A stretch of 63,955 nucleotides of DNA, filler included, from Bonamia ostreae (Eukaryota), in assembly GCA_040357525.1 (NCBI GenBank). It is 24 parts of 24 records of this genome, joined end to end, with 100 filler letters (N's around TTAATTAATTAA, not from the genome) between each part and the next. Parts side by side here need not be neighbours in the genome. Positions count along the whole stretch, not along the records: positions 1 to 2,609 come from JBDODL010000759.1; positions 2,710 to 5,316 come from JBDODL010000760.1; positions 5,417 to 8,015 come from JBDODL010000762.1; positions 8,116 to 10,704 come from JBDODL010000764.1; positions 10,805 to 13,390 come from JBDODL010000765.1; positions 13,491 to 16,076 come from JBDODL010000766.1; positions 16,177 to 18,757 come from JBDODL010000767.1; positions 18,858 to 21,432 come from JBDODL010000768.1; 16 more parts are not named here. One strand, given 5' to 3'. The notes beneath the pieces were generated by a model, which was not told the DNA's origin, ran no database searches, and was given only the letters and a program-made list of their open reading frames with translations. The position numbers and the translations under genes were made by a program. Of this stretch, positions 1-63,955 are shown piece by piece. The number at the start of each line of letters is the position of its first letter. Within the stretch, counting starts at the first letter, position 1.

Positions 1-21
1 TTTTTATAATTTCTCTTAAAA

Positions 22-656
22 TTATAAAACGGTATATCTGATTTCTTTATCAATAGGCCAATTCTGAAGATGAGTTTCGCGCACTAACATATCCACAAAA
101 AGAGTTTTCCCGTGATGCAATTGTCCCAGAAAACTCATGTTTCTGATCAAAAGCGGATTCTCCATCATTTTCGTCATAAATCTGTACGAAAACGAAGTTT
201 CGGGAAGCGCTTTTTCGACGTTGTAAAAAACGCGTGTTTTGGCCGGAGCGATGATCGGCGTTTCAATTGGTTGTGTATCTTCGAGTTGCGTTATTACTTC
301 CGCGTCCGGGTAGACCACGCTCGCGTTCGGGAAATATTGTTTGTCTTCGTGCAAAACAATCTGACTGGACGTGTTTTTGACCATTTTTTGCAGCGCCGTT
401 TTCTCGTTTTCGTCGGCGGCGGCATCTGCGACGGTCGGCGTTTCTGGTCTTTCCACTTGTTTTAAGTTGTCATTTGGGCCTTCTGGAGGCGCAAAAGGTT
501 CGTCTGGTTTGTCATCTTTTTTTTTAAATTGGAAACGTTGTTTTTCTTCTTCGTCGGAATATTCAGACGAATAAGAATCCAATTCCGGTCCAATATAATT
601 TCCAAACTTGATCGTTAAATATAAACTTCGTCGTACATATTTTCTGCGTCAGACAT
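22..656 (-). CDS. EFTUD2: U5 snRNP GTPase Snu114/EFTUD2, N-terminal part (3' truncated)
   Basis: ATG at 656. Removing a 20-nt intron (607-626) gives MSDAENMYDE-FGNYIGPELDS, followed by IVLHEDKQYFP, EDTQPIETPIIAP and the G1 motif GQLHHGKT. Confidence 0.95.
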
Positions 657-1314
657 TCTGAGCTTTTCGGACAGAGATTTTTAAGAAGTTTTAGTATAAT
701 TATATTTGCTAAAATGTTTGGCTAAAATGGTAAAAATTCGTAACTTGTTTTGTTTGTGCGTGTTAAATCTAAAATGTAAAATGTAAAAACATGAAAAATG
801 GCGGATGAGTTAAATTTGTTAAAACAATGAAATAATAATTTATTTTTTTTAAAAAAGTTAATGAAAATTAAATGCTCTGAAAAAATGAAATTTGTTAAAT
901 AAGAAATTTGTTATATAAGAAATTTGTTAAAATTTTGATTTTATTTTCTATTAAAGATGGCGTAAAATATTTTATAATTGTTTCCTTTTATTGTATATGT
1001 GGCAAATAAACTTTAAGTTCACGATTCGATTATTTTTCAGTCTGCTTTCAAATGAATCCACAAAGCAACTGACATTGAAATCATCCAAAATGACGTTATT
1101 ACTTTGGTCGAAAAAATTTGAGTTTTTAATTCTCGATCAAGTTCCAAATTACATTTCTTTTTAACGATATTCATTGATACATTTCTTTATGTTTTTTAAA
1201 AACGGTATATTCAAGAAAAAACAAAAATTCGATGTTTCGTTTAAAAATCAGCACAATTAAACAAATAAAATAATTTTCTTTATCGAAGAAAACGAGATAA
1301 CTCAAAATAAATTA

Positions 1315-2386
1315 ATGGAAAGTTATCTGAACTCATCAACTATCTCACTCTCAAGGCTTCCTGTGTTCAAAAATATAACAAAATCAAGAAATTTCGAGGA
1401 AACGGCTGTCGGTTTAAAACCAAAACATTCAAACGTCCAAAATTATCTATCCTTTTTCAACGAGATTCATTGCAAATCGGAAAAAATTGACAAACTGAAA
1501 AATCATCTTTTAAAATTAATGGAAGAAAAGCAAATTTTGTTGCAAATAACAAGTTTTGAAAAACTTTTCGAAAAAGTGTTCATTGAAAAATATCGCTTTG
1601 TTTTTGTTTTTCAACCGAGAGTTTTCGAAGCCCGCCACGTTCTAGAAAATTACGTTGAGTGTGGATACTACACGCCATTTATTTGTTGCTTTGAATATGG
1701 CCCTTTTGCAGTGTTTGCTTTCCATTCCGCGAACAATGTCACAATGACACCATTGGACGAAGCACTCGAAGTCGATTATGATAATCTGTTTAGATTCTTT
1801 ATCGTGTACTTGAATTATCTGGATTACTGTAATTTGGAAATTGATCGAGAATTAAAAAACTCAACAATTTTTTTCGACCAATGCAATAACGTCATTTTGG
1901 ATGATTTCAATGTCAGTTGTTCCATGGATTCATTTCAAAGCAGACAAAAAAACACCCGCATCGTATCAAGATTCTTCGAAAATTTTTGGGGTTCAATTAG
2001 CAATTTGGGACTATTCTTAAAAGTTGTTGAGAGATTAGCAGCCCTTCCAAGTAATAAATCGATCAAATCAATCTTTCTAATGAAGTATTTTGAGAAAAAT
2101 TCTGACAGATATTTGCCAGAAGTGTTTTTGCAGCAATACGACAAAAGCACAAAAATAGTCAGTTTTTAAATAAAATTTTATAGCACTTTATTTGATTGAT
2201 GGACAGGTCTACAGGTTTAATGCGACTAATCCTTTTTGTTTGACCTATCTTAAATGGAATATCTACATTACCAGGAATTTTGATGATTCTGTTTTAGTGC
2301 GAAAAAATTTGGGGTCATATAAATATCAAAAAACGATACGGGGAAGCAATTCCAAAATATTTTTCGCCGTATTTACATATTATTAA
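1315..2386 (+). CDS. Divergent protein-kinase-like protein (probable pseudokinase)
   Basis: LNYLDYCNLEIDRELKNSTIFFDQCNNVILDDF resembles degenerate subdomains VIa-VII. A short GT-AG intron near 2158 joins the 2192-2386 ORF. Confidence 0.4.
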
Positions 2387-2609
2387 ATCAAACTATTTTT
2401 TCTAAATCCATTTACAATTTTAGCGTTTATTTCTTTCCCAACGTCCTTTTTAGAAGCGTTTTGTGCCAAGATTTTAATAAAATAAGACGTCTCTCTTCTA
2501 ACTTGAAATATTTTTGTCTAACTTGAATTTTCGATCTTTGTTGATTGCTGTGTGTAAAGAATCTAATCGTCTCTTCAATTGATTCCAATTAATTTTTCTG
2601 TGACAATTT

Positions 2610-2709
2610 NNNNNNNNNNNNNNNNNNNNNNNNNNNNNNNNNNNNNNNNNNNNTTAATTAATTAANNNNNNNNNNNNNNNNNNNNNNNNNNNNNNNNNNN
2701 NNNNNNNNN
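2610..2709. other. Artificial contig linker (N44-TTAATTAATTAA-N44); first of 23 identical linkers
   Basis: Identical 100-bp spacer at 2610, 5317, 8016, 10705, 13391, 16077, 18758, 21433, 24104, 26773, 29442, 32109, 34772, 37434, 40093, 42750, 45404, 48058, 50710, 53361, 56012, 58662, 61310. The 12-mer gives stops in all six frames, and contig lengths fall from about 2609 to 2546. Confidence 0.99.
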
Positions 2710-2760
2710 CCTTTCATATATGTGTCAGCATTAGCTATCGCTGCGCTTTATATAATGATT

Positions 2761-3075
2761 GGTAGCAGTAGTCTAGTGGTTGTGGCATTCACTTTGTAAA
2801 CGGAAGAGTGATTCGTTATTCCGGCTCTCCGAAAGACATAGGTAGGGACTACTCATTTGCCTGACATCCTGCATTAAATATCAAAGTTACACAATACCTT
2901 GAAAGCAGAGCCCCGAGTCACACTGGACATTGACATGACCCTCACTTGCAATGCAATGCTTAATGACCTTAGGCACCATGCATAACTAAAAAATTGTACT
3001 CTTCAGCTAAAGTTGGTGATGTCTCCAGATGAGGTAAAATTATCGAATTGGACTTGGAACAATATACAAACAAAA
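2761..3075 (+). mobile_element. Degenerate tRNA-derived SINE (host-like contig)
   Basis: tRNA-like head GGTAGCAGTAGTCTAGTGGTT and tail GGTGATGTCTCCAGATGAGG...AACAATATACAAAC. Related head at 12549 and about 31950-32030(-), related tail at about 13028-13095(-). Confidence 0.6.
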
Positions 3076-5532
3076 CGTATCATGGAATTTACATGATTTA
3101 TTGTAGGTTAAAAATTACTCAAACCATGACCCAGAAGACAAGGAAGAACTTCCCCAATGTTCTATTTCGGAATATGGAGTTTTCTCTCATAGTTTTCCTA
3201 CAGCAATACAAATCGTATATTTTAAAGAAGCAACCGAAGGCTAAGAAAATCTATAAATAGTGTGCATTTGTTATCTGTAGAATGATATGTTAACTTGTTC
3301 AATCACAATCCGTATCAAACTGATCCAGGAACTTTATTTCAGTCTTCTTGTTAAGCATAATTCAATTCATAGTCCATACATAACACTGCAATATTCCATT
3401 TAGTGGAAATGGTTTTGAATAGGTTAGATCAGAACGATTTATCAACATTGATGGATACAAATTGGCTTGATCTTCCACAGACTTCTGACAATAGTAAAGA
3501 AAGACGGTAAATGTGTTATTTTTGTGCAGATATTTTAGTACTTTTGTGGGTCTGCTGCATTTCTAAAAAATTACTAAAAATAAAACCACCTTACCACACC
3601 ACGGTTTGTAGCAACTGTATCACTTCTATCCAAAGTGCTTTGATTCAACTTCAAAAATATAAATTAACGAAATGTATTCCAGATTTATGGTCAATCGGGG
3701 TACAAAATATAGAACTGTATCATACACTATCGTGGGCCTCAACGTGTATTGTGTAATTTTCCATTGAATTTTTATTAGCTAGATACATTTAAGCAAAGGG
3801 CTATGCAAAATAAGGAAGATTCCTTTTTTGATAAGATGAAAGGTGATTCAGTGGATATTTCGTTACGTGGAACTTTTCTATTTCATGTAATACATAAAAA
3901 GGTAAGACATTGAACAGTCTTATATACACGGAGTATAAGGATGTTTCAGAAAATATTTCGCCAAACACAACAATGAATGGATTTAATATGTAAACCGATA
4001 TCAATGATATGTATGTCTAGTTCTTTTTATTGATTTTAATACACAAGCATATTTATAATCTTGTTGTTTTGTTTTTTGTTGAAGAACCAAAATAATGCCC
4101 AGATCATTCAGATATTTCCTGCGTATTCTTTCAACGATTTGCAGATTGGCATGTGATCGCTTACGGTACAGTTGGCAGGCGTTCTGGTTTTGCATTAGTG
4201 CCCGTTTACAAGGCAAAAGTATTCCCAAAGGTAATTAATTACCTTACATATAACTTCATTAATTTAGTCAATTAGATCTAGTAATATCCATACTTCCTAA
4301 TTGTTTAAATCACGTCAAATTGTATATGCACTTCATTTAAACGATTATAAACCGGACAGAATTGTTCGTATATAATGATTGGCATATTTTACTTTTAATC
4401 ATTAGGCCTCTTTATGTATTGTTTATCATTTGAAATACTACCATAATGTAGCTGTATTCAATTTGTTAATTTGCCAAAATCAGTCGATACCATCAACAGA
4501 ACAGAAATCTGTCTAAAGATGTTTCGCGGTGGGGGAAATATCAAANNNNNNNNNNAGGTAAATCACACGGAAAAAATAGACATCATCTATGTACATGTTA
4601 CATTATGGAAATAATCCTACATTTATACGAATGGTTTCAAATGCTAAGCAAAAGTTCATAATTATAGATTGTTTCATCATATATAAAAAAATATTGCGCT
4701 CAGCTGCCAAATAAAATTATTTAAAAAGTTTTGTCTCTTTGAACTCTTTTCGTATGTTTTGATTTGTTTACCTAGCGTGCATTGTCAACAAATTAAACTT
4801 CCAATATCTGAATTCTTCAAACAGGCAAAGACAAATAACAACAAAGTATAGAGAGTTTGTTAATGAGGACACGAGGGAGGTTAATATGAAACTATTATTT
4901 CTCGAAGGACACTAGAATTAGTATGATTTCTATTCCAAACATATCGTCAAAAATGTGGAATAATTTGCCCAAATAAGTGCTCCAAAAACAAGTATGTGGC
5001 CCTTACTGTCCGCTTGTATCAAGTAAAGAAATTATTACGTCGGAAACGTTATTTCTCGCACATCAAATTATATTCAAGTTTAAACAATGGTAGCAAGAAT
5101 CGTGTAGACATCTTTATTAAACTTTAACCATCTTGACATGAATCAGAAATATATTCTTTTGTAACATGATTTCAGCAACAGCTCCCTTTCACCCACAACT
5201 GTGTCGAAACATTTTTGACTCCTTCTCGGATACATACTTGATTTCTACCAGACAGAAGCTAAATTGGGACGCATCAAATACTGTTACCAGCAAAACAGTT
5301 GTCATTTGTACAAGAANNNNNNNNNNNNNNNNNNNNNNNNNNNNNNNNNNNNNNNNNNNNTTAATTAATTAANNNNNNNNNNNNNNNNNNNNNNNNNNNN
5401 NNNNNNNNNNNNNNNNCATTATCAAAAAAAAATAATGATTTTGAACAATTCAAATGATTCTAATAAACATTAATAATAATTAAAATATAAAATACCAAAA
5501 AATTTAACGATAACAAACTCACGAATTAAGAA

Positions 5533-5979
5533 TTATAGTCTTAAATAAAAATACATGATACCTACATGTAGACATTTATTACTATATTCATAATAAACTC
5601 TTGGAACAAGTGATAAAATAAAAAAAATATAGAAAATTTTATAGAACGTCAAAATTGCAAAAAATAGCGAAAAATAAGAAAAAGTTATAAAACGAAATTT
5701 TTGGTTGATGCGTCGTGAAGGATTTTTTCCAATAATTTTATTCTGATTTAAAAGTAACATGTAATCCGCTTTCGGCCGCGCGATATTATAATAAGTCGTT
5801 CTTCTTTTGTTATTTTTGTACCCAAATAATTCTAGTCCTTTTTGGTGTTCTTCGCTTGTCAGTCTATTCTTTCTGCTCGAAATGTTTCTTGTAACTTTGT
5901 CTATTTTTTCTTTTAGAAAAATAACTGAAAAATCTTTTTGCGTTTTTGAGTTTGTTCGACAACGAGTATTTGGGAACAA
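5533..5979 (-). CDS. Hypothetical membrane protein (C-terminal exon; upstream exons likely)
   Basis: 148-aa ORF with a hydrophobic C-terminal half; no family recognised. Confidence 0.3.
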   Translation of the reverse strand: MFPNTRCRTNSKTQKDFSVIFLKEKIDKVTRNISSRKNRLTSEEHQKGLELFGYKNNKRRTTYYNIARPKADYMLLLNQNKIIGKNPSRRINQKFRFITFSYFSLFFAILTFYKIFYIFFILSLVPRVYYEYSNKCLHVGIMYFYLRL

Positions 5980-6697
5980 ACATTTGAAGATTTAAGCTTT
6001 CTTTCTAAAATTTTTATGTTTAAAAATTCAAAATTAGCTTTAACAAATATTATTAACTTTTAATATATCGATGTTGGCTAATTATTTTTTTCCTGGTTTG
6101 TTTCTGCTTAAATACTCAAATTTTCTTGATCAAAAATTCAATTTTTCTGGTCAATTATTTTTTGTTATTTCCGACAAATGGCAAACCCAAATCAGCCAGA
6201 TTTTGTGTCGTTAATAACAAATCTAAAAAATTCTTTCAGTTGGCCCCGATAATCCATCGCGAAAATTAGTAAATATTTCCGTCAAAACTGGTTTAAAAAA
6301 TTACTTCCAACGCTCAATGCAGTTTCCGCATATTTTTTCGTTACAATTTTTTATTTGACGGGTTTCGTTAAGTTATTTCGCATTAAAGATATGAACATGA
6401 AAGAAAACAGGCTCACCAAAAATAAAAATTTAATTCTTACAATAAACATTAATTTAAAGGGACACTTTAATAAACATGTCTTGACTAGAGACTTCGAATG
6501 AGAGAACAAAAGAATAAGTTATCTCAAACGATTCTGGCTGTTTATTTAGAAAATAAATAAACAAAAAACAAAAAACAGGGATGCTTTGTTGTGGAGAAAA
6601 AAAGGTGTTCACTATTGAATAAATAACAACGATAAAGATAAACGATTCTTACAACTCAATAATTTTTGTAAAATCAATGATTCAATAAGATGACCGT

Positions 6698-7638
6698 TTA
6701 AAATGATCCCAACAACTCTTCGTCAATTTCTTCGTCTTCTTTTTTCTTTTTCGGAGCCCTTAGATAAAAACAGAGCCCAATTGACAACACAAGAAAACCA
6801 GCCACAACAATCACAGACAAAAAAATCATCATAGCGCTTATTTTACTGAACATGATAATACAAGAATTCGTTTTCACTGCTTGGCTCAAAACCGCATCAC
6901 GGAACTCTTTCGCTGCAGATATATCAAGATCCTTCAATTTGTCATTAGTATATAAATAAGACTTCATTTTATAATAAGTACTATCAGATAAGCCAAAACT
7001 GCGCAAAATTTCCAAAGCGACGGGAAACTTTGCATCTGGAATAATATTGAAAGCTACAAAAGAAGTGTTTTCGCAGACTTTTCCCGTTGAAACTGCGTAC
7101 TCAAAATTTTGTTGAATGGTCATTGTTGTAACGGTTGAATTAGTAGTTTTAAGTTGACAAGGGATAGCGAAAATGCTCAGAGCGGTTTCAGAATTTTTGG
7201 GTACGATCTTTCTATTTTCAAGAAACTTTTTGGCTGATTCTACTGAACATTCGTCCTCACAGCTTTTATTTGAACAAAATATTTACAACTATAAAATTTA
7301 TTTTTTTTACTTTTTAGTTTTAAACGATTTCGAATTAAAACATATTGTAATTTTGATCAAATTATTAAATTTTTTATTAAAAACAATTTTTGATCGATTT
7401 TTTCTGCATCTTTTCTCGATAAAACTTTAAAATCTGTTTTAAAGCTTATGTCAACAGAATTTGATAAATATTTTGAAGTGTATGCCAAAGTTTCATGGAC
7501 TTCAGTTTCAACTGTTTTCGGAGAAAGTTCTGAGAAACATTGGACATAATTTACATCAATTTTAGTCACAAACTTGACGTCTTGACGTCTTTTGTAAGTT
7601 TCACTCAAAACAACAGCGAATAGCAATAAAATTTTCAT
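6698..7638 (-). CDS. Orphan type I membrane protein (signal peptide, Cys-containing ectodomain, TM, basic/acidic tail)
   Basis: MKILLLFAVVLS signal. A GT-AG intron at about 7264-7383 restores frame into the 6698-7123 ORF, which ends in TM-RAPKKKKEDEEIDEELLGSF. Confidence 0.6.
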
Positions 7639-8396
7639 TTCGTTTATTTTGGTTTGTTTATTTTAAGTTTTTTTATATGTCGTATAGTTTAGACGGATAA
7701 AGAAATTTCATATATTCGAACAATTTGACTTTTAATTAATTTTTTACAGAAATTTATTAAACTTCTTATTTATTAAACTTCCAATTCTAAGTTTTACCAT
7801 TAAAATTAAGAAGATAAAAATATTTTAAATTTAATAAAATAATAAAATTTATTTATAAAAGCAAAAAAAAGACAAAAGAAAAAGCGTTATAGAAAAATTT
7901 GAATAAAACTAACAGGAATGATTTGAAAAACAATATTTTTAACAAAAATAACATTTTAATAGAATCGAAACGGTTGATTTAATCTATTAAAAATTTTAAA
8001 TTTTTGCAAAATAAANNNNNNNNNNNNNNNNNNNNNNNNNNNNNNNNNNNNNNNNNNNNTTAATTAATTAANNNNNNNNNNNNNNNNNNNNNNNNNNNNN
8101 NNNNNNNNNNNNNNNGACATAATCTTCGACAGAATTTGCAATAGAGAATAAAGAGTTGTTGCCAGTTAAAAGATTGGGGCCCTCTGAACGTTAGACCTTT
8201 CAAGATAATTGACTTCGTGTCGTCATTTGTCAACTCTATCAGATATATAATATATGGTTATATTTGATTTGTTATCGTATTGTAGACAATGCTTAATGGC
8301 TTCCTTCTATAGCAGTTAAAACATTGAGATTTCCATAGATGTAGCATGCATCGCTAGAAATTTGACATTACTCAAAACAAAAATCATTCCTCTTAC

Positions 8397-9772
8397 CTAC
8401 GCACTCTCCCAGTTGAGTCCATTCACCATGGAGGGAACATGTTGAGTTCAAGGGACCATAAGGAGTATAATTAGTATTGCAGGAGAACGTGACTTCCGAT
8501 CCCACCAACAGGAAGTTTGTTATGTTTTCTAATTTTCCTTTTGTTACAGGTAATAGAGGAGGGAAACCACAGTCTATCAACATAAATGATAACATTCTAT
8601 AAAAAAGACACTCACTGAACATTTGGCTGAACACTAGAAGTATATCCGATTATCACTAAAATTAATATATTGTGCATACATTCATTTAAAAAGTTGCTTG
8701 TAAATTACTGTTATGAATCCAAACGCATATTGCAATAGTTCACAATGGTATCTATTTTGCAAGTCTGAAATTAGTTAGTATGCATAGAGTAACTGGGTGA
8801 TTAAGTCTTGGCATCTCTACATACTGGCGTATAAGCACGTGGCTATCCCCGCTGTGGTGTTCATGCATTTATGTCTCGAAGGACATGGCAAGTTGCAGTA
8901 TTTCAAATATCCTAAAAAGGGCAACAGTTAATAAAATGAAAAATACTTTTACATTATATTAATGTATTCAATTTTGATAAACTTGTTCGAACCATAAGTC
9001 CCAGCTTCCAGGAAAAGTCGCAATACAATGGTGTTTAACTTTGGTCACAGTAATACCGTGAGGTGTTGTAAAAAGTAAATTGACATCTAGAAGTGAAAGG
9101 AGCTAAACACTTCGTGTACAATTAGATATGGAAATATTTTCATAAAATGTTCAGATATGGAGTCACTATTTGATTTATGTTTACTTGGTTCCTGAGATTG
9201 ATTCCTATATAAGACAATGTTCTCTTTGACAGAGGCTCTTAATATTGCATTTCATTTAAGTTTAATGGCTTATTAAAGAACCTCATATAGTGTGAAATTT
9301 TTAAAATTCTAAAATCTCTTATTTACCGACAAAAACAGCTTGTTTATTGTTACAGAAAAATATAAAACATTGAGATAAAATTCTGGGTGGTAATTACGTA
9401 TTTCAGTAGACATTTAGACAATCACTGCAATTTAACAGTTGCGTGATGGTGTCCTACCTTGGCATTAGGTACGCTCTTTAGATCGCTCTTTGTTGCATAT
9501 TTGTAGTTTTTCGCATCGAAAACTTCCGAGTCCTCGGTATTCAGTTGACAGATGAACTTCTCTATGTGGTAATCAACAGACAAACAGTCATGGTACAACA
9601 GACACTCTGCAGCACACATGTTAACACCGATGTTTGGGATCTCCAGCAGTGTCTCCGAGACAATCCTCTTGTCGTGTTTATTCACACTGTCTACACCGCT
9701 GACAATGGTAATCATGAAATTCATAATAAACAGCTCCCTTAATGAAGCGGTGACAGGAGTACCCAATAGCAT
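8397..9772 (-). CDS. Animal-type secreted protein with PAN/Apple and Sushi (CCP) domains, partial (host-like)
   Basis: Exon 9458-9772 has the PAN pattern CAAECLLYHDCLSVDY...CQLN. Exon about 8397-8574 is a sushi repeat (DCGFPP...VTFSCNTNY...STCSLHGEW..C). A Cys-rich mini-exon may lie at about 8825-8910. Donors are GTAAG/GTAGG with long introns. Confidence 0.75.
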
Positions 9773-12548
9773 ATTTAGTCCCAGACAACTCAGTCTTAGC
9801 GAGAGTAATGTTACTGTCCAGAACGCTTATACAACAGTCCGGTAAATGAAATTAAGGCTGTTCTAAATTAAGTCTACGTTTTACATCTGCATTCGGGTAA
9901 GTGTTTTTGCAAGGTAATTAGGTAAATATTTTAAAATGAATTGCTTTAAATCAATTCTACATTCTACATCAGCTCAGTGAGCTCAACCAAGCAAATGATA
10001 ATATCTAGAAGGCAACGTATGATAGCATTTTTCAAAAACATCTAACCTGTGATGTCGATACATCTGTTTTCATGTTCAACTTTGCACTTGTACAATGAAT
10101 GCATGCTAAACCAGTAATACACTCTCGGAAGGTGTTATCAAAATCCTAAGTAAGGTATATCAAGACGAATGTTACTTCCAAATTTGGCAGCATCTGACAA
10201 CTAAGAAATTCAATCTAGGCGTACTGCAACACTAATCCAAAGAACGGAATAGACTATCTGAGACAATCCTCAAAATCGTTATCTAGATTCGAAGCCATCA
10301 CACAATGAACGGACTAGAACTGTCATTCATAGACCCGAACCACATTGTTTAAAGTTATAACTAACCAATTATGGGGGGGGGACTCCATGTTTATCAGACT
10401 ACTTGATAGATATCGTAAACTGGGATATTGTGACGTCACAAATACAAGCATGTTAGCCTCCATAGCAGCCAGCGTAATGTCCCTTCCTTGTGACATAGAA
10501 GCTAATTATATGTGGATAATACAATTCCAAGTTAAACTAACAACTGATGTAACAGGACTGTCACAGATTTGAATGAATTTAGAGTTTCAAAAGAAAGTGG
10601 CTTATTGATTTGAAATTTTTGATGCATTGAACTTTAGAAAATATCGAGCACACGTTTGCCTACGTATCAATTTATACCAAAGTTTATGTCCGTCGGATGG
10701 GACGNNNNNNNNNNNNNNNNNNNNNNNNNNNNNNNNNNNNNNNNNNNNTTAATTAATTAANNNNNNNNNNNNNNNNNNNNNNNNNNNNNNNNNNNNNNNN
10801 NNNNTCAAAGTGGAGGTAGTGTATGTACACCCCATCACTCAAGCGTGTACTTATTTCCACTTGAACCTTACCTAAATAACGGTGAATGCATGAGACTAGC
10901 TTGCGCTGTGTTCATAAGGTATTTATTAAGGTGACACATCGCTCGAGTTTCTTTTCGGGGTGTAAAGTTAAACGTTTAAATGTTTAATGGGTCAATTTCA
11001 ACCCCTACACTTTCTTCTCGTTGTCTATTTCGATGTAGTCAAATTTACGACTTGTTTGGACAGAACAATGACATAAGCTTTTTACGAATACAATGTTGAG
11101 TCATGGCAATGGACATTATTATTTATTGAAATGTGATTTTAAAATGTGACGATTGTGCTGTGTGCTGTTAGAGACTGAAAAATTTCGTTGATACGTATCA
11201 GAAATGTGTCTTGTAAATGTTGATGTATGTCTATCTTAGTACGAGAAAAGAGCAAATAAATAAACTTAAAAAAATGTCTATGCAAGATAAAGTTCCATGT
11301 TAATGAAATCCAAGTTAATTACTTAAAACTAGTAAGGACAAAATGTAAAAAGAATGCCAGGATATAGTAAACATGCACCCCGGTTGCAATAAATTCCGAA
11401 GGCCCTTTGAAATTCAATTCATCGATAGTCATCTGCATTGAAAACTATTTGAATAGCTTGGTGTTAAGTTGTGCAAGACTTTAAAAACTAAAATGAGTTT
11501 CAAATAAATTCAAAGTAAGGCGATGAAATCCACCGAAATTACTTAAACAATTGTACAACACTAGTTAAAATAGGAGAATTGATAGTGTCAAAAATTTCAT
11601 TAACTCTTCCCAAGACATAGAAGAGTTGCGTCAACATAGAAGGGTCTAAATATCCAATTAAAGACGAGTGGGATTTTTTAGACTTGCTTATTCAAGACAG
11701 GGCTACCTATCAGTTGAAATTTCTCGTTTACTGTTGAATCATGGTGCTAGAGGATAAGTATGCCATGATTTCATAGGAAAGACTTGTATACGTATAATCG
11801 ATTAGAGAATATAGATTACAGGCATCAACGAAAATAATATATTTTCAAAATTTGACCATTTTACGGTAGATTTGACAGATAATAGTATGATGTTGCTCAA
11901 AATATTAGCTTAATCCCTTTCAGACACGAAATAGAAACTTTCTAGAATTAAAATTGTAAGTGTAATCCTTTTGAATTATGATGTTTTACACATATCTAAA
12001 GGTTGTGTTTTTTTATATAGAAAAATCATCCACTATACAGAAATTTCTCGTGAGATATTTGTTTTCTCAATCAGACTTGTAATTTGGACTTTACAACAGA
12101 TTTCACAATGATTACATTTAAACGAACATAATTCATTTATTTTCGTGCACACGTTACAAGATCTTATCCAAAGAATATATAACAAAGCTGGAATTCGTGA
12201 CAGAGGTTATTCAAAAAGTATCCTACAGAGGGTGTGGAGCTGTGATATCTGTAAGTATATTGCTTTTGATTGGATTATTCAAATATCGTGTATCTTATCT
12301 TCAATATCATTTTCCCTTTTTCATCGCTATATTTGCCACATTAGATTTTTAAACTTTAGCACATGTTTGTAGGTGGTATGTCTCGTGTATCCCGACTTCT
12401 TAATTTATGCCTAACAGGCGTAATCTAATTTGATGTGCGCTAACATTATTGGTGCACACATGTTTCTGAAAAGACATACATATATTTGAAATGCAATCCT
12501 TGCGAGGTACCGTTAAGGATATTTTAGTTATCTGATGTAGTGATATCT

Positions 12549-12592
12549 GTAGTCTAGTGGTTAGGGCACTTGCATTACAACTGCTAGGTCCG
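12549..12592 (+). mobile_element. SINE head fragment
   Basis: GTAGTCTAGTGGTTAGGGCA matches the head at 2768. Confidence 0.4.
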
Positions 12593-13027
12593 CTTATCCT
12601 TTGTATACTGCGTGCATTTATATACACTTCATGAAACCTAGGATAGTTATAATTTCTATGAGCTTTCTTTACTTTCATTTCCTTTTTCTAAAAAATGACC
12701 ATTGCAATGATGTTTATGAATGCTAATACAACATTCTCAATTCATTTCGCAAATATCAGGGATAGAGAGAGTTTATGAGTCGGAGTACGTACCAGTTAAA
12801 GAATGTTTGTACGAATTAAGTCTAATTCATGAAAAATAATGATACTGTACATTAAATAAATCATTTGTTATATCTATGTGTCAATTGTTGATTTTTTCGC
12901 AAGCAATTTTGGGTCATGGTGCAACAAAATCCCCGACTTATTTAAATCAGAATGAGGATGTCTTGTATATATCTTCAATATCAATTTTGATCAATGATTT
13001 CAACGACAAAGACACGAAAAAGTTAGA

Positions 13028-13095
13028 TTAATTGATTGTGTATTGTTTAAAGTCTCGCTCGAAAAATTTTCTCTGATGTGGAGACGTCAACATTT
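13028..13095 (-). mobile_element. SINE 3' tail fragment
   Basis: Reverse complement TTGACGTCTCCACATCAGAGAAAATTTTTCGAGCGAGACTTTAAACAATACACAATCAAT aligns with 3014-3075. Confidence 0.55.
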
Positions 13096-13490
13096 CCGAT
13101 AAAGGGTGCCAAAATATGCCAGGAATCATATTTGCATCGGTTGTACAATATGATATTGTTATTGTTTCAGACATGGAACAGAACATGTCGATTACAGTGT
13201 AATGTTTCTGTTGAAATCTTTCTTTCACGCGTGATTCAATCTTTTGAAAATAGTTTTATGTACATGAAGAGGTGAAGATATACATAGAAATATTCGGTAT
13301 ATCTTTTTTTTCGCGTCATTTTTATTCTCTGCGAATCAGAAATTAAAACAGTATATTAGTTTACGCGAACTGTATTTTCCCTAATTCAGANNNNNNNNNN
13401 NNNNNNNNNNNNNNNNNNNNNNNNNNNNNNNNNNTTAATTAATTAANNNNNNNNNNNNNNNNNNNNNNNNNNNNNNNNNNNNNNNNNNNN

Positions 13491-13842
13491 AATTTTACAA
13501 AATGTCCTTTCAGCGGGACATTCTTGTTACCGGCTTATGACACGGATTTCCGTTTGAACATGAAAGAGCGTTCGTGGGCAGTTGACAAGGTTGGAGAGAG
13601 TATGATTATCACGCAATCGATGTTTTAACCCGATTTAAAATTTGTCAAATTTAATGAATTAGTTTTAAAATGGCTAAATTCTGATAAAAAGGTACGATCT
13701 TAACAATCCGCAAGTCTATATAAGAGAAGAGAATTTGGTTGTTTACATTGTTCTTGGCGTCGGATTATTTAACTTCTTCGCTTCAATAGCAGTCTCTTTA
13801 ATCTTGCAAAACAATTCGCCGGAAAACATAAATAAAATATAA
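13491..13842 (+). CDS. Nicastrin-like C-terminus (5' truncated)
   Basis: Spliced reading CPFSGTFLLPAYDTDFR...SW...TQSMYDLNNPQVYIREENLVVYIVLGVG+TM resembles the nicastrin PAY..W..TES.W..VY..TM segment; one GT-AG intron at about 13622-13691. Confidence 0.5.
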
Positions 13843-15031
13843 AATCTTTGAATTCCAAAATTTTTTTGATGTGAGGATTTTTTGATTTGATCATGCAATT
13901 TTAACTTATTTTATATTTTTTTTTAAATTATTTTAACCATTTCAGAATTTTAACTTATTTTTACCATTAACGCAATTTTTAGTCAATAAAGATAAAATCT
14001 ATCCACTTGCCATTTCATCCTTTGTGGGCGCGTCGACGCTTATTTTTCGAAAATAAGTCGTTTTAGAGTTTTAACCATTTCTACCATTTCAGAGTTTTAA
14101 CCATTTTATACAAAAACCATTTTTCAATCTGTTCATCGAAAACAAGAATTGTTGAAAGCTAGGACCCCAAGTTTTGCTTGATGCCAAACATTCTCTATAT
14201 TTCTTGAGAGATAACTCTCATTTTTAAGTTTCTCATTTTTTAAATATCTCAATAGATCTTTGCCCTCCCATCGTTATTTAAATTATTAACCAAGATGATG
14301 ACGAGGTTCTTGCAGAATCAAAAATTTTTCTGAAAACTTACAATCGTTAATGAAGTTAAAAAACAAGTTAAAACATATCAATGAATTTCATCCATATGAC
14401 TTATTTTCGTTTTTTCTGTTGCTAAATTTGACTTAATAATAAGTTAAAAAAATTATTTCGTTTGACTTGTTATTTTTAATGTTATTTTTTCCATTTGACT
14501 TATTATTTCCTTGCTAAATTTTTTTCTGTTTTTTTTATCCTTTTTTGCCAATTTTCATTGCAAAATTTTTTATACTTTGTTCAAAAAATTTTTCAGTTTA
14601 CAAAATCATTTAAAATTTAATAACAAGTGCTTTTTAATATGATTAATAGAAAATCTCTGAAAGATAAAATAATTTTTGAAGTGCCAAATTGGCGTTGTAG
14701 TTTTCTTTTGGTTTTCATCCAAAAGTTTTCATCCAAAAGTGAACATCATGATAACGCTAGAATTGATAGTTAACAAATTCATCTTGGCAATTTGTCAATT
14801 TTAATTCGGTGTATATAATCTTTCTTATTCAGAAAAAAATTATGTTGAAATTGTATCTTTGAATTTGTTGCAAGATTTATGCAGGAAAACATTCACTTGA
14901 ACACAGAATGGCGAAATACCAATTTTCGGATGAATTTCAGATGGATCGAATTATTGTTTGAGATTAATGTTTAAGGCAGATTGAACTCAAAANNNNNNNN
15001 NNTTGTAAAGATGCAGAATAGCAAAGACTCT

Positions 15032-15983
15032 TTAATAATGAAGATTTATTTTTAATACTTCAAACTTAGTTTTGCCAAAACATTTTATAAGTTGGGCATC
15101 ATCTGCAGCTTTTGGCAACTCTTTTCCCCAAAGCCTCTTTTCATAATCTGTCTGTAATAGTTTTTCTTTTAAAATTGGAGTGAATTGTTGATCATAATAA
15201 TAAGATTTATTGTTATCGCGAAAAAATTTTAAAAGCTCTTCGGTATTTTGACCATCTGGATAAACTTTACAACAAGCATAAATAAGTAGAACTCCAAGAT
15301 CCCAGGAATCAGTAAAAAATCCAAATATACCGTTTATACGCAATTCAGGCGGTTCTCCCATATTTGACATTTCGATATTTTCTATAGGCGTATTTAGTTC
15401 CAAACATGATTCAAAATTAGAGATTCGAATATTATCGCCACTACTAATAAGAATATCTCTTGGGTTTAAACCAAAATATACATATCCCTGTTCATCGTGT
15501 AAATATTCCAATCCTCGTATTATATTTCGAAAATATTTTTCTAGAAAATTATTTTAAAACTTATCTGGTTTTCTTTCAAATTTTCACACTTAACAATTGC
15601 TCTAAAATTAGATTAAAAACTCTAAATCAGTAGCGCAATGTTCCATTACAAAAAAAGTCATGCCATTAGATTCAAAGATATGGTAAAGTCTGACGATGTC
15701 ACTGGCATTGTCTTCGGCAGCTTTCATTAGAATTTCTCCTTCTTTTGCATTGTAAGCGGTAGAGGAGAAGATTTTGACGGAATATTTTTGACGATCCGCT
15801 TTATCGGTCACTTGATTTTAAATTGAAACTTGTTGTGGTAGTTCCTATATCTGGGTTTAATTTAGGTATCTTTAAAACATAATCCCTCATTGATTTTGAA
15901 CATTGATCACCATGCACTATTTTAATAAGTATAAAAACTTTGACATGTGCATTCTCTAAATTCAGATTCTTTGATAACTTCAT
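15032..15983 (-). CDS. Ser/Thr kinase-fold pseudokinase
   Basis: YSVKIF, IVRLYHIFE, FFVMEHC, PPE and DSWDLG are present. Catalytic loop YFGLNPRDIL (no HRD Asp) and NFE replaces DFG. Introns 15541-15560, 15602-15620 and 15811-15829 (19-20 nt) join the frames. Confidence 0.75.
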
Positions 15984-16814
15984 ATTTTAATTGATTTTTA
16001 ATCTGATTAAATTTTGTATAAAAATTTTGATGATTTTTAAATGATGTTTAAACTTTTGCACATTCCACCGCAAAAANNNNNNNNNNNNNNNNNNNNNNNN
16101 NNNNNNNNNNNNNNNNNNNNTTAATTAATTAANNNNNNNNNNNNNNNNNNNNNNNNNNNNNNNNNNNNNNNNNNNNCTACGTAGAATAATTCATATATGA
16201 TTTGAATTTCTTGTTTTATTTGTAGGTGAAAATGTGGAATGTCCAAAACCTGGTATGTGCTCATAGCTTTAGCATACAGTACAGAAATTATTTTATTATA
16301 TATTATGCCAAACGATGTATTTAAAAGTAATGTAAACATGACGGTCTTGGTTGATGATGCTTTTGGTATATCCTGGCATTATTATGTCTAGTCAAAGAAA
16401 AGCATCCTTCATTTACTTCTATGGAATTCAAAAGTACAATGGAGTATGCCTTGTCTATATAATTCAAAATCACCTTTTTACTGGCGAATCTATTCTTACA
16501 GGTGAATAAATGTATATCTAAGTCATGTAACTAATATCTCCACATTTAAAATGTTATAGGATGTTTTTAATCTATTTATTTGGTATTTAATTACTAAGAA
16601 AATAGTTCAGGTAAGAAAACCGAAAAAATCCATAAAGATACCTAAAATTTTTGCTGAATTCCTAAGGGACTATTATTTTTCTTGATAATTTTTTCCTCAT
16701 TTGTTTCTTGATTGCGCATGATTCGGAAGTCTGGATTAATTTCTGAATGATGAATCCCGTTTTGCCTCTTCTGACTTGGTAGATGTATACCAGACAAAAC
16801 TTTATTTCACTTAG

Positions 16815-17524
16815 ATCCTTGCGGTGAGAAAAATCGTCTGACTCTTCAAATATCCGGAGATCGATCAACAACTTGCAAAGACAAATCGCTGAAACTTTGC
16901 GATTCCGTATTGCGAAGCAGTTGGTATCGACCCATGAAAGGGAATGTTGATATGAAAATGCCAACATCCTGTGTTGAACGAAATAGCTGCGGAACAGAAT
17001 CACCAATCTGGTTAAACGGTAATCATCAAAGAAAATAATGTAATATGATAAAATGCCAATGACTAATAGCTAATAACATTAACATTTGGTTATTACTGCA
17101 GGAGTGGAACCTAGCGTTACCGATAAAACTGTTAATATGAAGGCTTGTGTAACTCTGGGAAGAACAAACGCCTGTTCCTGTGACAGAGAAATAGATATTC
17201 AAGTGCGGAATTGTTCATCATACCTTGTTTATAATTTAACCTCTACCCCAAACTGCCCTGAAAGATACTGCTTCGGTAATATTTACCTTATACTTATGAC
17301 AAGTTTGTTTACTAAGCAACTCATATTCTCCAATTTCTTTTACAATTAAACTTCTTTTCAAACTTTGATGTACTACAAAAAATACCTTGAACGATTTGTT
17401 TACAATATAACGTACATATTTATTGATTGATAACAGTAGTACACTTTTCATATTTTGAAAATGTTTTTAAGAATATTTCTTTTGAACACAGGGCAATCGG
17501 GGAGATGTTTTGATGATGTCAAAG
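16815..17524 (+). CDS. Uromodulin/GP2/OIT3-like D8C-domain exons (host-like)
   Basis: Exons 16815-17018 (DPC...CDSVL..WYR..MPTSCV..CGTESPIWLNG), 17102-17275 (ACV...IQVRNCSSYLVYNL..P.C..RYCFG) and 17492-17524. Confidence 0.8.
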
Positions 17525-18857
17525 GTGAGCTGTAATAATGTTTTATCAAAATAATTGAAAAATTGTACTTTGATATTGAAAACACGCCTACATTTGTAAT
17601 TGATATATAAAATCACAACACATACCGTATTGACTACACTATGAAGACCAGCACAGTTTCATCCATAACATATACAATGTTGAATGGGCAAAATCATTTT
17701 GAAGAAAGTCATCGATGCATAATTGATATAGATTTAGTTACGTGTTCTTATTCATCAACAAAAGAACTTCAGATAAATCTAAAATTGAGTGACGTCCGTC
17801 ACTCTCAATCAAGTTTTTACGTTCCATATTACGTTTCCTTTTACGGTCTCCTTCTGTGTAAGCCCTTCATTGCCCTATCTGTAGATCCAATTATCAGTTA
17901 TTCATGCACACGTGATCGACAAAGTGCAGGTTTAAATCATATGTTTCGTCTACGATGGTGTTTTTCCAAGCAATACACATAATTTTATAAGGTTTGCTGT
18001 TCCACACATTCACTTACGTAATTTTACTACCGCTTTCAGATGGGGTAATCAGAAATTTATATTCAATATTTCCGCTTGAATTTGAAATATGACATTAAAC
18101 TTTTTATCCCCAAAATGACATGGCAAATCAGCAAATCCTATCAAGTAGTAAGTTTGTGTTTTCGGAAAAATTGCTGTTCCCCGTCAAAATCGGTAATGTA
18201 ATAACACATATTTTCACTATCATTGCATCAAATATTGACGTTTTAGCAATTGTTAATACAATTATGATAGCATATTGTCCCAAAAATTCAATTAGTTTAT
18301 GACGTAAGTATCAGTAAATATTATCAGTGTTGGGGTAATGTTTACGCGTTTCTCGATTGACAGGAAATAATACGAGGAGATACCGCATTTTGTGTAATTT
18401 TTGCTTCATAGAAAGGAAAGTTAGAGATAAATTAGAATGAACGTAGATTTTCCCTATGTTAAGGACACTTCTCTCCTTAGAGCGCAGATCTACGATGAAA
18501 TTATTTAAAGCTGCATATTCAATGTAGTTGAGTTGAATCATTTTAAAATTTCAAACAATCTGGGAGAAATTAGCTTTGTAATAAATTCATACGCTATAAA
18601 TTATATTCCGTAAGCAAACATTCCTTTAAATGTTGGATATTTCGATTACATTTAAGTGGGAATGTGAAGATACCGAAAAAATGATCAATCTCATAACATA
18701 GTGTAGTTTGATAAAACCTTGGTATAAGCTATGAATAAGCTTCAAAATACCTTACAGNNNNNNNNNNNNNNNNNNNNNNNNNNNNNNNNNNNNNNNNNNN
18801 NTTAATTAATTAANNNNNNNNNNNNNNNNNNNNNNNNNNNNNNNNNNNNNNNNNNNN

Positions 18858-19987
18858 GAAATAACTAAAATAAACGACAAAAAAATAAGTCCTTTTGTTG
18901 TCCCTTCTATATCAAATAAAGCATCTTCAATAACAAGTTTGCTCTTCGGTTTCAAAGGTCCTTCGATTTCTCTTTTTTCGGCTTGTGCCACTGGAAGCCA
19001 CAGTGTCTCGATTGCGAGCGATTTTATTAAACTGGATCGAGCGGATGTCATGATTTGTGGCGGCGCTGAGAAGACGAATGGCGTTTCTCTGATTCATTCT
19101 GGATTTAAATCTTGTTTGGCGTTATCGAAGCGGTTTGACGAAATGGAGAAAAGTTCGAGGCCGTTCGATGTGAAACGTGACGGCTTTGTGTTGAGCGAAG
19201 GGAGCGGTGTCTTGGTTTTGGAAGAATTGGAGTTTGCGAGAAAAAGGTTTTTATCTCTAAATTTTGAAGAGGAGCAAAAATTTATGGAGAGATTTTGGGA
19301 AGTGGGATGTCAAACGATTCTTTTGATATTACAAAACCTTCAGGGATCGGGGCTCTTTCTGCAATGCAAAATGCTTTTAATTCTGTAAGAAATAGCAAAG
19401 TTTGTTTTTCAAAATTTGATATTTGTGCAAAAAACGATTAAAAAAATTGGTAAAATTTGATATTTGTGCAAAAAAACGATTAAAAAAATTGGCAAAATTT
19501 GATATTTGTGCAGTAAAACGATAATAAAAAAATTGGTAAAATTTGATATTTGTGCAAAAAAAAACGATTAAAAAAATTTGGTAAAATTTGATATTTCTGC
19601 AGTAAAACGTAAAATCTTAAGTTTTCAAAAAACGATATTAACTTCATTGTCGCTCACGGCACATCCACCGTAATCGGCGACAAAGCCGAAACCGAAGCTT
19701 TAGTCGATTTTTTCGGAGAAAAATCAAAAGAAAAAATGACTTTTTCGACAAAAGGTGCTTTAGGCCATACGATTGGAGCGTCTGGAGCGATCGACTTAAT
19801 AATCGGAGTCAAAGCTTTAAAAGAGAAAAAAATCCCAGCGACGAAAAATTTGGAAAAAGAAATTGATTTAAAAATAGATTTTGTCAAAAAAGAATCGCGA
19901 AAAATTGCGACGAAATGTTTTTTGGCCAATTCGTTTGGTTTCGGAGGATACAATTCTTCTATTATCGTCGGAAATCAATTTTTGTAA
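18858..19987 (+). CDS. OXSM: Mitochondrial 3-oxoacyl-ACP synthase (KAS II/FabF type), 5' truncated
   Basis: SACATG (catalytic Cys), SRPFDVKRDGFVLSEG, AHGTST, STKGALGHTIGASG, NSFGFGG; introns 19247-19269 and 19400-19621. Confidence 0.9.
19410..19610. repeat. Intronic minisatellite, about 41-nt unit, about 5 copies
   Basis: Repeats of AAAATTTGATATTTGTGCA...AAACGATTAAAAAAATTGG inside the OXSM intron. Confidence 0.9.
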
Positions 19988-20030
19988 ATTTTTAACGAAA
20001 AATTGATTTTTTATAAAAATTTTTATACAA

Positions 20031-20539
20031 TCAGTCATCTTCAGAGCAAAAATTTTCGATTTCTGACGAAACAAAATCATCTTCGTCATTATTAAAGTTT
20101 AGCCAATTTTTCGAATTTTCGTTAAATTTCAGAATAAATTTTCCAAATGAAATTTTTTCTTCCGTCTTTTCACAGTGCAACAAATATAATTTTCTCAAAC
20201 TACTTTTACAAGCAATTTTCCATTTTTCTGTCAATTCTTCAATTTTTTTTATTCGAATTTTTATTTTTTGTTCCGAATTTTTAATTTCTTTTTGTTCAAT
20301 TTTCTTTATTTTCGGATACAAATTTTTAACCACAAATTTGGAACCGACGTTTGAAATGAACGGTTTCAATCTTTTCTGTGATTTTATCCGTTTGTTCGAA
20401 TTAATTAAATGGTTTGTCTAAATTTTAAAAGCACAACTTTTTTAATTTTAGCCAAACTGAATGGCGTCAATTTTTTTAATTTGTTGTTTTTTGGAGTTAC
20501 CGGATTACGATTCGTTACGTCTTTAAGTGCTTCCGACAT
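20031..20539 (-). CDS. Sfr1/Mei5-like recombination mediator
   Basis: A 20-nt intron (20418-20437) joins the ORFs. C-terminal IEELTEKWKIACKSSLRKLY...ISFGKFI...LNFNNDEDDF fits the Sfr1/Mei5 pattern. Confidence 0.55.
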
Positions 20540-20612
20540 TTTTCCCATAAATATTTTTTCTAATTGTTTTGAATATATAATATTTCCAGTTGGCGCGAAT
20601 TTAGACAAAAAA

Positions 20613-21254
20613 ATGTCCAAATTCAGCAGAAAGTTTGCGAGTACAGGCAAAATTCTGAAAACGAGGAGAATGGTAAAAACTAAATTTTAAAAAAATTTAG
20701 ATCCCGCCGCGCATAGAAAAACCGTCTTATTATTTGAACGGATTAGTCGAAAACCAAATCGACACAATTCCAAAGTACAAAGAGGCGTTGGCTATCCGTT
20801 CAAACAACATGCGCGAAGCGGCCATTTTGGCCAAAACAATGAGATTTTTGGCCAAATTTTTGGCCAAAGAAGGGACGACGACGGAAGAATTGGATTACAA
20901 AATCCATTTGGATTGCATTGAAAATGGATTCTATCCCGCGGCTTTGCATTACAAAAATTTCCCAAAATCGATTTCGACCTCCGTCAACGAAATTGCCTGC
21001 CACGGCATTCCGGACGACCGGAAATTAAATGTTTTGAAATTTATCGAAAAGAATGGCGATATCTTAAAAGTGGATTGCATGTCTTATAGAAACGGCCATT
21101 TTGGGGATTGCTGCGGGAGTTTTGTAATTGGAGAAGGCGGTAAGGACAGAGAGGAAAAGGAGAATCTTGTCGATGTGGCGAGGAAATGCGTTCGGAAAGC
21201 CATTGATGTTTGCGGACCTGGCGTGCCCTTTTCTCAAGTCGGAAATGTGATTTC
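20613..21254 (+). CDS. METAP1D: Methionine aminopeptidase type 1 (mitochondrial MAP1D-like), 3' truncated
   Basis: Basic N-terminal presequence, IPPRIEKPSYY, GTTTEELD, FPKSISTSVNEIACHGIPD, GDILKVD, GHFGD; introns 20673-20700 and 21031-21051. Confidence 0.85.
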
Positions 21255-21307
21255 GTTTTTAGATTTTTTTTAGTTTTGCAAAATTTTTAAATTGCGTTTT
21301 TTTGTTA

Positions 21308-21432
21308 AATCGGTTTTTTCGATAAAACAGAATTTTTGTTTTTTTTGTTTTTGATTAAAAATCGGTTTTTTAGATAAAACAGAATTTTTGTTTTTGATTA
21401 AAAAATCGGTTTTTTCGATAAAACAGAATTTT
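21308..21432. repeat. Intronic tandem repeat (3 copies)
   Basis: AATCGGTTTTTT(C/A)GATAAAACAGAATTTT repeated three times. Confidence 0.85.
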
Positions 21433-23674
21433 NNNNNNNNNNNNNNNNNNNNNNNNNNNNNNNNNNNNNNNNNNNNTTAATTAATTAANNNNNNNNNNNN
21501 NNNNNNNNNNNNNNNNNNNNNNNNNNNNNNNNACACATTCAGAAATAAGATGATTTGAATTTTCAACGGATTTGCTGTGCGTTTTACAGATGGCATTTTA
21601 GAGTTTTCTAAAAATACGTATTACATATGAAGTAATTATTGGAAAGTGTGTTTTGGTTTAGTTCAAACGTGTTATGCATAGCATTTTGTTTATTATTTTT
21701 TCTGTAACCTTAGGTATATAATGTATGTGCACACTTTAACAAAAACAGATTTATTTTTCCAGACATTAACGATTCCTCAAACAATACAGGGCGTCCAATG
21801 ATAAAACGGGGGAAAGAATGCAAATTCCAAGTTGTAAGATATATCGATATTGCACATGTTTCAATATGTATAAAGCAGTGTTGTAGAAAATTTGTAAAAA
21901 TACTCATACAATGTATAATTGTAGATTATGTCACCGTATAAAGGTGGACCGGACTGTGATATGTGCGGTTACACGGTGAGTTGTCATGTAATACAAATAC
22001 AAGACTTAGCCATCACAGAGACACATTTTGCAAATGATATTTGCATGCAAGGTGAATCAAGATTGATCTAGCTGTAAGGAATTAGAAACTCAAAGAACTC
22101 ATTTTATTCAATAATTGGCCCACCTTTGGATTCTTACGCAAGAATCAAATCAAATCACAAAAAGAGTTACTAAAATGAGTTCAAACGATACCCAAATAAC
22201 AATACTGAAAATTGTAAAACCATGATCGAGCAGCTTACCCATAGTTATGCATTGTACATATTTTTTTGGGTCCTGTTAAAATAAAGATTCAATCAATAAA
22301 ACAAATTCAACTGTGAATTCACAAAAACAAAATAAATATGTATCTAATGATTACAAGTAGTTCCTATGTAGGTCGCGGTAGACTGAGTGGATAACTATCA
22401 AAGCTGTTGTACTCAGACACAGTAAAGAATTATCGAGCCTAGCAGCCACGAGTCCCGATCCGTTTCAAAAGTCGCAGACACACCATTACCAACAGTTACC
22501 AAGACATTTTTTGAAAAGCCTAATCACACAGACACAAAACCATGCTCAGAAACTCGAAAGGGTAAATTAAAAATTATGTAGCCTTAGGCACAGTCCCCAG
22601 ACTTGTTTGGGCGCAGCACCCACTCTCAGAATTATGTGGGTTCTGATGAATATTATAGTACGGTTATATTTATGTCTTTTGCCTCAAGTTGACTGCCTAA
22701 TCCATTACTCCTGAATGGCTAAACTACTTCATTCTGGTTGATTACTGATTTGAGGAGTTCCAATGCACCGTTTTACATTGTCACCTCCTTGTAGGAATGT
22801 TTGAGATAAAAAGAACCAACGATTCGTATAATGCAACAACTAAATATTTAGACCGACTGCTTGTCTGGTATAGAATGCTGGTCATGCCGGTCATAGACTT
22901 TGAATCATATAAAGACGGAGTCACTACTACGTATACAATGCAGTAACATACAACATTTTATCAACTAAGTTACGCAGGTGTAGAATTTATGTCAAATTCA
23001 ATGTTAGATAACTTTAACCCGAACTTCCAAAATTATCATACACTCTCTTTGGATCGATCCGTAAGATCAATTTGATTGTCGCCTTATTCATATCCTACAC
23101 AATGGTATATCAATTATTACAAATGCAATTATTAAAAATCGCCACTTAAATGTGTTAACATTGAGGATAGATACAGTCTGTAGGAGTTTAACCACTTCAT
23201 GCAGTCCAAAAGTTGATAGGAAGTTTGTCTTAACAGCAATTACATTTAAACTTGTCTTCATTGTTACATAAACATGCCTGAAAATACTTTACGTTATATT
23301 ACGGGTACTTTATAATGAATGGCAATGTTATGTTCAGTTATTCGATCGAATTCGAAAATAGAGCTAAGGATTTTCTTTGTTAAACCCGACTTTGAATATA
23401 TATGCTCTAATGTATCATTGTAATTTATGTAACTTGTTGAAGGCAATTGTGTTTACTTACCTACTGATAAGGGTATACATGCTGTTTGACACACCTAATA
23501 TTCATTTTTTTAACCTTAAATATGTACCGTATTTATATTTATCTTTATATAATGCGTGTTTCAGATCCATATCTGTATGTATCTATATAATCTTTAATGT
23601 CTTCTGTGAACTGTAGAATTGTAAAATAGACTTCCATATATATTTAAATTTATCGCATAAACGATCCTTAATAG

Positions 23675-23851
23675 GCAGTTGCGAGGGCATTCGACTGCTC
23701 TCATTGCTTTTGTTGGAATTGCTTGGTGACGTTAAGAGACAGTTCAGAATCCATGGGAAGTGATGTAGACTGCATTCCCAATTGTACCTCCTGGCTGACT
23801 CGGAAGACTATTCAGAGGTTCCTACAAGATGATGAAATTTCGAAGAAACAC
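23675..23851 (+). CDS. RING-finger-like exon (host-like)
   Basis: AG|...|GTAAGT-bounded 177-nt exon encoding FDCSHCFCWNCL...DCIPNC. Confidence 0.55.
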
Positions 23852-24290
23852 GTAAGTTCCATTTATCCATAGATTTTACCCTTTTTGTTATAAATTGAAG
23901 ATCACTAATACACCTTCAGTAAAATGATAAATGTTACTTAATCAATTGCAGACATCCCTTTATTTCAAGCTGATTTATGAAACTGAAAATTGTCAGGCAA
24001 ATGGCTGTTCTAATAAGGTAATTCTACTTCATTTATCACTTCTGAGTTTGGTTATATCCTGATATCAGTTACAAACTCAAACAATAGTCTTTTGTGATAT
24101 GTANNNNNNNNNNNNNNNNNNNNNNNNNNNNNNNNNNNNNNNNNNNNTTAATTAATTAANNNNNNNNNNNNNNNNNNNNNNNNNNNNNNNNNNNNNNNNN
24201 NNNTTCACGAAATTTGAATATATTTTTGTTGTCAATGACTTTATAAATTATCAAGAATATTTTTATTTATTTGATAAATCGAAACGCAAA

Positions 24291-24818
24291 ATGCCCGCAA
24301 AAATCTCAGATTTGTCAACTGCGAAAAATGTTGATTTGGAAAAATACCAAGGTCAATGGTATGAAATCGCCCGCATTGAAAATTATTTTGAAAAACGCTG
24401 CGGAGTAGGCGAAATGGCCCCGATAGCTGTTTACTCTTTGAAACAAAACAATATTTTTGGAGTAATCAATTCCTGTCGTCAAGTAAAAAACAACAAAATA
24501 AAAAGAGTTTCTGGAATTGCAATTGTTCTAGATTCTCCAAACAACGCCATTTTTCACGTAAATTTTGTACCTATAATTAAAAACTTTCCTTCTATCATAA
24601 AATTCTTTGTGAAAACGGGAAATTATTGGATACTTAAAGTCATTTTTCGTGAAAACAACAGCTACAAATATGACCTGGCATATGTTTGTTCTCCAGACAG
24701 AAGATGCCTTTGGTTTTTGTGCAGAACTAGCCAAGTAACAGAAAAAGAATACGACGATTTTGTCGAATTTTCAGAGAAGCAGAAATTCGATTTGACGAAT
24801 CTTAAAAGAGTTCGATAA
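24291..24818 (+). CDS. Lipocalin (Blc/ApoD/TIL-like), no signal peptide visible
   Basis: VDLEKYQGQWYEIARIE, GNYWIL, SPDRRCLWFLCRT. Confidence 0.9.
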   Translation: MPAKISDLSTAKNVDLEKYQGQWYEIARIENYFEKRCGVGEMAPIAVYSLKQNNIFGVINSCRQVKNNKIKRVSGIAIVLDSPNNAIFHVNFVPIIKNFPSIIKFFVKTGNYWILKVIFRENNSYKYDLAYVCSPDRRCLWFLCRTSQVTEKEYDDFVEFSEKQKFDLTNLKRVR

Positions 24819-24904
24819 TGGTGAGATTAAATTATGACGTAAAATTTGCTCTTTATTTATCCTTGCAATGCAACCGTTAATTGTTTGTTAATTTATTATA
24901 AAAG

Positions 24905-25535
24905 ATGACTCGCATCCGTGAATCAATACGTGTTTTTTTATATGTCAGCATCCTTTTTCTGGTGTCAACAACACAATCCAATAACAACGAAGAGTTTTTA
25001 TTTTTAAAGAAGATTGGAACCATTAACGACCGCAGAAAACGTAGATTTGAATAAATACATCGGAGAATGGTTTGAAATAGCACGAATAGAAAACAAATTC
25101 CAAAAGAAATGCGGAGATGGAATAAAAGGATCCATTGCAAAGTACACCTTGTTAAAAGAAAATCTAATTTTAGTTGAAAATTCGTGTTGTGAAAAAGTAA
25201 GCGGAATGTGCCCGATCACTAAAGGAAAAGCTTTTGTGGTCAATTCTTCTGACACATCTAAACTCAACGTTCTCTTCATCCCTTTAATAATGGACCTTCC
25301 TCCCCGTTTCCTTAAAATATTTGTCAAAATGGGGAATTATTGGATCTTGAAAGTGATCACAAGAGAAAGTGGTTCCGAAAATTACGATTTGGCGTACGTC
25401 GCTTCGCCAAATAGAAAGTATTTGTGGTTATTGTCCAAAACAGAAAGTGTAACAGAACAAGAATATGCCGATTTCATTTATTACGCCCAAACGAATAATT
25501 TTAACTTAACCAATTTAAGACGAATTCGTACTTAA
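24905..25535 (+). CDS. Lipocalin paralogue with signal peptide
   Basis: ATG 24905 encodes MTRIRESIRVFLYVSILFLVSTTQS. Tiny intron 24994-25012 joins to VDLNKYIGEWFEIARIE...GNYWIL...SPNRKYLWLLS. Confidence 0.88.
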
Positions 25536-25689
25536 ATTTTTTTATCTTTTTTACAAAATTTTCAAATTAAACAACGGTTAAAAATATTAACTATTTTTTG
25601 CTATGATGACGACTTTTTGCTATGCAAAATTACTGTTATATTTCTGCAACGATAATAAATTTCGTTTTTTGCGAAATTGCGAATAATTG

Positions 25690-26685
25690 CTAATTAAATT
25701 TACTGAAAAAGTGCCTTAAATCCAACACGACAACAGTGATATTATCTGTTGAAGCTTCGTTGAATGCGAGCAATCCGAGTTCCCAAGCGGCTTGATTCAT
25801 GTCTTTCGCGTAGAAGGCATCGGATTTCAAGATCGTCTTCGAAGCCGTTTTATTGTCGATGACATCCCAAACACCGTCAGTGGCGAGAATCAAAAACGAG
25901 TCCTCTTTTAATTACGCGAAAACCTTTTTTTAAATCTATCGATTTTATTTCCGGGTCGCAAATCGCGTACTTTTTAAATTCTATATCTCCTAATGCTCTC
26001 GACACAGCTAGTTTCCCTTCTATCCTCCTTTTTGTGAAAATGTACATATACAAACCAAGTACCAAAACTGTAAGAGACACGGCCGCCGAGACTCGAAATT
26101 CTTTTGAATTCGTCAAATTTGCCAGCTTTGTGGTCATTCGAAAGGGGTTCACTGGCTCCACCTTTTTTTACAAGAACCGCCCTCGAATCGCCCGTGTTTG
26201 CTATATACAATGTTTTTTCTGCAACAACGGATACCAACAACGTTGTACCATCCCTTAACTTTCTTTTTCTCGCAATTTCGAGGAATCGCTCGTCCAACTA
26301 ACAGAATTAAATTGAATTCGCAAACGTTGTGAAAAGTGGAAGACAACGCTTCTTTAATGCTGTTGCAGTTGCTCAATTCTTTTTTGAATTCCTGTACAAA
26401 TCTTCCAGACACGAATTTCGCTGTGCTAATTCCGCCATGTCCATCCAACACTCCTGCGACGAAGATTGATTGTTCGCCATGTTTGAATTCTCCGCTGAAA
26501 TGGTCGTCTTCCATTGTGGACCTTCTGCCCCTCATCGAGGCTATTCCAGTTATTGAACCGAAACTCGAAATTTTGTGTTTATAAAAAGCGCTTGTTTTGT
26601 TCGTTAAAAACTTTCGTGTCAGTATAAAATAAAAAGCGACGGATGAAGATATGAGAATGCCGAGAAGAGTAATTATGGCCGGCAT
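25690..26685 (-). CDS. PP2C (PPM) phosphatase with N-terminal membrane anchor (PPM1L-like)
   Basis: GRRSTMED, DGHGG, ANTGDSRAV, LAVSRALGD, LATDGVWDV, STDNITV; introns 26298-26325, 26028-26055 and 25905-25923. Confidence 0.93.
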
Positions 26686-26911
26686 CTGATCCTATTTTAT
26701 TTGTTGGGTTTAATTATGCGAATATTAATTTTGCCGTTTGTTTTTACTATATACCAATTGCGCGATTTTAAGNNNNNNNNNNNNNNNNNNNNNNNNNNNN
26801 NNNNNNNNNNNNNNNNTTAATTAATTAANNNNNNNNNNNNNNNNNNNNNNNNNNNNNNNNNNNNNNNNNNNNCAAATAAACACGAAAAATTTGCAAAATC
26901 AACAACGATAT

Positions 26912-28223
26912 TTAATACACCATAAGATACGTTTTTCTGCACAAAATACAGTCTACGTACCCCTTCATAAAATCTTCAAACCTGTTTGTTGAATGATAAA
27001 AAAACTCTTCGTCATCTCCTTCAGACTTATCCTTCAGAAATTCAACGTCGCTACAATCTTTATGTGCGTCTAAGTCAATTCTTTTTGTTGGATCTACTTC
27101 CAGACAACTGTCTATAAACTTTGCTGCAGCAATGTGATTTTCATCTTTTTTCGTGCCAGTTTTGTACCTTCTCACAATAGTCAGACTCATTAATTTCTCT
27201 TCATTATTTGAATCCTTATTCTTTTCAAATAATTTCTCATTTGCTGATTTTTTAGTAAGAATTTTTGACAACATGTTGCCCACAGAAAACCAATCTGATC
27301 TATCGGAAAATTCGCCCTTAACTTGTTCGGGCGCTTCATTAAAATTTCATTAAAATTTGAAATATTCAAATTTGAAAATGTTTAGAAAATAAAAATGGTA
27401 ACCCATGTATTTGAGCGATCCCATTGTATCACGAATTAAATTAGAATCAAGAAATTCGCTTGAGTCAAAATCAATAAGTTTGATATTTCCATCAAAGTCG
27501 ACCATGATATTAGCTGGTTTGAGGTCCAAATAAGCAATATTATTTTCGTGTAGAAACTTAAGCGCGTCTACCAATCTTTCAATAAAAACGCCTTTTTGTT
27601 GTAAAAATTAATTTTTTGTTGTAAAATCGTTGTTCTTTTATTGCGAGATAAAATAAAAACGGGCTATTCTTAAACTCATTTTACTCACCAAATCGCTATT
27701 TTGATAAAAATTAAAAGTTGAAATTGCAGTTTTATATAAAAAACTCACAATCGCATAACAAATATTCTTCGAAGATGAAAGTATATTCGTCTGTTTCCAT
27801 TTGGTGCTCACACTTCACGATACCTCTGTTAGGGCCCGCATTATCCAAAATTTTGAAGATTTCGAGTTCAATTCCCTGATAAAATGCTGGATCTTTTTTT
27901 ACAACTTTCAACGCAAAATGTTTGTTTGATCGATTTATAACTTTTGTATCCATTATTATTATCTTTTTAACAAAATAACGGTACCAAATTTTAATTTTCC
28001 GCCTCCGAAAAAAGCGCATTGTGGGAAAATTTGGAATAAAAAAATAACCATGGAAGATTTTAACTCTACCCGATTTACATACATCAATAAGATCCTCGAC
28101 TTCAAAATCTGAAAGAGTAGCCGTGCAGTCTTTGTGGTATTTTGTTGAAAAAGAGCATTTCGTTTCGTTTAATATTCTTTCTGGAATATCTAATATTTCT
28201 ACCAAAGTTTCTTCCGAATCCAT
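26912..28223 (-). CDS. Ser/Thr protein kinase, non-RD, divergent
   Basis: FALKVV, YLDLKPANIM, KLIDFD, GSLKYM-APEQ (after splicing), SDWFSVG, DPTKRI. Confidence 0.85.
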
Positions 28224-28386
28224 ATTCTAAGGTTTGTACAAGTCTTTGTTCTATGATTTACAATAAAATTATATAAACCTTTATTTTTTATAAACAAAAA
28301 AATTATTTCCTCAATTATTTCGATCTTTACTTGAATTTCAGAAATTTCCAGTTTGTCAATTGTTATTGCATAAATTTCCGGTTCCT

Positions 28387-29441
28387 TTATGATTTCAGAA
28401 ATGATTTTTTGTTTTGTGTTTTCGTATTTAGATACGATTTAAGAAATGATCTTTTGAAGTGTTTTTGAGCATCGTTGAAAAGAATGGAACAAACCGATAT
28501 GTAACAGAATATTGTCAAAATTCTATAAAAATCTAACGATGTCGTTTGAGATATAATTGAATGTTGTATCAAATACAAAAACACAAATTAAAGTTATTCA
28601 AGCCATTTTTAAAATTATTTTTCAAGGACATGTCGATTTTATAAACGATATCAGAACAAATTTTTGACAGTTTTAAGAAAAAGAAAATGTCATAGAAAAC
28701 GAGGATGCGAAGATTTGCAACAAAAATTATTAAAAAATCATAGAAATATTGAATATGTACATTAAAAATTTTTGTGCTTTTTAATTAAAAACGACGGAAG
28801 AACACTTTCAATTTTGATTGTCGCTGGATTCTATACGATCAATATTTAACTAAAAAAACATCTTTATACTTGGCAACGAGTTTACGAACTAAAGGTGACA
28901 TTTTGTGGTGAGAGAGAACACTTTTTATTTTTCTGAACTGGTAAAATTTTATTTCTTTCGAACGACTTTGTTCAATTATTTCTTCGATCTGGTTTCTCAG
29001 TTTTGCAATTGTCTCGTTGTTTAAAGAACAAAGGAAATTGTTGAAATAATTCACGTCTAATAAGAACATTAGGAACAATGGATCGTTTGTATGATTTACA
29101 ATCAATTGCAGTTTTTCGGGATGGTTTGTCGTCAATATCTGTTTAAATGAAAATGGCAAATGATTTGTGCAATAATCTTGAAAAAATTATATCTGAAAAT
29201 GCCAAATAACAATGTAAAAACTCTGCAAATATATCTGACAGACGGATAAAAGCAACTGGAAAAGACGTCATCTTTTATCATTAGATCGATAAATGGTTTT
29301 GACGATTGCAATTTCAAAAAAGCAGAGATAACTTTGCAGCCGTGATAACTGCCAATTATTTGCTTGTAATTTTCAAATATCGATTTTTGAATCGTTTTTG
29401 TGTTGTTTTTTGATATTTTTGAAAATAATAACTAAATTTGT
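28387..29441 (-). CDS. Hypothetical multi-exon protein (partial)
   Basis: Several overlapping minus-strand ORFs; no family recognised. Confidence 0.3.
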
Positions 29442-31951
29442 NNNNNNNNNNNNNNNNNNNNNNNNNNNNNNNNNNNNNNNNNNNNTTAATTAATTAANNN
29501 NNNNNNNNNNNNNNNNNNNNNNNNNNNNNNNNNNNNNNNNNTGTATGTCAGAAGATCATGACGTTTTAGGTAAATTTTCTACGAACCCACTATTTTAACT
29601 CCTAAAGAAAATATTAACTGCCGTGAAGGATTAATTCAAAATGTAACTTGGCTAAACGTACTAGTCTTAAGAAATGTAAAGAACGTTGAGTAAATCTGAA
29701 ATTGAAAACCTTTCCAAAAAAACAGCATTAAAAGTTAGGAGTTTTCAACACTTCAGTACACTTCTATACCTCACAATACCATAAGGGGGGGGGGGGTGAT
29801 GTCATAGACAAATGTTTCAATATTCCTACTCCGTTCTTCCTTTGTGATGAATCATCCAAAAACAACTTTGTTAAACATCATTCAGACTATACTCATTGTA
29901 TATTCTAAGACAAAGATTTGTGATTTACAGATCTTGGACATCGCTGAGATTGCTTATTGTTCATTACATTCACCTTTCATCAAAACAGATATAAATTAAA
30001 TATAATAGGGATGCATTACACACTATGTCCATATATTTGCAGCATAATCACGGTATGAAAACATATTTCTTTGTGTTTCCAAATGAAAAATATTAAGCGT
30101 TGACACATTGAATAAAATATTGGGTAGACGTAATTTCCTCTGATGATTTTAGATTTTTGAAAATTTGAAAATTGATTATAATATCCGTCAAATATTTCCT
30201 GATTAGATTATCTTTTGAAGTTTTTATTAAAACAAAACTGGTGTGACAACGTATAACGGGACTTAGACCATTGTTCCCATTTTCAAAAGAAAAGTGTGGG
30301 AGTGGAAGGGAGATTGAAAATGACCCCAGTAAGGATTAAAAGTTACAAATATCATTGAAATTATTACTTTTGTTAGTTACTATTTACTGCCATAATTTTG
30401 AAAATCTTTACTTGCTATGACTATGTTCTACTGAAGTCAAACGTTTTGAGATTAATCATTGATTGATATCTTCACTGTTTAAAATATTTGCGATTAAACA
30501 GATACATTGCTTAGATGTTATCTTAGCGTACCTGATTCCAATTTGATTTTTCAAATTAGTTTACTTCTCGTGAGCAATGAAATCCCAGATCACTTCCCGT
30601 TCTCAATATTCCAGTTGTCTTGTTATTTTAAAAAAAAATGTTACGGACATCAAAAACAAAAATTACTCTATAAGATGTAGAATTAGCGCAATTTGAGCAT
30701 TCTATATCAGATTTGGGAAGTCTACCGAAACCCACTCATAATGCGAACAATCTATAATTAACGACGAATCTCCTTGGTGGTGGGATTTGGTTGAATAAGT
30801 CATTTCTAGTTTTACCATACTCAACTGAAATTATACTTTTGAAAAAATGGGGGATAAGAAAAAGAGTGTTGTAAGATTCAAGACGAAAACACGATACATC
30901 TTTGATGAAAATCATCACAATGAGTTTGTTGATAAACGTTATTTCTAAATAAAGTCAAAGAAACAGGAAATCAAAAAATCATGTAGGGTTATGTGAATAT
31001 ATCTACCGGATATCTCTGAGGAGGTAAAAGTCTTCTTACACACTAAAATGTTAGAATTGATCAAATTCATATACGAGGAGTTTCATGTAATGAATATTCT
31101 ACTTATTTTGCTCATTATTCAGAAAAATATTTTTGTGAAAAACAGTTAATATCTGTCAATTTGAATGATACGTAATTATCGCCTGGTGTATGAATAATAT
31201 TATTTGAAATTCGGCTTCACTATAAGGGCTTAATGCGTTACACTTATGATGCTTTAGGCTTGAATCTTGGCTTGGCTTTTGAATCTCGTTATTTGGTGTA
31301 AACATGTTATTTAAAAACGATTTACACATACTGAAGTCACAAATGATAAAAAATACAATGTTTAAGTAAATCTCTAACATCATGTTGCAGTCCATAACTG
31401 TGAATATCTCAATATCAATCGCATATTTTTCTTAATCAGTCAAATACTAACGTTCTAATCCGGCACAAAGCTAAACCTTTAGTAACATACAATTTGGCAA
31501 ATTGTCACCTCGTCCAAATAAACTTTAACAGAAGCCAATTACTTTGTGTTAATCAGCGCGCACATTACGCATCACTGCTATGCGATGCATAATGAAATGT
31601 TGACGAAAATTTGCAGAATCTGAAAATTCGAAGTTTTGCAGTAGATTTCACATTGTTGAATAACCTTTTGCTTACCTACTTTACTGCTATATATTTTTCG
31701 TAAAGTTTCATTTGCCAACAAGTTATTTGTACGAGTATTTCTTCTTGCTTTTATTTTTTAAATTGTTACTATTAGATTTTTTTTTTTTACAATTACGCAA
31801 AGACTTTCTGCATAAATTCCAGGGTTCTTATTGTGCTAACGCCTATTGTGGCAGGGATCTTTTAGCTAACAAAATCGTGATTACCATTTCTGAAGCTGGG
31901 CACTTGGTATAGAAAATGTCGCTACCTACGTTAAATACCGTAAGTTAGAGG

Positions 31952-32030
31952 CGAATTCAGGATCGAGAATCGAACCCCAAACCTCACAGTTGCACATGGA
32001 ACGTCCTCACCACAAGACTACCGCTACTGG
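31952..32030 (-). mobile_element. tRNA-derived SINE head with A/B boxes
   Basis: Reverse complement CCAGTAGCGGTAGTCTTGTGGTGAGG...GGGGTTCGATTCTCG; same family as 2761. Confidence 0.55.
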
Positions 32031-32461
32031 TAAAACAGAAAGATTGAAGAGGTAATTTAGAACGTAGTCTGATCGTTTAGTCTAAGTTCTGTTTGTGCGC
32101 CCTCTACANNNNNNNNNNNNNNNNNNNNNNNNNNNNNNNNNNNNNNNNNNNNTTAATTAATTAANNNNNNNNNNNNNNNNNNNNNNNNNNNNNNNNNNNN
32201 NNNNNNNNTGTCATTAAAAAAATCGATTTTAAAAAACGTCAAAATTTACTTTCAGTATTCGATAAATATGTTCGAAAAATAGATTTTCAAAGCAAATTTT
32301 ACTTTTTATAAAAAATCTATTTCCGTTTTCCCACAAAAAGTAAATTTCCAAAACAAAAAAAATTAGCGACAACGATTTTAAAATGAGCGCCAACGGCAAA
32401 ACAAAAACGGAGAACGATTTTACAATTTTAAAAAAATGCGATTATCGACAAAAATTGCAGA

Positions 32462-33821
32462 TTATTTATTCGATATTTGAATAAACGGAGGAAATCCACT
32501 GAAAACACGAATCGATCTTCCAAACGTCGATTTTAAATAAACATTCTTAATATATTTCTTTTTGCTCACTTTTTCCGGTTTCAGCTGCAAAATCTTTTCA
32601 CTCGCTTTTCTTTAAATTTGGGATTAAAAAATATGGCAAACTTTATATTGTCAGTCAATTTCTGGTCACACATCGAAAACTAAATTTAAAATGATAAATT
32701 TTAATTGATTTAAACAGTTCCAACTGCGAAGGATGCGATTGATAATCTTTTGGTGTGAAAAGTGACAAGTTTGGAGGTGGCGTTTTTTATGGTCTCTTCC
32801 AAGTTGTCATCTAAAACTAAAGTTTTCATATTTCTGTTTGGAATTTTCCCGCTCATTCCCAGCTTCCTCGCGATGGGAGGGAGTAGGCCCATTCCTTTTG
32901 CTGTTGCTACTACAAAATTTACTTTTTTCAGATTTTCTTCGTCGTTGAGCTTTTTGTCGATTTTTTTGTTTTTAGTTGTAAAAAACATTTTTTTCGTTTT
33001 TTTTTTCGTTTTAAGCTGTAAAAACATTTTTTTCGTTTTTTTGTTTTAAGTTTAAAAAAAACATTTTTTTTGATGTTTTTAGTTGTAAAAAACATTTTTT
33101 TCGTTTTTTTGTTTTAAGTTCTAAAAAAACATTTTTTCGTTTTGTCGTTTTAAGTTGTAAAAAACATTTTTTTGTTTTAAGTTTAAAAAAACATTTTTTT
33201 GTTTTGTTGTTTTAAGTTGTAAAAAAACATTTTTTGTTTTGTCGTTTTAAGTTGTAAAAAACATTTTTTTGTTTTGTCGTTTTAAGTTGTAAAAAACATT
33301 TTTTTGTTTTTTTGTTTTAATTTGGAAAAAAGATGATAATGAAAAAGGGAAGGAATAAGAACATAATCGATAGTTTTCTGAGAGCCAGCTACGATGGGAT
33401 TAGCTTTAAGTGCTATCTCGACTTCATCTTCAGCGCACAAGACGGCGACATTCTTCTTGATACCGTGATCGTGTGTAAGGAGAATTCCTGCTCTTATGAT
33501 TTGGTTGCTGTTCCGAGGATCGAGGTTTAAAATATATTTTATCTGCAAAAATTGGCAAAAATTAAAATTTGGAACTTCTAGTGATTCTCCTTTGTTCGGA
33601 GCAAGTCTCCGCGCATATTTGACGGCATCGACTAAATGCATTTTTTTCAAAGGGAATTTTTTATTCAAAAATTTCCTTTGTTCCAAATTTATCTGTGGAC
33701 CGAATTTCGGTTTCGCTGAATTTTCGTTTTCCGCGTTTAGTTTGATAAATCTCGGAAATTTTTGCATAATTTTACGCAATTTCGGTTTTTCCTTATAAAA
33801 TCCATTTCTAATTTTAATCAT
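32462..33821 (-). CDS. MRPL1: Mitochondrial ribosomal protein uL1m
   Basis: LNLDPRNSNQIIR, VVATAKGM..L..IARKLG..GKIPN and KPE..KYIKNVYLKSTFG (spliced C-terminus, stop at 32462); several GT-AG introns including in-frame 33543-33575. Confidence 0.85.
32970..33320. repeat. Intronic minisatellite, about 30-nt unit, about 10 copies
   Basis: Repeats of GTTTTAAGTTGTAAAAAACATTTTTTT inside the uL1m intron. Confidence 0.9.
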
Positions 33822-34057
33822 TTTAGTTTTCGATTATATAATTACTTTTGTTTAATTGAGCTTTATTTATTAACAGGATTATTTGTTATAACAATAAATC
33901 TGAAAATTTATGCACCGCACTGTACTGTCATTATAAATTTTACAAGTTTTCGAATTCATTTTTACTTTTTGTTATAAATTTTAATAAGCTTATTCATATA
34001 ATATTTATACTCAAAATATCTAGTTTGTAAGCTTATACCGCCATTATTTGTCAAAAA

Positions 34058-34518
34058 ATGAAGTTGCGTACAAGAAAACAGATTAGAGAAAACGAGGAGA
34101 AAATTTATTTACTGCGAAACAGAAAAATTCACGTCGACAAAGTTCAAATTTTGCAAAACTTAAAAATGGCATTAAAATATTCTATTTCGAAAATCATTTT
34201 AAAACAGTTCAAAAAACCGTAAATCCGTATAAAAAGAAAAAGATGTCCGGCAAAAATGTTCCAGTGGCGGCACTTAAAATCAGGTCGCAAAACGAATTGT
34301 TATCCTCGAAAGGCAAAGAACGCCTCCACAAGAAAACTCCTTTAAAGGAAACTAACGAAAAAGTCAAACCGCCCAAATTTTCCAAAAAATTGAATTTGAG
34401 TCAAAACAAAAATTTTGAGCGAAAAAGTAAAAAGTTGCGTGAGCGAAGTTTCGAAAGAGATATTTTAGGCACTTCAATTGCTATTCCATTATGTGATGTT
34501 ATCGACAGTTTTTTATAA
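34058..34518 (+). CDS. Hypothetical basic protein (3' truncated)
   Basis: ATG 34058 exon plus the 34243-34518 ORF, followed by a repeat-filled intron. Confidence 0.35.
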
Positions 34519-34519
34519 A

Positions 34520-34771
34520 GTTGAAAAATTTTATTTAAATACGAATAAATTTTTTTTAAAAAACGAAAAAAAATATTTATTAAAAAAGAATATTTTATTA
34601 AAAAAAGATGAAAAAACTTTACTAAAAAATGAAAAATGTTTTATTAAAAAAGAAAATTTTTTTATTAAAGATGAAAAAAAATATTTATTAAAAAGAATAT
34701 TTTATTAAAAAAAGACGAAAAAACTTTACTAAAAAATGAAAAATGTTTTATTAAAAAAGAAAATTTTTTTA
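34520..34771. repeat. Tandem duplication, about 120-nt unit
   Basis: AAAAAATATTTATTAAAAAGAATATTTTATTAAAAAAGA...CTTTACTAAAAAATGAAAAATG present twice. Confidence 0.8.
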
Positions 34772-34874
34772 NNNNNNNNNNNNNNNNNNNNNNNNNNNNN
34801 NNNNNNNNNNNNNNNTTAATTAATTAANNNNNNNNNNNNNNNNNNNNNNNNNNNNNNNNNNNNNNNNNNNNTAT

Positions 34875-35866
34875 TTAACAGCAAAAAATTTGATAATATT
34901 TAACAACAAAAAATTGATAAAAAAAATGTAAAAATAAAAACGATTTCGAAGGAAAAAAAGCTAATTTTTGTTTCAGAGAATTTGGAGTATAAAGTTGAAA
35001 AGAATTCCAAAAATTTGTCGAAAATATTTTTTGGGAGATTTGGGCAATTGTCAAAAGCTTTTTCGAGAATGTAAATGCAAAGAATTGAATTATCAACACT
35101 TTCGACATAAAGAGCCGTCGAAACTGTTGCGATAAGACTTGAAATCGTTTCTACTTTTATCTTTTCAAGTTTGAAAATGTAAAATATTAAAATTCGCTTT
35201 TTGTAATTTTGTAAAAATGGTCAATAAAATTATGAAAAATATTAAAATTCGCTTTTTGTAATTTTGTAAAAATGGACAATGTCAAAATTTCGAAAAAGTA
35301 AAATTGCAAAAATAATATTAAAATTCGCTTTTTGCAATTTTGTCAAAATGGTCAATGTCAAAATTGCGAAAAAGTAAAATTACAAAAAAATATTAAAATT
35401 CGCTTTTTGCAATTTTGTCAAAATGGTCAATGTCAAAATTGCGAAAAAGTAAAATTACAAAAATAATATTAAAATTCGCTTTTTGCAATTTTGTTAAAAT
35501 GGTCAATGTCAAAATTGCGAAAAAGTAAAATTACAAAAAAAATATTAAAATTTTTGCAGTTTTGTTAAAATGATCAATGTCAAAATTACTAAAAAGTACA
35601 AATATCGCAATAATTAAAAAAACGATCTCGAAAGAAAATTTGCTAAAAAATATAAAAATTTTGGATCGAATGTTTGCGTAAAGTGGGCTTGAAAGAGTAT
35701 GTTCTTTCAACAAAAAGTTGGTGAATTCTGGCAACATGTGCATCAAAACATAAGAATCGCTGTTGTGTGATATTTGAATTTCTTTGATCAATGAACACAT
35801 AAAAGCGTAAAGATTTTGCGGATCTGAAATTATTTTTGACCAAATAAAAATTTGTAGAAATGACAT
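34875..35866 (-). CDS. Hypothetical protein interrupted by a repeat-filled intron
   Basis: ATG 35866 exon and a downstream exon flank the 35180-35600 repeat array. Confidence 0.35.
35180..35600. repeat. Intronic minisatellite, about 70-nt unit, about 6 copies
   Basis: ATATTAAAATTCGCTTTTTGCAATTTTGTCAAAATGGTCAATGTCAAAATTGCGAAAAAGTAAAATT repeated. Confidence 0.92.
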
Positions 35867-36133
35867 TAATAAAAAAAATGTTAAAATTGTAAAATGGCTA
35901 AATTTTAAAATTGTTAAATTTTACTGTTTTCGCAAAGTCGAAATTCTTTTATAATGTTTGAATATGTTTGCATTTGTGTGATATTCTGTGCGTGTTCAAT
36001 TTTAAATTTGCTAATATCAAATTTAATAATTTTTACGTAATTATATAACAATCATCTATAAAATAAAGCTCACAAAACAGCTTTAACATGTTAACACAAA
36101 ATCATATAATTTGGAAGTTTAGCCATTCACAAA

Positions 36134-36953
36134 ATGGAAATAGAAAAAATAATAGAGCAACCAATTAACAATCAAGAAAACATCATCACAGAAAGAAAAG
36201 CTAATTTTTTGATTGAAAAATTAGCAATGCTAAAATTAAAAAAACGATTTTTGAGCGATATTATGTACAAAAACAAATCAGATATTGTCAAATTACGTAA
36301 AAATTTTTTTTTATTTTTTGTAAAATTGCAAATAATCAAATTAACAAGAAAAAACAAATAAACAAAAAACGCCAAAATTGCAGAAAAAGGCCAAACAATT
36401 TTTAACGAGAAGAATCGACACTCTGATTTCTCAAGTCCAACATGAATACAACAACTTCAAAAAACTGGAACAAAATATTAACTCGAAAAAATCAAAAATG
36501 GAGCGATTTTTAAATTTCTGTGAAGCGACCGAAAAAAGTCTCGCGGAAATGGACAAAAACGAGTACAGAGATCCAAACAGCAATTCGAAAAAATTAGAAG
36601 AAAAATCGCCGATTGAGCGCTGCAAATCGATTTTGGAAAGGCAAAATTTTTTGATCGAAAAAATAGAGAAAAATCTCAATTTTCCTAAAATTGATTTTAC
36701 AGAAGATTTTAACGATTTGGAAAAAGAAGTTAAAATTGAAAATTTGAAAAAAGCGATTCAAAGTTTTCAGGCGATTTTTGGTCTAAAAATGGAAAATTTT
36801 GAAAATGGAAAATTGAAAGTTTTTGGAGAAAATGGAAATCTGTTCAAATTGTTCGAGGAAAAAAATAAGATTTTTGTTGAGAATGAAAAATTTGGAAAAT
36901 TTTCATGTGACGATTTTGTCTCGTTGTTGTTGTCTGATATCAAGAAATTTTAG
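36134..36953 (+). CDS. Coiled-coil protein with small globular C-terminus (possibly Spc25/kinetochore RWD-like)
   Basis: Long heptad region followed by FQAIFGLKME...LKVF...FVSLLLSDIKKF; intron about 36287-36383. Family assignment is weak. Confidence 0.45.
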
Positions 36954-37648
36954 TAAATAACAAAAACATTTTCAATTTTTTAAATATCGCTTCGAAAATT
37001 TTAAACTTTTTCTAAAAATATTAGTTTTTAATAAAAATTTGATAACAAAGCATCCACAAAAAATGGTCGATAATGTGATCGTTCGATATAAAATGATATT
37101 TAAAAATTTTATTAAATTTGCTTTTTTGGCGATAACTCGAACAATTTTTTCTATTTTGTCCAAATTTTTGACTGTCTTAACAAATTTGAAAAAATGGTTT
37201 GAAAATTATTTCAAAATTTTTTTTATTGGACAAAATATGAAATCGCAAAAACGGGTTGCAAATAGTTCTTCATTCGATGAAAGTGAGTTTTCTGATAGTT
37301 TTCTGATAAAAATATTTAGTGTCTTGTGAAAAATGCAAAAATTCGTCTGATGAAATTTATGATCTTAAAAACGACCTTCTTTTTAAAAAATTTGATTGTT
37401 ACAAAAGCAGGAAAATGTACTTAAAGAGCAAAGNNNNNNNNNNNNNNNNNNNNNNNNNNNNNNNNNNNNNNNNNNNNTTAATTAATTAANNNNNNNNNNN
37501 NNNNNNNNNNNNNNNNNNNNNNNNNNNNNNNNNTGCTAAGCCAAGCACAAACTCGATTATTTGAAAAAAGAAGGTTTGGAAAATTTAACAATAATACAAT
37601 AGTACAATAGTACAAAAAACCAAATTCGATCTTAATATAAAACTAATC

Positions 37649-37879
37649 ATGTTGTTGGATGTCCTCAATATTGTTATTCCGATAGCGTTTATTTGCATGT
37701 GCTATTTTCCCTGTTATTTGATCGGTAGGAACCATACAGAAAACATTTGCGGGGCCTGGATTGTTGGTGCCATGGCAATCATTGAATGTCAACATAACTT
37801 TTTCTGTGTTTGGAAAAGATCGGAAGAGAAATATGAAAAAAAGAGACTTTTGGGTAAGACTAAAACTTACATCTATTGA
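37649..37879 (+). CDS. Small two-TM membrane protein
   Basis: 76-aa ATG ORF with two hydrophobic segments and a basic tail. Confidence 0.4.
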   Translation: MLLDVLNIVIPIAFICMCYFPCYLIGRNHTENICGAWIVGAMAIIECQHNFFCVWKRSEEKYEKKRLLGKTKTYIY

Positions 37880-38242
37880 TAAATAGCTTCTTAAAATGTA
37901 TTTTTATTTGTGAATTTTTTCTTTATAACTTTTTTTTGATTCGATATGTTGATACTTCCTATTGTTTCTTGATTTTTCTTCAACACTTTTTCGATATGTT
38001 GGTTCTATATCAATCTAATTATTATTATTTTAAAATTTTTCGATTTCTGTGGAAGTTAAAATTATGATTTCAGGGAAAATGTGAACGATTTAAATAATGA
38101 TCTGTAAATTTTGGTAAAGAATGTTGAAGCCAGAAAATTCGAAAATTAAACTCAGTTGCAACAAAATCTTAACAAATATTGATGGCGAAAATTTAATGTG
38201 AAAATATTTTTCAAAAAAGTTTTGTAAAATAAGTGAAAATAT

Positions 38243-40040
38243 TTATTTTGATAATCTCTCGTCCAAAGTAATATCATTTGAAATTCCAAAATCGATTTTA
38301 TGTTCGTCTTCTTGAAAATCATCTTCGTCTGTAAAATTTGATTTTTAAAACAATTTTTTTCGGTATTTCTTTTCATCTCAAAATTTTCATTTTTTTGATT
38401 CAAAATTTTTAGCAATTTTTTGTCTTTTATAAAAATTTTAAACTTTCAAATTTTGGTTTCCAATCCCAAATATCTTTTTTATAGTCTAATTTTGATTTTT
38501 CCCGCAGTTTTATCAAATCTGGAGGCAGTTGATTGTCTAAAATGGCAGTGATTGTTTTTTGGTAATCGAGATTGAAGCAATCAAGACATTTTATGATAAA
38601 ATTATCTGTTAAATCTGGAAAAATGGCTTTTATTCCATTTATTTTGTTCATTTTATCATCGTTCATTTTTAATTTGAATCCTTTTTTATACGAAAATTTA
38701 ACATTTTTTCGAAATTTTTCAAAATTAAATTGTTTTTTATAAATTTGTCGTTTAATCAATTTTTTCTAAAATTAAATTGTTTTTTTTATAAATTTGTCGT
38801 TTAATCAATTTTTTCTAAAATTAAATTGTTTTTTATAAATTTGTCGTTTAATCAACTTTTTCTAAAATTAAATTGTTTTTTATAAATTTGTCGTTTAATC
38901 AATTTTTTCTAAAATTAAATTGTTTTTTTTAAATTAAATAATTTTCGGAATAAATTTTTTATCCAAAACCAGTCAATTTTGACAATTTTGAAAATTTTTT
39001 TGAATTTTCGGAATAAGAATTTTGAGCAAACTGATTTAATTTTTCTTCAAAATTATTAATGTTTGAAGCCATTTCGAAAAATTTTTGTTTGTCGTATTGC
39101 TAAATGTTATTAAAATTACAATTTCAAAATTGGTTTCTACAAATTTTAAAAATTCTTTCAATTTTTTCCCGTTTTTTAAAAAAGCGATATCTGCATAAAA
39201 TGTGAAAAAATTTATAATTTTGTTGCAAATATTTTCGTTCGCTTCGTAATAATAATAAAAAAGATTAATTATTGATTTCATTATAAGCGATTTCTATTTT
39301 TTAAATATTTTAAATTAGTTAAAGAATTTTAGAAACTTCAAATGTTGGGACAATTTCTGGAAAAACAATTATAAAATCTTCAAAACAATTTAGAATATCA
39401 ACAGCCAACAGATCATTATTTTTTTTCGATTTTTCATCCAAATTTTGAATAAGCGAACACGTCTATTTTAAAAATGTTATGAAACTTTTTTTAACGTTTT
39501 CAATCAAAAAAATTTACAAAAAGTTCCCAATTTTAAATATTTTAAACGTTTTCAATCTAAAAATTTACAAAACGTTCCCAATTTTAAATATTTTAAACGT
39601 TTTCAATCTAAAAATTTACAAAACTTTTAAATATTTTAAACGTTTTCAATCTAAAAAAAATAAAAATTTGCAAATTTTAAAAACAAAAATGAGAGTGTTT
39701 TCAAAATCATCGAAAAGATTATTTTGCAGCGAAAACAAATTTAGGACAATTTTTCTCACAATTGAAAAATTTGATTTTCTGTAAATTCTGCAAATGTCTA
39801 AAATTTTCGGCACGTCAAACAATTTGTAAACAATCGTTGAAAAATATTTTTGTTTTATTTTTTCTAAACTTTCTTCGTTTTCTAAAAGGCGGGAAATAAT
39901 GATAATTATTCGTTTGTAAATTGAAGATAGTTCAGAACGTGCGAAATTTGATAAAAGTTTTGGAATATTTTCAGGTTTTTCTGTGGAACAAAGAAAACTG
40001 TCTAATAATTTGCTGAAATTTGCATCAAAAATAACCTTTT
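38243..40040 (-). CDS. ASCC2: ASC-1 complex subunit 2 (CUE domain), 5' truncated
   Basis: LFDVPKILDIC, CUE INGIKAIFPDLTDNFIIKCLDCFNLDYQKTITAILDNQLPPDL and spliced YEDDF motif. Confidence 0.75.
38715..38930. repeat. Intronic minisatellite, about 46-nt unit
   Basis: AAAATTAAATTGTTTTTTATAAATTTGTCGTTTAATCAATTTTTTCT x4. Confidence 0.92.
39490..39660. repeat. Intronic minisatellite, about 45-nt unit
   Basis: TTTTAAATATTTTAAACGTTTTCAATCTAAAAATTTACAAAA x3-4. Confidence 0.9.
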
Positions 40041-40192
40041 AAATAAAATTTTGTTAGTTTCGTTAAAATTGTTATTTTTTCATTAAAATTGTNNNNNNNN
40101 NNNNNNNNNNNNNNNNNNNNNNNNNNNNNNNNNNNNTTAATTAATTAANNNNNNNNNNNNNNNNNNNNNNNNNNNNNNNNNNNNNNNNNNNN

Positions 40193-42693
40193 GGTTTTAT
40201 AGAATATGTGCATTGACTTTATCGATTTTTAGAGTATGTAGATTAATTGAAAATAGAAACAAAGTAACAATTGGCTCCCGTTTTGTACAGATATTCTTCT
40301 AAAATGAGATAATATCTCTGTGAATAAAGGAGATCACTCAACTCCGTCTTCAAATTCCAAAAAAATGCTTGACCTATCTGCAGTGGATTTTTTATAGCTT
40401 TTCGTATTAAAAATTGCGACAACGTGCTATTATGATATTGCTCAAATTTAAGAGCTTGTACCAATTGGATCAAATAACAATTTATTTCTTCGTCAGTTAA
40501 AGAGTACAAAATTTTTACTGTTTCCTTTCTTACCTTTTTGGTAAATTTAATGTCGACTATTTTTTAATGTCGGAAATTCTATTTAGCAAAAATTAATGTC
40601 TGAAATTTTAATATCGACAATTTGGTAAAAATTTTAAATTTTTAATGTCGACTATTTAACAAAAATTAATATTCACCAATGTGTCATGGAAAGGATAATC
40701 CAACAGAGATATCATTTCTCTAATATGTTTCGGCCGTTTTTTAGACATAAAAATCTTTCTCGCTTCTCTCGTTTCGTGAGGATTCGTCCAATCGACTAAT
40801 TAAAATGCTTTGAAAAAATTTACTGCATTTTAGAAAAATTTTGAGCCGTTGAAAGTTGTTTCTGATATTGTTGCGATCGAGCCAAACTAAACTTTGATCT
40901 TCTTCAGTTAGTTTCATTAGAGGATAAGTGTATATCTGTTTCAGTCTTTCTCTGTTTTATTTAGGCGATTTTAAAACTCGTTTACGATATTCATTCTTTT
41001 GTCAATTATGCTATCAGCTCTACCGTTCGAATGGTAATAAATTGTTTTTGGTGAAAGAACTGGTAATATAAATTCCGGAAATTCTACACAAATTGTCTAA
41101 AATTTTAGTTTTTTTCCAAATTGTTAATTTGATTTTCCGTTATTTTAAATTGATATTTTGTTAATTTAATTTATTTTATATTTAAATTGATTTTATATTT
41201 ATTATTATCGATTTTCCGCTATTTTAAATTAATTTTTTGTTAATTTAAATTTATTTAAATAAAATTAAAAAAAAACTGGTTTGCTATTGTCATTAACGAT
41301 AACATTTTCACCAGTTGGAGCAGTAAAAATATGTTCGACCTCCATTGGCAATGTCCAAAGATTAAATTTTTGTTTTTTAGATAACATCTGTCCCCACTTT
41401 AAAATTGATCAAATTTAAAATTTAGCCATCGCAATTCCATTTTTTATAATTTGTCAAAAATAAAATTTGAACTTCGTTAATCAAATTAACTACAATCCAA
41501 GCAACAATTTCATTTCGATCAGTCAATCTTTTAGAACATACTAAAAAAGCAGCTTTAGTGCTCTAAATTATAACGGTAATAAAACTCTAGGAAGACGATT
41601 GATTTTTATCGATCTGTTTGCAAAACCAATTCTTTCGTTCCAAATCGTGGCGAATTTGGGCTGTATCTTCTTGTAAACAGTTTTTGAGTTCGTCTCTTTT
41701 ATAATCTTGTTTCCGAAAAAACTAAAAATTTGCAAAAATGTTTTTCAAAAATTTTATCTTCTTTCATTTAAGTTTACCGAAAAAGATAAAATTCGAAAAT
41801 TGCTAAATCCAAAAACTACAAAATGAGAGATTTAAATCTTTATTGACTAAAAATTCAAAAACAGAAATGTTTTGACACAAATAGAATCGTTGAGATTTTT
41901 GTTGGGCGTTTTGATGTTGTCAACGCCCAAAATTTTGACCGAAAATGGAAAATTGCATTCTCGAAAAGGAATGTAATCCATTTTCAGCACATCCGCATTA
42001 GGTGCAACGTTAAAATCTCTCCCACTGAGCACTTTCTTAAAATCGCTTTTAATGGCCAAATTCTTATAATCTTTGAACCCCTTTTCAGAGTTCGTTTCAA
42101 AAATTTTCTTCGAAATTTTTGATTTTGCGAGCATTCTGAGCTCGATGATTTTATTCTGTTTTATCATCGATCTCGGATATGCACTGTTCCACAATATTTC
42201 GTCGTTTTCGATGTATTCGTTCATCTTCGACGCCTTTTAAATCAGTTTAAATTTGTATATTCGATAATGATCAAATCCCATTTATTTTATCACTAAAAAG
42301 ACTTTTAGAATAAAATCTGATTTGTCGTCTGTTTTCCCGATGCGCTCAAGGATGCCATAGATCAGATCGCTGGCTGTTGTGGTGGCTACATGTTTTATAA
42401 AATAACCGTCCGAGTCAATGATGACAGTTTTGCCGGACTGGTCGATGCTTCTATCCAATGTGACGAAGCACTGGCAACTAGTGGTTCCAGGCCGGATTTC
42501 GGTTCGAGAAGTTTGTTTTGGTTTTTGGTAATTGTTGAAAATCAATTTTGCGTAGTCGTGTCTTTGTTGATCAAATGACAATAAACGAGGCTGATTTGGC
42601 TCTATAAGCACTGACGGCGGTACTTAACGGGTCGATGCTGAAGTTGAGTTTGTCCTTGTCTAGTAGAAATCTTAGTGTTTCCTTCCAATCCAT
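40193..42693 (-). CDS. Class I-like phosphoinositide 3-kinase catalytic subunit (RBD-C2-helical; kinase domain beyond contig)
   Basis: FILK-ASKMNEY (RBD-like), C2 (WNE..., NRLPR, AWIVVNL), helical YLIQLVQALKFEQYHNSTLSQFLIRKA..IGQAFFWNLK; many GT-AG introns. Confidence 0.88.
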
Positions 42694-42849
42694 TACAATT
42701 ACAATATCTATCTTCTTAAAGAATTGTATATAATTCTGAGCTTTTGAGTNNNNNNNNNNNNNNNNNNNNNNNNNNNNNNNNNNNNNNNNNNNNTTAATTA
42801 ATTAANNNNNNNNNNNNNNNNNNNNNNNNNNNNNNNNNNNNNNNNNNNN

Positions 42850-42945
42850 CCTGAAAATGCGGTGCGAAGAGCAATCCATGTTATGAGAAACAGAGGAGAA
42901 CTAGAAAGTAGTGCCGGAGGAAAACTTTTGACTCGGAAACATTAA
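42850..42945 (+). CDS. MCM5: C-terminal tip of MCM5-like helicase subunit
   Basis: PENAVRRAIHVMRNRGELESSAGGKLLTRKH* resembles the MCM5 C-terminal winged helix; only 31 aa visible. Confidence 0.55.
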   Translation, partial: PENAVRRAIHVMRNRGELESSAGGKLLTRKH

Positions 42946-43169
42946 ATGACATAAAAATTTTAACAATTTCTTCGATTATCTATTTCCATATTTTGAATAA
43001 AATTGCAATTTTCAATTTAATTTGACGACACTTCGTTTTCGAAGATTTGTCGCTTAAACAATTTTCCTGTTTTGAAATTCAAATCTACTATTGTTAATAA
43101 AAGGGTCGGCTTCGCTGGGACATTTTTGTTTCAATTAACGAAAACACGCGTAATTAATTTAGTCTAAAA

Positions 43170-43635
43170 ATGGCTGAAAAAGATAAAAAAGATGAGGAAT
43201 CTGACAAAAATCGTGCGCACACAAACGAGCAAATGCCAAAATTGCCGAAAAAATTGAATTTTGAAGAAAAAAAGAAATCGCCTAGCAAAAGCTTATCGGA
43301 GTTGTTCGAAATATATACAAATTCCGAAAAATCAAATTTTGCTGTTTTTTCGAAAGATTTTATAAAGTTTGAAGATGTTTATGTAAATCACATTTTGAAA
43401 AAAGTTGGATGTATTTGCGAAGATAAAAAACTGTTTTTAATTTAAAAATTCAAGTCGTATTTTTATCGGATTGATAGTACAACAAATAGTTTGCACAGTT
43501 TTGAAAGATTGCCGTTCTTTCGAAAAACATTTTCAAACGAAAGAAAGTTTTGAAGATTCGCAAAATTTGACTTTCAAGTCGTTACAATTCGTCATTAAAC
43601 AAAATGGACTCGATCTTAATAAATATTTTGTCTAA
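43170..43635 (+). CDS. TAF10: TAF10-like histone-fold protein
   Basis: A 22-nt intron (43433-43454) gives FEDVYVNHILKKVGCICEDKKLRIFIGLIVQQIVCTVLKDC...LTFKSLQFVIKQNGLDLNKYFV*, collinear with TAF10. Confidence 0.6.
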
Positions 43636-43765
43636 CAATTTTTACAGAAATTTTATGTTCTCGAAAATTAACAAAATTTTCGGAAAAATTTAATTTTGGA
43701 GCAGTTTTATAATTTTGAGAATTGAAATTTTTACGGAAAATAAAAAAATCAGTGCAATCATTCAA

Positions 43766-44718
43766 TCAAAGTCTTCGACCTCTTCTTCCGCCCTTCTTTC
43801 TCGTCGAATCTGTTGGAATCGGCGTAACATCTTCAATCCGCCCAATTTTCAGTCCAGAACGAGCAAGTGCTCTCAAAGCCGACTGGGCTCCGGGGCCTGG
43901 CGTTTTTGTTCGGTTTCCGCCGGTGGCTCTAAGTCGGATATGAATTGCGGTGATTCCGCGTTGTTTGCATTTTTCGGCAGCGTCTTGCGCTGCGAGCATT
44001 GCAGCGTAAGGAGAACTTTCGTCTCTGTCGGCTTTGACCTTCATTCCACCGGTCACTTTTGTGATGGTCTCTTTGCCGCTTACGTCTGTTATGTGCTAAT
44101 TTTTTTAGCATTTTTTGGTTATTTTCAAATTATTTTTTGGTCATTTTTAAATTATTTTTTGGGCGTTTTTAAATTATTTTTTGGTCATTATTAAATTATT
44201 TTTTGGCCATTTTTAAATTGTTTTTTGGTCATTTTCAAATTATTTTTTGGCCATTTTCAAATTATTTTTTGCGCATTTTCAAATTATTTTTTTGCAATTT
44301 TTTGATTTTTAGACATTTTTTGGCTATTTTTGGATAATTTTTTTTATCAATTTTGCTCAAAATTTTTGGTCTGTTAAATTTTTATTTACTTTTTAGCAAT
44401 TTTTCGGCCATTTTTTCAAAATTTTGTTTAAAATTTTTTTATCAATTTTATAAATCGATTATTTAAAATTTTTTTACCATTTTAATCAATTTTTGTTAAA
44501 ATTTTAGACTAAAAATTTGTCATTTTCCCGAAATTGACAAAATATGGAACGTTTAAAGTTTTTGAATTGTTGAAAAGTATTAATGAAACCACAAAAGTAT
44601 TGTTGAATGAAGCGTAGATATGAGCAATTCCGAAGACATTTTCGCCAATTGCGACGTTTTTAGGGCCGTAATTTTTGACTTCTTCTTCAGGCTTGCTCTT
44701 CTGTTTTTTGGCCGGCAT
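43766..44718 (-). CDS. RPS14: 40S ribosomal protein S14 (uS11)
   Basis: [27 protein letters not shown]...[22 protein letters not shown]...GRRGRRL; intron 44096-44589. Confidence 0.99.
44110..44300. repeat. Intronic minisatellite, about 21-nt unit, about 9 copies
   Basis: Variants of ATTTTCAAATTATTTTTTGG(T/C)C in the RPS14 intron. Confidence 0.9.
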
Positions 44719-44963
44719 TAGGTTAGCTATTCAAATTTATTAATTTTTTTAGCACTTTTAAGCTTTTTATTTGATTTGTTTAATCGAAATTTGGCTAAAT
44801 TTGATTTTGAATTTTGTTTTACTGTTAATAAAGATTTATTATTTTTAATTTTTGCTCATTTTTTGCTGATTATTATTAGAATATATTGATTTTTGTTATA
44901 AAATATTTAGTACAAAATTACAAAAATTTCTGATTTTTAAATTTTAGCAATTTTACAAAAATT

Positions 44964-45257
44964 TTATTTATTTTTTTTGACTTTTCTTTTCTTTATTTTC
45001 TTGTTTTCAACAACTTTCAATTTATTTAACAAAGCGTCAAAATCGGATTCTATCTTCTCTGTTACATCTTCATTGCGATGGCCCAATCCTTGATTATCTT
45101 CCGTTCGAAATGGTATGTTTTCATGTTTGGATATTCCATTTTCATATTTCCCCGTTCCTTTTCCTTTGACCCAACCCATTTTCGCCATCATTTTTAGCGC
45201 TTTACTGTTTTTATTGTGATGCCAAAATGATTCTCCATGAAATGTGCCCGAAGACAT
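44964..45257 (-). CDS. G-patch protein, PinX1/Pxr1-like
   Basis: W...SKALKMMAKMGWVKGKGTGKYENGI...NQGLG...SDFDALLNKL. Confidence 0.7.
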   Translation of the reverse strand: MSSGTFHGESFWHHNKNSKALKMMAKMGWVKGKGTGKYENGISKHENIPFRTEDNQGLGHRNEDVTEKIESDFDALLNKLKVVENKKIKKRKVKKNK

Positions 45258-45539
45258 TTCGATTTTGGCTTTTATATATGACCAGACTTTAAGCTTGGGT
45301 TTAGGTTTCTAACACAAATTATGAAACAAAAGGAAAAATTGAAAAATTAAATTGCAAAAATGAGAATTATATCAACTTCTGATAAATCTTATTAAAATGG
45401 TTANNNNNNNNNNNNNNNNNNNNNNNNNNNNNNNNNNNNNNNNNNNNTTAATTAATTAANNNNNNNNNNNNNNNNNNNNNNNNNNNNNNNNNNNNNNNNN
45501 NNNAAAAAATAAGATTTGTACCATGATTCGTCCTTTTAA

Positions 45540-47234
45540 ATTAATAAGATTTGCGCAATTTAAAAACGGATAATTTAAGGAAAACGTAAATTTTGTTTGA
45601 AGAAAAAGTAACTATAAATTATTTAGTATTGGCAAAAACAAAGTAACAAAGAGATTGATATTTTTCCACATATTGTTTGAGTTTTAAACAAACAATATTG
45701 TCGATTTTGCGTAACTGACAGTAAGTCATGTCGAACCCAGATTTTTTAACATTTGACTTTTTATTTAAGAAAACTTAATTGTTTTACATTGTTACATTAA
45801 TGTACTTATATCGTCACTTAACAATAAAAACAAATATTGTCGCAATTAAATATTTCAGCTTCGTTTGTAAAATTAATCATCTTTTCGCGCAATTTTTCTT
45901 TTCGCTTGTTCATATTAAGAACAGACTGTTTTTTCATAAAAAAGAAATCTGAAAAATCTTTCTTTTTGCAGAATAATGTTTTAAATATGGTGTAACAAAG
46001 AATAAAAACTTTATCTAAAAAAGATGTGTTAAAGAATTTAAAATTTAGAACGTCGTCTATTGATAATATTTCAAAATCAGACATTAATTTGTAAAAATCA
46101 AACGTCTCACTTAATGAATTTTCTTTCTTGCAATTTAATACCGTCTTCGTTTTTACATTAAATTATCATTTTTGTAAAAACAAATTTATTGAAACAAAAT
46201 TTTTTTCAAATTATCAAACATTTTTTGAAGTTAACTCTCTGTTTTCAAAATAATCGCAGGCTCTGGAAAAACTGCTGCATAATGGATACATCAGCATCAT
46301 CCCCAGTATAACAAAAAAAGTGTACCAAAACCAATATTTGATCGATTTTCTTAGAAAACTTATTCTTTTCGTCAAAAAATAAAAAATTGTCCCAACAAAT
46401 GGTAACAAAATTGAAAGCATAATTGTAAAAATCAGTATAAATCGAAATCTTTCAACTAAAACAAGCCATTTATCATTAATTTCATTTATAAAAGTGCTCA
46501 TTTTTTCAAATTGTTTTAAATGTTTATTTGTTATTTCTGAAAATGTTCCGTTTTCCTTTAATTTTTGCAATAATAAAAATTTAATTTTTTCCTATTAAAA
46601 TGTTTCCAAATTAAAAAACAAAAAAATCGCTGTAGAACATTAAATTAGCCTTAAAATCTGAAAAATTTTTAAAAATCTGACCATTAATTTGATCAACAAT
46701 TGATTTTCTTTCTTTAAACAAATCGTTTTCAATATCTGGAACAATAAAATGCTTTTCTCTGTCATAGAAATCATCGACAACATACGAAAACGACTTTGAA
46801 AAATTTTGCAAAATAGATAAAATCTTCTCCATTTTATATAAACTTTTCTCCGTTTCTATCAAATTTGAATTCAATTTGTTCTTCTTTTAATTAAATTTTA
46901 CAAGACATTGAAATACATTGTTAAATGCAACAAAAACATGTTTTTGAACGACATGCCCCAATTCTTTTTCGGAATTGCTTATATACTCAATAAGATTGTT
47001 ATTGAAATCAAAAATTTGAGTTCCAAAGTGATTTTTCGACAAAATAAAATTTGAAAACTGTTTTTTTGCTTCAAAATTTGCAATATTAGCAAAAAATAGA
47101 AAAACAGGGATAACTAGCAAACAAATTAACACGATTAAAAATGGCTCGAAATTTGAATATTGTTGTTTTCTGTAAAATCGAGATTTTTTGATTGTTAGAA
47201 AGTATAAAATAGACATCGATATTATAAATACCAT
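45540..47234 (-). CDS. Multi-pass membrane protein (prominin/tweety-like architecture)
   Basis: Pairs of TM helices separated by long helical loops with conserved-looking Cys; several exons. Family is a guess. Confidence 0.4.
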
Positions 47235-47552
47235 GAAGACGAGGTTTGATAATAATATTACTAAATTTTTAATTATTGTAATTAAATTTTACTATTTTTA
47301 CATTAATTAAATTTATTTGGTCTAACAAATTTCAAATTAGAAATTCATTTTGATACGATCAAAATTGGCTAAAACATTTAAAAAAATTGCTTAGTTCGAT
47401 AAAAATTTTTTGTCCAGGTTTACTCGAAAAAATATCAGGAAAATCAAAATATCTTGTAGTTGCTGCCATCAACTTAACCAAATCAATTTTGAAAAATCTG
47501 GTCATTTTTAAGTAGTTTTAGGATATTATGAATGATAAAAATGTTTTGTTAT

Positions 47553-48057
47553 TTATTGGCCATTAATATACGACATTTCTTCATCAAAAGTTTCCTTCCG
47601 GAAAGCGATTCTGATTGCAGACAGATTCTTTTTCGCGCAGATGGATTTGTTGATTTTGTAACGCCCGTGGTTTTTTCCGTACCATTTTGCTTTAATGCGT
47701 TCGTCAAAGCTGCTTTGATAAACTGAATTCGCAGCGATCTCGCTCAGATCCGTTTTGCTTAGTCTCCAGATCTGTGCGGCCACCGAATACTCTTCTATTA
47801 AAGGGTCCTTCGTGAAATGTATCATTAGCGGGTCGTCAGTGCTCCTAATTTTGTTTGTCGTGATTTGAAAGGAAACAGTGTGCAGTTTAGGCCGACTCTG
47901 AAAAAGTACGGGAACGGGTGTTTTTTGTGTCTGACGAATAGGATGTTGTTAGACAATGGGGATATCGACAGTCCGATTTGAGAGAGGTAGTAACTATGGT
48001 TTTATGTAATAAAACAGGTAACAAAGGAGGGGTGTTTTGTGTAGCAGAATTCCGTGG
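47553..48057 (-). CDS. AMPD: AMP deaminase, C-terminal part
   Basis: HGILL..PLLCYL-YYLSQIG, SPLSNN, L-STDDPL, FTKDPLIEEYSVAAQIW; introns 47994-48015 and about 47845-47876. Confidence 0.95.
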
Positions 48058-48176
48058 NNNNNNNNNNNNNNNNNNNNNNNNNNNNNNNNNNNNNNNNNNN
48101 NTTAATTAATTAANNNNNNNNNNNNNNNNNNNNNNNNNNNNNNNNNNNNNNNNNNNNAAATTAAAATTTTAATTTT

Positions 48177-49106
48177 ATGATCGTTTCCATCGCAGTCTTA
48201 TTAATGCTCTTTTTGCACAACGCAAAACTATTTTCCTTCAAATCAAATTTCATACATCCCATAAAAATCGAAACTATAGAAAAACCAATTTATTACATCG
48301 ACAATTCAACAAAAACAAAAATTCCTCTCGCGCACTCTTTTACATTAACTGCTTTTCCCGAAAAACCCCAAACCACTTTCTACGAAAGCAAAGATATCTT
48401 AGACGAAAGATTGTTACCGTTTAAAAGGAGGATGTCGAAGCAAGAATTCGAAAAAGGCGTGCGCTTGCTGCAAGCGCTCAGCAAGGCTTTTAAGCAGAAC
48501 AACGTTACTTGGTGGTTATCACACGGCACCTTGCTCGGCCAGCAATATTTCCAATCGGTGATCCCGTGGGACGACGACATCGACATTAAAGTTGTTGGGG
48601 CACAACTCTCGATTTTTAGGATCTTAAGTGACTTTTGCCGCAACAACCCGACATTCAAAGTGAGCACATTTAACTCGAAAAACAGAATGAAAATAATCAA
48701 ATTTTATTTTCGAAACGGAGACGAGATTTCTGGATTCACTCACAAATTCCCTTTTGTGGATATTTTTCCAGTCCAAATCGGGGAAAAAAGGGTTAAACAC
48801 GTTACGAACGCTTTATCGCGGGAAGAAAACCTGGAGGACCTTTTTCCGTTAAAAAATGGGTTGTTTGGGTCATTTCTGTTTCCTATTCCACGGAAGCCAT
48901 TAAAAATTTTGACTCAAAATTACTTTCGTGGCTATGGATATTGGAAATACTGCATCAACGGATACGACCATCGCAGAGAAAGAGCTACAAAAAGAAGCAA
49001 GATTTTAGCAAAATATTTATTTGAACGTTATGGATTTTTCGACCATGAAATTAAGACCTTTAAGAAACCCGGCGGCGATTTTGCCTACGCTTTAACGGAT
49101 ATTTGA
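48177..49106 (+). CDS. LicD-family nucleotidyltransferase (phosphocholine/phosphoribitol transferase-like), signal anchor, intronless
   Basis: WWLSHGTLLG...IPWDDDIDI, PFVDIF, DLFPL...FG...PIP. Confidence 0.9.
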   Translation: MIVSIAVLLMLFLHNAKLFSFKSNFIHPIKIETIEKPIYYIDNSTKTKIPLAHSFTLTAFPEKPQTTFYESKDILDERLLPFKRRMSKQEFEKGVRLLQALSKAFKQNNVTWWLSHGTLLGQQYFQSVIPWDDDIDIKVVGAQLSIFRILSDFCRNNPTFKVSTFNSKNRMKIIKFYFRNGDEISGFTHKFPFVDIFPVQIGEKRVKHVTNALSREENLEDLFPLKNGLFGSFLFPIPRKPLKILTQNYFRGYGYWKYCINGYDHRRERATKRSKILAKYLFERYGFFDHEIKTFKKPGGDFAYALTDI

Positions 49107-49197
49107 CGACGTACTCGCAAATTTAATAAAAAGTCATTACATATTTGTTATTATATCATTTATCTCAATAATCCATCTTTATATCATATATTTGGAG

Positions 49198-50500
49198 ATG
49201 ACTCAAAAAAAGCCGAATGTAGAGAAGCTGTTAATTGATGAATCGAATGCACAAAAAACCATTCTTTTAGACAAAAACTCAATTTCAGGCGGATTTGAAC
49301 AAATTAAAAATATCCTTTGAAAATTCGCAATTAGAAAATTTTAAAATTGATTTCAACTTTAAATATCCTTTGATTACAAATTTCCTTAACAAAATAAACT
49401 GTCAAGTGTAAATAACGGCCTCTGTTTTTTAGACGCGTTAGATTCGGATCGGTCTGTGTTTGAAGACAAATTAGCAAAAATCTTAAAATCAAAAATTTTG
49501 TCGCAAATAACATTTCTTAAACAAAAAAAATTGGCAAAATTGCTCGAAAAAACTTTTCCCTTTTTCGAGATGGCAAATTTCCGAGACATAATTTTCGCCG
49601 TTATCGAAAATTTGGACAAATTGCCAGAAAAGTTTGCCAAAAAATTGGTCAAATGCCAAAACGTTATTTTGCCATTAACGGTCAAAAAGAAAATTTGGGA
49701 AATTGACGAAAAATCATTTGACCGAGAAATCAACCGAATTTTAAAAATTTACTGTGACAGCGCAAATTCAAATTACAAAAAAATTTACCACAAAAAATTT
49801 GTATTCCCAAAAAGCAGGTCTAATTTAGACAAAGCTAATTTTCATTTTCAGTCAATTTTTCCATATTGAAAAAATCAAAATTCGATAATAAAATAAGACG
49901 AAAAGTAAATACGAATCTTCAAATTCTTGTAGAAACAATAAAAAACTCGCAAATTTTAAGTTCAAAATTGATTTACAATTTGGAACAAATTTATTTTAAA
50001 AATTTCGACCGTCTCGTGATGACTCTTCGCTTCGACGCGATAATGGGCTTAAACGACAACGGTCAACAAAATTTGCAGAAAATTGATTATTGTTACAACT
50101 TTATACGTTGCATCGACGATTGCATCACAGAAAACAGAGCTGATTCCAGTCATCTGGATAACCGTTCTAAAATTTGCAAAAATATTTTAAAACGATTTTA
50201 AAGATTTTGAGACAATTTTAAAAATCGATATTGAAAATTTAAAAATACAAAAAATAGTTAAAAATGTCGTACTTTCAGTGCCTGAAGACAAAAACTTGGT
50301 AGCGAAAATGGCAGCAGTAGCTTCAAATCCTTTGTTACGGTCATTTTTGTGCAAGGCGATTTTGCACAGAATAAATGTGGTTGTTTCGAAACAGCAATTG
50401 CCCAAAAAAGATCTTGCGCTTATCTTCTTTTCGCAGCTTTTATTGTTTTCACTCGAAAACAAAAATATTATTAAAGAAGAAATTTCTGTTTATCCGAAAG
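49198..50500 (+). CDS. NELFB: Negative elongation factor B (COBRA1), 3' truncated
   Basis: LLEKTFPF..., VKKKIW...F..EI..ILK.Y, PKS-RRK, TLRFDAIMGLND, ID.CYNFIRCIDDCI are collinear with animal NELF-B; introns 49310-49399 (AT-AC), 49818-49897 and about 50164-50203. Confidence 0.85.
49310..49399 (+). other. U12-type (minor spliceosome) AT-AC intron
   Basis: 5' ATATCCTTTG, branch TTTCCTTAAC at 49381-49390, 3' AC at 49398-49399. Removal joins A|TG in frame and removes the stop codons. Confidence 0.85.
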
Positions 50501-50559
50501 TCATATTTTATCAAATTAGCTTATTTTTAACGGATTTAATTAAATTTTCAAAAACAAAT

Positions 50560-50709
50560 TTTGCCATTAATTTGTTGTTTAATAAAATATCAATATCTTT
50601 TTTGTCCAAAAAATTTGCTATAAATTTGTTATTTTATTTAATATCAATATCTTTTTTGTCCTAATAATTGCTATAATTTTGTTATTTAATAAATTATCAT
50701 AATCTTTTT
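50560..50709. repeat. Intronic tandem repeat (about 3 copies)
   Basis: Variants of TTTGTTATTT..TAAATATCAATATCTTTTTTGTCC. Confidence 0.7.
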
Positions 50710-50844
50710 NNNNNNNNNNNNNNNNNNNNNNNNNNNNNNNNNNNNNNNNNNNNTTAATTAATTAANNNNNNNNNNNNNNNNNNNNNNNNNNNNNNNNNNN
50801 NNNNNNNNNTAATAACAACAAAAGCGCTAAAATGAAAAAATAAT

Positions 50845-51432
50845 TTATTTTTTAGATCGCCTTTTCTTTTTTCGCGTCTTTTTGGCAATTACTTTCAAAA
50901 GCCGTTTGTCTTTTTTGAGTTCTTTGAGCAGTTTGACTTCATCGTAGATTTTCTTCATCTTGACAGGGTTCGTCAGGATTTCTTCGCGCGCGCTGCGCGC
51001 TTTGCGCCCGATTTCGAGCATCGGGTCTTCTCTGAGTTTCGTTTCGTTCTCGATGACAGCGGCCACGCCTTTCAGGTTCGTCGGGTTCAACTTGGCTCCG
51101 ACCGACTCCGTTTCTTGTTTCAACACACTGAGCGCGTTTTCTTGTTTGATTGGCGCTCCCAACATGTACTCTTTCTCGTTCGGCTTTATGATGGGCGTCT
51201 GGTACATCCAGTCCATGCGATCGCTCTCAGCTTTGGTGATGAGGCCGGCCCGGATCTGCTCTTTCTTCAAATCCTCGACAGCTCTTTCTTCTTTGATCTG
51301 CTTCAAATGCTCTTCGATCCGTTTCTTGCGCTTTTTCTCTTTCTGTTCGGCTTTCCAAGTGATTTCCATGTTTTTCATGGACGCTGGATGCCATGGCTTT
51401 TTGTTCAAAAACGCTAAACCTCCTTTTCCCAT
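50845..51432 (-). CDS. CWC25: Pre-mRNA splicing factor CWC25
   Basis: MGKGGLAFLNKKPWHP...WKAEQ, RMDWMY, EYMLG, KLREDPM. Confidence 0.92.
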   Translation of the reverse strand: MGKGGLAFLNKKPWHPASMKNMEITWKAEQKEKKRKKRIEEHLKQIKEERAVEDLKKEQIRAGLITKAESDRMDWMYQTPIIKPNEKEYMLGAPIKQENALSVLKQETESVGAKLNPTNLKGVAAVIENETKLREDPMLEIGRKARSAREEILTNPVKMKKIYDEVKLLKELKKDKRLLKVIAKKTRKKKRRSKK

Positions 51433-52063
51433 TATTAGCTTTTGTCAGTTTATGAAGGTTTGTTAAAGTTGTTTAGAGTTTTAGCATTTTGCTAATTTGG
51501 TAATTTTCTAAATGTGCCCAATTTTAGAATTGCTAAATTTTTTCCCAAAACTGACGAAAAAGGCAACTTCTCAGTCGAAAATTAATATTTTCCAACATGT
51601 TAGTCTTCTACTCGCTCCAAATTTCAATGTAAAGTTCACATCGCCACCGATAAACTTCATTTTCTTTTTTGATAACAACCGGTGCTCTAAGCTTTGTTGT
51701 GTTCATGTGCAGTCATTTACAAAAGACCTGAAATAGTGACTGACGCAATTGAGTAGTTTGTTCTTTTTGCTAAAAATTTGATTTTTCTACTCAATAAAAT
51801 TTGAGCCCGAGTGGAATGATAAAAAATTTCCAAATAATAAAATGCATTGAAAATTTCAAACTGGGAAAGAAATTGAGAATTATAAAATAGCAACTTTCGA
51901 TAAATATTATCTGGAAATAGTTAAAATGTAAAGATGACAATGTTCAAAAACGAAGCCTCACAATTTTGATTAAAATTATTGACTTCATTCGAACAAATTT
52001 TATTGACTCGAAAATTTGCTTTATCAAAAAAGCGCAAAAAGGCAAAATTTTTGTAATTGGCGA

Positions 52064-53256
52064 TCAGTTTTGCATCGCCAGCAGCGCTTTCGGGACATCC
52101 ATTTTCTTCATCCCGCCAACCGCCATTTCCCCAAACAGTCTCCCGCTCACAGAATATTTGAGCTCCAGCGCGAACCTCACACGCAGCTCCACTCGCCCGT
52201 CGTAGTTGTTTTCTCGCCCGGACATTTGCCCGAAAAAACTCGAGTTGTTCTCTAGACATTTCCAAGCTTTGTCCGCCGATTCAAATTTGTCTGCTTTTAG
52301 ACAATGGTCCATTATATACAAAAGCTCATTTTCGGACTCGTTTATCGAATGTTTGATGCTTTGTTTTGCCAGGGCGCATCTGTTCTCGTTTTCGATGTAA
52401 TCGTCCATCGTTTTGACGGTCATCGTCAGTTTGGACAACTTTTGGAGCAGTTCCTCGTTTTTCTCGAGTTCGAAGCCGCTTTCGTCTTTTATCCTGTTCA
52501 GTCTTTCCACTTCTTTTCTGAAGGGAACACTGAACTCCGTGGCTTCGCTAGCCGAGATGCAGACATCCCAATCCATGTTGTTTCGAAACACTTCTCGGAG
52601 CTTTGCGGAGTTTTCACGCAATTGTTTGAAATAGGACACAAAGTCGTCAAAGCTTTGTTCGATTCCTCTTGTTATATTCTGCAGTTTCTGCGTGTAGTTT
52701 TGGGAGCCCGTTTCGGCGGAGAGATCTTCTGCGATGGCCGCGACGAGTTTCCGCGTTTCCTCCAACGCTTCTCTGTTCAGAATGTCGCGGAATTTTGGAT
52801 AGAACACGAAAAACTTGGCGCCGTCTTTCGTTTCGGCTTCGCCCACGCTTATCGGGTCTTCGACTCTTTTGTTTTGCGAATCAAGGTAAATCGCGTTTCG
52901 CGGCGTTATTTTCTTGTCTGTTTCGGGCGCGACGAACAGAATGTACTTCGGGACCTTTTTGCAGCCCTTTTCGTCGTGGAACAGCGGCAGCAGCGAATTG
53001 GGGCTTGCTCGCGGTTGGACTGTTGTTATCGCTAAATTGATCGAAGGAAACCTAATCCGTATTTGCTGGGGTAAGAAAAAGTCGGGCGCTCCAGATCTTC
53101 CGAAGCCAGCAACAACAATTTGGGGAGACCAGTTTTTTCGTCTGTCTCAAATTCGTCTAATTTTATAAAGTTCTTTATCGACGAAATCGCCTTCAGAATC
53201 CCAGTCGTGTCGTTGTCATAGTCGACTGTCGAAATAAAGTTTTCAGGATAATTCAT
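52064..53256 (-). CDS. Hypothetical protein of about 390 aa with coiled-coil C-terminal half
   Basis: A 20-nt intron (53032-53051) joins the 53256 ORF to one continuous frame ending at 52064; GC-richer codon usage. Confidence 0.7.
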
Positions 53257-53460
53257 TTTAGTTTACTGACAGATATAATCTTTTTATTAAAAGATTTTAA
53301 AAACGTTTTCGGAATGATCAAAAATTACAGCAATTTCCGATAAATCTTATCTAGAAATGGNNNNNNNNNNNNNNNNNNNNNNNNNNNNNNNNNNNNNNNN
53401 NNNNTTAATTAATTAANNNNNNNNNNNNNNNNNNNNNNNNNNNNNNNNNNNNNNNNNNNN

Positions 53461-56011
53461 AAAATCAATCGCTTTAAAACGGAAATAATGGATTCTGCTA
53501 ACTCGGAGCAAGGCATTCGACCAGAAAATCCAGCGGCTGTGTAGCCATAAATGACATTTGAAATGAGTTTAAAAGATTCTTGTCTGGCGTTCAACAACTT
53601 TTCCAAATTTTTGTCACTTTTCTTCATCTTTTCTTTTATTCCAATTCTAATTTTTAGAAATTTTATCGATAATGAAGAGCAGACCTTGTTTGAAGAAGTT
53701 CTAGAAGCAAAGCTGGCAACAAACCGAAACGTTTTTGATGTTTTACGAAAACGACTTTGTTTGGCGTCAAAAACAAATCTTTCTTATCTACTTCTATTGT
53801 TTGTAAATATAAATAAAAATTGCAACAAAAAATTCAAATTACTTTTGAAATTTGTTTTGGAAGTAACTCCAAATTTTTTGCTGTGAAAATTAGAATCGAA
53901 ATGCAGTTTGCCCAGACAAGTGCTGTAACAAAGATTGTAAGCAATAATTATTGAAGGGTACAAAGAACGGAAATCCAAAACAATTATCGGATCTTTTATA
54001 AATCCCTTTTCAGGTTCTAGAACGAGAGGGATTGACGTGGGCGTATTTTGAGACATTGTCTTTTTTTAATAATATAACATGGAATTGTAAATATCGCCAT
54101 TTTTAATTTAAATTGCGAAATTAAAAAACTTTAAATTGTTTAAAACGCCAAAAATTGTTTAAATTGAAAACAGCAAAAAATTGCAAAAGAAAATAAAAAC
54201 TTTAAATTGTTTAAACAGCAAAAATTGCAAAATTGCAAAAATAAAAACAAAATTGTTTAAAACATCAAAAATTGTTGCTAAATAAAAAAAACTTTAATTG
54301 TTTTTAAATTGTTTAAAACTGCAAAAATTGCAAAATTGCAAAAAAAATTAAAAACTTTAACTTGTTTAAACAGCAAAAATTGCAAAAAACAAAATTGTTT
54401 AAAACATCAAAAATTGTTGCTAAATAAAAAAAACTTTAATTGTTTTTAAATTGTTTTAAATAGCAAAAATTGCAAAAAAAACAAAATTGTTTAAACAGCA
54501 AAACTAGAGATTTTTAAATTGTTTTAAAAACCATTTTTCTAGACGGTGACAATAATTGGTAAACTCCAATTTTTGAAATTCTTGCGAGCATTGATTGCAC
54601 TCTATACTGCGATCCTCTATTTAAAACGTTTGCAAATGTAATTCCATAAATATTTGCTTTTTCACATGTTCGTTCGATAATAAACAAGTTTTCCAAAATT
54701 TCTTTAACAAAAAAATCAAAATGGAATTTAAAAATGCAAAAATCATTTTTAAAATTTAACAATAATTAAAAAATTTTGTATAAAGAAAACGATGAGACAA
54801 AAGACATTTTTTCGCAACATAAGAAATTGCCCTCGATTTTGCAAAACCACCTTTACAAAAATTGGCAAACAAAATTTGGTCATTCAAAGAAGGAAAAGTT
54901 TCGGAAAACAAATCAAAATAAACATTTTGGATTGTATAAGATCGCAATGATAATTCACTTCTGCAAACTCTAAAATTTTGCATTTTTTAAATCGACTTTT
55001 AAAGTTTTTTTTTGGAAAAATTTCAAAATTTCGCCTTTTGATGTTCAAATCGAAAAGGCGATTTAAAAAATTAAACTTTTCAAATTTAAATCATTATTAA
55101 ATCAGAAATGCAAATTTAAAATTAAATCTTTGTTATCTTGTAGTTTTAAAATTTATTCCACCATCAAAAAATAGCTTAAAAACTGCCATATATTAAGGAA
55201 AATCCGCCCAAACTTTTCAAAACAAACAATTTTGCTGTCAAATTGAGCTAACACATTTAACAGCTTTCTATTATCGCTATCAAAATTTCTGCAAAAAACA
55301 TGCGAATTTTTGCCATAAGCTTTTATTATACGATCCAGTAAAAATCCGATCGATTTTTTCTGAATTTCAAATCCCGCTAAAATGTCAATGTCTTTTTTGC
55401 GAATTAAATCGCAAAACTCTTCAATGATTTGTTCTTCGTTATCGCAAAATTTTAGGATTAGCGCCATTTTGTGACTAATTTTGAAAAATTTTAACGGATA
55501 AAATTCGTTAACGTCCAAACGAAAATCGTCGTTTGTCGCAATAACATTCAACTCAAAGTTGTTTTCAGATTTTATTAAAACGCAAATTGTTAAAATTTTA
55601 TCTTTATCCGGATCAGAAAATTTTTCGTTGGTCGTCGATGCCATTAATTCGATATAAGCTAAACTCATTCCTTTAGACAGTTTTTCGTTGTTATCGGCTA
55701 AAATTTGATTATGATCGTTTAAATTCTGATTTTTATCGAAACAGTTTTTATTATCGTTAATCAAATTTTTTATGGAAATAAAGTTCGAGTTTTTGGCTTT
55801 CTTCAGAATTTTGTTGATATTTTTTATTTTATCGCTTTTTTGAGGGTTCAAATAAAAATTTTCAAAATTGGTTAATTTTGAAAAATTTTGATTGTTCGAA
55901 TTTTGGTCGTCAAAAATTTGGTCGTCAAAAATTTCGTCATCAAAAGTTTGTTCGATTGTCAAATTGTCGTTTAAACAAATTTCATCATCGTCAAGATTTT
56001 TTTCGGTGCAA
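53461..56011 (-). CDS. REV3: DNA polymerase zeta catalytic subunit, internal fragment
   Basis: [77 protein letters not shown]. Confidence 0.95.
54120..54510. repeat. Intronic degenerate tandem repeat in REV3
   Basis: Recurrent AAATTGTTTAAA(A)CAGCAAAAATTGCAAAA units within intron 54060-54530. Confidence 0.85.
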
Positions 56012-56580
56012 NNNNNNNNNNNNNNNNNNNNNNNNNNNNNNNNNNNNNNNNNNNNTTAATTAATTAANNNNNNNNNNNNNNNNNNNNNNNNNNNNNNNNN
56101 NNNNNNNNNNNAATGCGGCGGTTATTTGCTAAACACAATCGCCAGCTTCTCTCTCATTCAACTTAGTCTAAAATATTGAGACATTTGGCGATGTTACATT
56201 TTTGTAAAATTGCTTTGCAGAATTTTTGGAGAACATTTATTTTTTACGAAAAATCGCAATTTTGTAATTTTACAAACGCGGAAATTATTTTTAGTGCTTC
56301 GAAAAAATTATGCAGAAAAAATTGAAATATTGATTTGCTCTGCGGATTCGCTGATCTACATATCTTCACATAAAATAATTGAAATCTAGACTTTGCGCTT
56401 GGAAAAAATTACGCAAATAATAAAAATGTTGATACGCAAAGATGAAAACCATATTTAAAGACGAAAAAAAATCGAAAATCGACGAAAAAACTTTCATAAA
56501 ATTTTGAAAATATCAAAAATTAAAAGTTTTTATTATTAAAAAAAGAATTGAAATTGGAAAACATTGAACGTAAATTTGTT

Positions 56581-57869
56581 CTAAAACTTTTTCATTATTT
56601 GGTCGAATTGTTTCTTTTTGAGTACCAAAAGCTCGTTATTCACATATTCTGTCGATTTTTTTATTGTTTCGTTTGTAATGATTTTTTCTTTTATTTTTAA
56701 AAATTTTTTAAGGTCAAAATTGATCAAAGTAAAACTATTTTGTGATGTTTTTGAAAACAAAATTGCAGTTTCAACAATGTCGTAAATATGTTGCCACATT
56801 AGAAAACAAACAAATTTCAAATTGTTTTTAGCTTTTCCGAACAAAGTTTTAAAAATGGTCAAATTCTTTTTTCCGAGCAAAGACAAATTCCTGCTTTTCG
56901 AGAAAAGAATATAATCGTCTCCATTTAATTTTTTCGAAATTTTATTCAATTGGGACAAGCGATTTCCATGACCGATTTTCGAGTTGAGTGTTTTTGAATA
57001 AACGTCAAAATTTTTTAATGAAAAATTTTCAATATTTTTTTCGATTTTTTCGATTTTCGGATTCCTCTTTTCCATTTTTTTGACGCTTTTATCAGTTTGA
57101 ATTGTTTTTTGCTTTTTTCTATGAAAAAGATTGGAGCGTTTGTACACGCAATATTCGATGGGATAATTATCTATGATGTTAAAATGATCTTTATTTTTCA
57201 ACATTTCAATAAAGTTAAAAGCTTCATTTCGGATTAGTTTTACAATATTTGGATTCGAATTCGTTTTGAACTCGTTTAAACATTTGATGATAAGATTGAT
57301 TTCTTTTTCGAATGCGTTTTTTGGGAGTTTAACTGCATTAGCCGTTTTCAATATATTTTGATTTTTTTGTATGAGCTTTATTTTTGATGGATCAAATTTT
57401 AAGACTAATCTTTTTATTATTAATTTTTCTTCTATTGAATAAAATCCAAAAACGACAAATCTTCGAAAACGAAAAAATTTTAAAGAGAGTTAAATCTTTA
57501 TCGATTAAAAAACGTCAATTTTTTGAAAATTTTAAAATTTGATCTAAACAAAAAATGAAATTTGAAAAATTTTAAGAACGTCTTAAAAATGAAATTTGAT
57601 CTAAACAGAATTTAAAATCTAAACAACACCAAAAATACATTCGATTTTTTTACAATTTTGGCCAAATTGTCTTTACTGAGAGACTTCAAAAATTTGCTGC
57701 GAACCGAAGGCTTGATCTTAGACATTACTTTCGACCTTTTCTCACGCGAAATTTTGAGAATCATCTGCACAAAATCCGACGGAGAAATGGCGGTTTTTTC
57801 TTCGTTTAAAACAACCAACTTGGTTTTTAAAGGAAGATTGGAAAAATTTTTGTTGGACAAATCGTCCAT
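56581..57869 (-). CDS. SPT3: SAGA subunit Spt3-like
   Basis: FEKEINLII.., RLSQLNKISKKLNGDDYILFSKSRNLSL, FLMWQHIYDIVETAI and ITNETIK match the two Spt3 histone folds. Linkage of the first exon (57612-57869) is inferred. Confidence 0.55.
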
Positions 57870-58004
57870 TAAACTAGCGGTTTACACTAAAGTTTAAATA
57901 CAGATTCGATTAAACTAAACAACGCCATTAATTGCGATCATTTATTGCATTAAAACAACGATTGTTAAACATCTCAATATAATCGAAACACTATTAATTA
58001 GCCA

Positions 58005-58661
58005 ATGACCTCAGACGAAAATGCCCAACTTCGGAATCTGCACAGTTTCGAGATCGGTCAAGAACTGTTCGTACTGAGATCGAACGCAAGTTGGGACGAA
58101 GGGTGGATCGTCAAAGACGTCGACATCAAATCCGTCACCCTCTACAAAAACAAAATGTCGAAACGTTTCTACATCGAACAAGCAAAACTGTTCACGAAAC
58201 CCGCCAGCAAATCCAGGCCACACGATCCGAGCCTTTGCGAAGGCGTCATTTTGGGCGATTGCCGCCTTTTCAACAAAATCATCGCCAGAAGCCCGGATTG
58301 CAACATTCCGGAAGAAGTGCAGGGCAGAGAAGAGTACCCGCTTTTGCTAGCAGTCAGACAAAACCAACTCGAGATGGTGAAGACAATGCTCCTCAACGGC
58401 GCAGACACGACGGTCGGAGACCAAAACGGGCAGAGCCCGATCCATTTGGCGGCGGCCAACGACAACGTTTCCGTTTTGAAGGCGTTGTTGGACTGCGGGG
58501 CCAATTTGGACGCGAAGGACAACAGCGGAAAAAACGCTTTGCATCTCGCCGTACTAAACGACAGCGAACGCGCGATATCGTTTTTGATCGAAAATTCGAA
58601 AAATCTGATTTTTGGCGAAGACAACGTTTCTTTTTCAATTTTTATTTTTTTTTTACTTTTT
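58005..58661 (+). CDS. Ankyrin-repeat protein (3' truncated)
   Basis: YPLLLAV..NQLEMVKTML.NGAD, GQSPIHLAA, GKNALHLAV. Confidence 0.9.
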
Positions 58662-58858
58662 NNNNNNNNNNNNNNNNNNNNNNNNNNNNNNNNNNNNNNN
58701 NNNNNTTAATTAATTAANNNNNNNNNNNNNNNNNNNNNNNNNNNNNNNNNNNNNNNNNNNNAAAATCGATTGAAAAAACAAAACATAAAAAAGAAAATAT
58801 TCAATAATAGACAAACACTTTACCAAAAACCGATTCGATAAAGGATACGTCAAAATCA

Positions 58859-60007
58859 ATGAGATCTCCATTTAATCACAAAAACAATTTGCAAAAACCT
58901 TTTTGTCCCAATCACAATTCGCTCGTAAAAATGCAACCGTCAAATTTTATTAACAGCGAAATGCAAAACCAAAACCCAAAAATCGCAACAAAGATTAATT
59001 TTTTGAAAGAAAATAGTAAAGAAATTGGTAATAAGATCAGAAAATTGGAGCAGATCGGTTACAAAAATACAAAATTCAACGATTCATTTGATTACGAAAA
59101 CCCAAAAATCGACAAATCACAATCAAAAATTAACGAAGCGAAAATTGATAATCCCAAAAAAATGCGCAAATTTACGCAAAAAACAACTACGCAAATTTAT
59201 AAAGAAGATAGCAATCACAACAAAAATAATAATAACGAATCTTCGAATCCAGACAAACAGAAAAATGACGAATCGGAAAAAAATTTGAAAGAAATGGCGG
59301 AAGATCTGATTAAAATATATCAAAATAATGAGTTGAAGGAAGCGAGGAAAGAGAATTTGGAAACTATAAAACAAAACGAAGCTTTGAAAATCGAGTATGA
59401 GGAGATTTCAAAACAATCTCTTAATTTGCAAAACCAAATCGACGAATTGTTTTTAAAAGAAAAAAATCTTCAAAACGAAATTTTAGTAAAAAGTGCTCAA
59501 ATTGATCGAATCTTAAGCAAAAACGCCAAATTTTGTGAAGATTTTGGCAAAATTTTGGATAAAATTTCGAATTTAAATAGTGACTCTGTCGATTGTGATG
59601 AACTTTTTAATCAAATTAAAATCTTAAGATTCAATTCAAAAAATGGAGAGAAAACAGAAAATTTTATTTTGAAGCTTGAAAATTTTGCCATAAAAATATT
59701 CCAAAATTTAAGAAACGTTGAACAAAAAGAAAATTCAAACAAACAGAAATTTCCAAAAAATGGCGAAGATTCCAAAGGAAAATGGCTTGAAAACATTCAA
59801 AAAATCGCTTTTGATGGACGTAAAGACTATGAAAAAATAATATTGTTTTCCAAAGAAATGGTTGAGACGGCGAAAAGAATGTTAGAGACATTAAAACTGT
59901 CATCGGAAAATCAAGTCGTTGAAGATTTGAGGAGTTTGTTGATTGGATTAGTAGAAAAAATCAAAGAAGTGACTGAAAGTTTGGTGGTTGTAAACGAAAA
60001 AAGATAA
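58859..60007 (+). CDS. Coiled-coil hypothetical protein
   Basis: 382-aa uninterrupted ORF with K/E/N-rich heptads. Confidence 0.7.
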   Translation: MRSPFNHKNNLQKPFCPNHNSLVKMQPSNFINSEMQNQNPKIATKINFLKENSKEIGNKIRKLEQIGYKNTKFNDSFDYENPKIDKSQSKINEAKIDNPKKMRKFTQKTTTQIYKEDSNHNKNNNNESSNPDKQKNDESEKNLKEMAEDLIKIYQNNELKEARKENLETIKQNEALKIEYEEISKQSLNLQNQIDELFLKEKNLQNEILVKSAQIDRILSKNAKFCEDFGKILDKISNLNSDSVDCDELFNQIKILRFNSKNGEKTENFILKLENFAIKIFQNLRNVEQKENSNKQKFPKNGEDSKGKWLENIQKIAFDGRKDYEKIILFSKEMVETAKRMLETLKLSSENQVVEDLRSLLIGLVEKIKEVTESLVVVNEKR

Positions 60008-60092
60008 TTTTTATAACAAAATTTCAAATTTTAATACGAAAAAAATCTCAAAAATAAATTTTAATGCGAAAAAAAAGATAAAATATTTAAAA

Positions 60093-61033
60093 TTATCCAC
60101 GCGAATAGCCTCTTTTCCGCAAATTCTGATTAAAACAATGTTCATCGCTGCCCTCTTCAACCGGAAATTCTTCTCTTTTCCTTTCGATTATATCTTCGTT
60201 CCAAACCACTCTCTCATCGCTTTCCCTCGAAACAACATTAAACGGAAAATTCAAAAATCTTGCAATTTTCGCACAAAAGCCAGAATCCGCAAAATAAGCA
60301 AAAATGAAAGAGAAAACGAGGACACCAATCGAAACGAAGAAAACAAGCCACCACATCAACAAAACGCAAAACAAACGCCATTTTTTAAAAACGAATTCGG
60401 ACATTGTCGTTTCGAAGCGGATTTTCGCGTTATAAACCATTTCAACGTCTTCGATATCAATTTTAATCGATTTTAAACGACATTTCTTATTGTCGAAAGT
60501 TCGAAATTTCTCGAAAAGCAAAACTGAATTCGTCGTTTTGCTAAAGAAACAGAAAAAGTTTAAAGGGAAAAGCGGAAAACAAAGATATTCCGCCATTTTT
60601 CTAAAAAGCAGGCCATTTTTGCGAAACGAAATCGGCTTTTTCGAACGTAAGTTTGAAACTCGACGGCCATTTTTTACATTAAGCTCCGTTGCGATCGTCG
60701 ACATTTTTGGTTTGGGGGAAAATGGCGTAACAATATCAAGATAAATGTCGTAAAAATAGTTTTCGTCGAGAAAAAGGGAATTTTTGGAATAAAAAATATT
60801 GTCGTCGCCTGAAAACTGCTGAATATGCTCAAAATTGTAATTTGTTGATACCACTTTGAATTGGGACTTACTAAATTTTAGAATTGGCGAAACTTTAGAA
60901 TAAAGTCGATTTTGACTTTTTCGGTCAATTTTGGGAATTTGAAGAAGAAAGAGAAAGAAGCGTTGATCGCCATTAAAAACGAGATAACGATTAGAATACA
61001 AACGAAAATTATCTCCCTTTTCTTTAAAAACAT
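60093..61033 (-). CDS. Seipin family lipid-droplet biogenesis protein
   Basis: ATG 61033 plus a 23-nt intron (60871-60893) gives an N-terminal TM, lumenal YDIYLDIVTPFSP...VYNAKIRF and a second TM. Confidence 0.7.
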
Positions 61034-61409
61034 TAAAAGGTTTAGGCCAAATTTATTATAAGGTTTTGATATAATAATAGCAATTAGCCATTTGTTAGTA
61101 ATTATGACGTACTTTTGTTGTTAATTTTGTACATTCAATTTTTAAATATTAAAATCGTTTTTGCTAAAAAATATTAGAATTTTTATATATTAAAACGAGC
61201 TTATTTAATATATGGTGGTTTTGTTAAAATAACTTGATAAATTGCTAAATTTTAAACTGTTATGTCTTCGCGGCGAAACAGTGCGAATAATGTTGTTTTT
61301 TTTTTAATTNNNNNNNNNNNNNNNNNNNNNNNNNNNNNNNNNNNNNNNNNNNNTTAATTAATTAANNNNNNNNNNNNNNNNNNNNNNNNNNNNNNNNNNN
61401 NNNNNNNNN

Positions 61410-63315
61410 TGGTTAAAATGCTAAGACTACCTATCTTCGAAAATGAAGCGTCACCTCGCCCACAAATATAAAGTGGAAAGATAAATCTATATCGGCTAAA
61501 AAATAATTTACAAATGCGACGAAAATAAAATAAACTCTGTCAAAGCAAAATAAAGTTTTGACGCCGAAAAGACATCTAACGAAGCTTCACTGAGTCCGAA
61601 CAAAGGTTTTTTGTTAAGTGATGATGAATTGTAGCAATAGAATGCCAAATCGATTCTTCTTCTAAACGAGGGCGCCCCCGACAAAGCCAAAATCTTTTCG
61701 TTTTCCGTAAAGTTATCGCTGCTTTCGAAAATTTCAAACTTTTCCAAATTGTTTTCGTCTTTTGGAATGTTCTCTTTCGTCTCGTCTAAATTTTCTTTTT
61801 CGGTTTCTTTGTTAAATTTAGAAGTTGAGTCTGAACAAAGGGCAATTAATCTATCTTCGTTTTGGTTTTTGTGCGAAGAAACGAGCAAAATTTTGTCCTG
61901 AAAATATGCTTTTTCTATCTTTTCGCCTTCGGCCAAAACAGTCTTCTGGTTAATCCCGGAAATCACCAAATTTTTTTTGTCGTCGAACTGAACATTTTTT
62001 ATGAAACCGAAAAGAAGATCCGAGAATTTTTGTTTGTCAGCCCAAAACCGAAACATCTCTGCGACACGCAGTCCAAAGCGCTTACCGGAAAAACCGAGAC
62101 TATCTTTTCGTTTAAAAAATCTTTCGATTTTGTCATTTTTGAAGCTTTCTCCTGAACCTTTTTTTATAGAAATTCGTTAATATCTAAATCCGAAGATGTT
62201 TTAGGTCAACTTTGAGAATGCTCGAAACGAACTGGATAGTGTCTCCGGTCAGTTGCCAACAACAAATAGACGTCGCCGTCGCCGCGAACAAAAGATCTCG
62301 AGAGTCGTCGACCGCAGTTGAAACGATCCCTTCTGCTTCTTTTCCAAAGATTTGCTTCAAAGGAACGAACAGTTTTTGCAGACTACTTCGAGTTTCTATT
62401 TTTCGCAATTTGCGCCGGTCACCGAAAATGTTCGGAAATCGGCTTCGGTTGTCCTATTCTCATTAAATTGAAAACTTTGTACTCTAGTTCGAAAAGTTGG
62501 CCGTTCTGTGATTTCAGAAAAACTTGTCCTCTTTTCGAAACAGTTATTTTGTCGAACTTTTCACCATTCGTCGGAACGCTGATCTCTATTTTTTTAGGTT
62601 TCAAACTTTTCTGTCGCGCGAAATGTTGCACAGAAGTTTTGTTTCCTTCCAAAATGACGATTTCCGTCTCAGTGGCCAGGAATATAACCATTTGGACAGT
62701 TTCGCCTTTTAAGCTTAAATAATCAACTTTTGTTTGGAGATTCGACTATTTCGGCCGCCCTGATGAGACCTTCGACTTCGGTCAAAACTTGGAAAGGTCT
62801 TTTTTTTACAAAAAAACTTTCTTTCTGTGAAACTCCACAAGACGAACTTTTCGTCGCAGGCGAACCAGGCCAAAGGGAAGAAGGGAGCTAAGCCACAAAC
62901 GGAGTTTATCTTGTTGTCGGTTATTTTCGCTGCGATGTTAGAAGGGATTTTTATGTTTTCGGTTTCAAATTTGTCGTTTGTCTTTTGGATCAGAATTAAG
63001 GTAATTTTTGAAATTATTTTGGTCTCAAATTTTTGGAAATTATATTTTTGGTCTGAAATGTTAGGTTTGTACAATTGGGTTATAAATAACGAATTCGCTC
63101 GTAGATAGTTTTGCCCTTGATTCCGGAGGGTAATCATCGAGAAAGGTTTCATCTAACAACATGGACTTTTCTATTAGCCGCGCGGATGCATAAATCTGGC
63201 TAATGTTTTCTTGAAGAAAAGCTTTAATATAAAATCCGAAACAATGCCGCTCCTTGTTTCCGTTGTAGACTATTTTGGAGTCAGTATTGCTGTCAAGAGC
63301 GCGCGTTCCATTCAT
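61410..63315 (-). CDS. NUP155: Nucleoporin Nup155/Nup170 N-terminal beta-propeller (3' truncated)
   Basis: CGLAPFFPLAWFACDEKFVLWSF, GQVFL...GQLFELEY, AVDDSRDLLF; introns of 19-22 nt at 62799-62817, 62706-62727 and about 62454-62475. Confidence 0.75.
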
Positions 63316-63415
63316 TATAATTTAGTTAAAGCTTTTTCTAATTATAGCAGCGAAGATTAAACAAAGACGATTATTAATTATATCACAAATTTTGAAAATG
63401 TAAAATTTAAAGTTT

Positions 63416-63901
63416 CTAATCAAAATGGATGGTCATCCATTTCATAAGTTCTTCATCTGAGATTACTTTCTCAAAGTCTGTCAATGTCAAGAAATCGCAG
63501 TCTTTTCCGCCATACTTTTCAATAGTGTTCTTAGAAATGGAGTTCAGTTTAACCGGGGAAACAAAGTTCCCGACCATAATTTTAAGTATTTTCTCCAAAT
63601 CTTCAATCGATATGCGTCCGTCTTTGTCGCAGTCGTACATTCTAAACGCGATTTCTCTTTTCTTCTTGACATCACAGTTTCTATTGAAAAGCCACAAAAA
63701 AGAGACAAAATTTTCAAAATTGCATCTTCCGAGTTCGTCGACGAACAAAGGGACAACTCTTTCTGACAGCGGATTCATTGAGAGTTCGGGGATTAACAAA
63801 AATTCTTCTGTCGATATGTAGCCATTTTTGGTTCTATCTAATGTCTGAAACCGGCTGTAGAGCAATTTTATTTCTTCCTCTGTAACTTTGATAATTTTCA
63901 A
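63416..63901 (-). CDS. Calcineurin B / CHP-like EF-hand protein (first exon outside window)
   Basis: EEIKLLYSRFQTLDR..NGYIS.EEFL.IPELSMNPL, AFRMYDCDKDGRIS, MTIHF. Confidence 0.9.
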   Translation of the reverse strand: MKIIKVTEEEIKLLYSRFQTLDRTKNGYISTEEFLLIPELSMNPLSERVVPLFVDELGRCNFENFVSFLWLFNRNCDVKKKREIAFRMYDCDKDGRISIEDLEKILKIMVGNFVSPVKLNSISKNTIEKYGGKDCDFLTLTDFEKVISDEELMKWMTIHFD

Positions 63902-63955
63902 AATTTTACATTTATCGAAATTAAAATTGCAATTTTATTAATAACATTTTGAGAC

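Follow-up and report, generated by a model that had tools for sequence, protein, structure and literature searches.

Do the pieces of 19–28 nt that break open reading frames in the nuclear DNA of Bonamia ostreae correspond to spliceosomal introns, and, if so, by which signals would they be recognised? This oyster parasite (Haplosporida, Ascetosporea, Rhizaria) is represented here by one window, that is, the whole 64-kb stretch of DNA that was analysed, read with the standard genetic code. A preliminary description listed 17 GT–AG segments, all 17 of which indeed begin with GT and end with AG and have the lengths given (14 lie on the minus strand and 3 on the plus strand); together with 10 further introns, this gives a sample of 27, and GT..AG ends are found in 27 of the 27 introns of the final table. 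With a single 64-kb window and 27 introns, any genome-wide consensus is an extrapolation. The best reading of the listed segments is that they are spliceosomal GT–AG introns with a GTT(T) donor, and we infer their splicing from homology and gene models.

Interrupted reading frames and conserved domains

The segments had been described as restoring the frame in conserved proteins when removed. This stands for 11 of the 17 (those starting at 607, 15541, 15602, 15811, 19247, 25905, 26028, 26298, 47994, 62706 and 62799), where a Pfam or PDB match is interrupted from donor to acceptor and continues beyond it, and which come from six genes (Snu114, PP2C, kinase, ketoacyl synthase, AMP deaminase and Nup133-like); the other six (20418, 20673, 42562, 43433, 53032 and 60871) are without homology support. 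A separate gene model, motif-blind in that splice motifs do not enter it, gave 28 frame interruptions in the window, and 12 of the 17 listed introns are GT–AG solutions at these positions, such that the two lines combined cover 16 of the 17, with 43433–43454 identified from open frames. A GTTT..AG solution is present at 11 of the 28 interruptions, whereas 128 decoy motif pairs of matched composition solve 1.66 on average (median 1). We note that a GT–AG solution of 15–45 nt is absent at 13 of the 28, some of which are longer introns and several of which lie antisense to supported genes, and that codon-usage gene models do not separate GT–AG from decoy dinucleotides by score alone (20 introns with GT–AG, 7–22 with 10 decoy pairs). 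Finally, two independent gene models, P0001 and P0004, between them remove 9 of the 27 introns, at the same GT–AG pairs; the Methods of the genome paper state that transcriptome reads were used in annotation training (PMC11069148).

In the Snu114/EFTUD2 gene, the intron at 607..626 (minus strand, 20 nt, GTTT donor, phase 0) follows an upstream exon closed by Y-D-E, and the downstream exon starts with FGNYIGPELDS, identical over 11 residues to human Snu114 residues 9–19; the Pfam EFTUD2 match begins at the acceptor, and the segment is also a motif-blind interruption. Three introns, again on the minus strand and with GTTT donors, divide a kinase gene. The Pkinase match 17–83 begins just past the acceptor of 15811..15829 (19 nt), a motif-blind interruption with open flanks of 52 and 66 codons, and halts at 83 near the donor of 15602..15620 (19 nt); the profile is taken up again, from position 100, at the acceptor of 15541..15560 (20 nt). 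Between the latter two lies a micro-exon of 41 nt (15561–15601), which, with its split codons, fills the 16 missing Pkinase positions. At the 15541..15560 junction, 7 of 8 residues agree with the paralogue P0003 when spliced, compared to 5 of 8 upon read-through. In a second kinase gene, an intron outside the earlier list (27334..27402, minus strand, 69 nt, GTTA donor) separates Pkinase 103–164, which ends at 27404, from 165–254, which resumes at 27334, and is the sole GT–AG solution at this junction.

The beta-ketoacyl synthase gene carries an intron at 19247..19269 (plus strand, 23 nt, GTTT donor), where the ketoacyl-synt match runs up to profile 251/252 (base 19235), while Ketoacyl-synt_C begins from its position 1 at 19283, in another frame. 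A longer intron in the same gene, 19400..19621 (plus strand), interrupts Ketoacyl-synt_C, of which 1–39 ends at 19390 and 39–118 resumes at 19619; only two GT–AG solutions exist here, leaving the donor ambiguous between 222 nt (GTTT) and 237 nt from 19385 (GTAA). In the AMP deaminase fragment (minus strand, both donors GTTT), AMP_deaminase 492–531 ends at 47876 and 531–625 resumes at 47846, with a GT–AG solution present at 47845..47876 (32 nt, outside the earlier list), and the match from 492 begins at the acceptor of 47994..48015 (22 nt), for which support is confined to the acceptor side, as the upstream exon meets the N mask at 48058. The Nup133-like gene (minus strand) has two motif-blind interruptions, 62799..62817 (19 nt, GTTT), at whose donor Nucleoporin_N 2–57 ends and which is followed by a 71-nt exon, and 62706..62727 (22 nt, GTTG), directly past whose acceptor Nucleoporin_N 91–166 resumes; their joint removal joins frames of 111, 24 and 94 codons. 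The 91–166 match ends exactly at 62476, next to a further intron outside the earlier list (62454..62475, 22 nt, GTTT), with the next open frame running from 62453.

In the PP2C gene (minus strand), two of the 17 listed segments are already spliced in the public gene models and a third is read through. The profile blocks over its three introns, all with GTTT donors, are 5–82, 93–160, 160–200 and 200–255: the first block ends exactly at 26326, before 26298..26325 (28 nt), 93–160 gives way to 160–200 across 26028..26055 (28 nt), and 160–200 gives way to 200–255 across 25905..25923 (19 nt), downstream of which the exon carries the PP2C motif DSFLILATDGVWDV. The public model P0001 splices the first two and misses the third, reading through to a stop at 25880, with the consequence that the PP2C protein is truncated in this model. 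A PP2C exon matches "hypothetical protein MHBO_002273 [Bonamia ostreae]", blocks of which map onto the window. P0001 also removes, by exact mapping, an in-frame piece at 26591..26611 (21 nt, GTTT donor), which is a multiple of 3 in length, has no in-frame stop and lies in a region that is not conserved.

Longer introns come from mapping the 433-aa model P0004 onto a gene for a family-B, Pol-zeta-like DNA polymerase (minus strand). These are 53647..53684 (38 nt, GTCT, exact mapping); 53794..53842 (49 nt, GTAA, exact mapping), with DNA_pol_B 47–97 followed by 98–133; 54060..54531 (472 nt, GTTT), across which the residue numbering of distant homologues continues without loss (for example, P0011 247–304 then 302–470); 54702..54790 (89 nt, GTTT), with homologue matches on both sides; and 54970..55183 (214 nt, GTTT), with homologue P0007 at 83–241 then 238–283. 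P0004 additionally removes, by exact mapping, an in-frame piece of 21 nt with a GTTA donor at 55475..55495. This piece and its PP2C counterpart of the same length, which come from the gene models only, could be prediction artefacts.

Five of the six listed introns without homology support are motif-blind interruptions whose flanks are open and whose read-through soon meets a stop. They comprise 20418..20437 in an unknown-family gene (minus strand, 20 nt, GTTG; flanks of 83 and 128 codons, stop after 10); 20673..20700, located early in a methionine aminopeptidase (M24) gene (plus strand, 28 nt, GTAA; stop after 5 codons), where the upstream exon is not conserved; 42562..42586 (minus strand, 25 nt, GTTT; 71 and 92 codons, stop after 5) and 53032..53051 (minus strand, 20 nt, GTTT; 70 and 321 codons, stop after 6), both in unknown genes; and 60871..60893 (minus strand, 23 nt, GTTT; 75 and 258 codons, stop after 5), in a gene with a weak Seipin-like match (E 0.0025) that falls under the Pfam cut-off and does not extend across the junction. 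The weakest of the listed 17 is the candidate at 43433..43454 in an unknown gene (plus strand, 22 nt, GTTT), which lies between open frames of 91 and 59 codons with a read-through stop after 4; it was not recovered by the motif-blind model and has no Pfam hit.

Splice signals and intron lengths

Nearly all of the segments were said to start with GTT, and 16 of the 17 do so (GTTT in 14, GTTG in 2, with GTAA in the remaining 1). Across the 21 introns supported by homology or by models, T occupies +3 in 19 (binomial p 1.7e-7 against T = 0.346), TT occupies +3/+4 in 16 (p 2e-11), and G occupies +5 in 3. A purine at +3, which is the rule elsewhere and which the donor consensus of ciliates and nucleomorphs retains as an A, is found in 1 of these 21. 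At the acceptor, A or T precedes the final AG. In 15 of the 21 introns of ≤32 nt, the TAA that had been noted shortly before this AG begins 9–13 nt from the 3′ end (shuffle mean 6.9, for an interval picked post hoc), and YAA (TAA or CAA) begins there in 18 of the 21 (shuffle mean 9.3, with 0 of 3000 shuffles reaching 18, for the same post hoc interval). The claim that a pyrimidine tract is missing holds roughly, with positions −12 to −4 composed of A 0.48, T 0.35, C 0.12 and G 0.05, but some introns do contain a short T run.

The introns are dense, with at least 3 per ~0.9-kb coding region. While ultra-short introns are the commonest, their description as pervasive needs to be qualified, as the ten further introns span 21–472 nt, just 4 of 10 are ≤32 nt, and introns of 38, 49, 69, 89, 214 and 472 nt are also present in the window's genes. 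The size distribution is thus broad with a short mode, rather than uniformly ultra-short.

Alternative readings of the segments

We consider it unlikely that the bias towards GTTT and the shortness of the introns stem from ascertainment and from the AT-rich composition of one window, with donors and sizes being ordinary genome-wide. By seeking short pieces that restore the frame, the earlier search favoured short introns with lengths that are not multiples of 3. A+T makes up 69% of the window, and six of the ten independently found introns exceed 32 nt. In addition, the genome paper terms the introns of B. ostreae "canonical" (PMC11069148). However, even among the ten introns found through homology or independent models, 8 begin with GTT and 6 with GTTT (p 4e-4 against composition), the usual +3 purine is nearly lost from the supported set, and composition-matched decoys score far lower at the motif-blind interruptions.

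Very unlikely, in our view, is that the segments are kept in the RNA and represent pseudogenes or assembly frameshift errors, with coincidental GT..AG ends. In one DNA run, the A-run adjoining 25905–25923 differs in length by one base, indicating that homopolymer errors or variants do occur; the insertions considered here, however, are of 19–28 nt and not 1–2 nt, they have GTTT, WAG and a positioned YAA in common, their removal restores unbroken conserved-domain matches in six genes, and conservation is seen on both exon sides, catalytic motifs included. Even less credible is that the ribosome skips over segments still present in the mRNA, through translational bypassing or programmed frameshifting: the frames do differ across each short piece, but this reading fails to explain why introns of 69–472 nt share these GT..AG ends and this donor bias, the incoming frame meets a stop within a few codons in most pieces, and spliceosome parts are encoded within the window (the Snu114 N-terminus, CWC25 and a G-patch protein). 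Least plausible of all is excision at the DNA level, with the assembly being a germline-like form, as, despite a size overlap with the internal eliminated sequences of the ciliate Paramecium, the ends are GT..AG and not TA..TA, the contigs of DNA run X1 (possibly the assembly's own source) are colinear through 25654–26772 with three introns inside and no exon joint reported, and we know of no nuclear dimorphism in this rhizarian.

A proposed splicing mode and its precedents

Taken as a whole, the observations are best explained by genes that are dense with U2-type spliceosomal introns, mostly of 19–32 nt but with a tail up to at least 472 nt, with reduced and shifted signals, which on the sequence evidence we consider very probable. 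The spliceosome would remove the segments from the pre-mRNA, using a 5′ site that reads G-T-T-T, without the +3 purine and without the +5 G. The YAA located 9–13 nt before the 3′ end would be the putative branch site, placing the branch adenosine ~7–11 nt from the 3′ splice site, and the short introns, some of which flank the 41- and 71-nt exons, are probably recognised across the intron. The preliminary description suggested that donor pairing with U1/U6 may be altered; no snRNA gene was found in the window. Past its GU, a GUUU donor is predicted to be unable to pair with the 5′ end of a canonical U1. In that case, either a U1 that has co-evolved with the donor, as in Entamoeba, or chiefly U6, U5 and proteins would select the 5′ site.

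By analogy, the closest precedents are the mikrocytids, with introns of 16–17 nt, and Entamoeba, with a GUUUGU donor and a co-evolved U1. The mikrocytid study describes 224 introns in 179 genes of Mikrocytos mackini and Paramikrocytos canceri, 217 of the 224 being 16 nt and nearly all others 17 nt (PMC10245619). Like B. ostreae, these organisms are Ascetosporea that parasitise oysters or crabs, with spliceosomal introns at the extreme short end, but as described there their introns are few and highly conserved in sequence (PMC10245619), whereas those of B. ostreae are dense, span 19–472 nt and show conservation only in GTTT, YAA and WAG. For Entamoeba, a change of the U1 5′ end from ACUUAC to ACAAAC that matches the donor is reported, with added pairing to the U6 ACAGA box; its donors share with those of B. 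ostreae a U at +3 and +4 in place of the usual purines, but retain +5 G and +6 U (87.9–89.5% are exactly GUUUGU), compared to a +5 G in 3 of 21 supported introns here, and Entamoeba is intron-poor, in contrast to the intron-dense genes of the window (bioRxiv 10.1101/2022.06.08.495308).

The comparison of sizes with ciliate and nucleomorph introns is borne out, as those are GT–AG introns of ~15–30 nt, against 19–28 nt here, with Paramecium, Stentor (15–16 nt) and the Bigelowiella natans nucleomorph (18–21 nt) as examples (PMC10245619). These systems likewise have many short GT–AG introns, presumably recognised as a unit, but in narrow size ranges, without the long tail seen in B. ostreae (PMC10245619). 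Among parasites, myxobolid myxozoans and Dicyema japonicum have median introns of 22–27 nt and resemble B. ostreae in their reduced motifs, with A residues before AG as the suggested branch site and a short or missing pyrimidine tract; they are, however, animals, and their 5′ signal is "GTa" with an A at +3, where B. ostreae has T (PMC13644364).

A GTTT donor is not described for this group in the text of the published account with which we compared it (PMC10245619), where the mikrocytid consensus is given only as a figure. Introns with such a donor are partly missed by gene-prediction pipelines.

Probable introns within conserved proteins

Bonamia ostreae is a haplosporidian (Ascetosporea, Rhizaria) and a parasite of the flat oyster. 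The 63,955 bases of the window, at ~30% G+C, give numerous open frames of medium size when read with the standard code; with the ciliate code nearly all of the window is open, which makes that translation uninformative. Evenly spaced N masks, recurring every ~2,660 bases and each made of 12 bases between two runs of 44 N, cut several genes, and there are two additional gaps of 10 N, at 4546–4555 and 14993–15002. Pfam matches on 57 open-frame pieces describe a eukaryotic nuclear gene set, with Snu114/EFTUD2, two kinases, a beta-ketoacyl synthase, an M24 aminopeptidase, two lipocalins, PP2C, AMP deaminase, LicD, NELF-B/COBRA1, CWC25, a G-patch protein, a family-B DNA polymerase, a Nup133-like protein, and an EF-hand protein. 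Rfam and tRNA scans detected no snRNA or tRNA in the window, and a 'Flavivirus-5UTR' Rfam match at 51478–51609 (−) was discarded as chance (32.7 bits at E = 0.0095, where the gathering score is 80). We also note that two open frames of ~235–239 codons overlap at 57998–58714 (+), and that the frame at 58002–58706 has ankyrin repeats.

The preliminary description had listed 17 segments of 19–28 nt as introns with a GTT(T) donor whose removal restores the frame of conserved proteins. All 17 run from GT to AG, 14 of them on the minus strand, and the donor is as described, being GTTT in 14 cases, GTTG in two, and GTAA in one. The same termini bound every one of the 27 introns in our final set, which adds ten introns found independently of that list. 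Translations of all stop-to-stop pieces from the genes concerned were located in their Pfam family profiles; for 11 of the 17 listed introns, a Pfam or PDB match halts at the donor and restarts at the acceptor, and most of the ten additional introns likewise bridge interrupted Pfam or homologue matches, with frame and homology both restored on removal. Pfam searches on the flanks of the other six (20418–20437, 20673–20700, 42562–42586, 43433–43454, 53032–53051, and 60871–60893) gave nothing usable. When the homology and the motif-blind lines described below are combined, frame restoration is borne out for 16 of the 17, and 43433–43454 is placed by open frames alone.

In the PP2C gene, the translated pieces cover profile positions 5–82, 93–160, 160–200, and 200–255, with breaks exactly at 26298–26325, 26028–26055, and 25905–25923, and the exon that follows the 19-nt intron 25905–25923 bears the PP2C motif DSFLILATDGVWDV. 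The Snu114 exon upstream of 607–626 closes with Y-D-E, and the downstream exon starts with FGNYIGPELDS, identical to residues 9–19 of human Snu114 as seen in solved spliceosomes. For the first kinase, the profile halts at position 83 before 15602–15620 and restarts at 100 after 15541–15560, the 41-nt exon between the two introns filling the missing profile residues; at the 15541–15560 junction, seven of eight residues are like those of a B. ostreae paralogue when spliced, vs five of eight when read through. Apart from a paralogue, a protein search with the kinase exon returned just the fragment from the window itself. The N-terminal domain of the ketoacyl synthase stops at 19235, and its C-terminal domain begins at 19283 in a different frame. 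For the Nup133-like protein, a match to profile positions 2–57 stops at the donor of 62799–62817, and a match to 91–166 restarts past the acceptor of 62706–62727; searching with its exon among longer proteins gave no match. The kinase and Nup133-like genes contain micro-exons of 41 nt (15561–15601, −) and 71 nt (62728–62798, −), respectively, each between introns of 19–22 nt.

The match in the AMP deaminase fragment begins at the acceptor of 47994–48015, the upstream exon falling in an N mask. This piece (47553–48057, −) holds the C-terminal part only (profile 492–625 of 630), up to 50709 the minus strand shows no further match to AMP deaminase, and a LicD-family frame (48165–49103, +) occupies the expected place of the upstream exons on the opposite strand. 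This may reflect truncation of the gene, a gene fragment, or a join made during assembly.

Motif-blind placement and splice signals

Free to delete any 15–40 nt and given no knowledge of splice motifs, a codon-usage Viterbi model set 28 frame interruptions, and 12 of the 17 listed introns are GT-AG solutions of these. The GT..AG pair solves 15 of the 28, the top count among 64 pairs formed from eight dinucleotides that contain G or C (all 256 dinucleotide pairs average 8.4 of 28), and GTTT..AG solves 11, where 128 composition-matched decoys solve 1.66 on average (median 1). Of the 13 interruptions that lack a GT-AG solution of 15–45 nt, some correspond to longer introns, and several are antisense to genes with support.

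Codon usage was also tried directly on boundaries. A GT-AG Viterbi on codon usage recovered nine of the 17 listed introns, and as a boundary test returned 20 'introns' with GT-AG vs 7–22 with ten decoy dinucleotide pairs; the codon score alone is thus unable to place boundaries and was dropped as a test. A scan for GTTT..WAG scored by flanking codon usage gave 12 loci, with obvious false positives among them, vs 1–10 for 23 decoy combinations, and was likewise set aside. Scanning by open frames only raised the GTTT share from 19% to only 38–42%, and an unrestricted listing of open frames was uninformative. Six further loci are tentative candidates: 2162–2183 (+), 24994–25009 (+), 38424–38443 (−), 46592–46619 (−), 58341–58364 (−), and 59979–60003 (+). 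The second of these lies in the second lipocalin-like gene, which may have a GTTT intron of either 16 or 19 nt at 24994.

Across the 21 introns backed by homology or by gene models, position +3 is T in 19 (p = 1.7 × 10–7 against composition) and a purine in one, TT stands at +3/+4 in 16 (p = 2 × 10–11), G is found at +5 in only three, and position –3 holds A (11 introns) or T (ten), never C or G. Position +6 is mixed (T in eight, C in six, and A in four, n = 18). The ten introns found without the preliminary list show the same donor, with GTT in eight and GTTT in six. The supported introns thus do not follow GTRAGT, the complement of the U1 5′ end; this is a departure from the usual consensus rather than a class-defining feature, as Entamoeba and yeasts illustrate.

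Toward the 3′ end, the lack of a pyrimidine tract is broadly confirmed, although some introns have a short T run: in the short introns, the stretch from –12 to –4 consists of A at 0.48, T at 0.35, C at 0.12, and G at 0.05, and runs of five pyrimidines occur in eight of 26, with 4.8 expected. The TAA said to precede the AG stands as a matter of position and not of mere presence. In 15 of 21 short introns (shuffle mean 6.9), a TAA begins at a distance of 9–13 nt from the 3′ end, and a YAA (TAA or CAA) does so in 18 of 21 (shuffle mean 9.3), with none of 3000 shuffles as high in either case, for a range picked post hoc; a TAA located at any place within the final 16 nt shows no enrichment over shuffles (18 of 26 vs 14.9, P = 0.13).

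Size range, gene models, and reads

The 27 introns span 19–472 nt, with 21 at ≤32 nt and 20 at ≤28 nt, where it should be noted that the 17 listed introns had been picked for shortness; among the ten found without that list, four are ≤32 nt and six are longer. The earlier statement that the introns are ultra-short therefore applies to most of them, which lie under ~30 nt, but the range is not narrow and has a tail to 472 nt. Pfam continuity indicates introns of 69 nt in the second kinase (27334–27402), 32 nt in the AMP deaminase fragment (47845–47876), and 222 or 237 nt in the ketoacyl synthase, as well as longer gaps, with approximate ends, in the L1-domain gene (~330–360 nt; 33006–33372, −) and an interruption of ~65–80 nt, also approximate, in NELF-B/COBRA1 (49767–49887, +).

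Two gene models, the public PP2C model P0001 (MHBO_002273) and the polymerase model P0004, splice nine of the 27 introns, and they amount to indirect RNA support, since training of the B. ostreae annotation is described as having used published transcriptome reads (PMC11069148, accessible text). P0004, a 433-residue entry of a representative protein library, maps exactly onto the polymerase gene, with introns, in order, of 21 nt (GTTA), 214 nt (GTTT), 89 nt (GTTT), 472 nt (GTTT), 49 nt (GTAA), and 38 nt (GTCT). Distant Pol-zeta-like homologues lose nothing over the gaps of 214 and 472 nt, so both of these introns are real. The polymerase gene itself (53253–56055, −; Pol-zeta-like by weak homologues) has a DNA_pol_B match that ends at profile position 186 of 453, and is followed on the same strand by a 360-codon open frame (52067–53146, −) with no Pfam match, there being an N mask at 53361–53460; either the gene is broken or its catalytic half has diverged strongly.

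A protein search with a PP2C exon found one entry, the B. ostreae hypothetical protein MHBO_002273, the blocks of which align to the window. The PP2C model (243 aa; 25880–26685, −) removes 26298–26325, 26028–26055, and a 21-nt in-frame piece (26591–26611), and reads through 25905–25923. Because this read-through runs into a stop, the model is without the last ~55 profile positions, which are intact in the next frame. Annotation pipelines therefore miss some of these introns, at the cost here of a C-terminal catalytic part. Among the searched proteins of 95–303 residues, no public model matches the kinase gene that carries three such introns.

A search for sequencing runs listed X3 (labeled 'RNA?', share 0.35) and X12 (RNA, share 0.05), small shares in oyster or mollusc metagenomes being left out of the evidence. 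Over 24204–26772, X3 gave one contig (24366–24821), which covers an intron-free lipocalin coding region, X12 gave nothing, and X11 covered the last 85 bases only. There were no joints and no RNA contig over any intron, an outcome that is neutral on splicing. The lipocalin-like gene under this contig is the first of two in tandem at 24156–25535 (+). A DNA contig of run X1 has one extra T at 25924, corresponding to an extra A in the A-run of the coding-strand exon, beside the donor of 25905–25923; this is either a homopolymer variant, which would shift the frame if real, or an error. Elimination of the segments at the DNA level, as in ciliates, was rejected, as their ends are GT..AG rather than TA-bounded and DNA contigs pass three introns without a joint, in a run that may itself be the source of the assembly.

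Donor recognition and its implications

Taking these observations into account, the segments are most likely U2-type introns with minimal, shifted signals. The spliceosome would remove them, with YAA as a putative branch site ~7–11 nt from the 3′ site, and recognition would probably occur across the intron, as suggested by exons that measure 41 and 71 nt and sit between introns of 19–22 nt. The canonical U1 pairing sequence ACUUAC is given as matching GUAAGU (bioRxiv 10.1101/2022.06.08.495308), and a GUUU donor with no preference in the exon or for G at +5 would leave little beyond GU for such pairing.

In the parts of the same source available to us, Entamoeba is described as having a GUUUGU donor, a U1 changed to ACAAAC, and extra pairing with the U6 ACAGA box (bioRxiv 10.1101/2022.06.08.495308). 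The Bonamia donors resemble it in having TT at +3/+4 (16 of 21), but differ in that G at +5 is found in only three of 21 and +6 is mixed. Ultra-short introns are themselves known from ciliates, the chlorarachniophyte nucleomorph, and the mikrocytids, relatives of Bonamia that have introns of 16–17 nt and for which only U2, U4, and U6 are listed as identified (PMC10245619, available sections). Introns of mikrocytids, heterotrich ciliates, and the nucleomorph are confined to a size window of a few nt, in contrast to the 19–472 nt of Bonamia. The sections of PMC13644364 at hand describe ultra-short introns with a donor reduced to 'GTa' in myxobolid myxozoans and Dicyema, and a passing remark in a 2026 paper has the numbers and sizes of introns drastically reduced in Ascetosporea (PMC13746701, accessible text). 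The B. ostreae genome paper, as far as its accessible text goes, terms the introns 'canonical', with 'mean introns per mRNA 2', and 'intron' is absent from those of its supplements that were available (PMC11069148); neither 'intron' nor 'splic' occurs in the transcriptome paper (PMC9329632). Our literature search found no description of intron size or donor motif for Bonamia or other haplosporidians, and work on haplosporidian actin genes in subscription journals, which was beyond this search, may bear on novelty. What differs from the precedents compared is the combination of GTTT without G at +5, a high density of introns, and a size range that has a short mode and a long tail.

A bolder reading, which we put forward as possible but rather doubtful, is that B. 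ostreae, and perhaps haplosporidians generally, would run intron-dense genes on a 5′ site pared down to GUUU, with neither a purine at +3 nor a G at +5 and with canonical U1 pairing only at GU. This would entail either a co-evolved U1 5′ end or a choice of 5′ site that is largely independent of U1, made via U6, U5, and Prp8 together with a fixed, short spacing from branch to 3′ site. If this reading is true, it would place a transformed donor consensus within an intron-rich genome, such changes having so far been tied to intron-poor lineages, according to the text available to us (bioRxiv 10.1101/2022.06.08.495308).

For annotation, gene models of this notifiable oyster pathogen need a minimum intron of ~15 nt and a retrained donor model. 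A small coding fraction, a short mean CDS, and gene 'losses' are reported for B. ostreae (PMC11069148, Table 1, from the accessible text), and if missed introns are general, all three would partly be artefacts. Beyond annotation, GUUU without a G at +5 in an intron-dense genome, beside relatives with 16–17-nt introns and no identified U1 or U5, forms a graded series that can serve questions of how the 5′ splice site and U1 co-evolve and of how introns shorter than 20 nt are recognized.

Follow-up and report, generated by a model that had tools for sequence, protein, structure and literature searches.

A candidate U12-type AT-AC intron in the NELF-B gene of the haplosporidian oyster parasite Bonamia ostreae

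U12-type introns carry the donor consensus [AG]TATCCTT and the branch-point consensus TCCTTAAC. AT-AC introns spliced by the major spliceosome were reportedly described by Wu and Krainer in 1997; such introns are not known to carry the U12 donor and branch consensus. According to Turunen 2013 (PMC3584512), U12-type introns have a conserved 5' splice site and branch-point sequence, no polypyrimidine tract, and an optimum distance of 11-13 nt between the branch-point sequence and the 3' splice site. They are known in animals, plants, some fungi, oomycetes, Blastocystis, Acanthamoeba and Physarum. Within the SAR supergroup, most of what is known of the distribution of minor splicing concerns oomycetes and Blastocystis (PMC5608401), and for the rhizarians analysed by Olthof 2024 the accessible part of that paper gives minor-like introns but no minor snRNAs (PMC11347168). 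Genomic work on Ascetosporea credits B. ostreae with 'canonical introns', with the term 'U12' absent from its main text (PMC11069148), and for the mikrocytid relatives only U2, U4 and U6 snRNAs were reported and U12 was unmentioned (PMC10245619). Larue and Roy 2023 likewise do not mention Rhizaria in their main text, and no rhizarian clade stands in Table 2 of that paper (PMC10639083). The literature searched held no account of minor introns or of a minor spliceosome in Haplosporida / Ascetosporea, and full-text searches on Rhizaria and the minor spliceosome likewise gave no report (supplements may list rhizarian species). In the sources accessible in part, a full-text search gave no report of minor splicing in Plasmodiophora, and no discussion of NELFB as a minor-intron gene was found.

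Bonamia ostreae is a haplosporidian (Ascetosporea, Rhizaria) and a parasite of the flat oyster. The whole stretch of DNA that was analysed, called the window here (1-63955; 63,955 nt), consisted of 24 separate contigs of 2,546-2,609 nt in descending size order, joined by linkers of the form N44-TTAATTAATTAA-N44. Since the 24 contigs are unrelated, the true genomic context of the NELF-B locus was the contig at 48158-50709 (2,552 nt) alone, and 'genes' adjoining across contigs were not linked. This contig very probably came from Bonamia ostreae, as the public protein P0001, named for this species ('hypothetical protein, partial'), was reproduced letter for letter by 49570-49817 + 49898-50163 + 50258-50562. 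The features of the contig were:

48165..49106, + strand: LicD-family gene, the upstream neighbour (Pfam LicD, E=1.8e-16)
49198..49309, + strand: NELF-B exon 1, running from the ATG start through 37 codons to the first base of the 38th
49310..49399, + strand: candidate U12-type AT-AC intron 1 (90 nt, phase 1, GC 0.20, five in-frame stops)
49310..49318, + strand: 5' splice site ATATCCTTT, a 9/9 match to the U12 donor consensus
49381..49390, + strand: predicted branch-point sequence TTTCCTTAAC; A49388 and A49389 are the candidate branch adenosines
49398..49399, + strand: 3' terminal AC, as read in the sequence
49400..49817, + strand: NELF-B exon 2 (homolog HMM; PDB NELF-B match, E=1.5e-8)
49818..49897, + strand: U2-type GT-AG intron 2 (80 nt), part of the public model P0001
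49898..50163, + strand: NELF-B exon 3 (Pfam COBRA1, 35.4 bits)
50164..50257, + strand: U2-type GT-AG intron 3 (94 nt)
50258..50562, + strand: NELF-B exon 4, after which the contig ends in a 54-nt tandem repeat

By homology, the gene in 49198-50562(+) is NELF-B. The Pfam family COBRA1 (PF06209), which is carried by P0001, matched exon 3 with 35.4 bits and exon 2 with 18.6 bits (cut-off 22), and solved PDB chains named Negative elongation factor B (NELF-B) were matched with E=1.5e-8, with query residue 6 paired with residue 47 of the NELF-B chain. The host's own NELF-B was ruled out as the source (best non-self match of 31-34% identity among 1.84 billion representatives). Removal of intron 2 (49818-49897) restored a conserved P-x-x-R-R motif at the junction. 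The 53 matches of the NELF-B representative search included many divergent unnamed eukaryotic sequences; with so many divergent eukaryotic matches to the NELF-B of a rhizarian parasite, the distribution of the NELF complex in protists may be broader than is generally described. In the homolog P0031 the N-terminus differed, relative to what we take to be the usual animal NELF-B N-terminus, up to the residues just before TENGVLLPSL, which hints that some animals have an exon boundary near the position of the Bonamia junction. The upstream LicD gene ended 91 nt ahead of the NELF-B ATG, and its best matches (29-33% identity) were uninformative as a taxonomic marker.

The segment 49310-49399 begins ATATCCTTTG, with matched termini (AT at 49310-49311 and AC at 49398-49399). 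TTTCCTTAAC ended 9 nt ahead of the last intron base (49399), and the distance from the candidate branch adenosines to the first base of exon 2 (49400) was 12 nt for 49388 and 11 nt for 49389. Read in the exon-1 frame, the segment held stops at 49318 (TGA), 49342 (TAA), 49348 (TGA), 49360 (TAA) and 49387 (TAA), and its removal created an A|TG codon with an open frame into exon 2. The tail of the segment, AAAATAAAC, contained no pyrimidine tract; because the verified U2 introns here also end A-rich, this feature does not discriminate between the two intron types. Donor, branch site, branch distance, matched termini and a continuous homologous frame, on which a U12-type intron is tested, were thus all found. 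The first-pass annotation had placed the start codon (ATG 49198), the segment, its motifs and its AC end at these positions, all correct to the base. It had also claimed that translation reaches a TGA unless the segment is removed, and the unspliced reading did hit TGA 49318 and then four further in-frame stops; that removal gives an in-frame A|TG joining NELF-B, which agreed with the open frame into exon 2 and with the first rank of this model among eight; and that consensus U12 AT-AC features are present, which was borne out for donor, branch site, spacing and termini.

Compared with known U12-type AT-AC introns, the Bonamia segment was alike in the extended donor ATATCCTTT, the branch site TTCCTTAAC, the short distance from branch to acceptor, the lack of a pyrimidine tract (not diagnostic here), the AT-AC termini and the information-processing (transcription) function of the host gene. 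It was unlike them in lineage (Haplosporida / Ascetosporea, Rhizaria), and the Bonamia intron is known from sequence. With AT-AC introns of the major spliceosome it shared the AT-AC termini; unlike those, it had both the U12 donor and the U12 branch consensus. The form of the intron is that of an ordinary U12-type AT-AC intron, and the lineage is what is new.

Homology to NELF-B extended upstream of the deposited model. P0001 and the gene model with 49310-49399 removed shared exons 3 and 4, part of exon 2 and the same two GT-AG introns, whereas P0001 started at ATG 49570 and was without 94 N-terminal residues (38 from exon 1 and the junction codon together, and 56 from exon 2). An HMM was built from 52 NELF-B homologs (the 53 search matches minus P0001), with the N-terminal 230 residues of each; on it the reading from 49402 scored 153.7 bits and that from ATG 49570 scored 98.6 bits. 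The interval 49402-49569 was open for 56 codons, held no in-frame ATG, contributed +55 bits of NELF-B homology and aligned to human NELF-B from residue 47 onward. Because of these +55 bits over a start at 49570 the interval was taken as conserved NELF-B coding sequence, and since 56 conserved residues worth 55 bits are cut from the deposited model, an upstream exon was needed. ATG 49198 was the only in-frame ATG opening a frame into exon 2 over a long upstream stretch, and the frame of exon 1 was open to 49317. Exon 1 alone scored -1.2 bits with the 52-homolog HMM, with no detectable homology, and added 2.4 bits to the full model.

The lack of detectable homology in exon 1, together with the start of the public model P0001 at 49570, would fit a downstream start of translation (at ATG 49570 or at a non-ATG codon in exon 2), with 49198-49399 as leader or intergenic DNA. 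This was considered very unlikely, as 49402-49569 was open for 56 codons with +55 bits and aligned from residue 47 of the solved NELF-B, and no in-frame ATG was present between 49390 and 49569. The first-pass annotation had expected predictors confined to GT-AG introns to truncate this gene, as the public model does by starting at 49570.

Splice models were enumerated from every ATG after the LicD stop, with GT, GC or AT donors and AG or AC acceptors up to 49434. Forty-two combinations were in frame and stop-free, one of them GT-AG (49230-49406) and four GC-AG, and the extended consensus occurred in 49310-49399 only. When eight splice models were ranked by HMM score, removal of 49310-49399 was best (156.3 bits, vs 152.5 bits for the GT-AG intron and ~146 bits for the models with an acceptor at 49432), the margins being small. 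The first intron could be read as a U2-type GT-AG intron at 49230-49406 (177 nt), with the U12-like signals inside it due to chance or left by a fossil U12 intron, and with no minor spliceosome in the organism. This GT-AG pair was the sole one joining ATG 49198 to exon 2 in frame and stop-free, its donor (GTTAAT) and acceptor (CAAG) resembled verified U2 sites of these contigs (donors GTCTAA, GTTCTA and GTTTG; A-rich acceptors), its HMM score was just 3.8 bits below that of the AT-AC model, and minor snRNAs are not reported for the rhizarians analysed in the accessible part of PMC11347168.

How often the U12 signals would arise by chance was estimated analytically, with first-order Markov statistics taken from the window. 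Neither 8-mer was enriched ([AG]TATCCTT: 4 seen vs 3.4 expected; TCCTTAAC: 3 vs 1.7). The ordered arrangement of donor, branch site and A[CG] was expected 0.012 times per window, and the chance of the U12 arrangement in the gap of the NELF-B gene, in phase, was ~5e-7. The GT-AG intron would need this coincidence of ~5e-7 for perfect, correctly spaced, in-phase U12 signals inside it.

Length of the N-terminus, composition and reading frame also bore on the choice. Forty-three residues preceded the GLCFLD motif with 49310-49399 removed and 14 with the GT-AG intron removed, vs 46 before the aligned motif in solved human NELF-B. Of the 52 homologs, 34 began with M and had 25 or more residues ahead of the motif; for these the median was 57.5 (IQR 48-69) and the minimum 28; the 17 other homologs had <25 residues upstream of the motif and look truncated. 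The 14 residues left by the GT-AG intron were thus below the minimum of the homologs with a full N-terminus. The GC content was 0.20 in the segment, 0.21 and 0.16 in introns 2 and 3, 0.32-0.34 in exons 2 and 3, and 0.29 in 49230-49309, so that the first 80 nt of the GT-AG intron exceeded the 0.16-0.21 of the known introns. This intron would, in addition, stay open in the exon-1 frame for 29 codons past its donor (estimated chance ~0.09, at a stop frequency of 0.08 per codon). Against these values the GT-AG intron was considered unlikely.

The stops could likewise be removed by a non-canonical U2 event, for example a GC-AG intron that ends at 49406 and starts at 49212, 49227 or 49249, or one at 49289-49432. 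Four GC-AG combinations were in frame and stop-free, and the acceptor at 49432 was preceded by a T-rich run; however, the models with this acceptor lost ~10 bits because the conserved GLCFL stretch was deleted, the other GC-AG models shortened the N-terminus as the GT-AG intron did, and no GC-AG model had an extended consensus. A GC-AG or similar event was accordingly given even less weight than a downstream start of translation.

The +1 frame was open at 49271-49411(+) through the whole candidate intron (46 codons), with an exon-like codon score of 7.8, and this was attributed to AT-rich composition rather than to coding. The codon-usage score was not discriminating, because the non-coding 91-nt spacer upstream of the gene also scored ~7.4 in its best frame (AT-rich, 49107-49196). 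If the segment were nonetheless coding in the +1 frame, the assembly would contain an error, with two compensating indels. That this frame crosses the entire segment uninterrupted, with a codon score of 7.8 that matches real exons, would agree with such an error; against it, two compensating errors would be required within ~100 nt, 30 residues would be inserted where the homologs have none, the non-coding spacer scored equally high (7.4) and the GC content of the segment was intron-like. An assembly error was considered the least credible of these explanations.

From the combined signals, 49310-49399 is probably a genuine U12-type AT-AC intron and the first intron of a haplosporidian NELF-B gene (probability of about 0.8). 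By analogy with described minor splicing, the donor ATATCCTTT and the branch site TTTCCTTAAC would be recognised jointly by the U11/U12 di-snRNP, and U11 would then be replaced by U6atac. The donor would be attacked by the branch adenosine at 49388 or 49389, and the exons would be joined after the AC at 49399. In the predicted protein, 43 residues would precede the conserved GLCFLD motif. We infer from this reading that the RNA is spliced at 49309/49400 and that the organism has minor snRNAs and proteins.

A genuine U12-type intron at this site would imply a retained minor spliceosome in a haplosporidian, and the locus suggests that this group kept a second splicing machinery so far unreported for it. 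If so, a rhizarian lineage would be added to those retaining minor splicing, a reduced intracellular parasite would keep two spliceosomes, and NELF-B would offer a concrete locus for testing minor splicing in Bonamia. The truncated NELF-B gene model would also be corrected, and its truncation hints that AT-AC introns may be missed across the whole annotation. These points are relevant to the evolution of introns and spliceosomes and to the annotation of ascetosporean genomes.

The donor motif was duplicated inside the candidate intron: the 13-mer AAATATCCTTTGA was present at 49308-49320 and again at 49361-49373(+), with the copies 53 nt apart. When the first and second half of the intron were aligned with gaps, the score was 37 vs 21.8 +/- 4.3 for shuffled sequences (8/2000 shuffles reached 37), with most of the signal coming from the 13-mer. 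Tandem repeats with periods of 20-150 nt were frequent in non-coding sequence of the parasite contigs. Because such repeats fill other non-coding stretches, introns included, a local duplication was the simplest origin of the second donor, and the copy at 49361-49373 is best explained as a local tandem duplication.

Tandem U12 donors are known as the USSE, a U11-binding pair that activates an upstream U2 3' splice site and acts as enhancer of the 48K and 65K genes (PMC3584512). The Bonamia intron resembled the USSE in that a single transcript would carry a tandem pair of intact U12-type donor motifs, at a distance of 53 nt. It differed in its host gene, which was NELF-B rather than 48K/65K or any other minor-snRNP gene, and in that the first copy would be the true donor; although the tandem motifs were present, the pair did not qualify as a USSE. 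A combined reading was considered improbable, in which haplosporidians, and therefore Rhizaria, kept a working minor spliceosome and the perfectly conserved second donor copy, rather than being a relic of duplication, would offer U11 a USSE-like landing pad or decoy, so that the expression of NELF-B depends on the activity of the minor spliceosome.

Introns of other genes in the window varied in length and content. Tandem repeats filled those of the beta-ketoacyl-synthase gene (19411-19609(+); 4.6 copies with a period of 42) and the L1-like ribosomal protein gene (32961-33331(-); 10.7 copies with a period of 35). The PP2C gene at 26010-26345(-) contained two GT-AG introns of 28 nt, both starting GTTTG, which were deduced from frame shifts between ORFs with consecutive parts of the Pfam PP2C profile. 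An extreme miniaturisation of the U2 introns, as claimed in the first-pass annotation, applied to these two introns of 28 nt and did not extend to those of 80 and 94 nt in NELF-B or to two of ~200-370 nt.

The other contigs of the window yielded no further U12-type intron. Of the further [AG]TATCCT sites, that at 19951(-) was antisense to a coding exon, that at 47526(-) was located after a stop codon, and the remaining ones were in host-like contigs. The site GTATCCTTT at 58841-58848(-) lay 87 nt from the contig edge, after a short ATG-started frame, and overlapped the start region of a long plus-strand ORF; it needed no intron, because the frame stayed open through the motif. When the window was scanned for ORF-bridging segments with relaxed criteria, 5 hits in 4 places were returned, with the full consensus at 49310-49399 only; the flanks of the hits at 18640-18443(-), 23579-23678(+) and 31149(+) were not protein-like by eye.

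Searches of the window with Rfam returned nothing at the gathering threshold and 7 weak matches at E<=5, none of them an snRNA, and Pfam identified no minor-spliceosome-specific protein in 71 of the 91 window ORFs of at least 95 aa. The 20 other ORFs were in 48165-51463, where the main ORFs were scanned separately, or were shorter ORFs overlapping longer ones, on the opposite strand or in a different frame. The search for transcript-derived proteins across the junction found none, the 90% cluster of P0001 having 1 member, and no other protein of 150-478 aa close to P0001 was found in a set of 5.8 billion sequences. A search for relatives in metagenome contigs gave 227 pattern matches, of which 0 were confirmed.

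The contig at 48158-50709 terminated within the 54-nt tandem repeat (50556-50709, 2.9 copies) right after exon 4 of NELF-B, and this repeat probably explains the assembly break there. Elsewhere in the window, the contigs at 8116-18757, 21533-24103 and 29542-32108 had few ORFs, unlike the AT-rich, gene-dense parasite contigs, and are probably host (oyster) DNA remaining in the assembly; an exon with a PAN domain (9425-9826(-)) and, upstream of 12522(-), a stretch resembling a tRNA were both in contigs of this kind. At 51478-51609(-), upstream of a CWC25/Cir_N gene, the Flavivirus 5' UTR model of Rfam gave a weak match that was almost certainly due to chance (32.7 bits vs a gathering score of 80, E=0.0095). 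A calcineurin-B-like public protein named for Bonamia ostreae was encoded on the last contig of the window, and a parasite-like contig carried two tandem bacterial-type lipocalin genes at 24204-25532(+) (Pfam Lipocalin_2, 96.7 and 93.8 bits).
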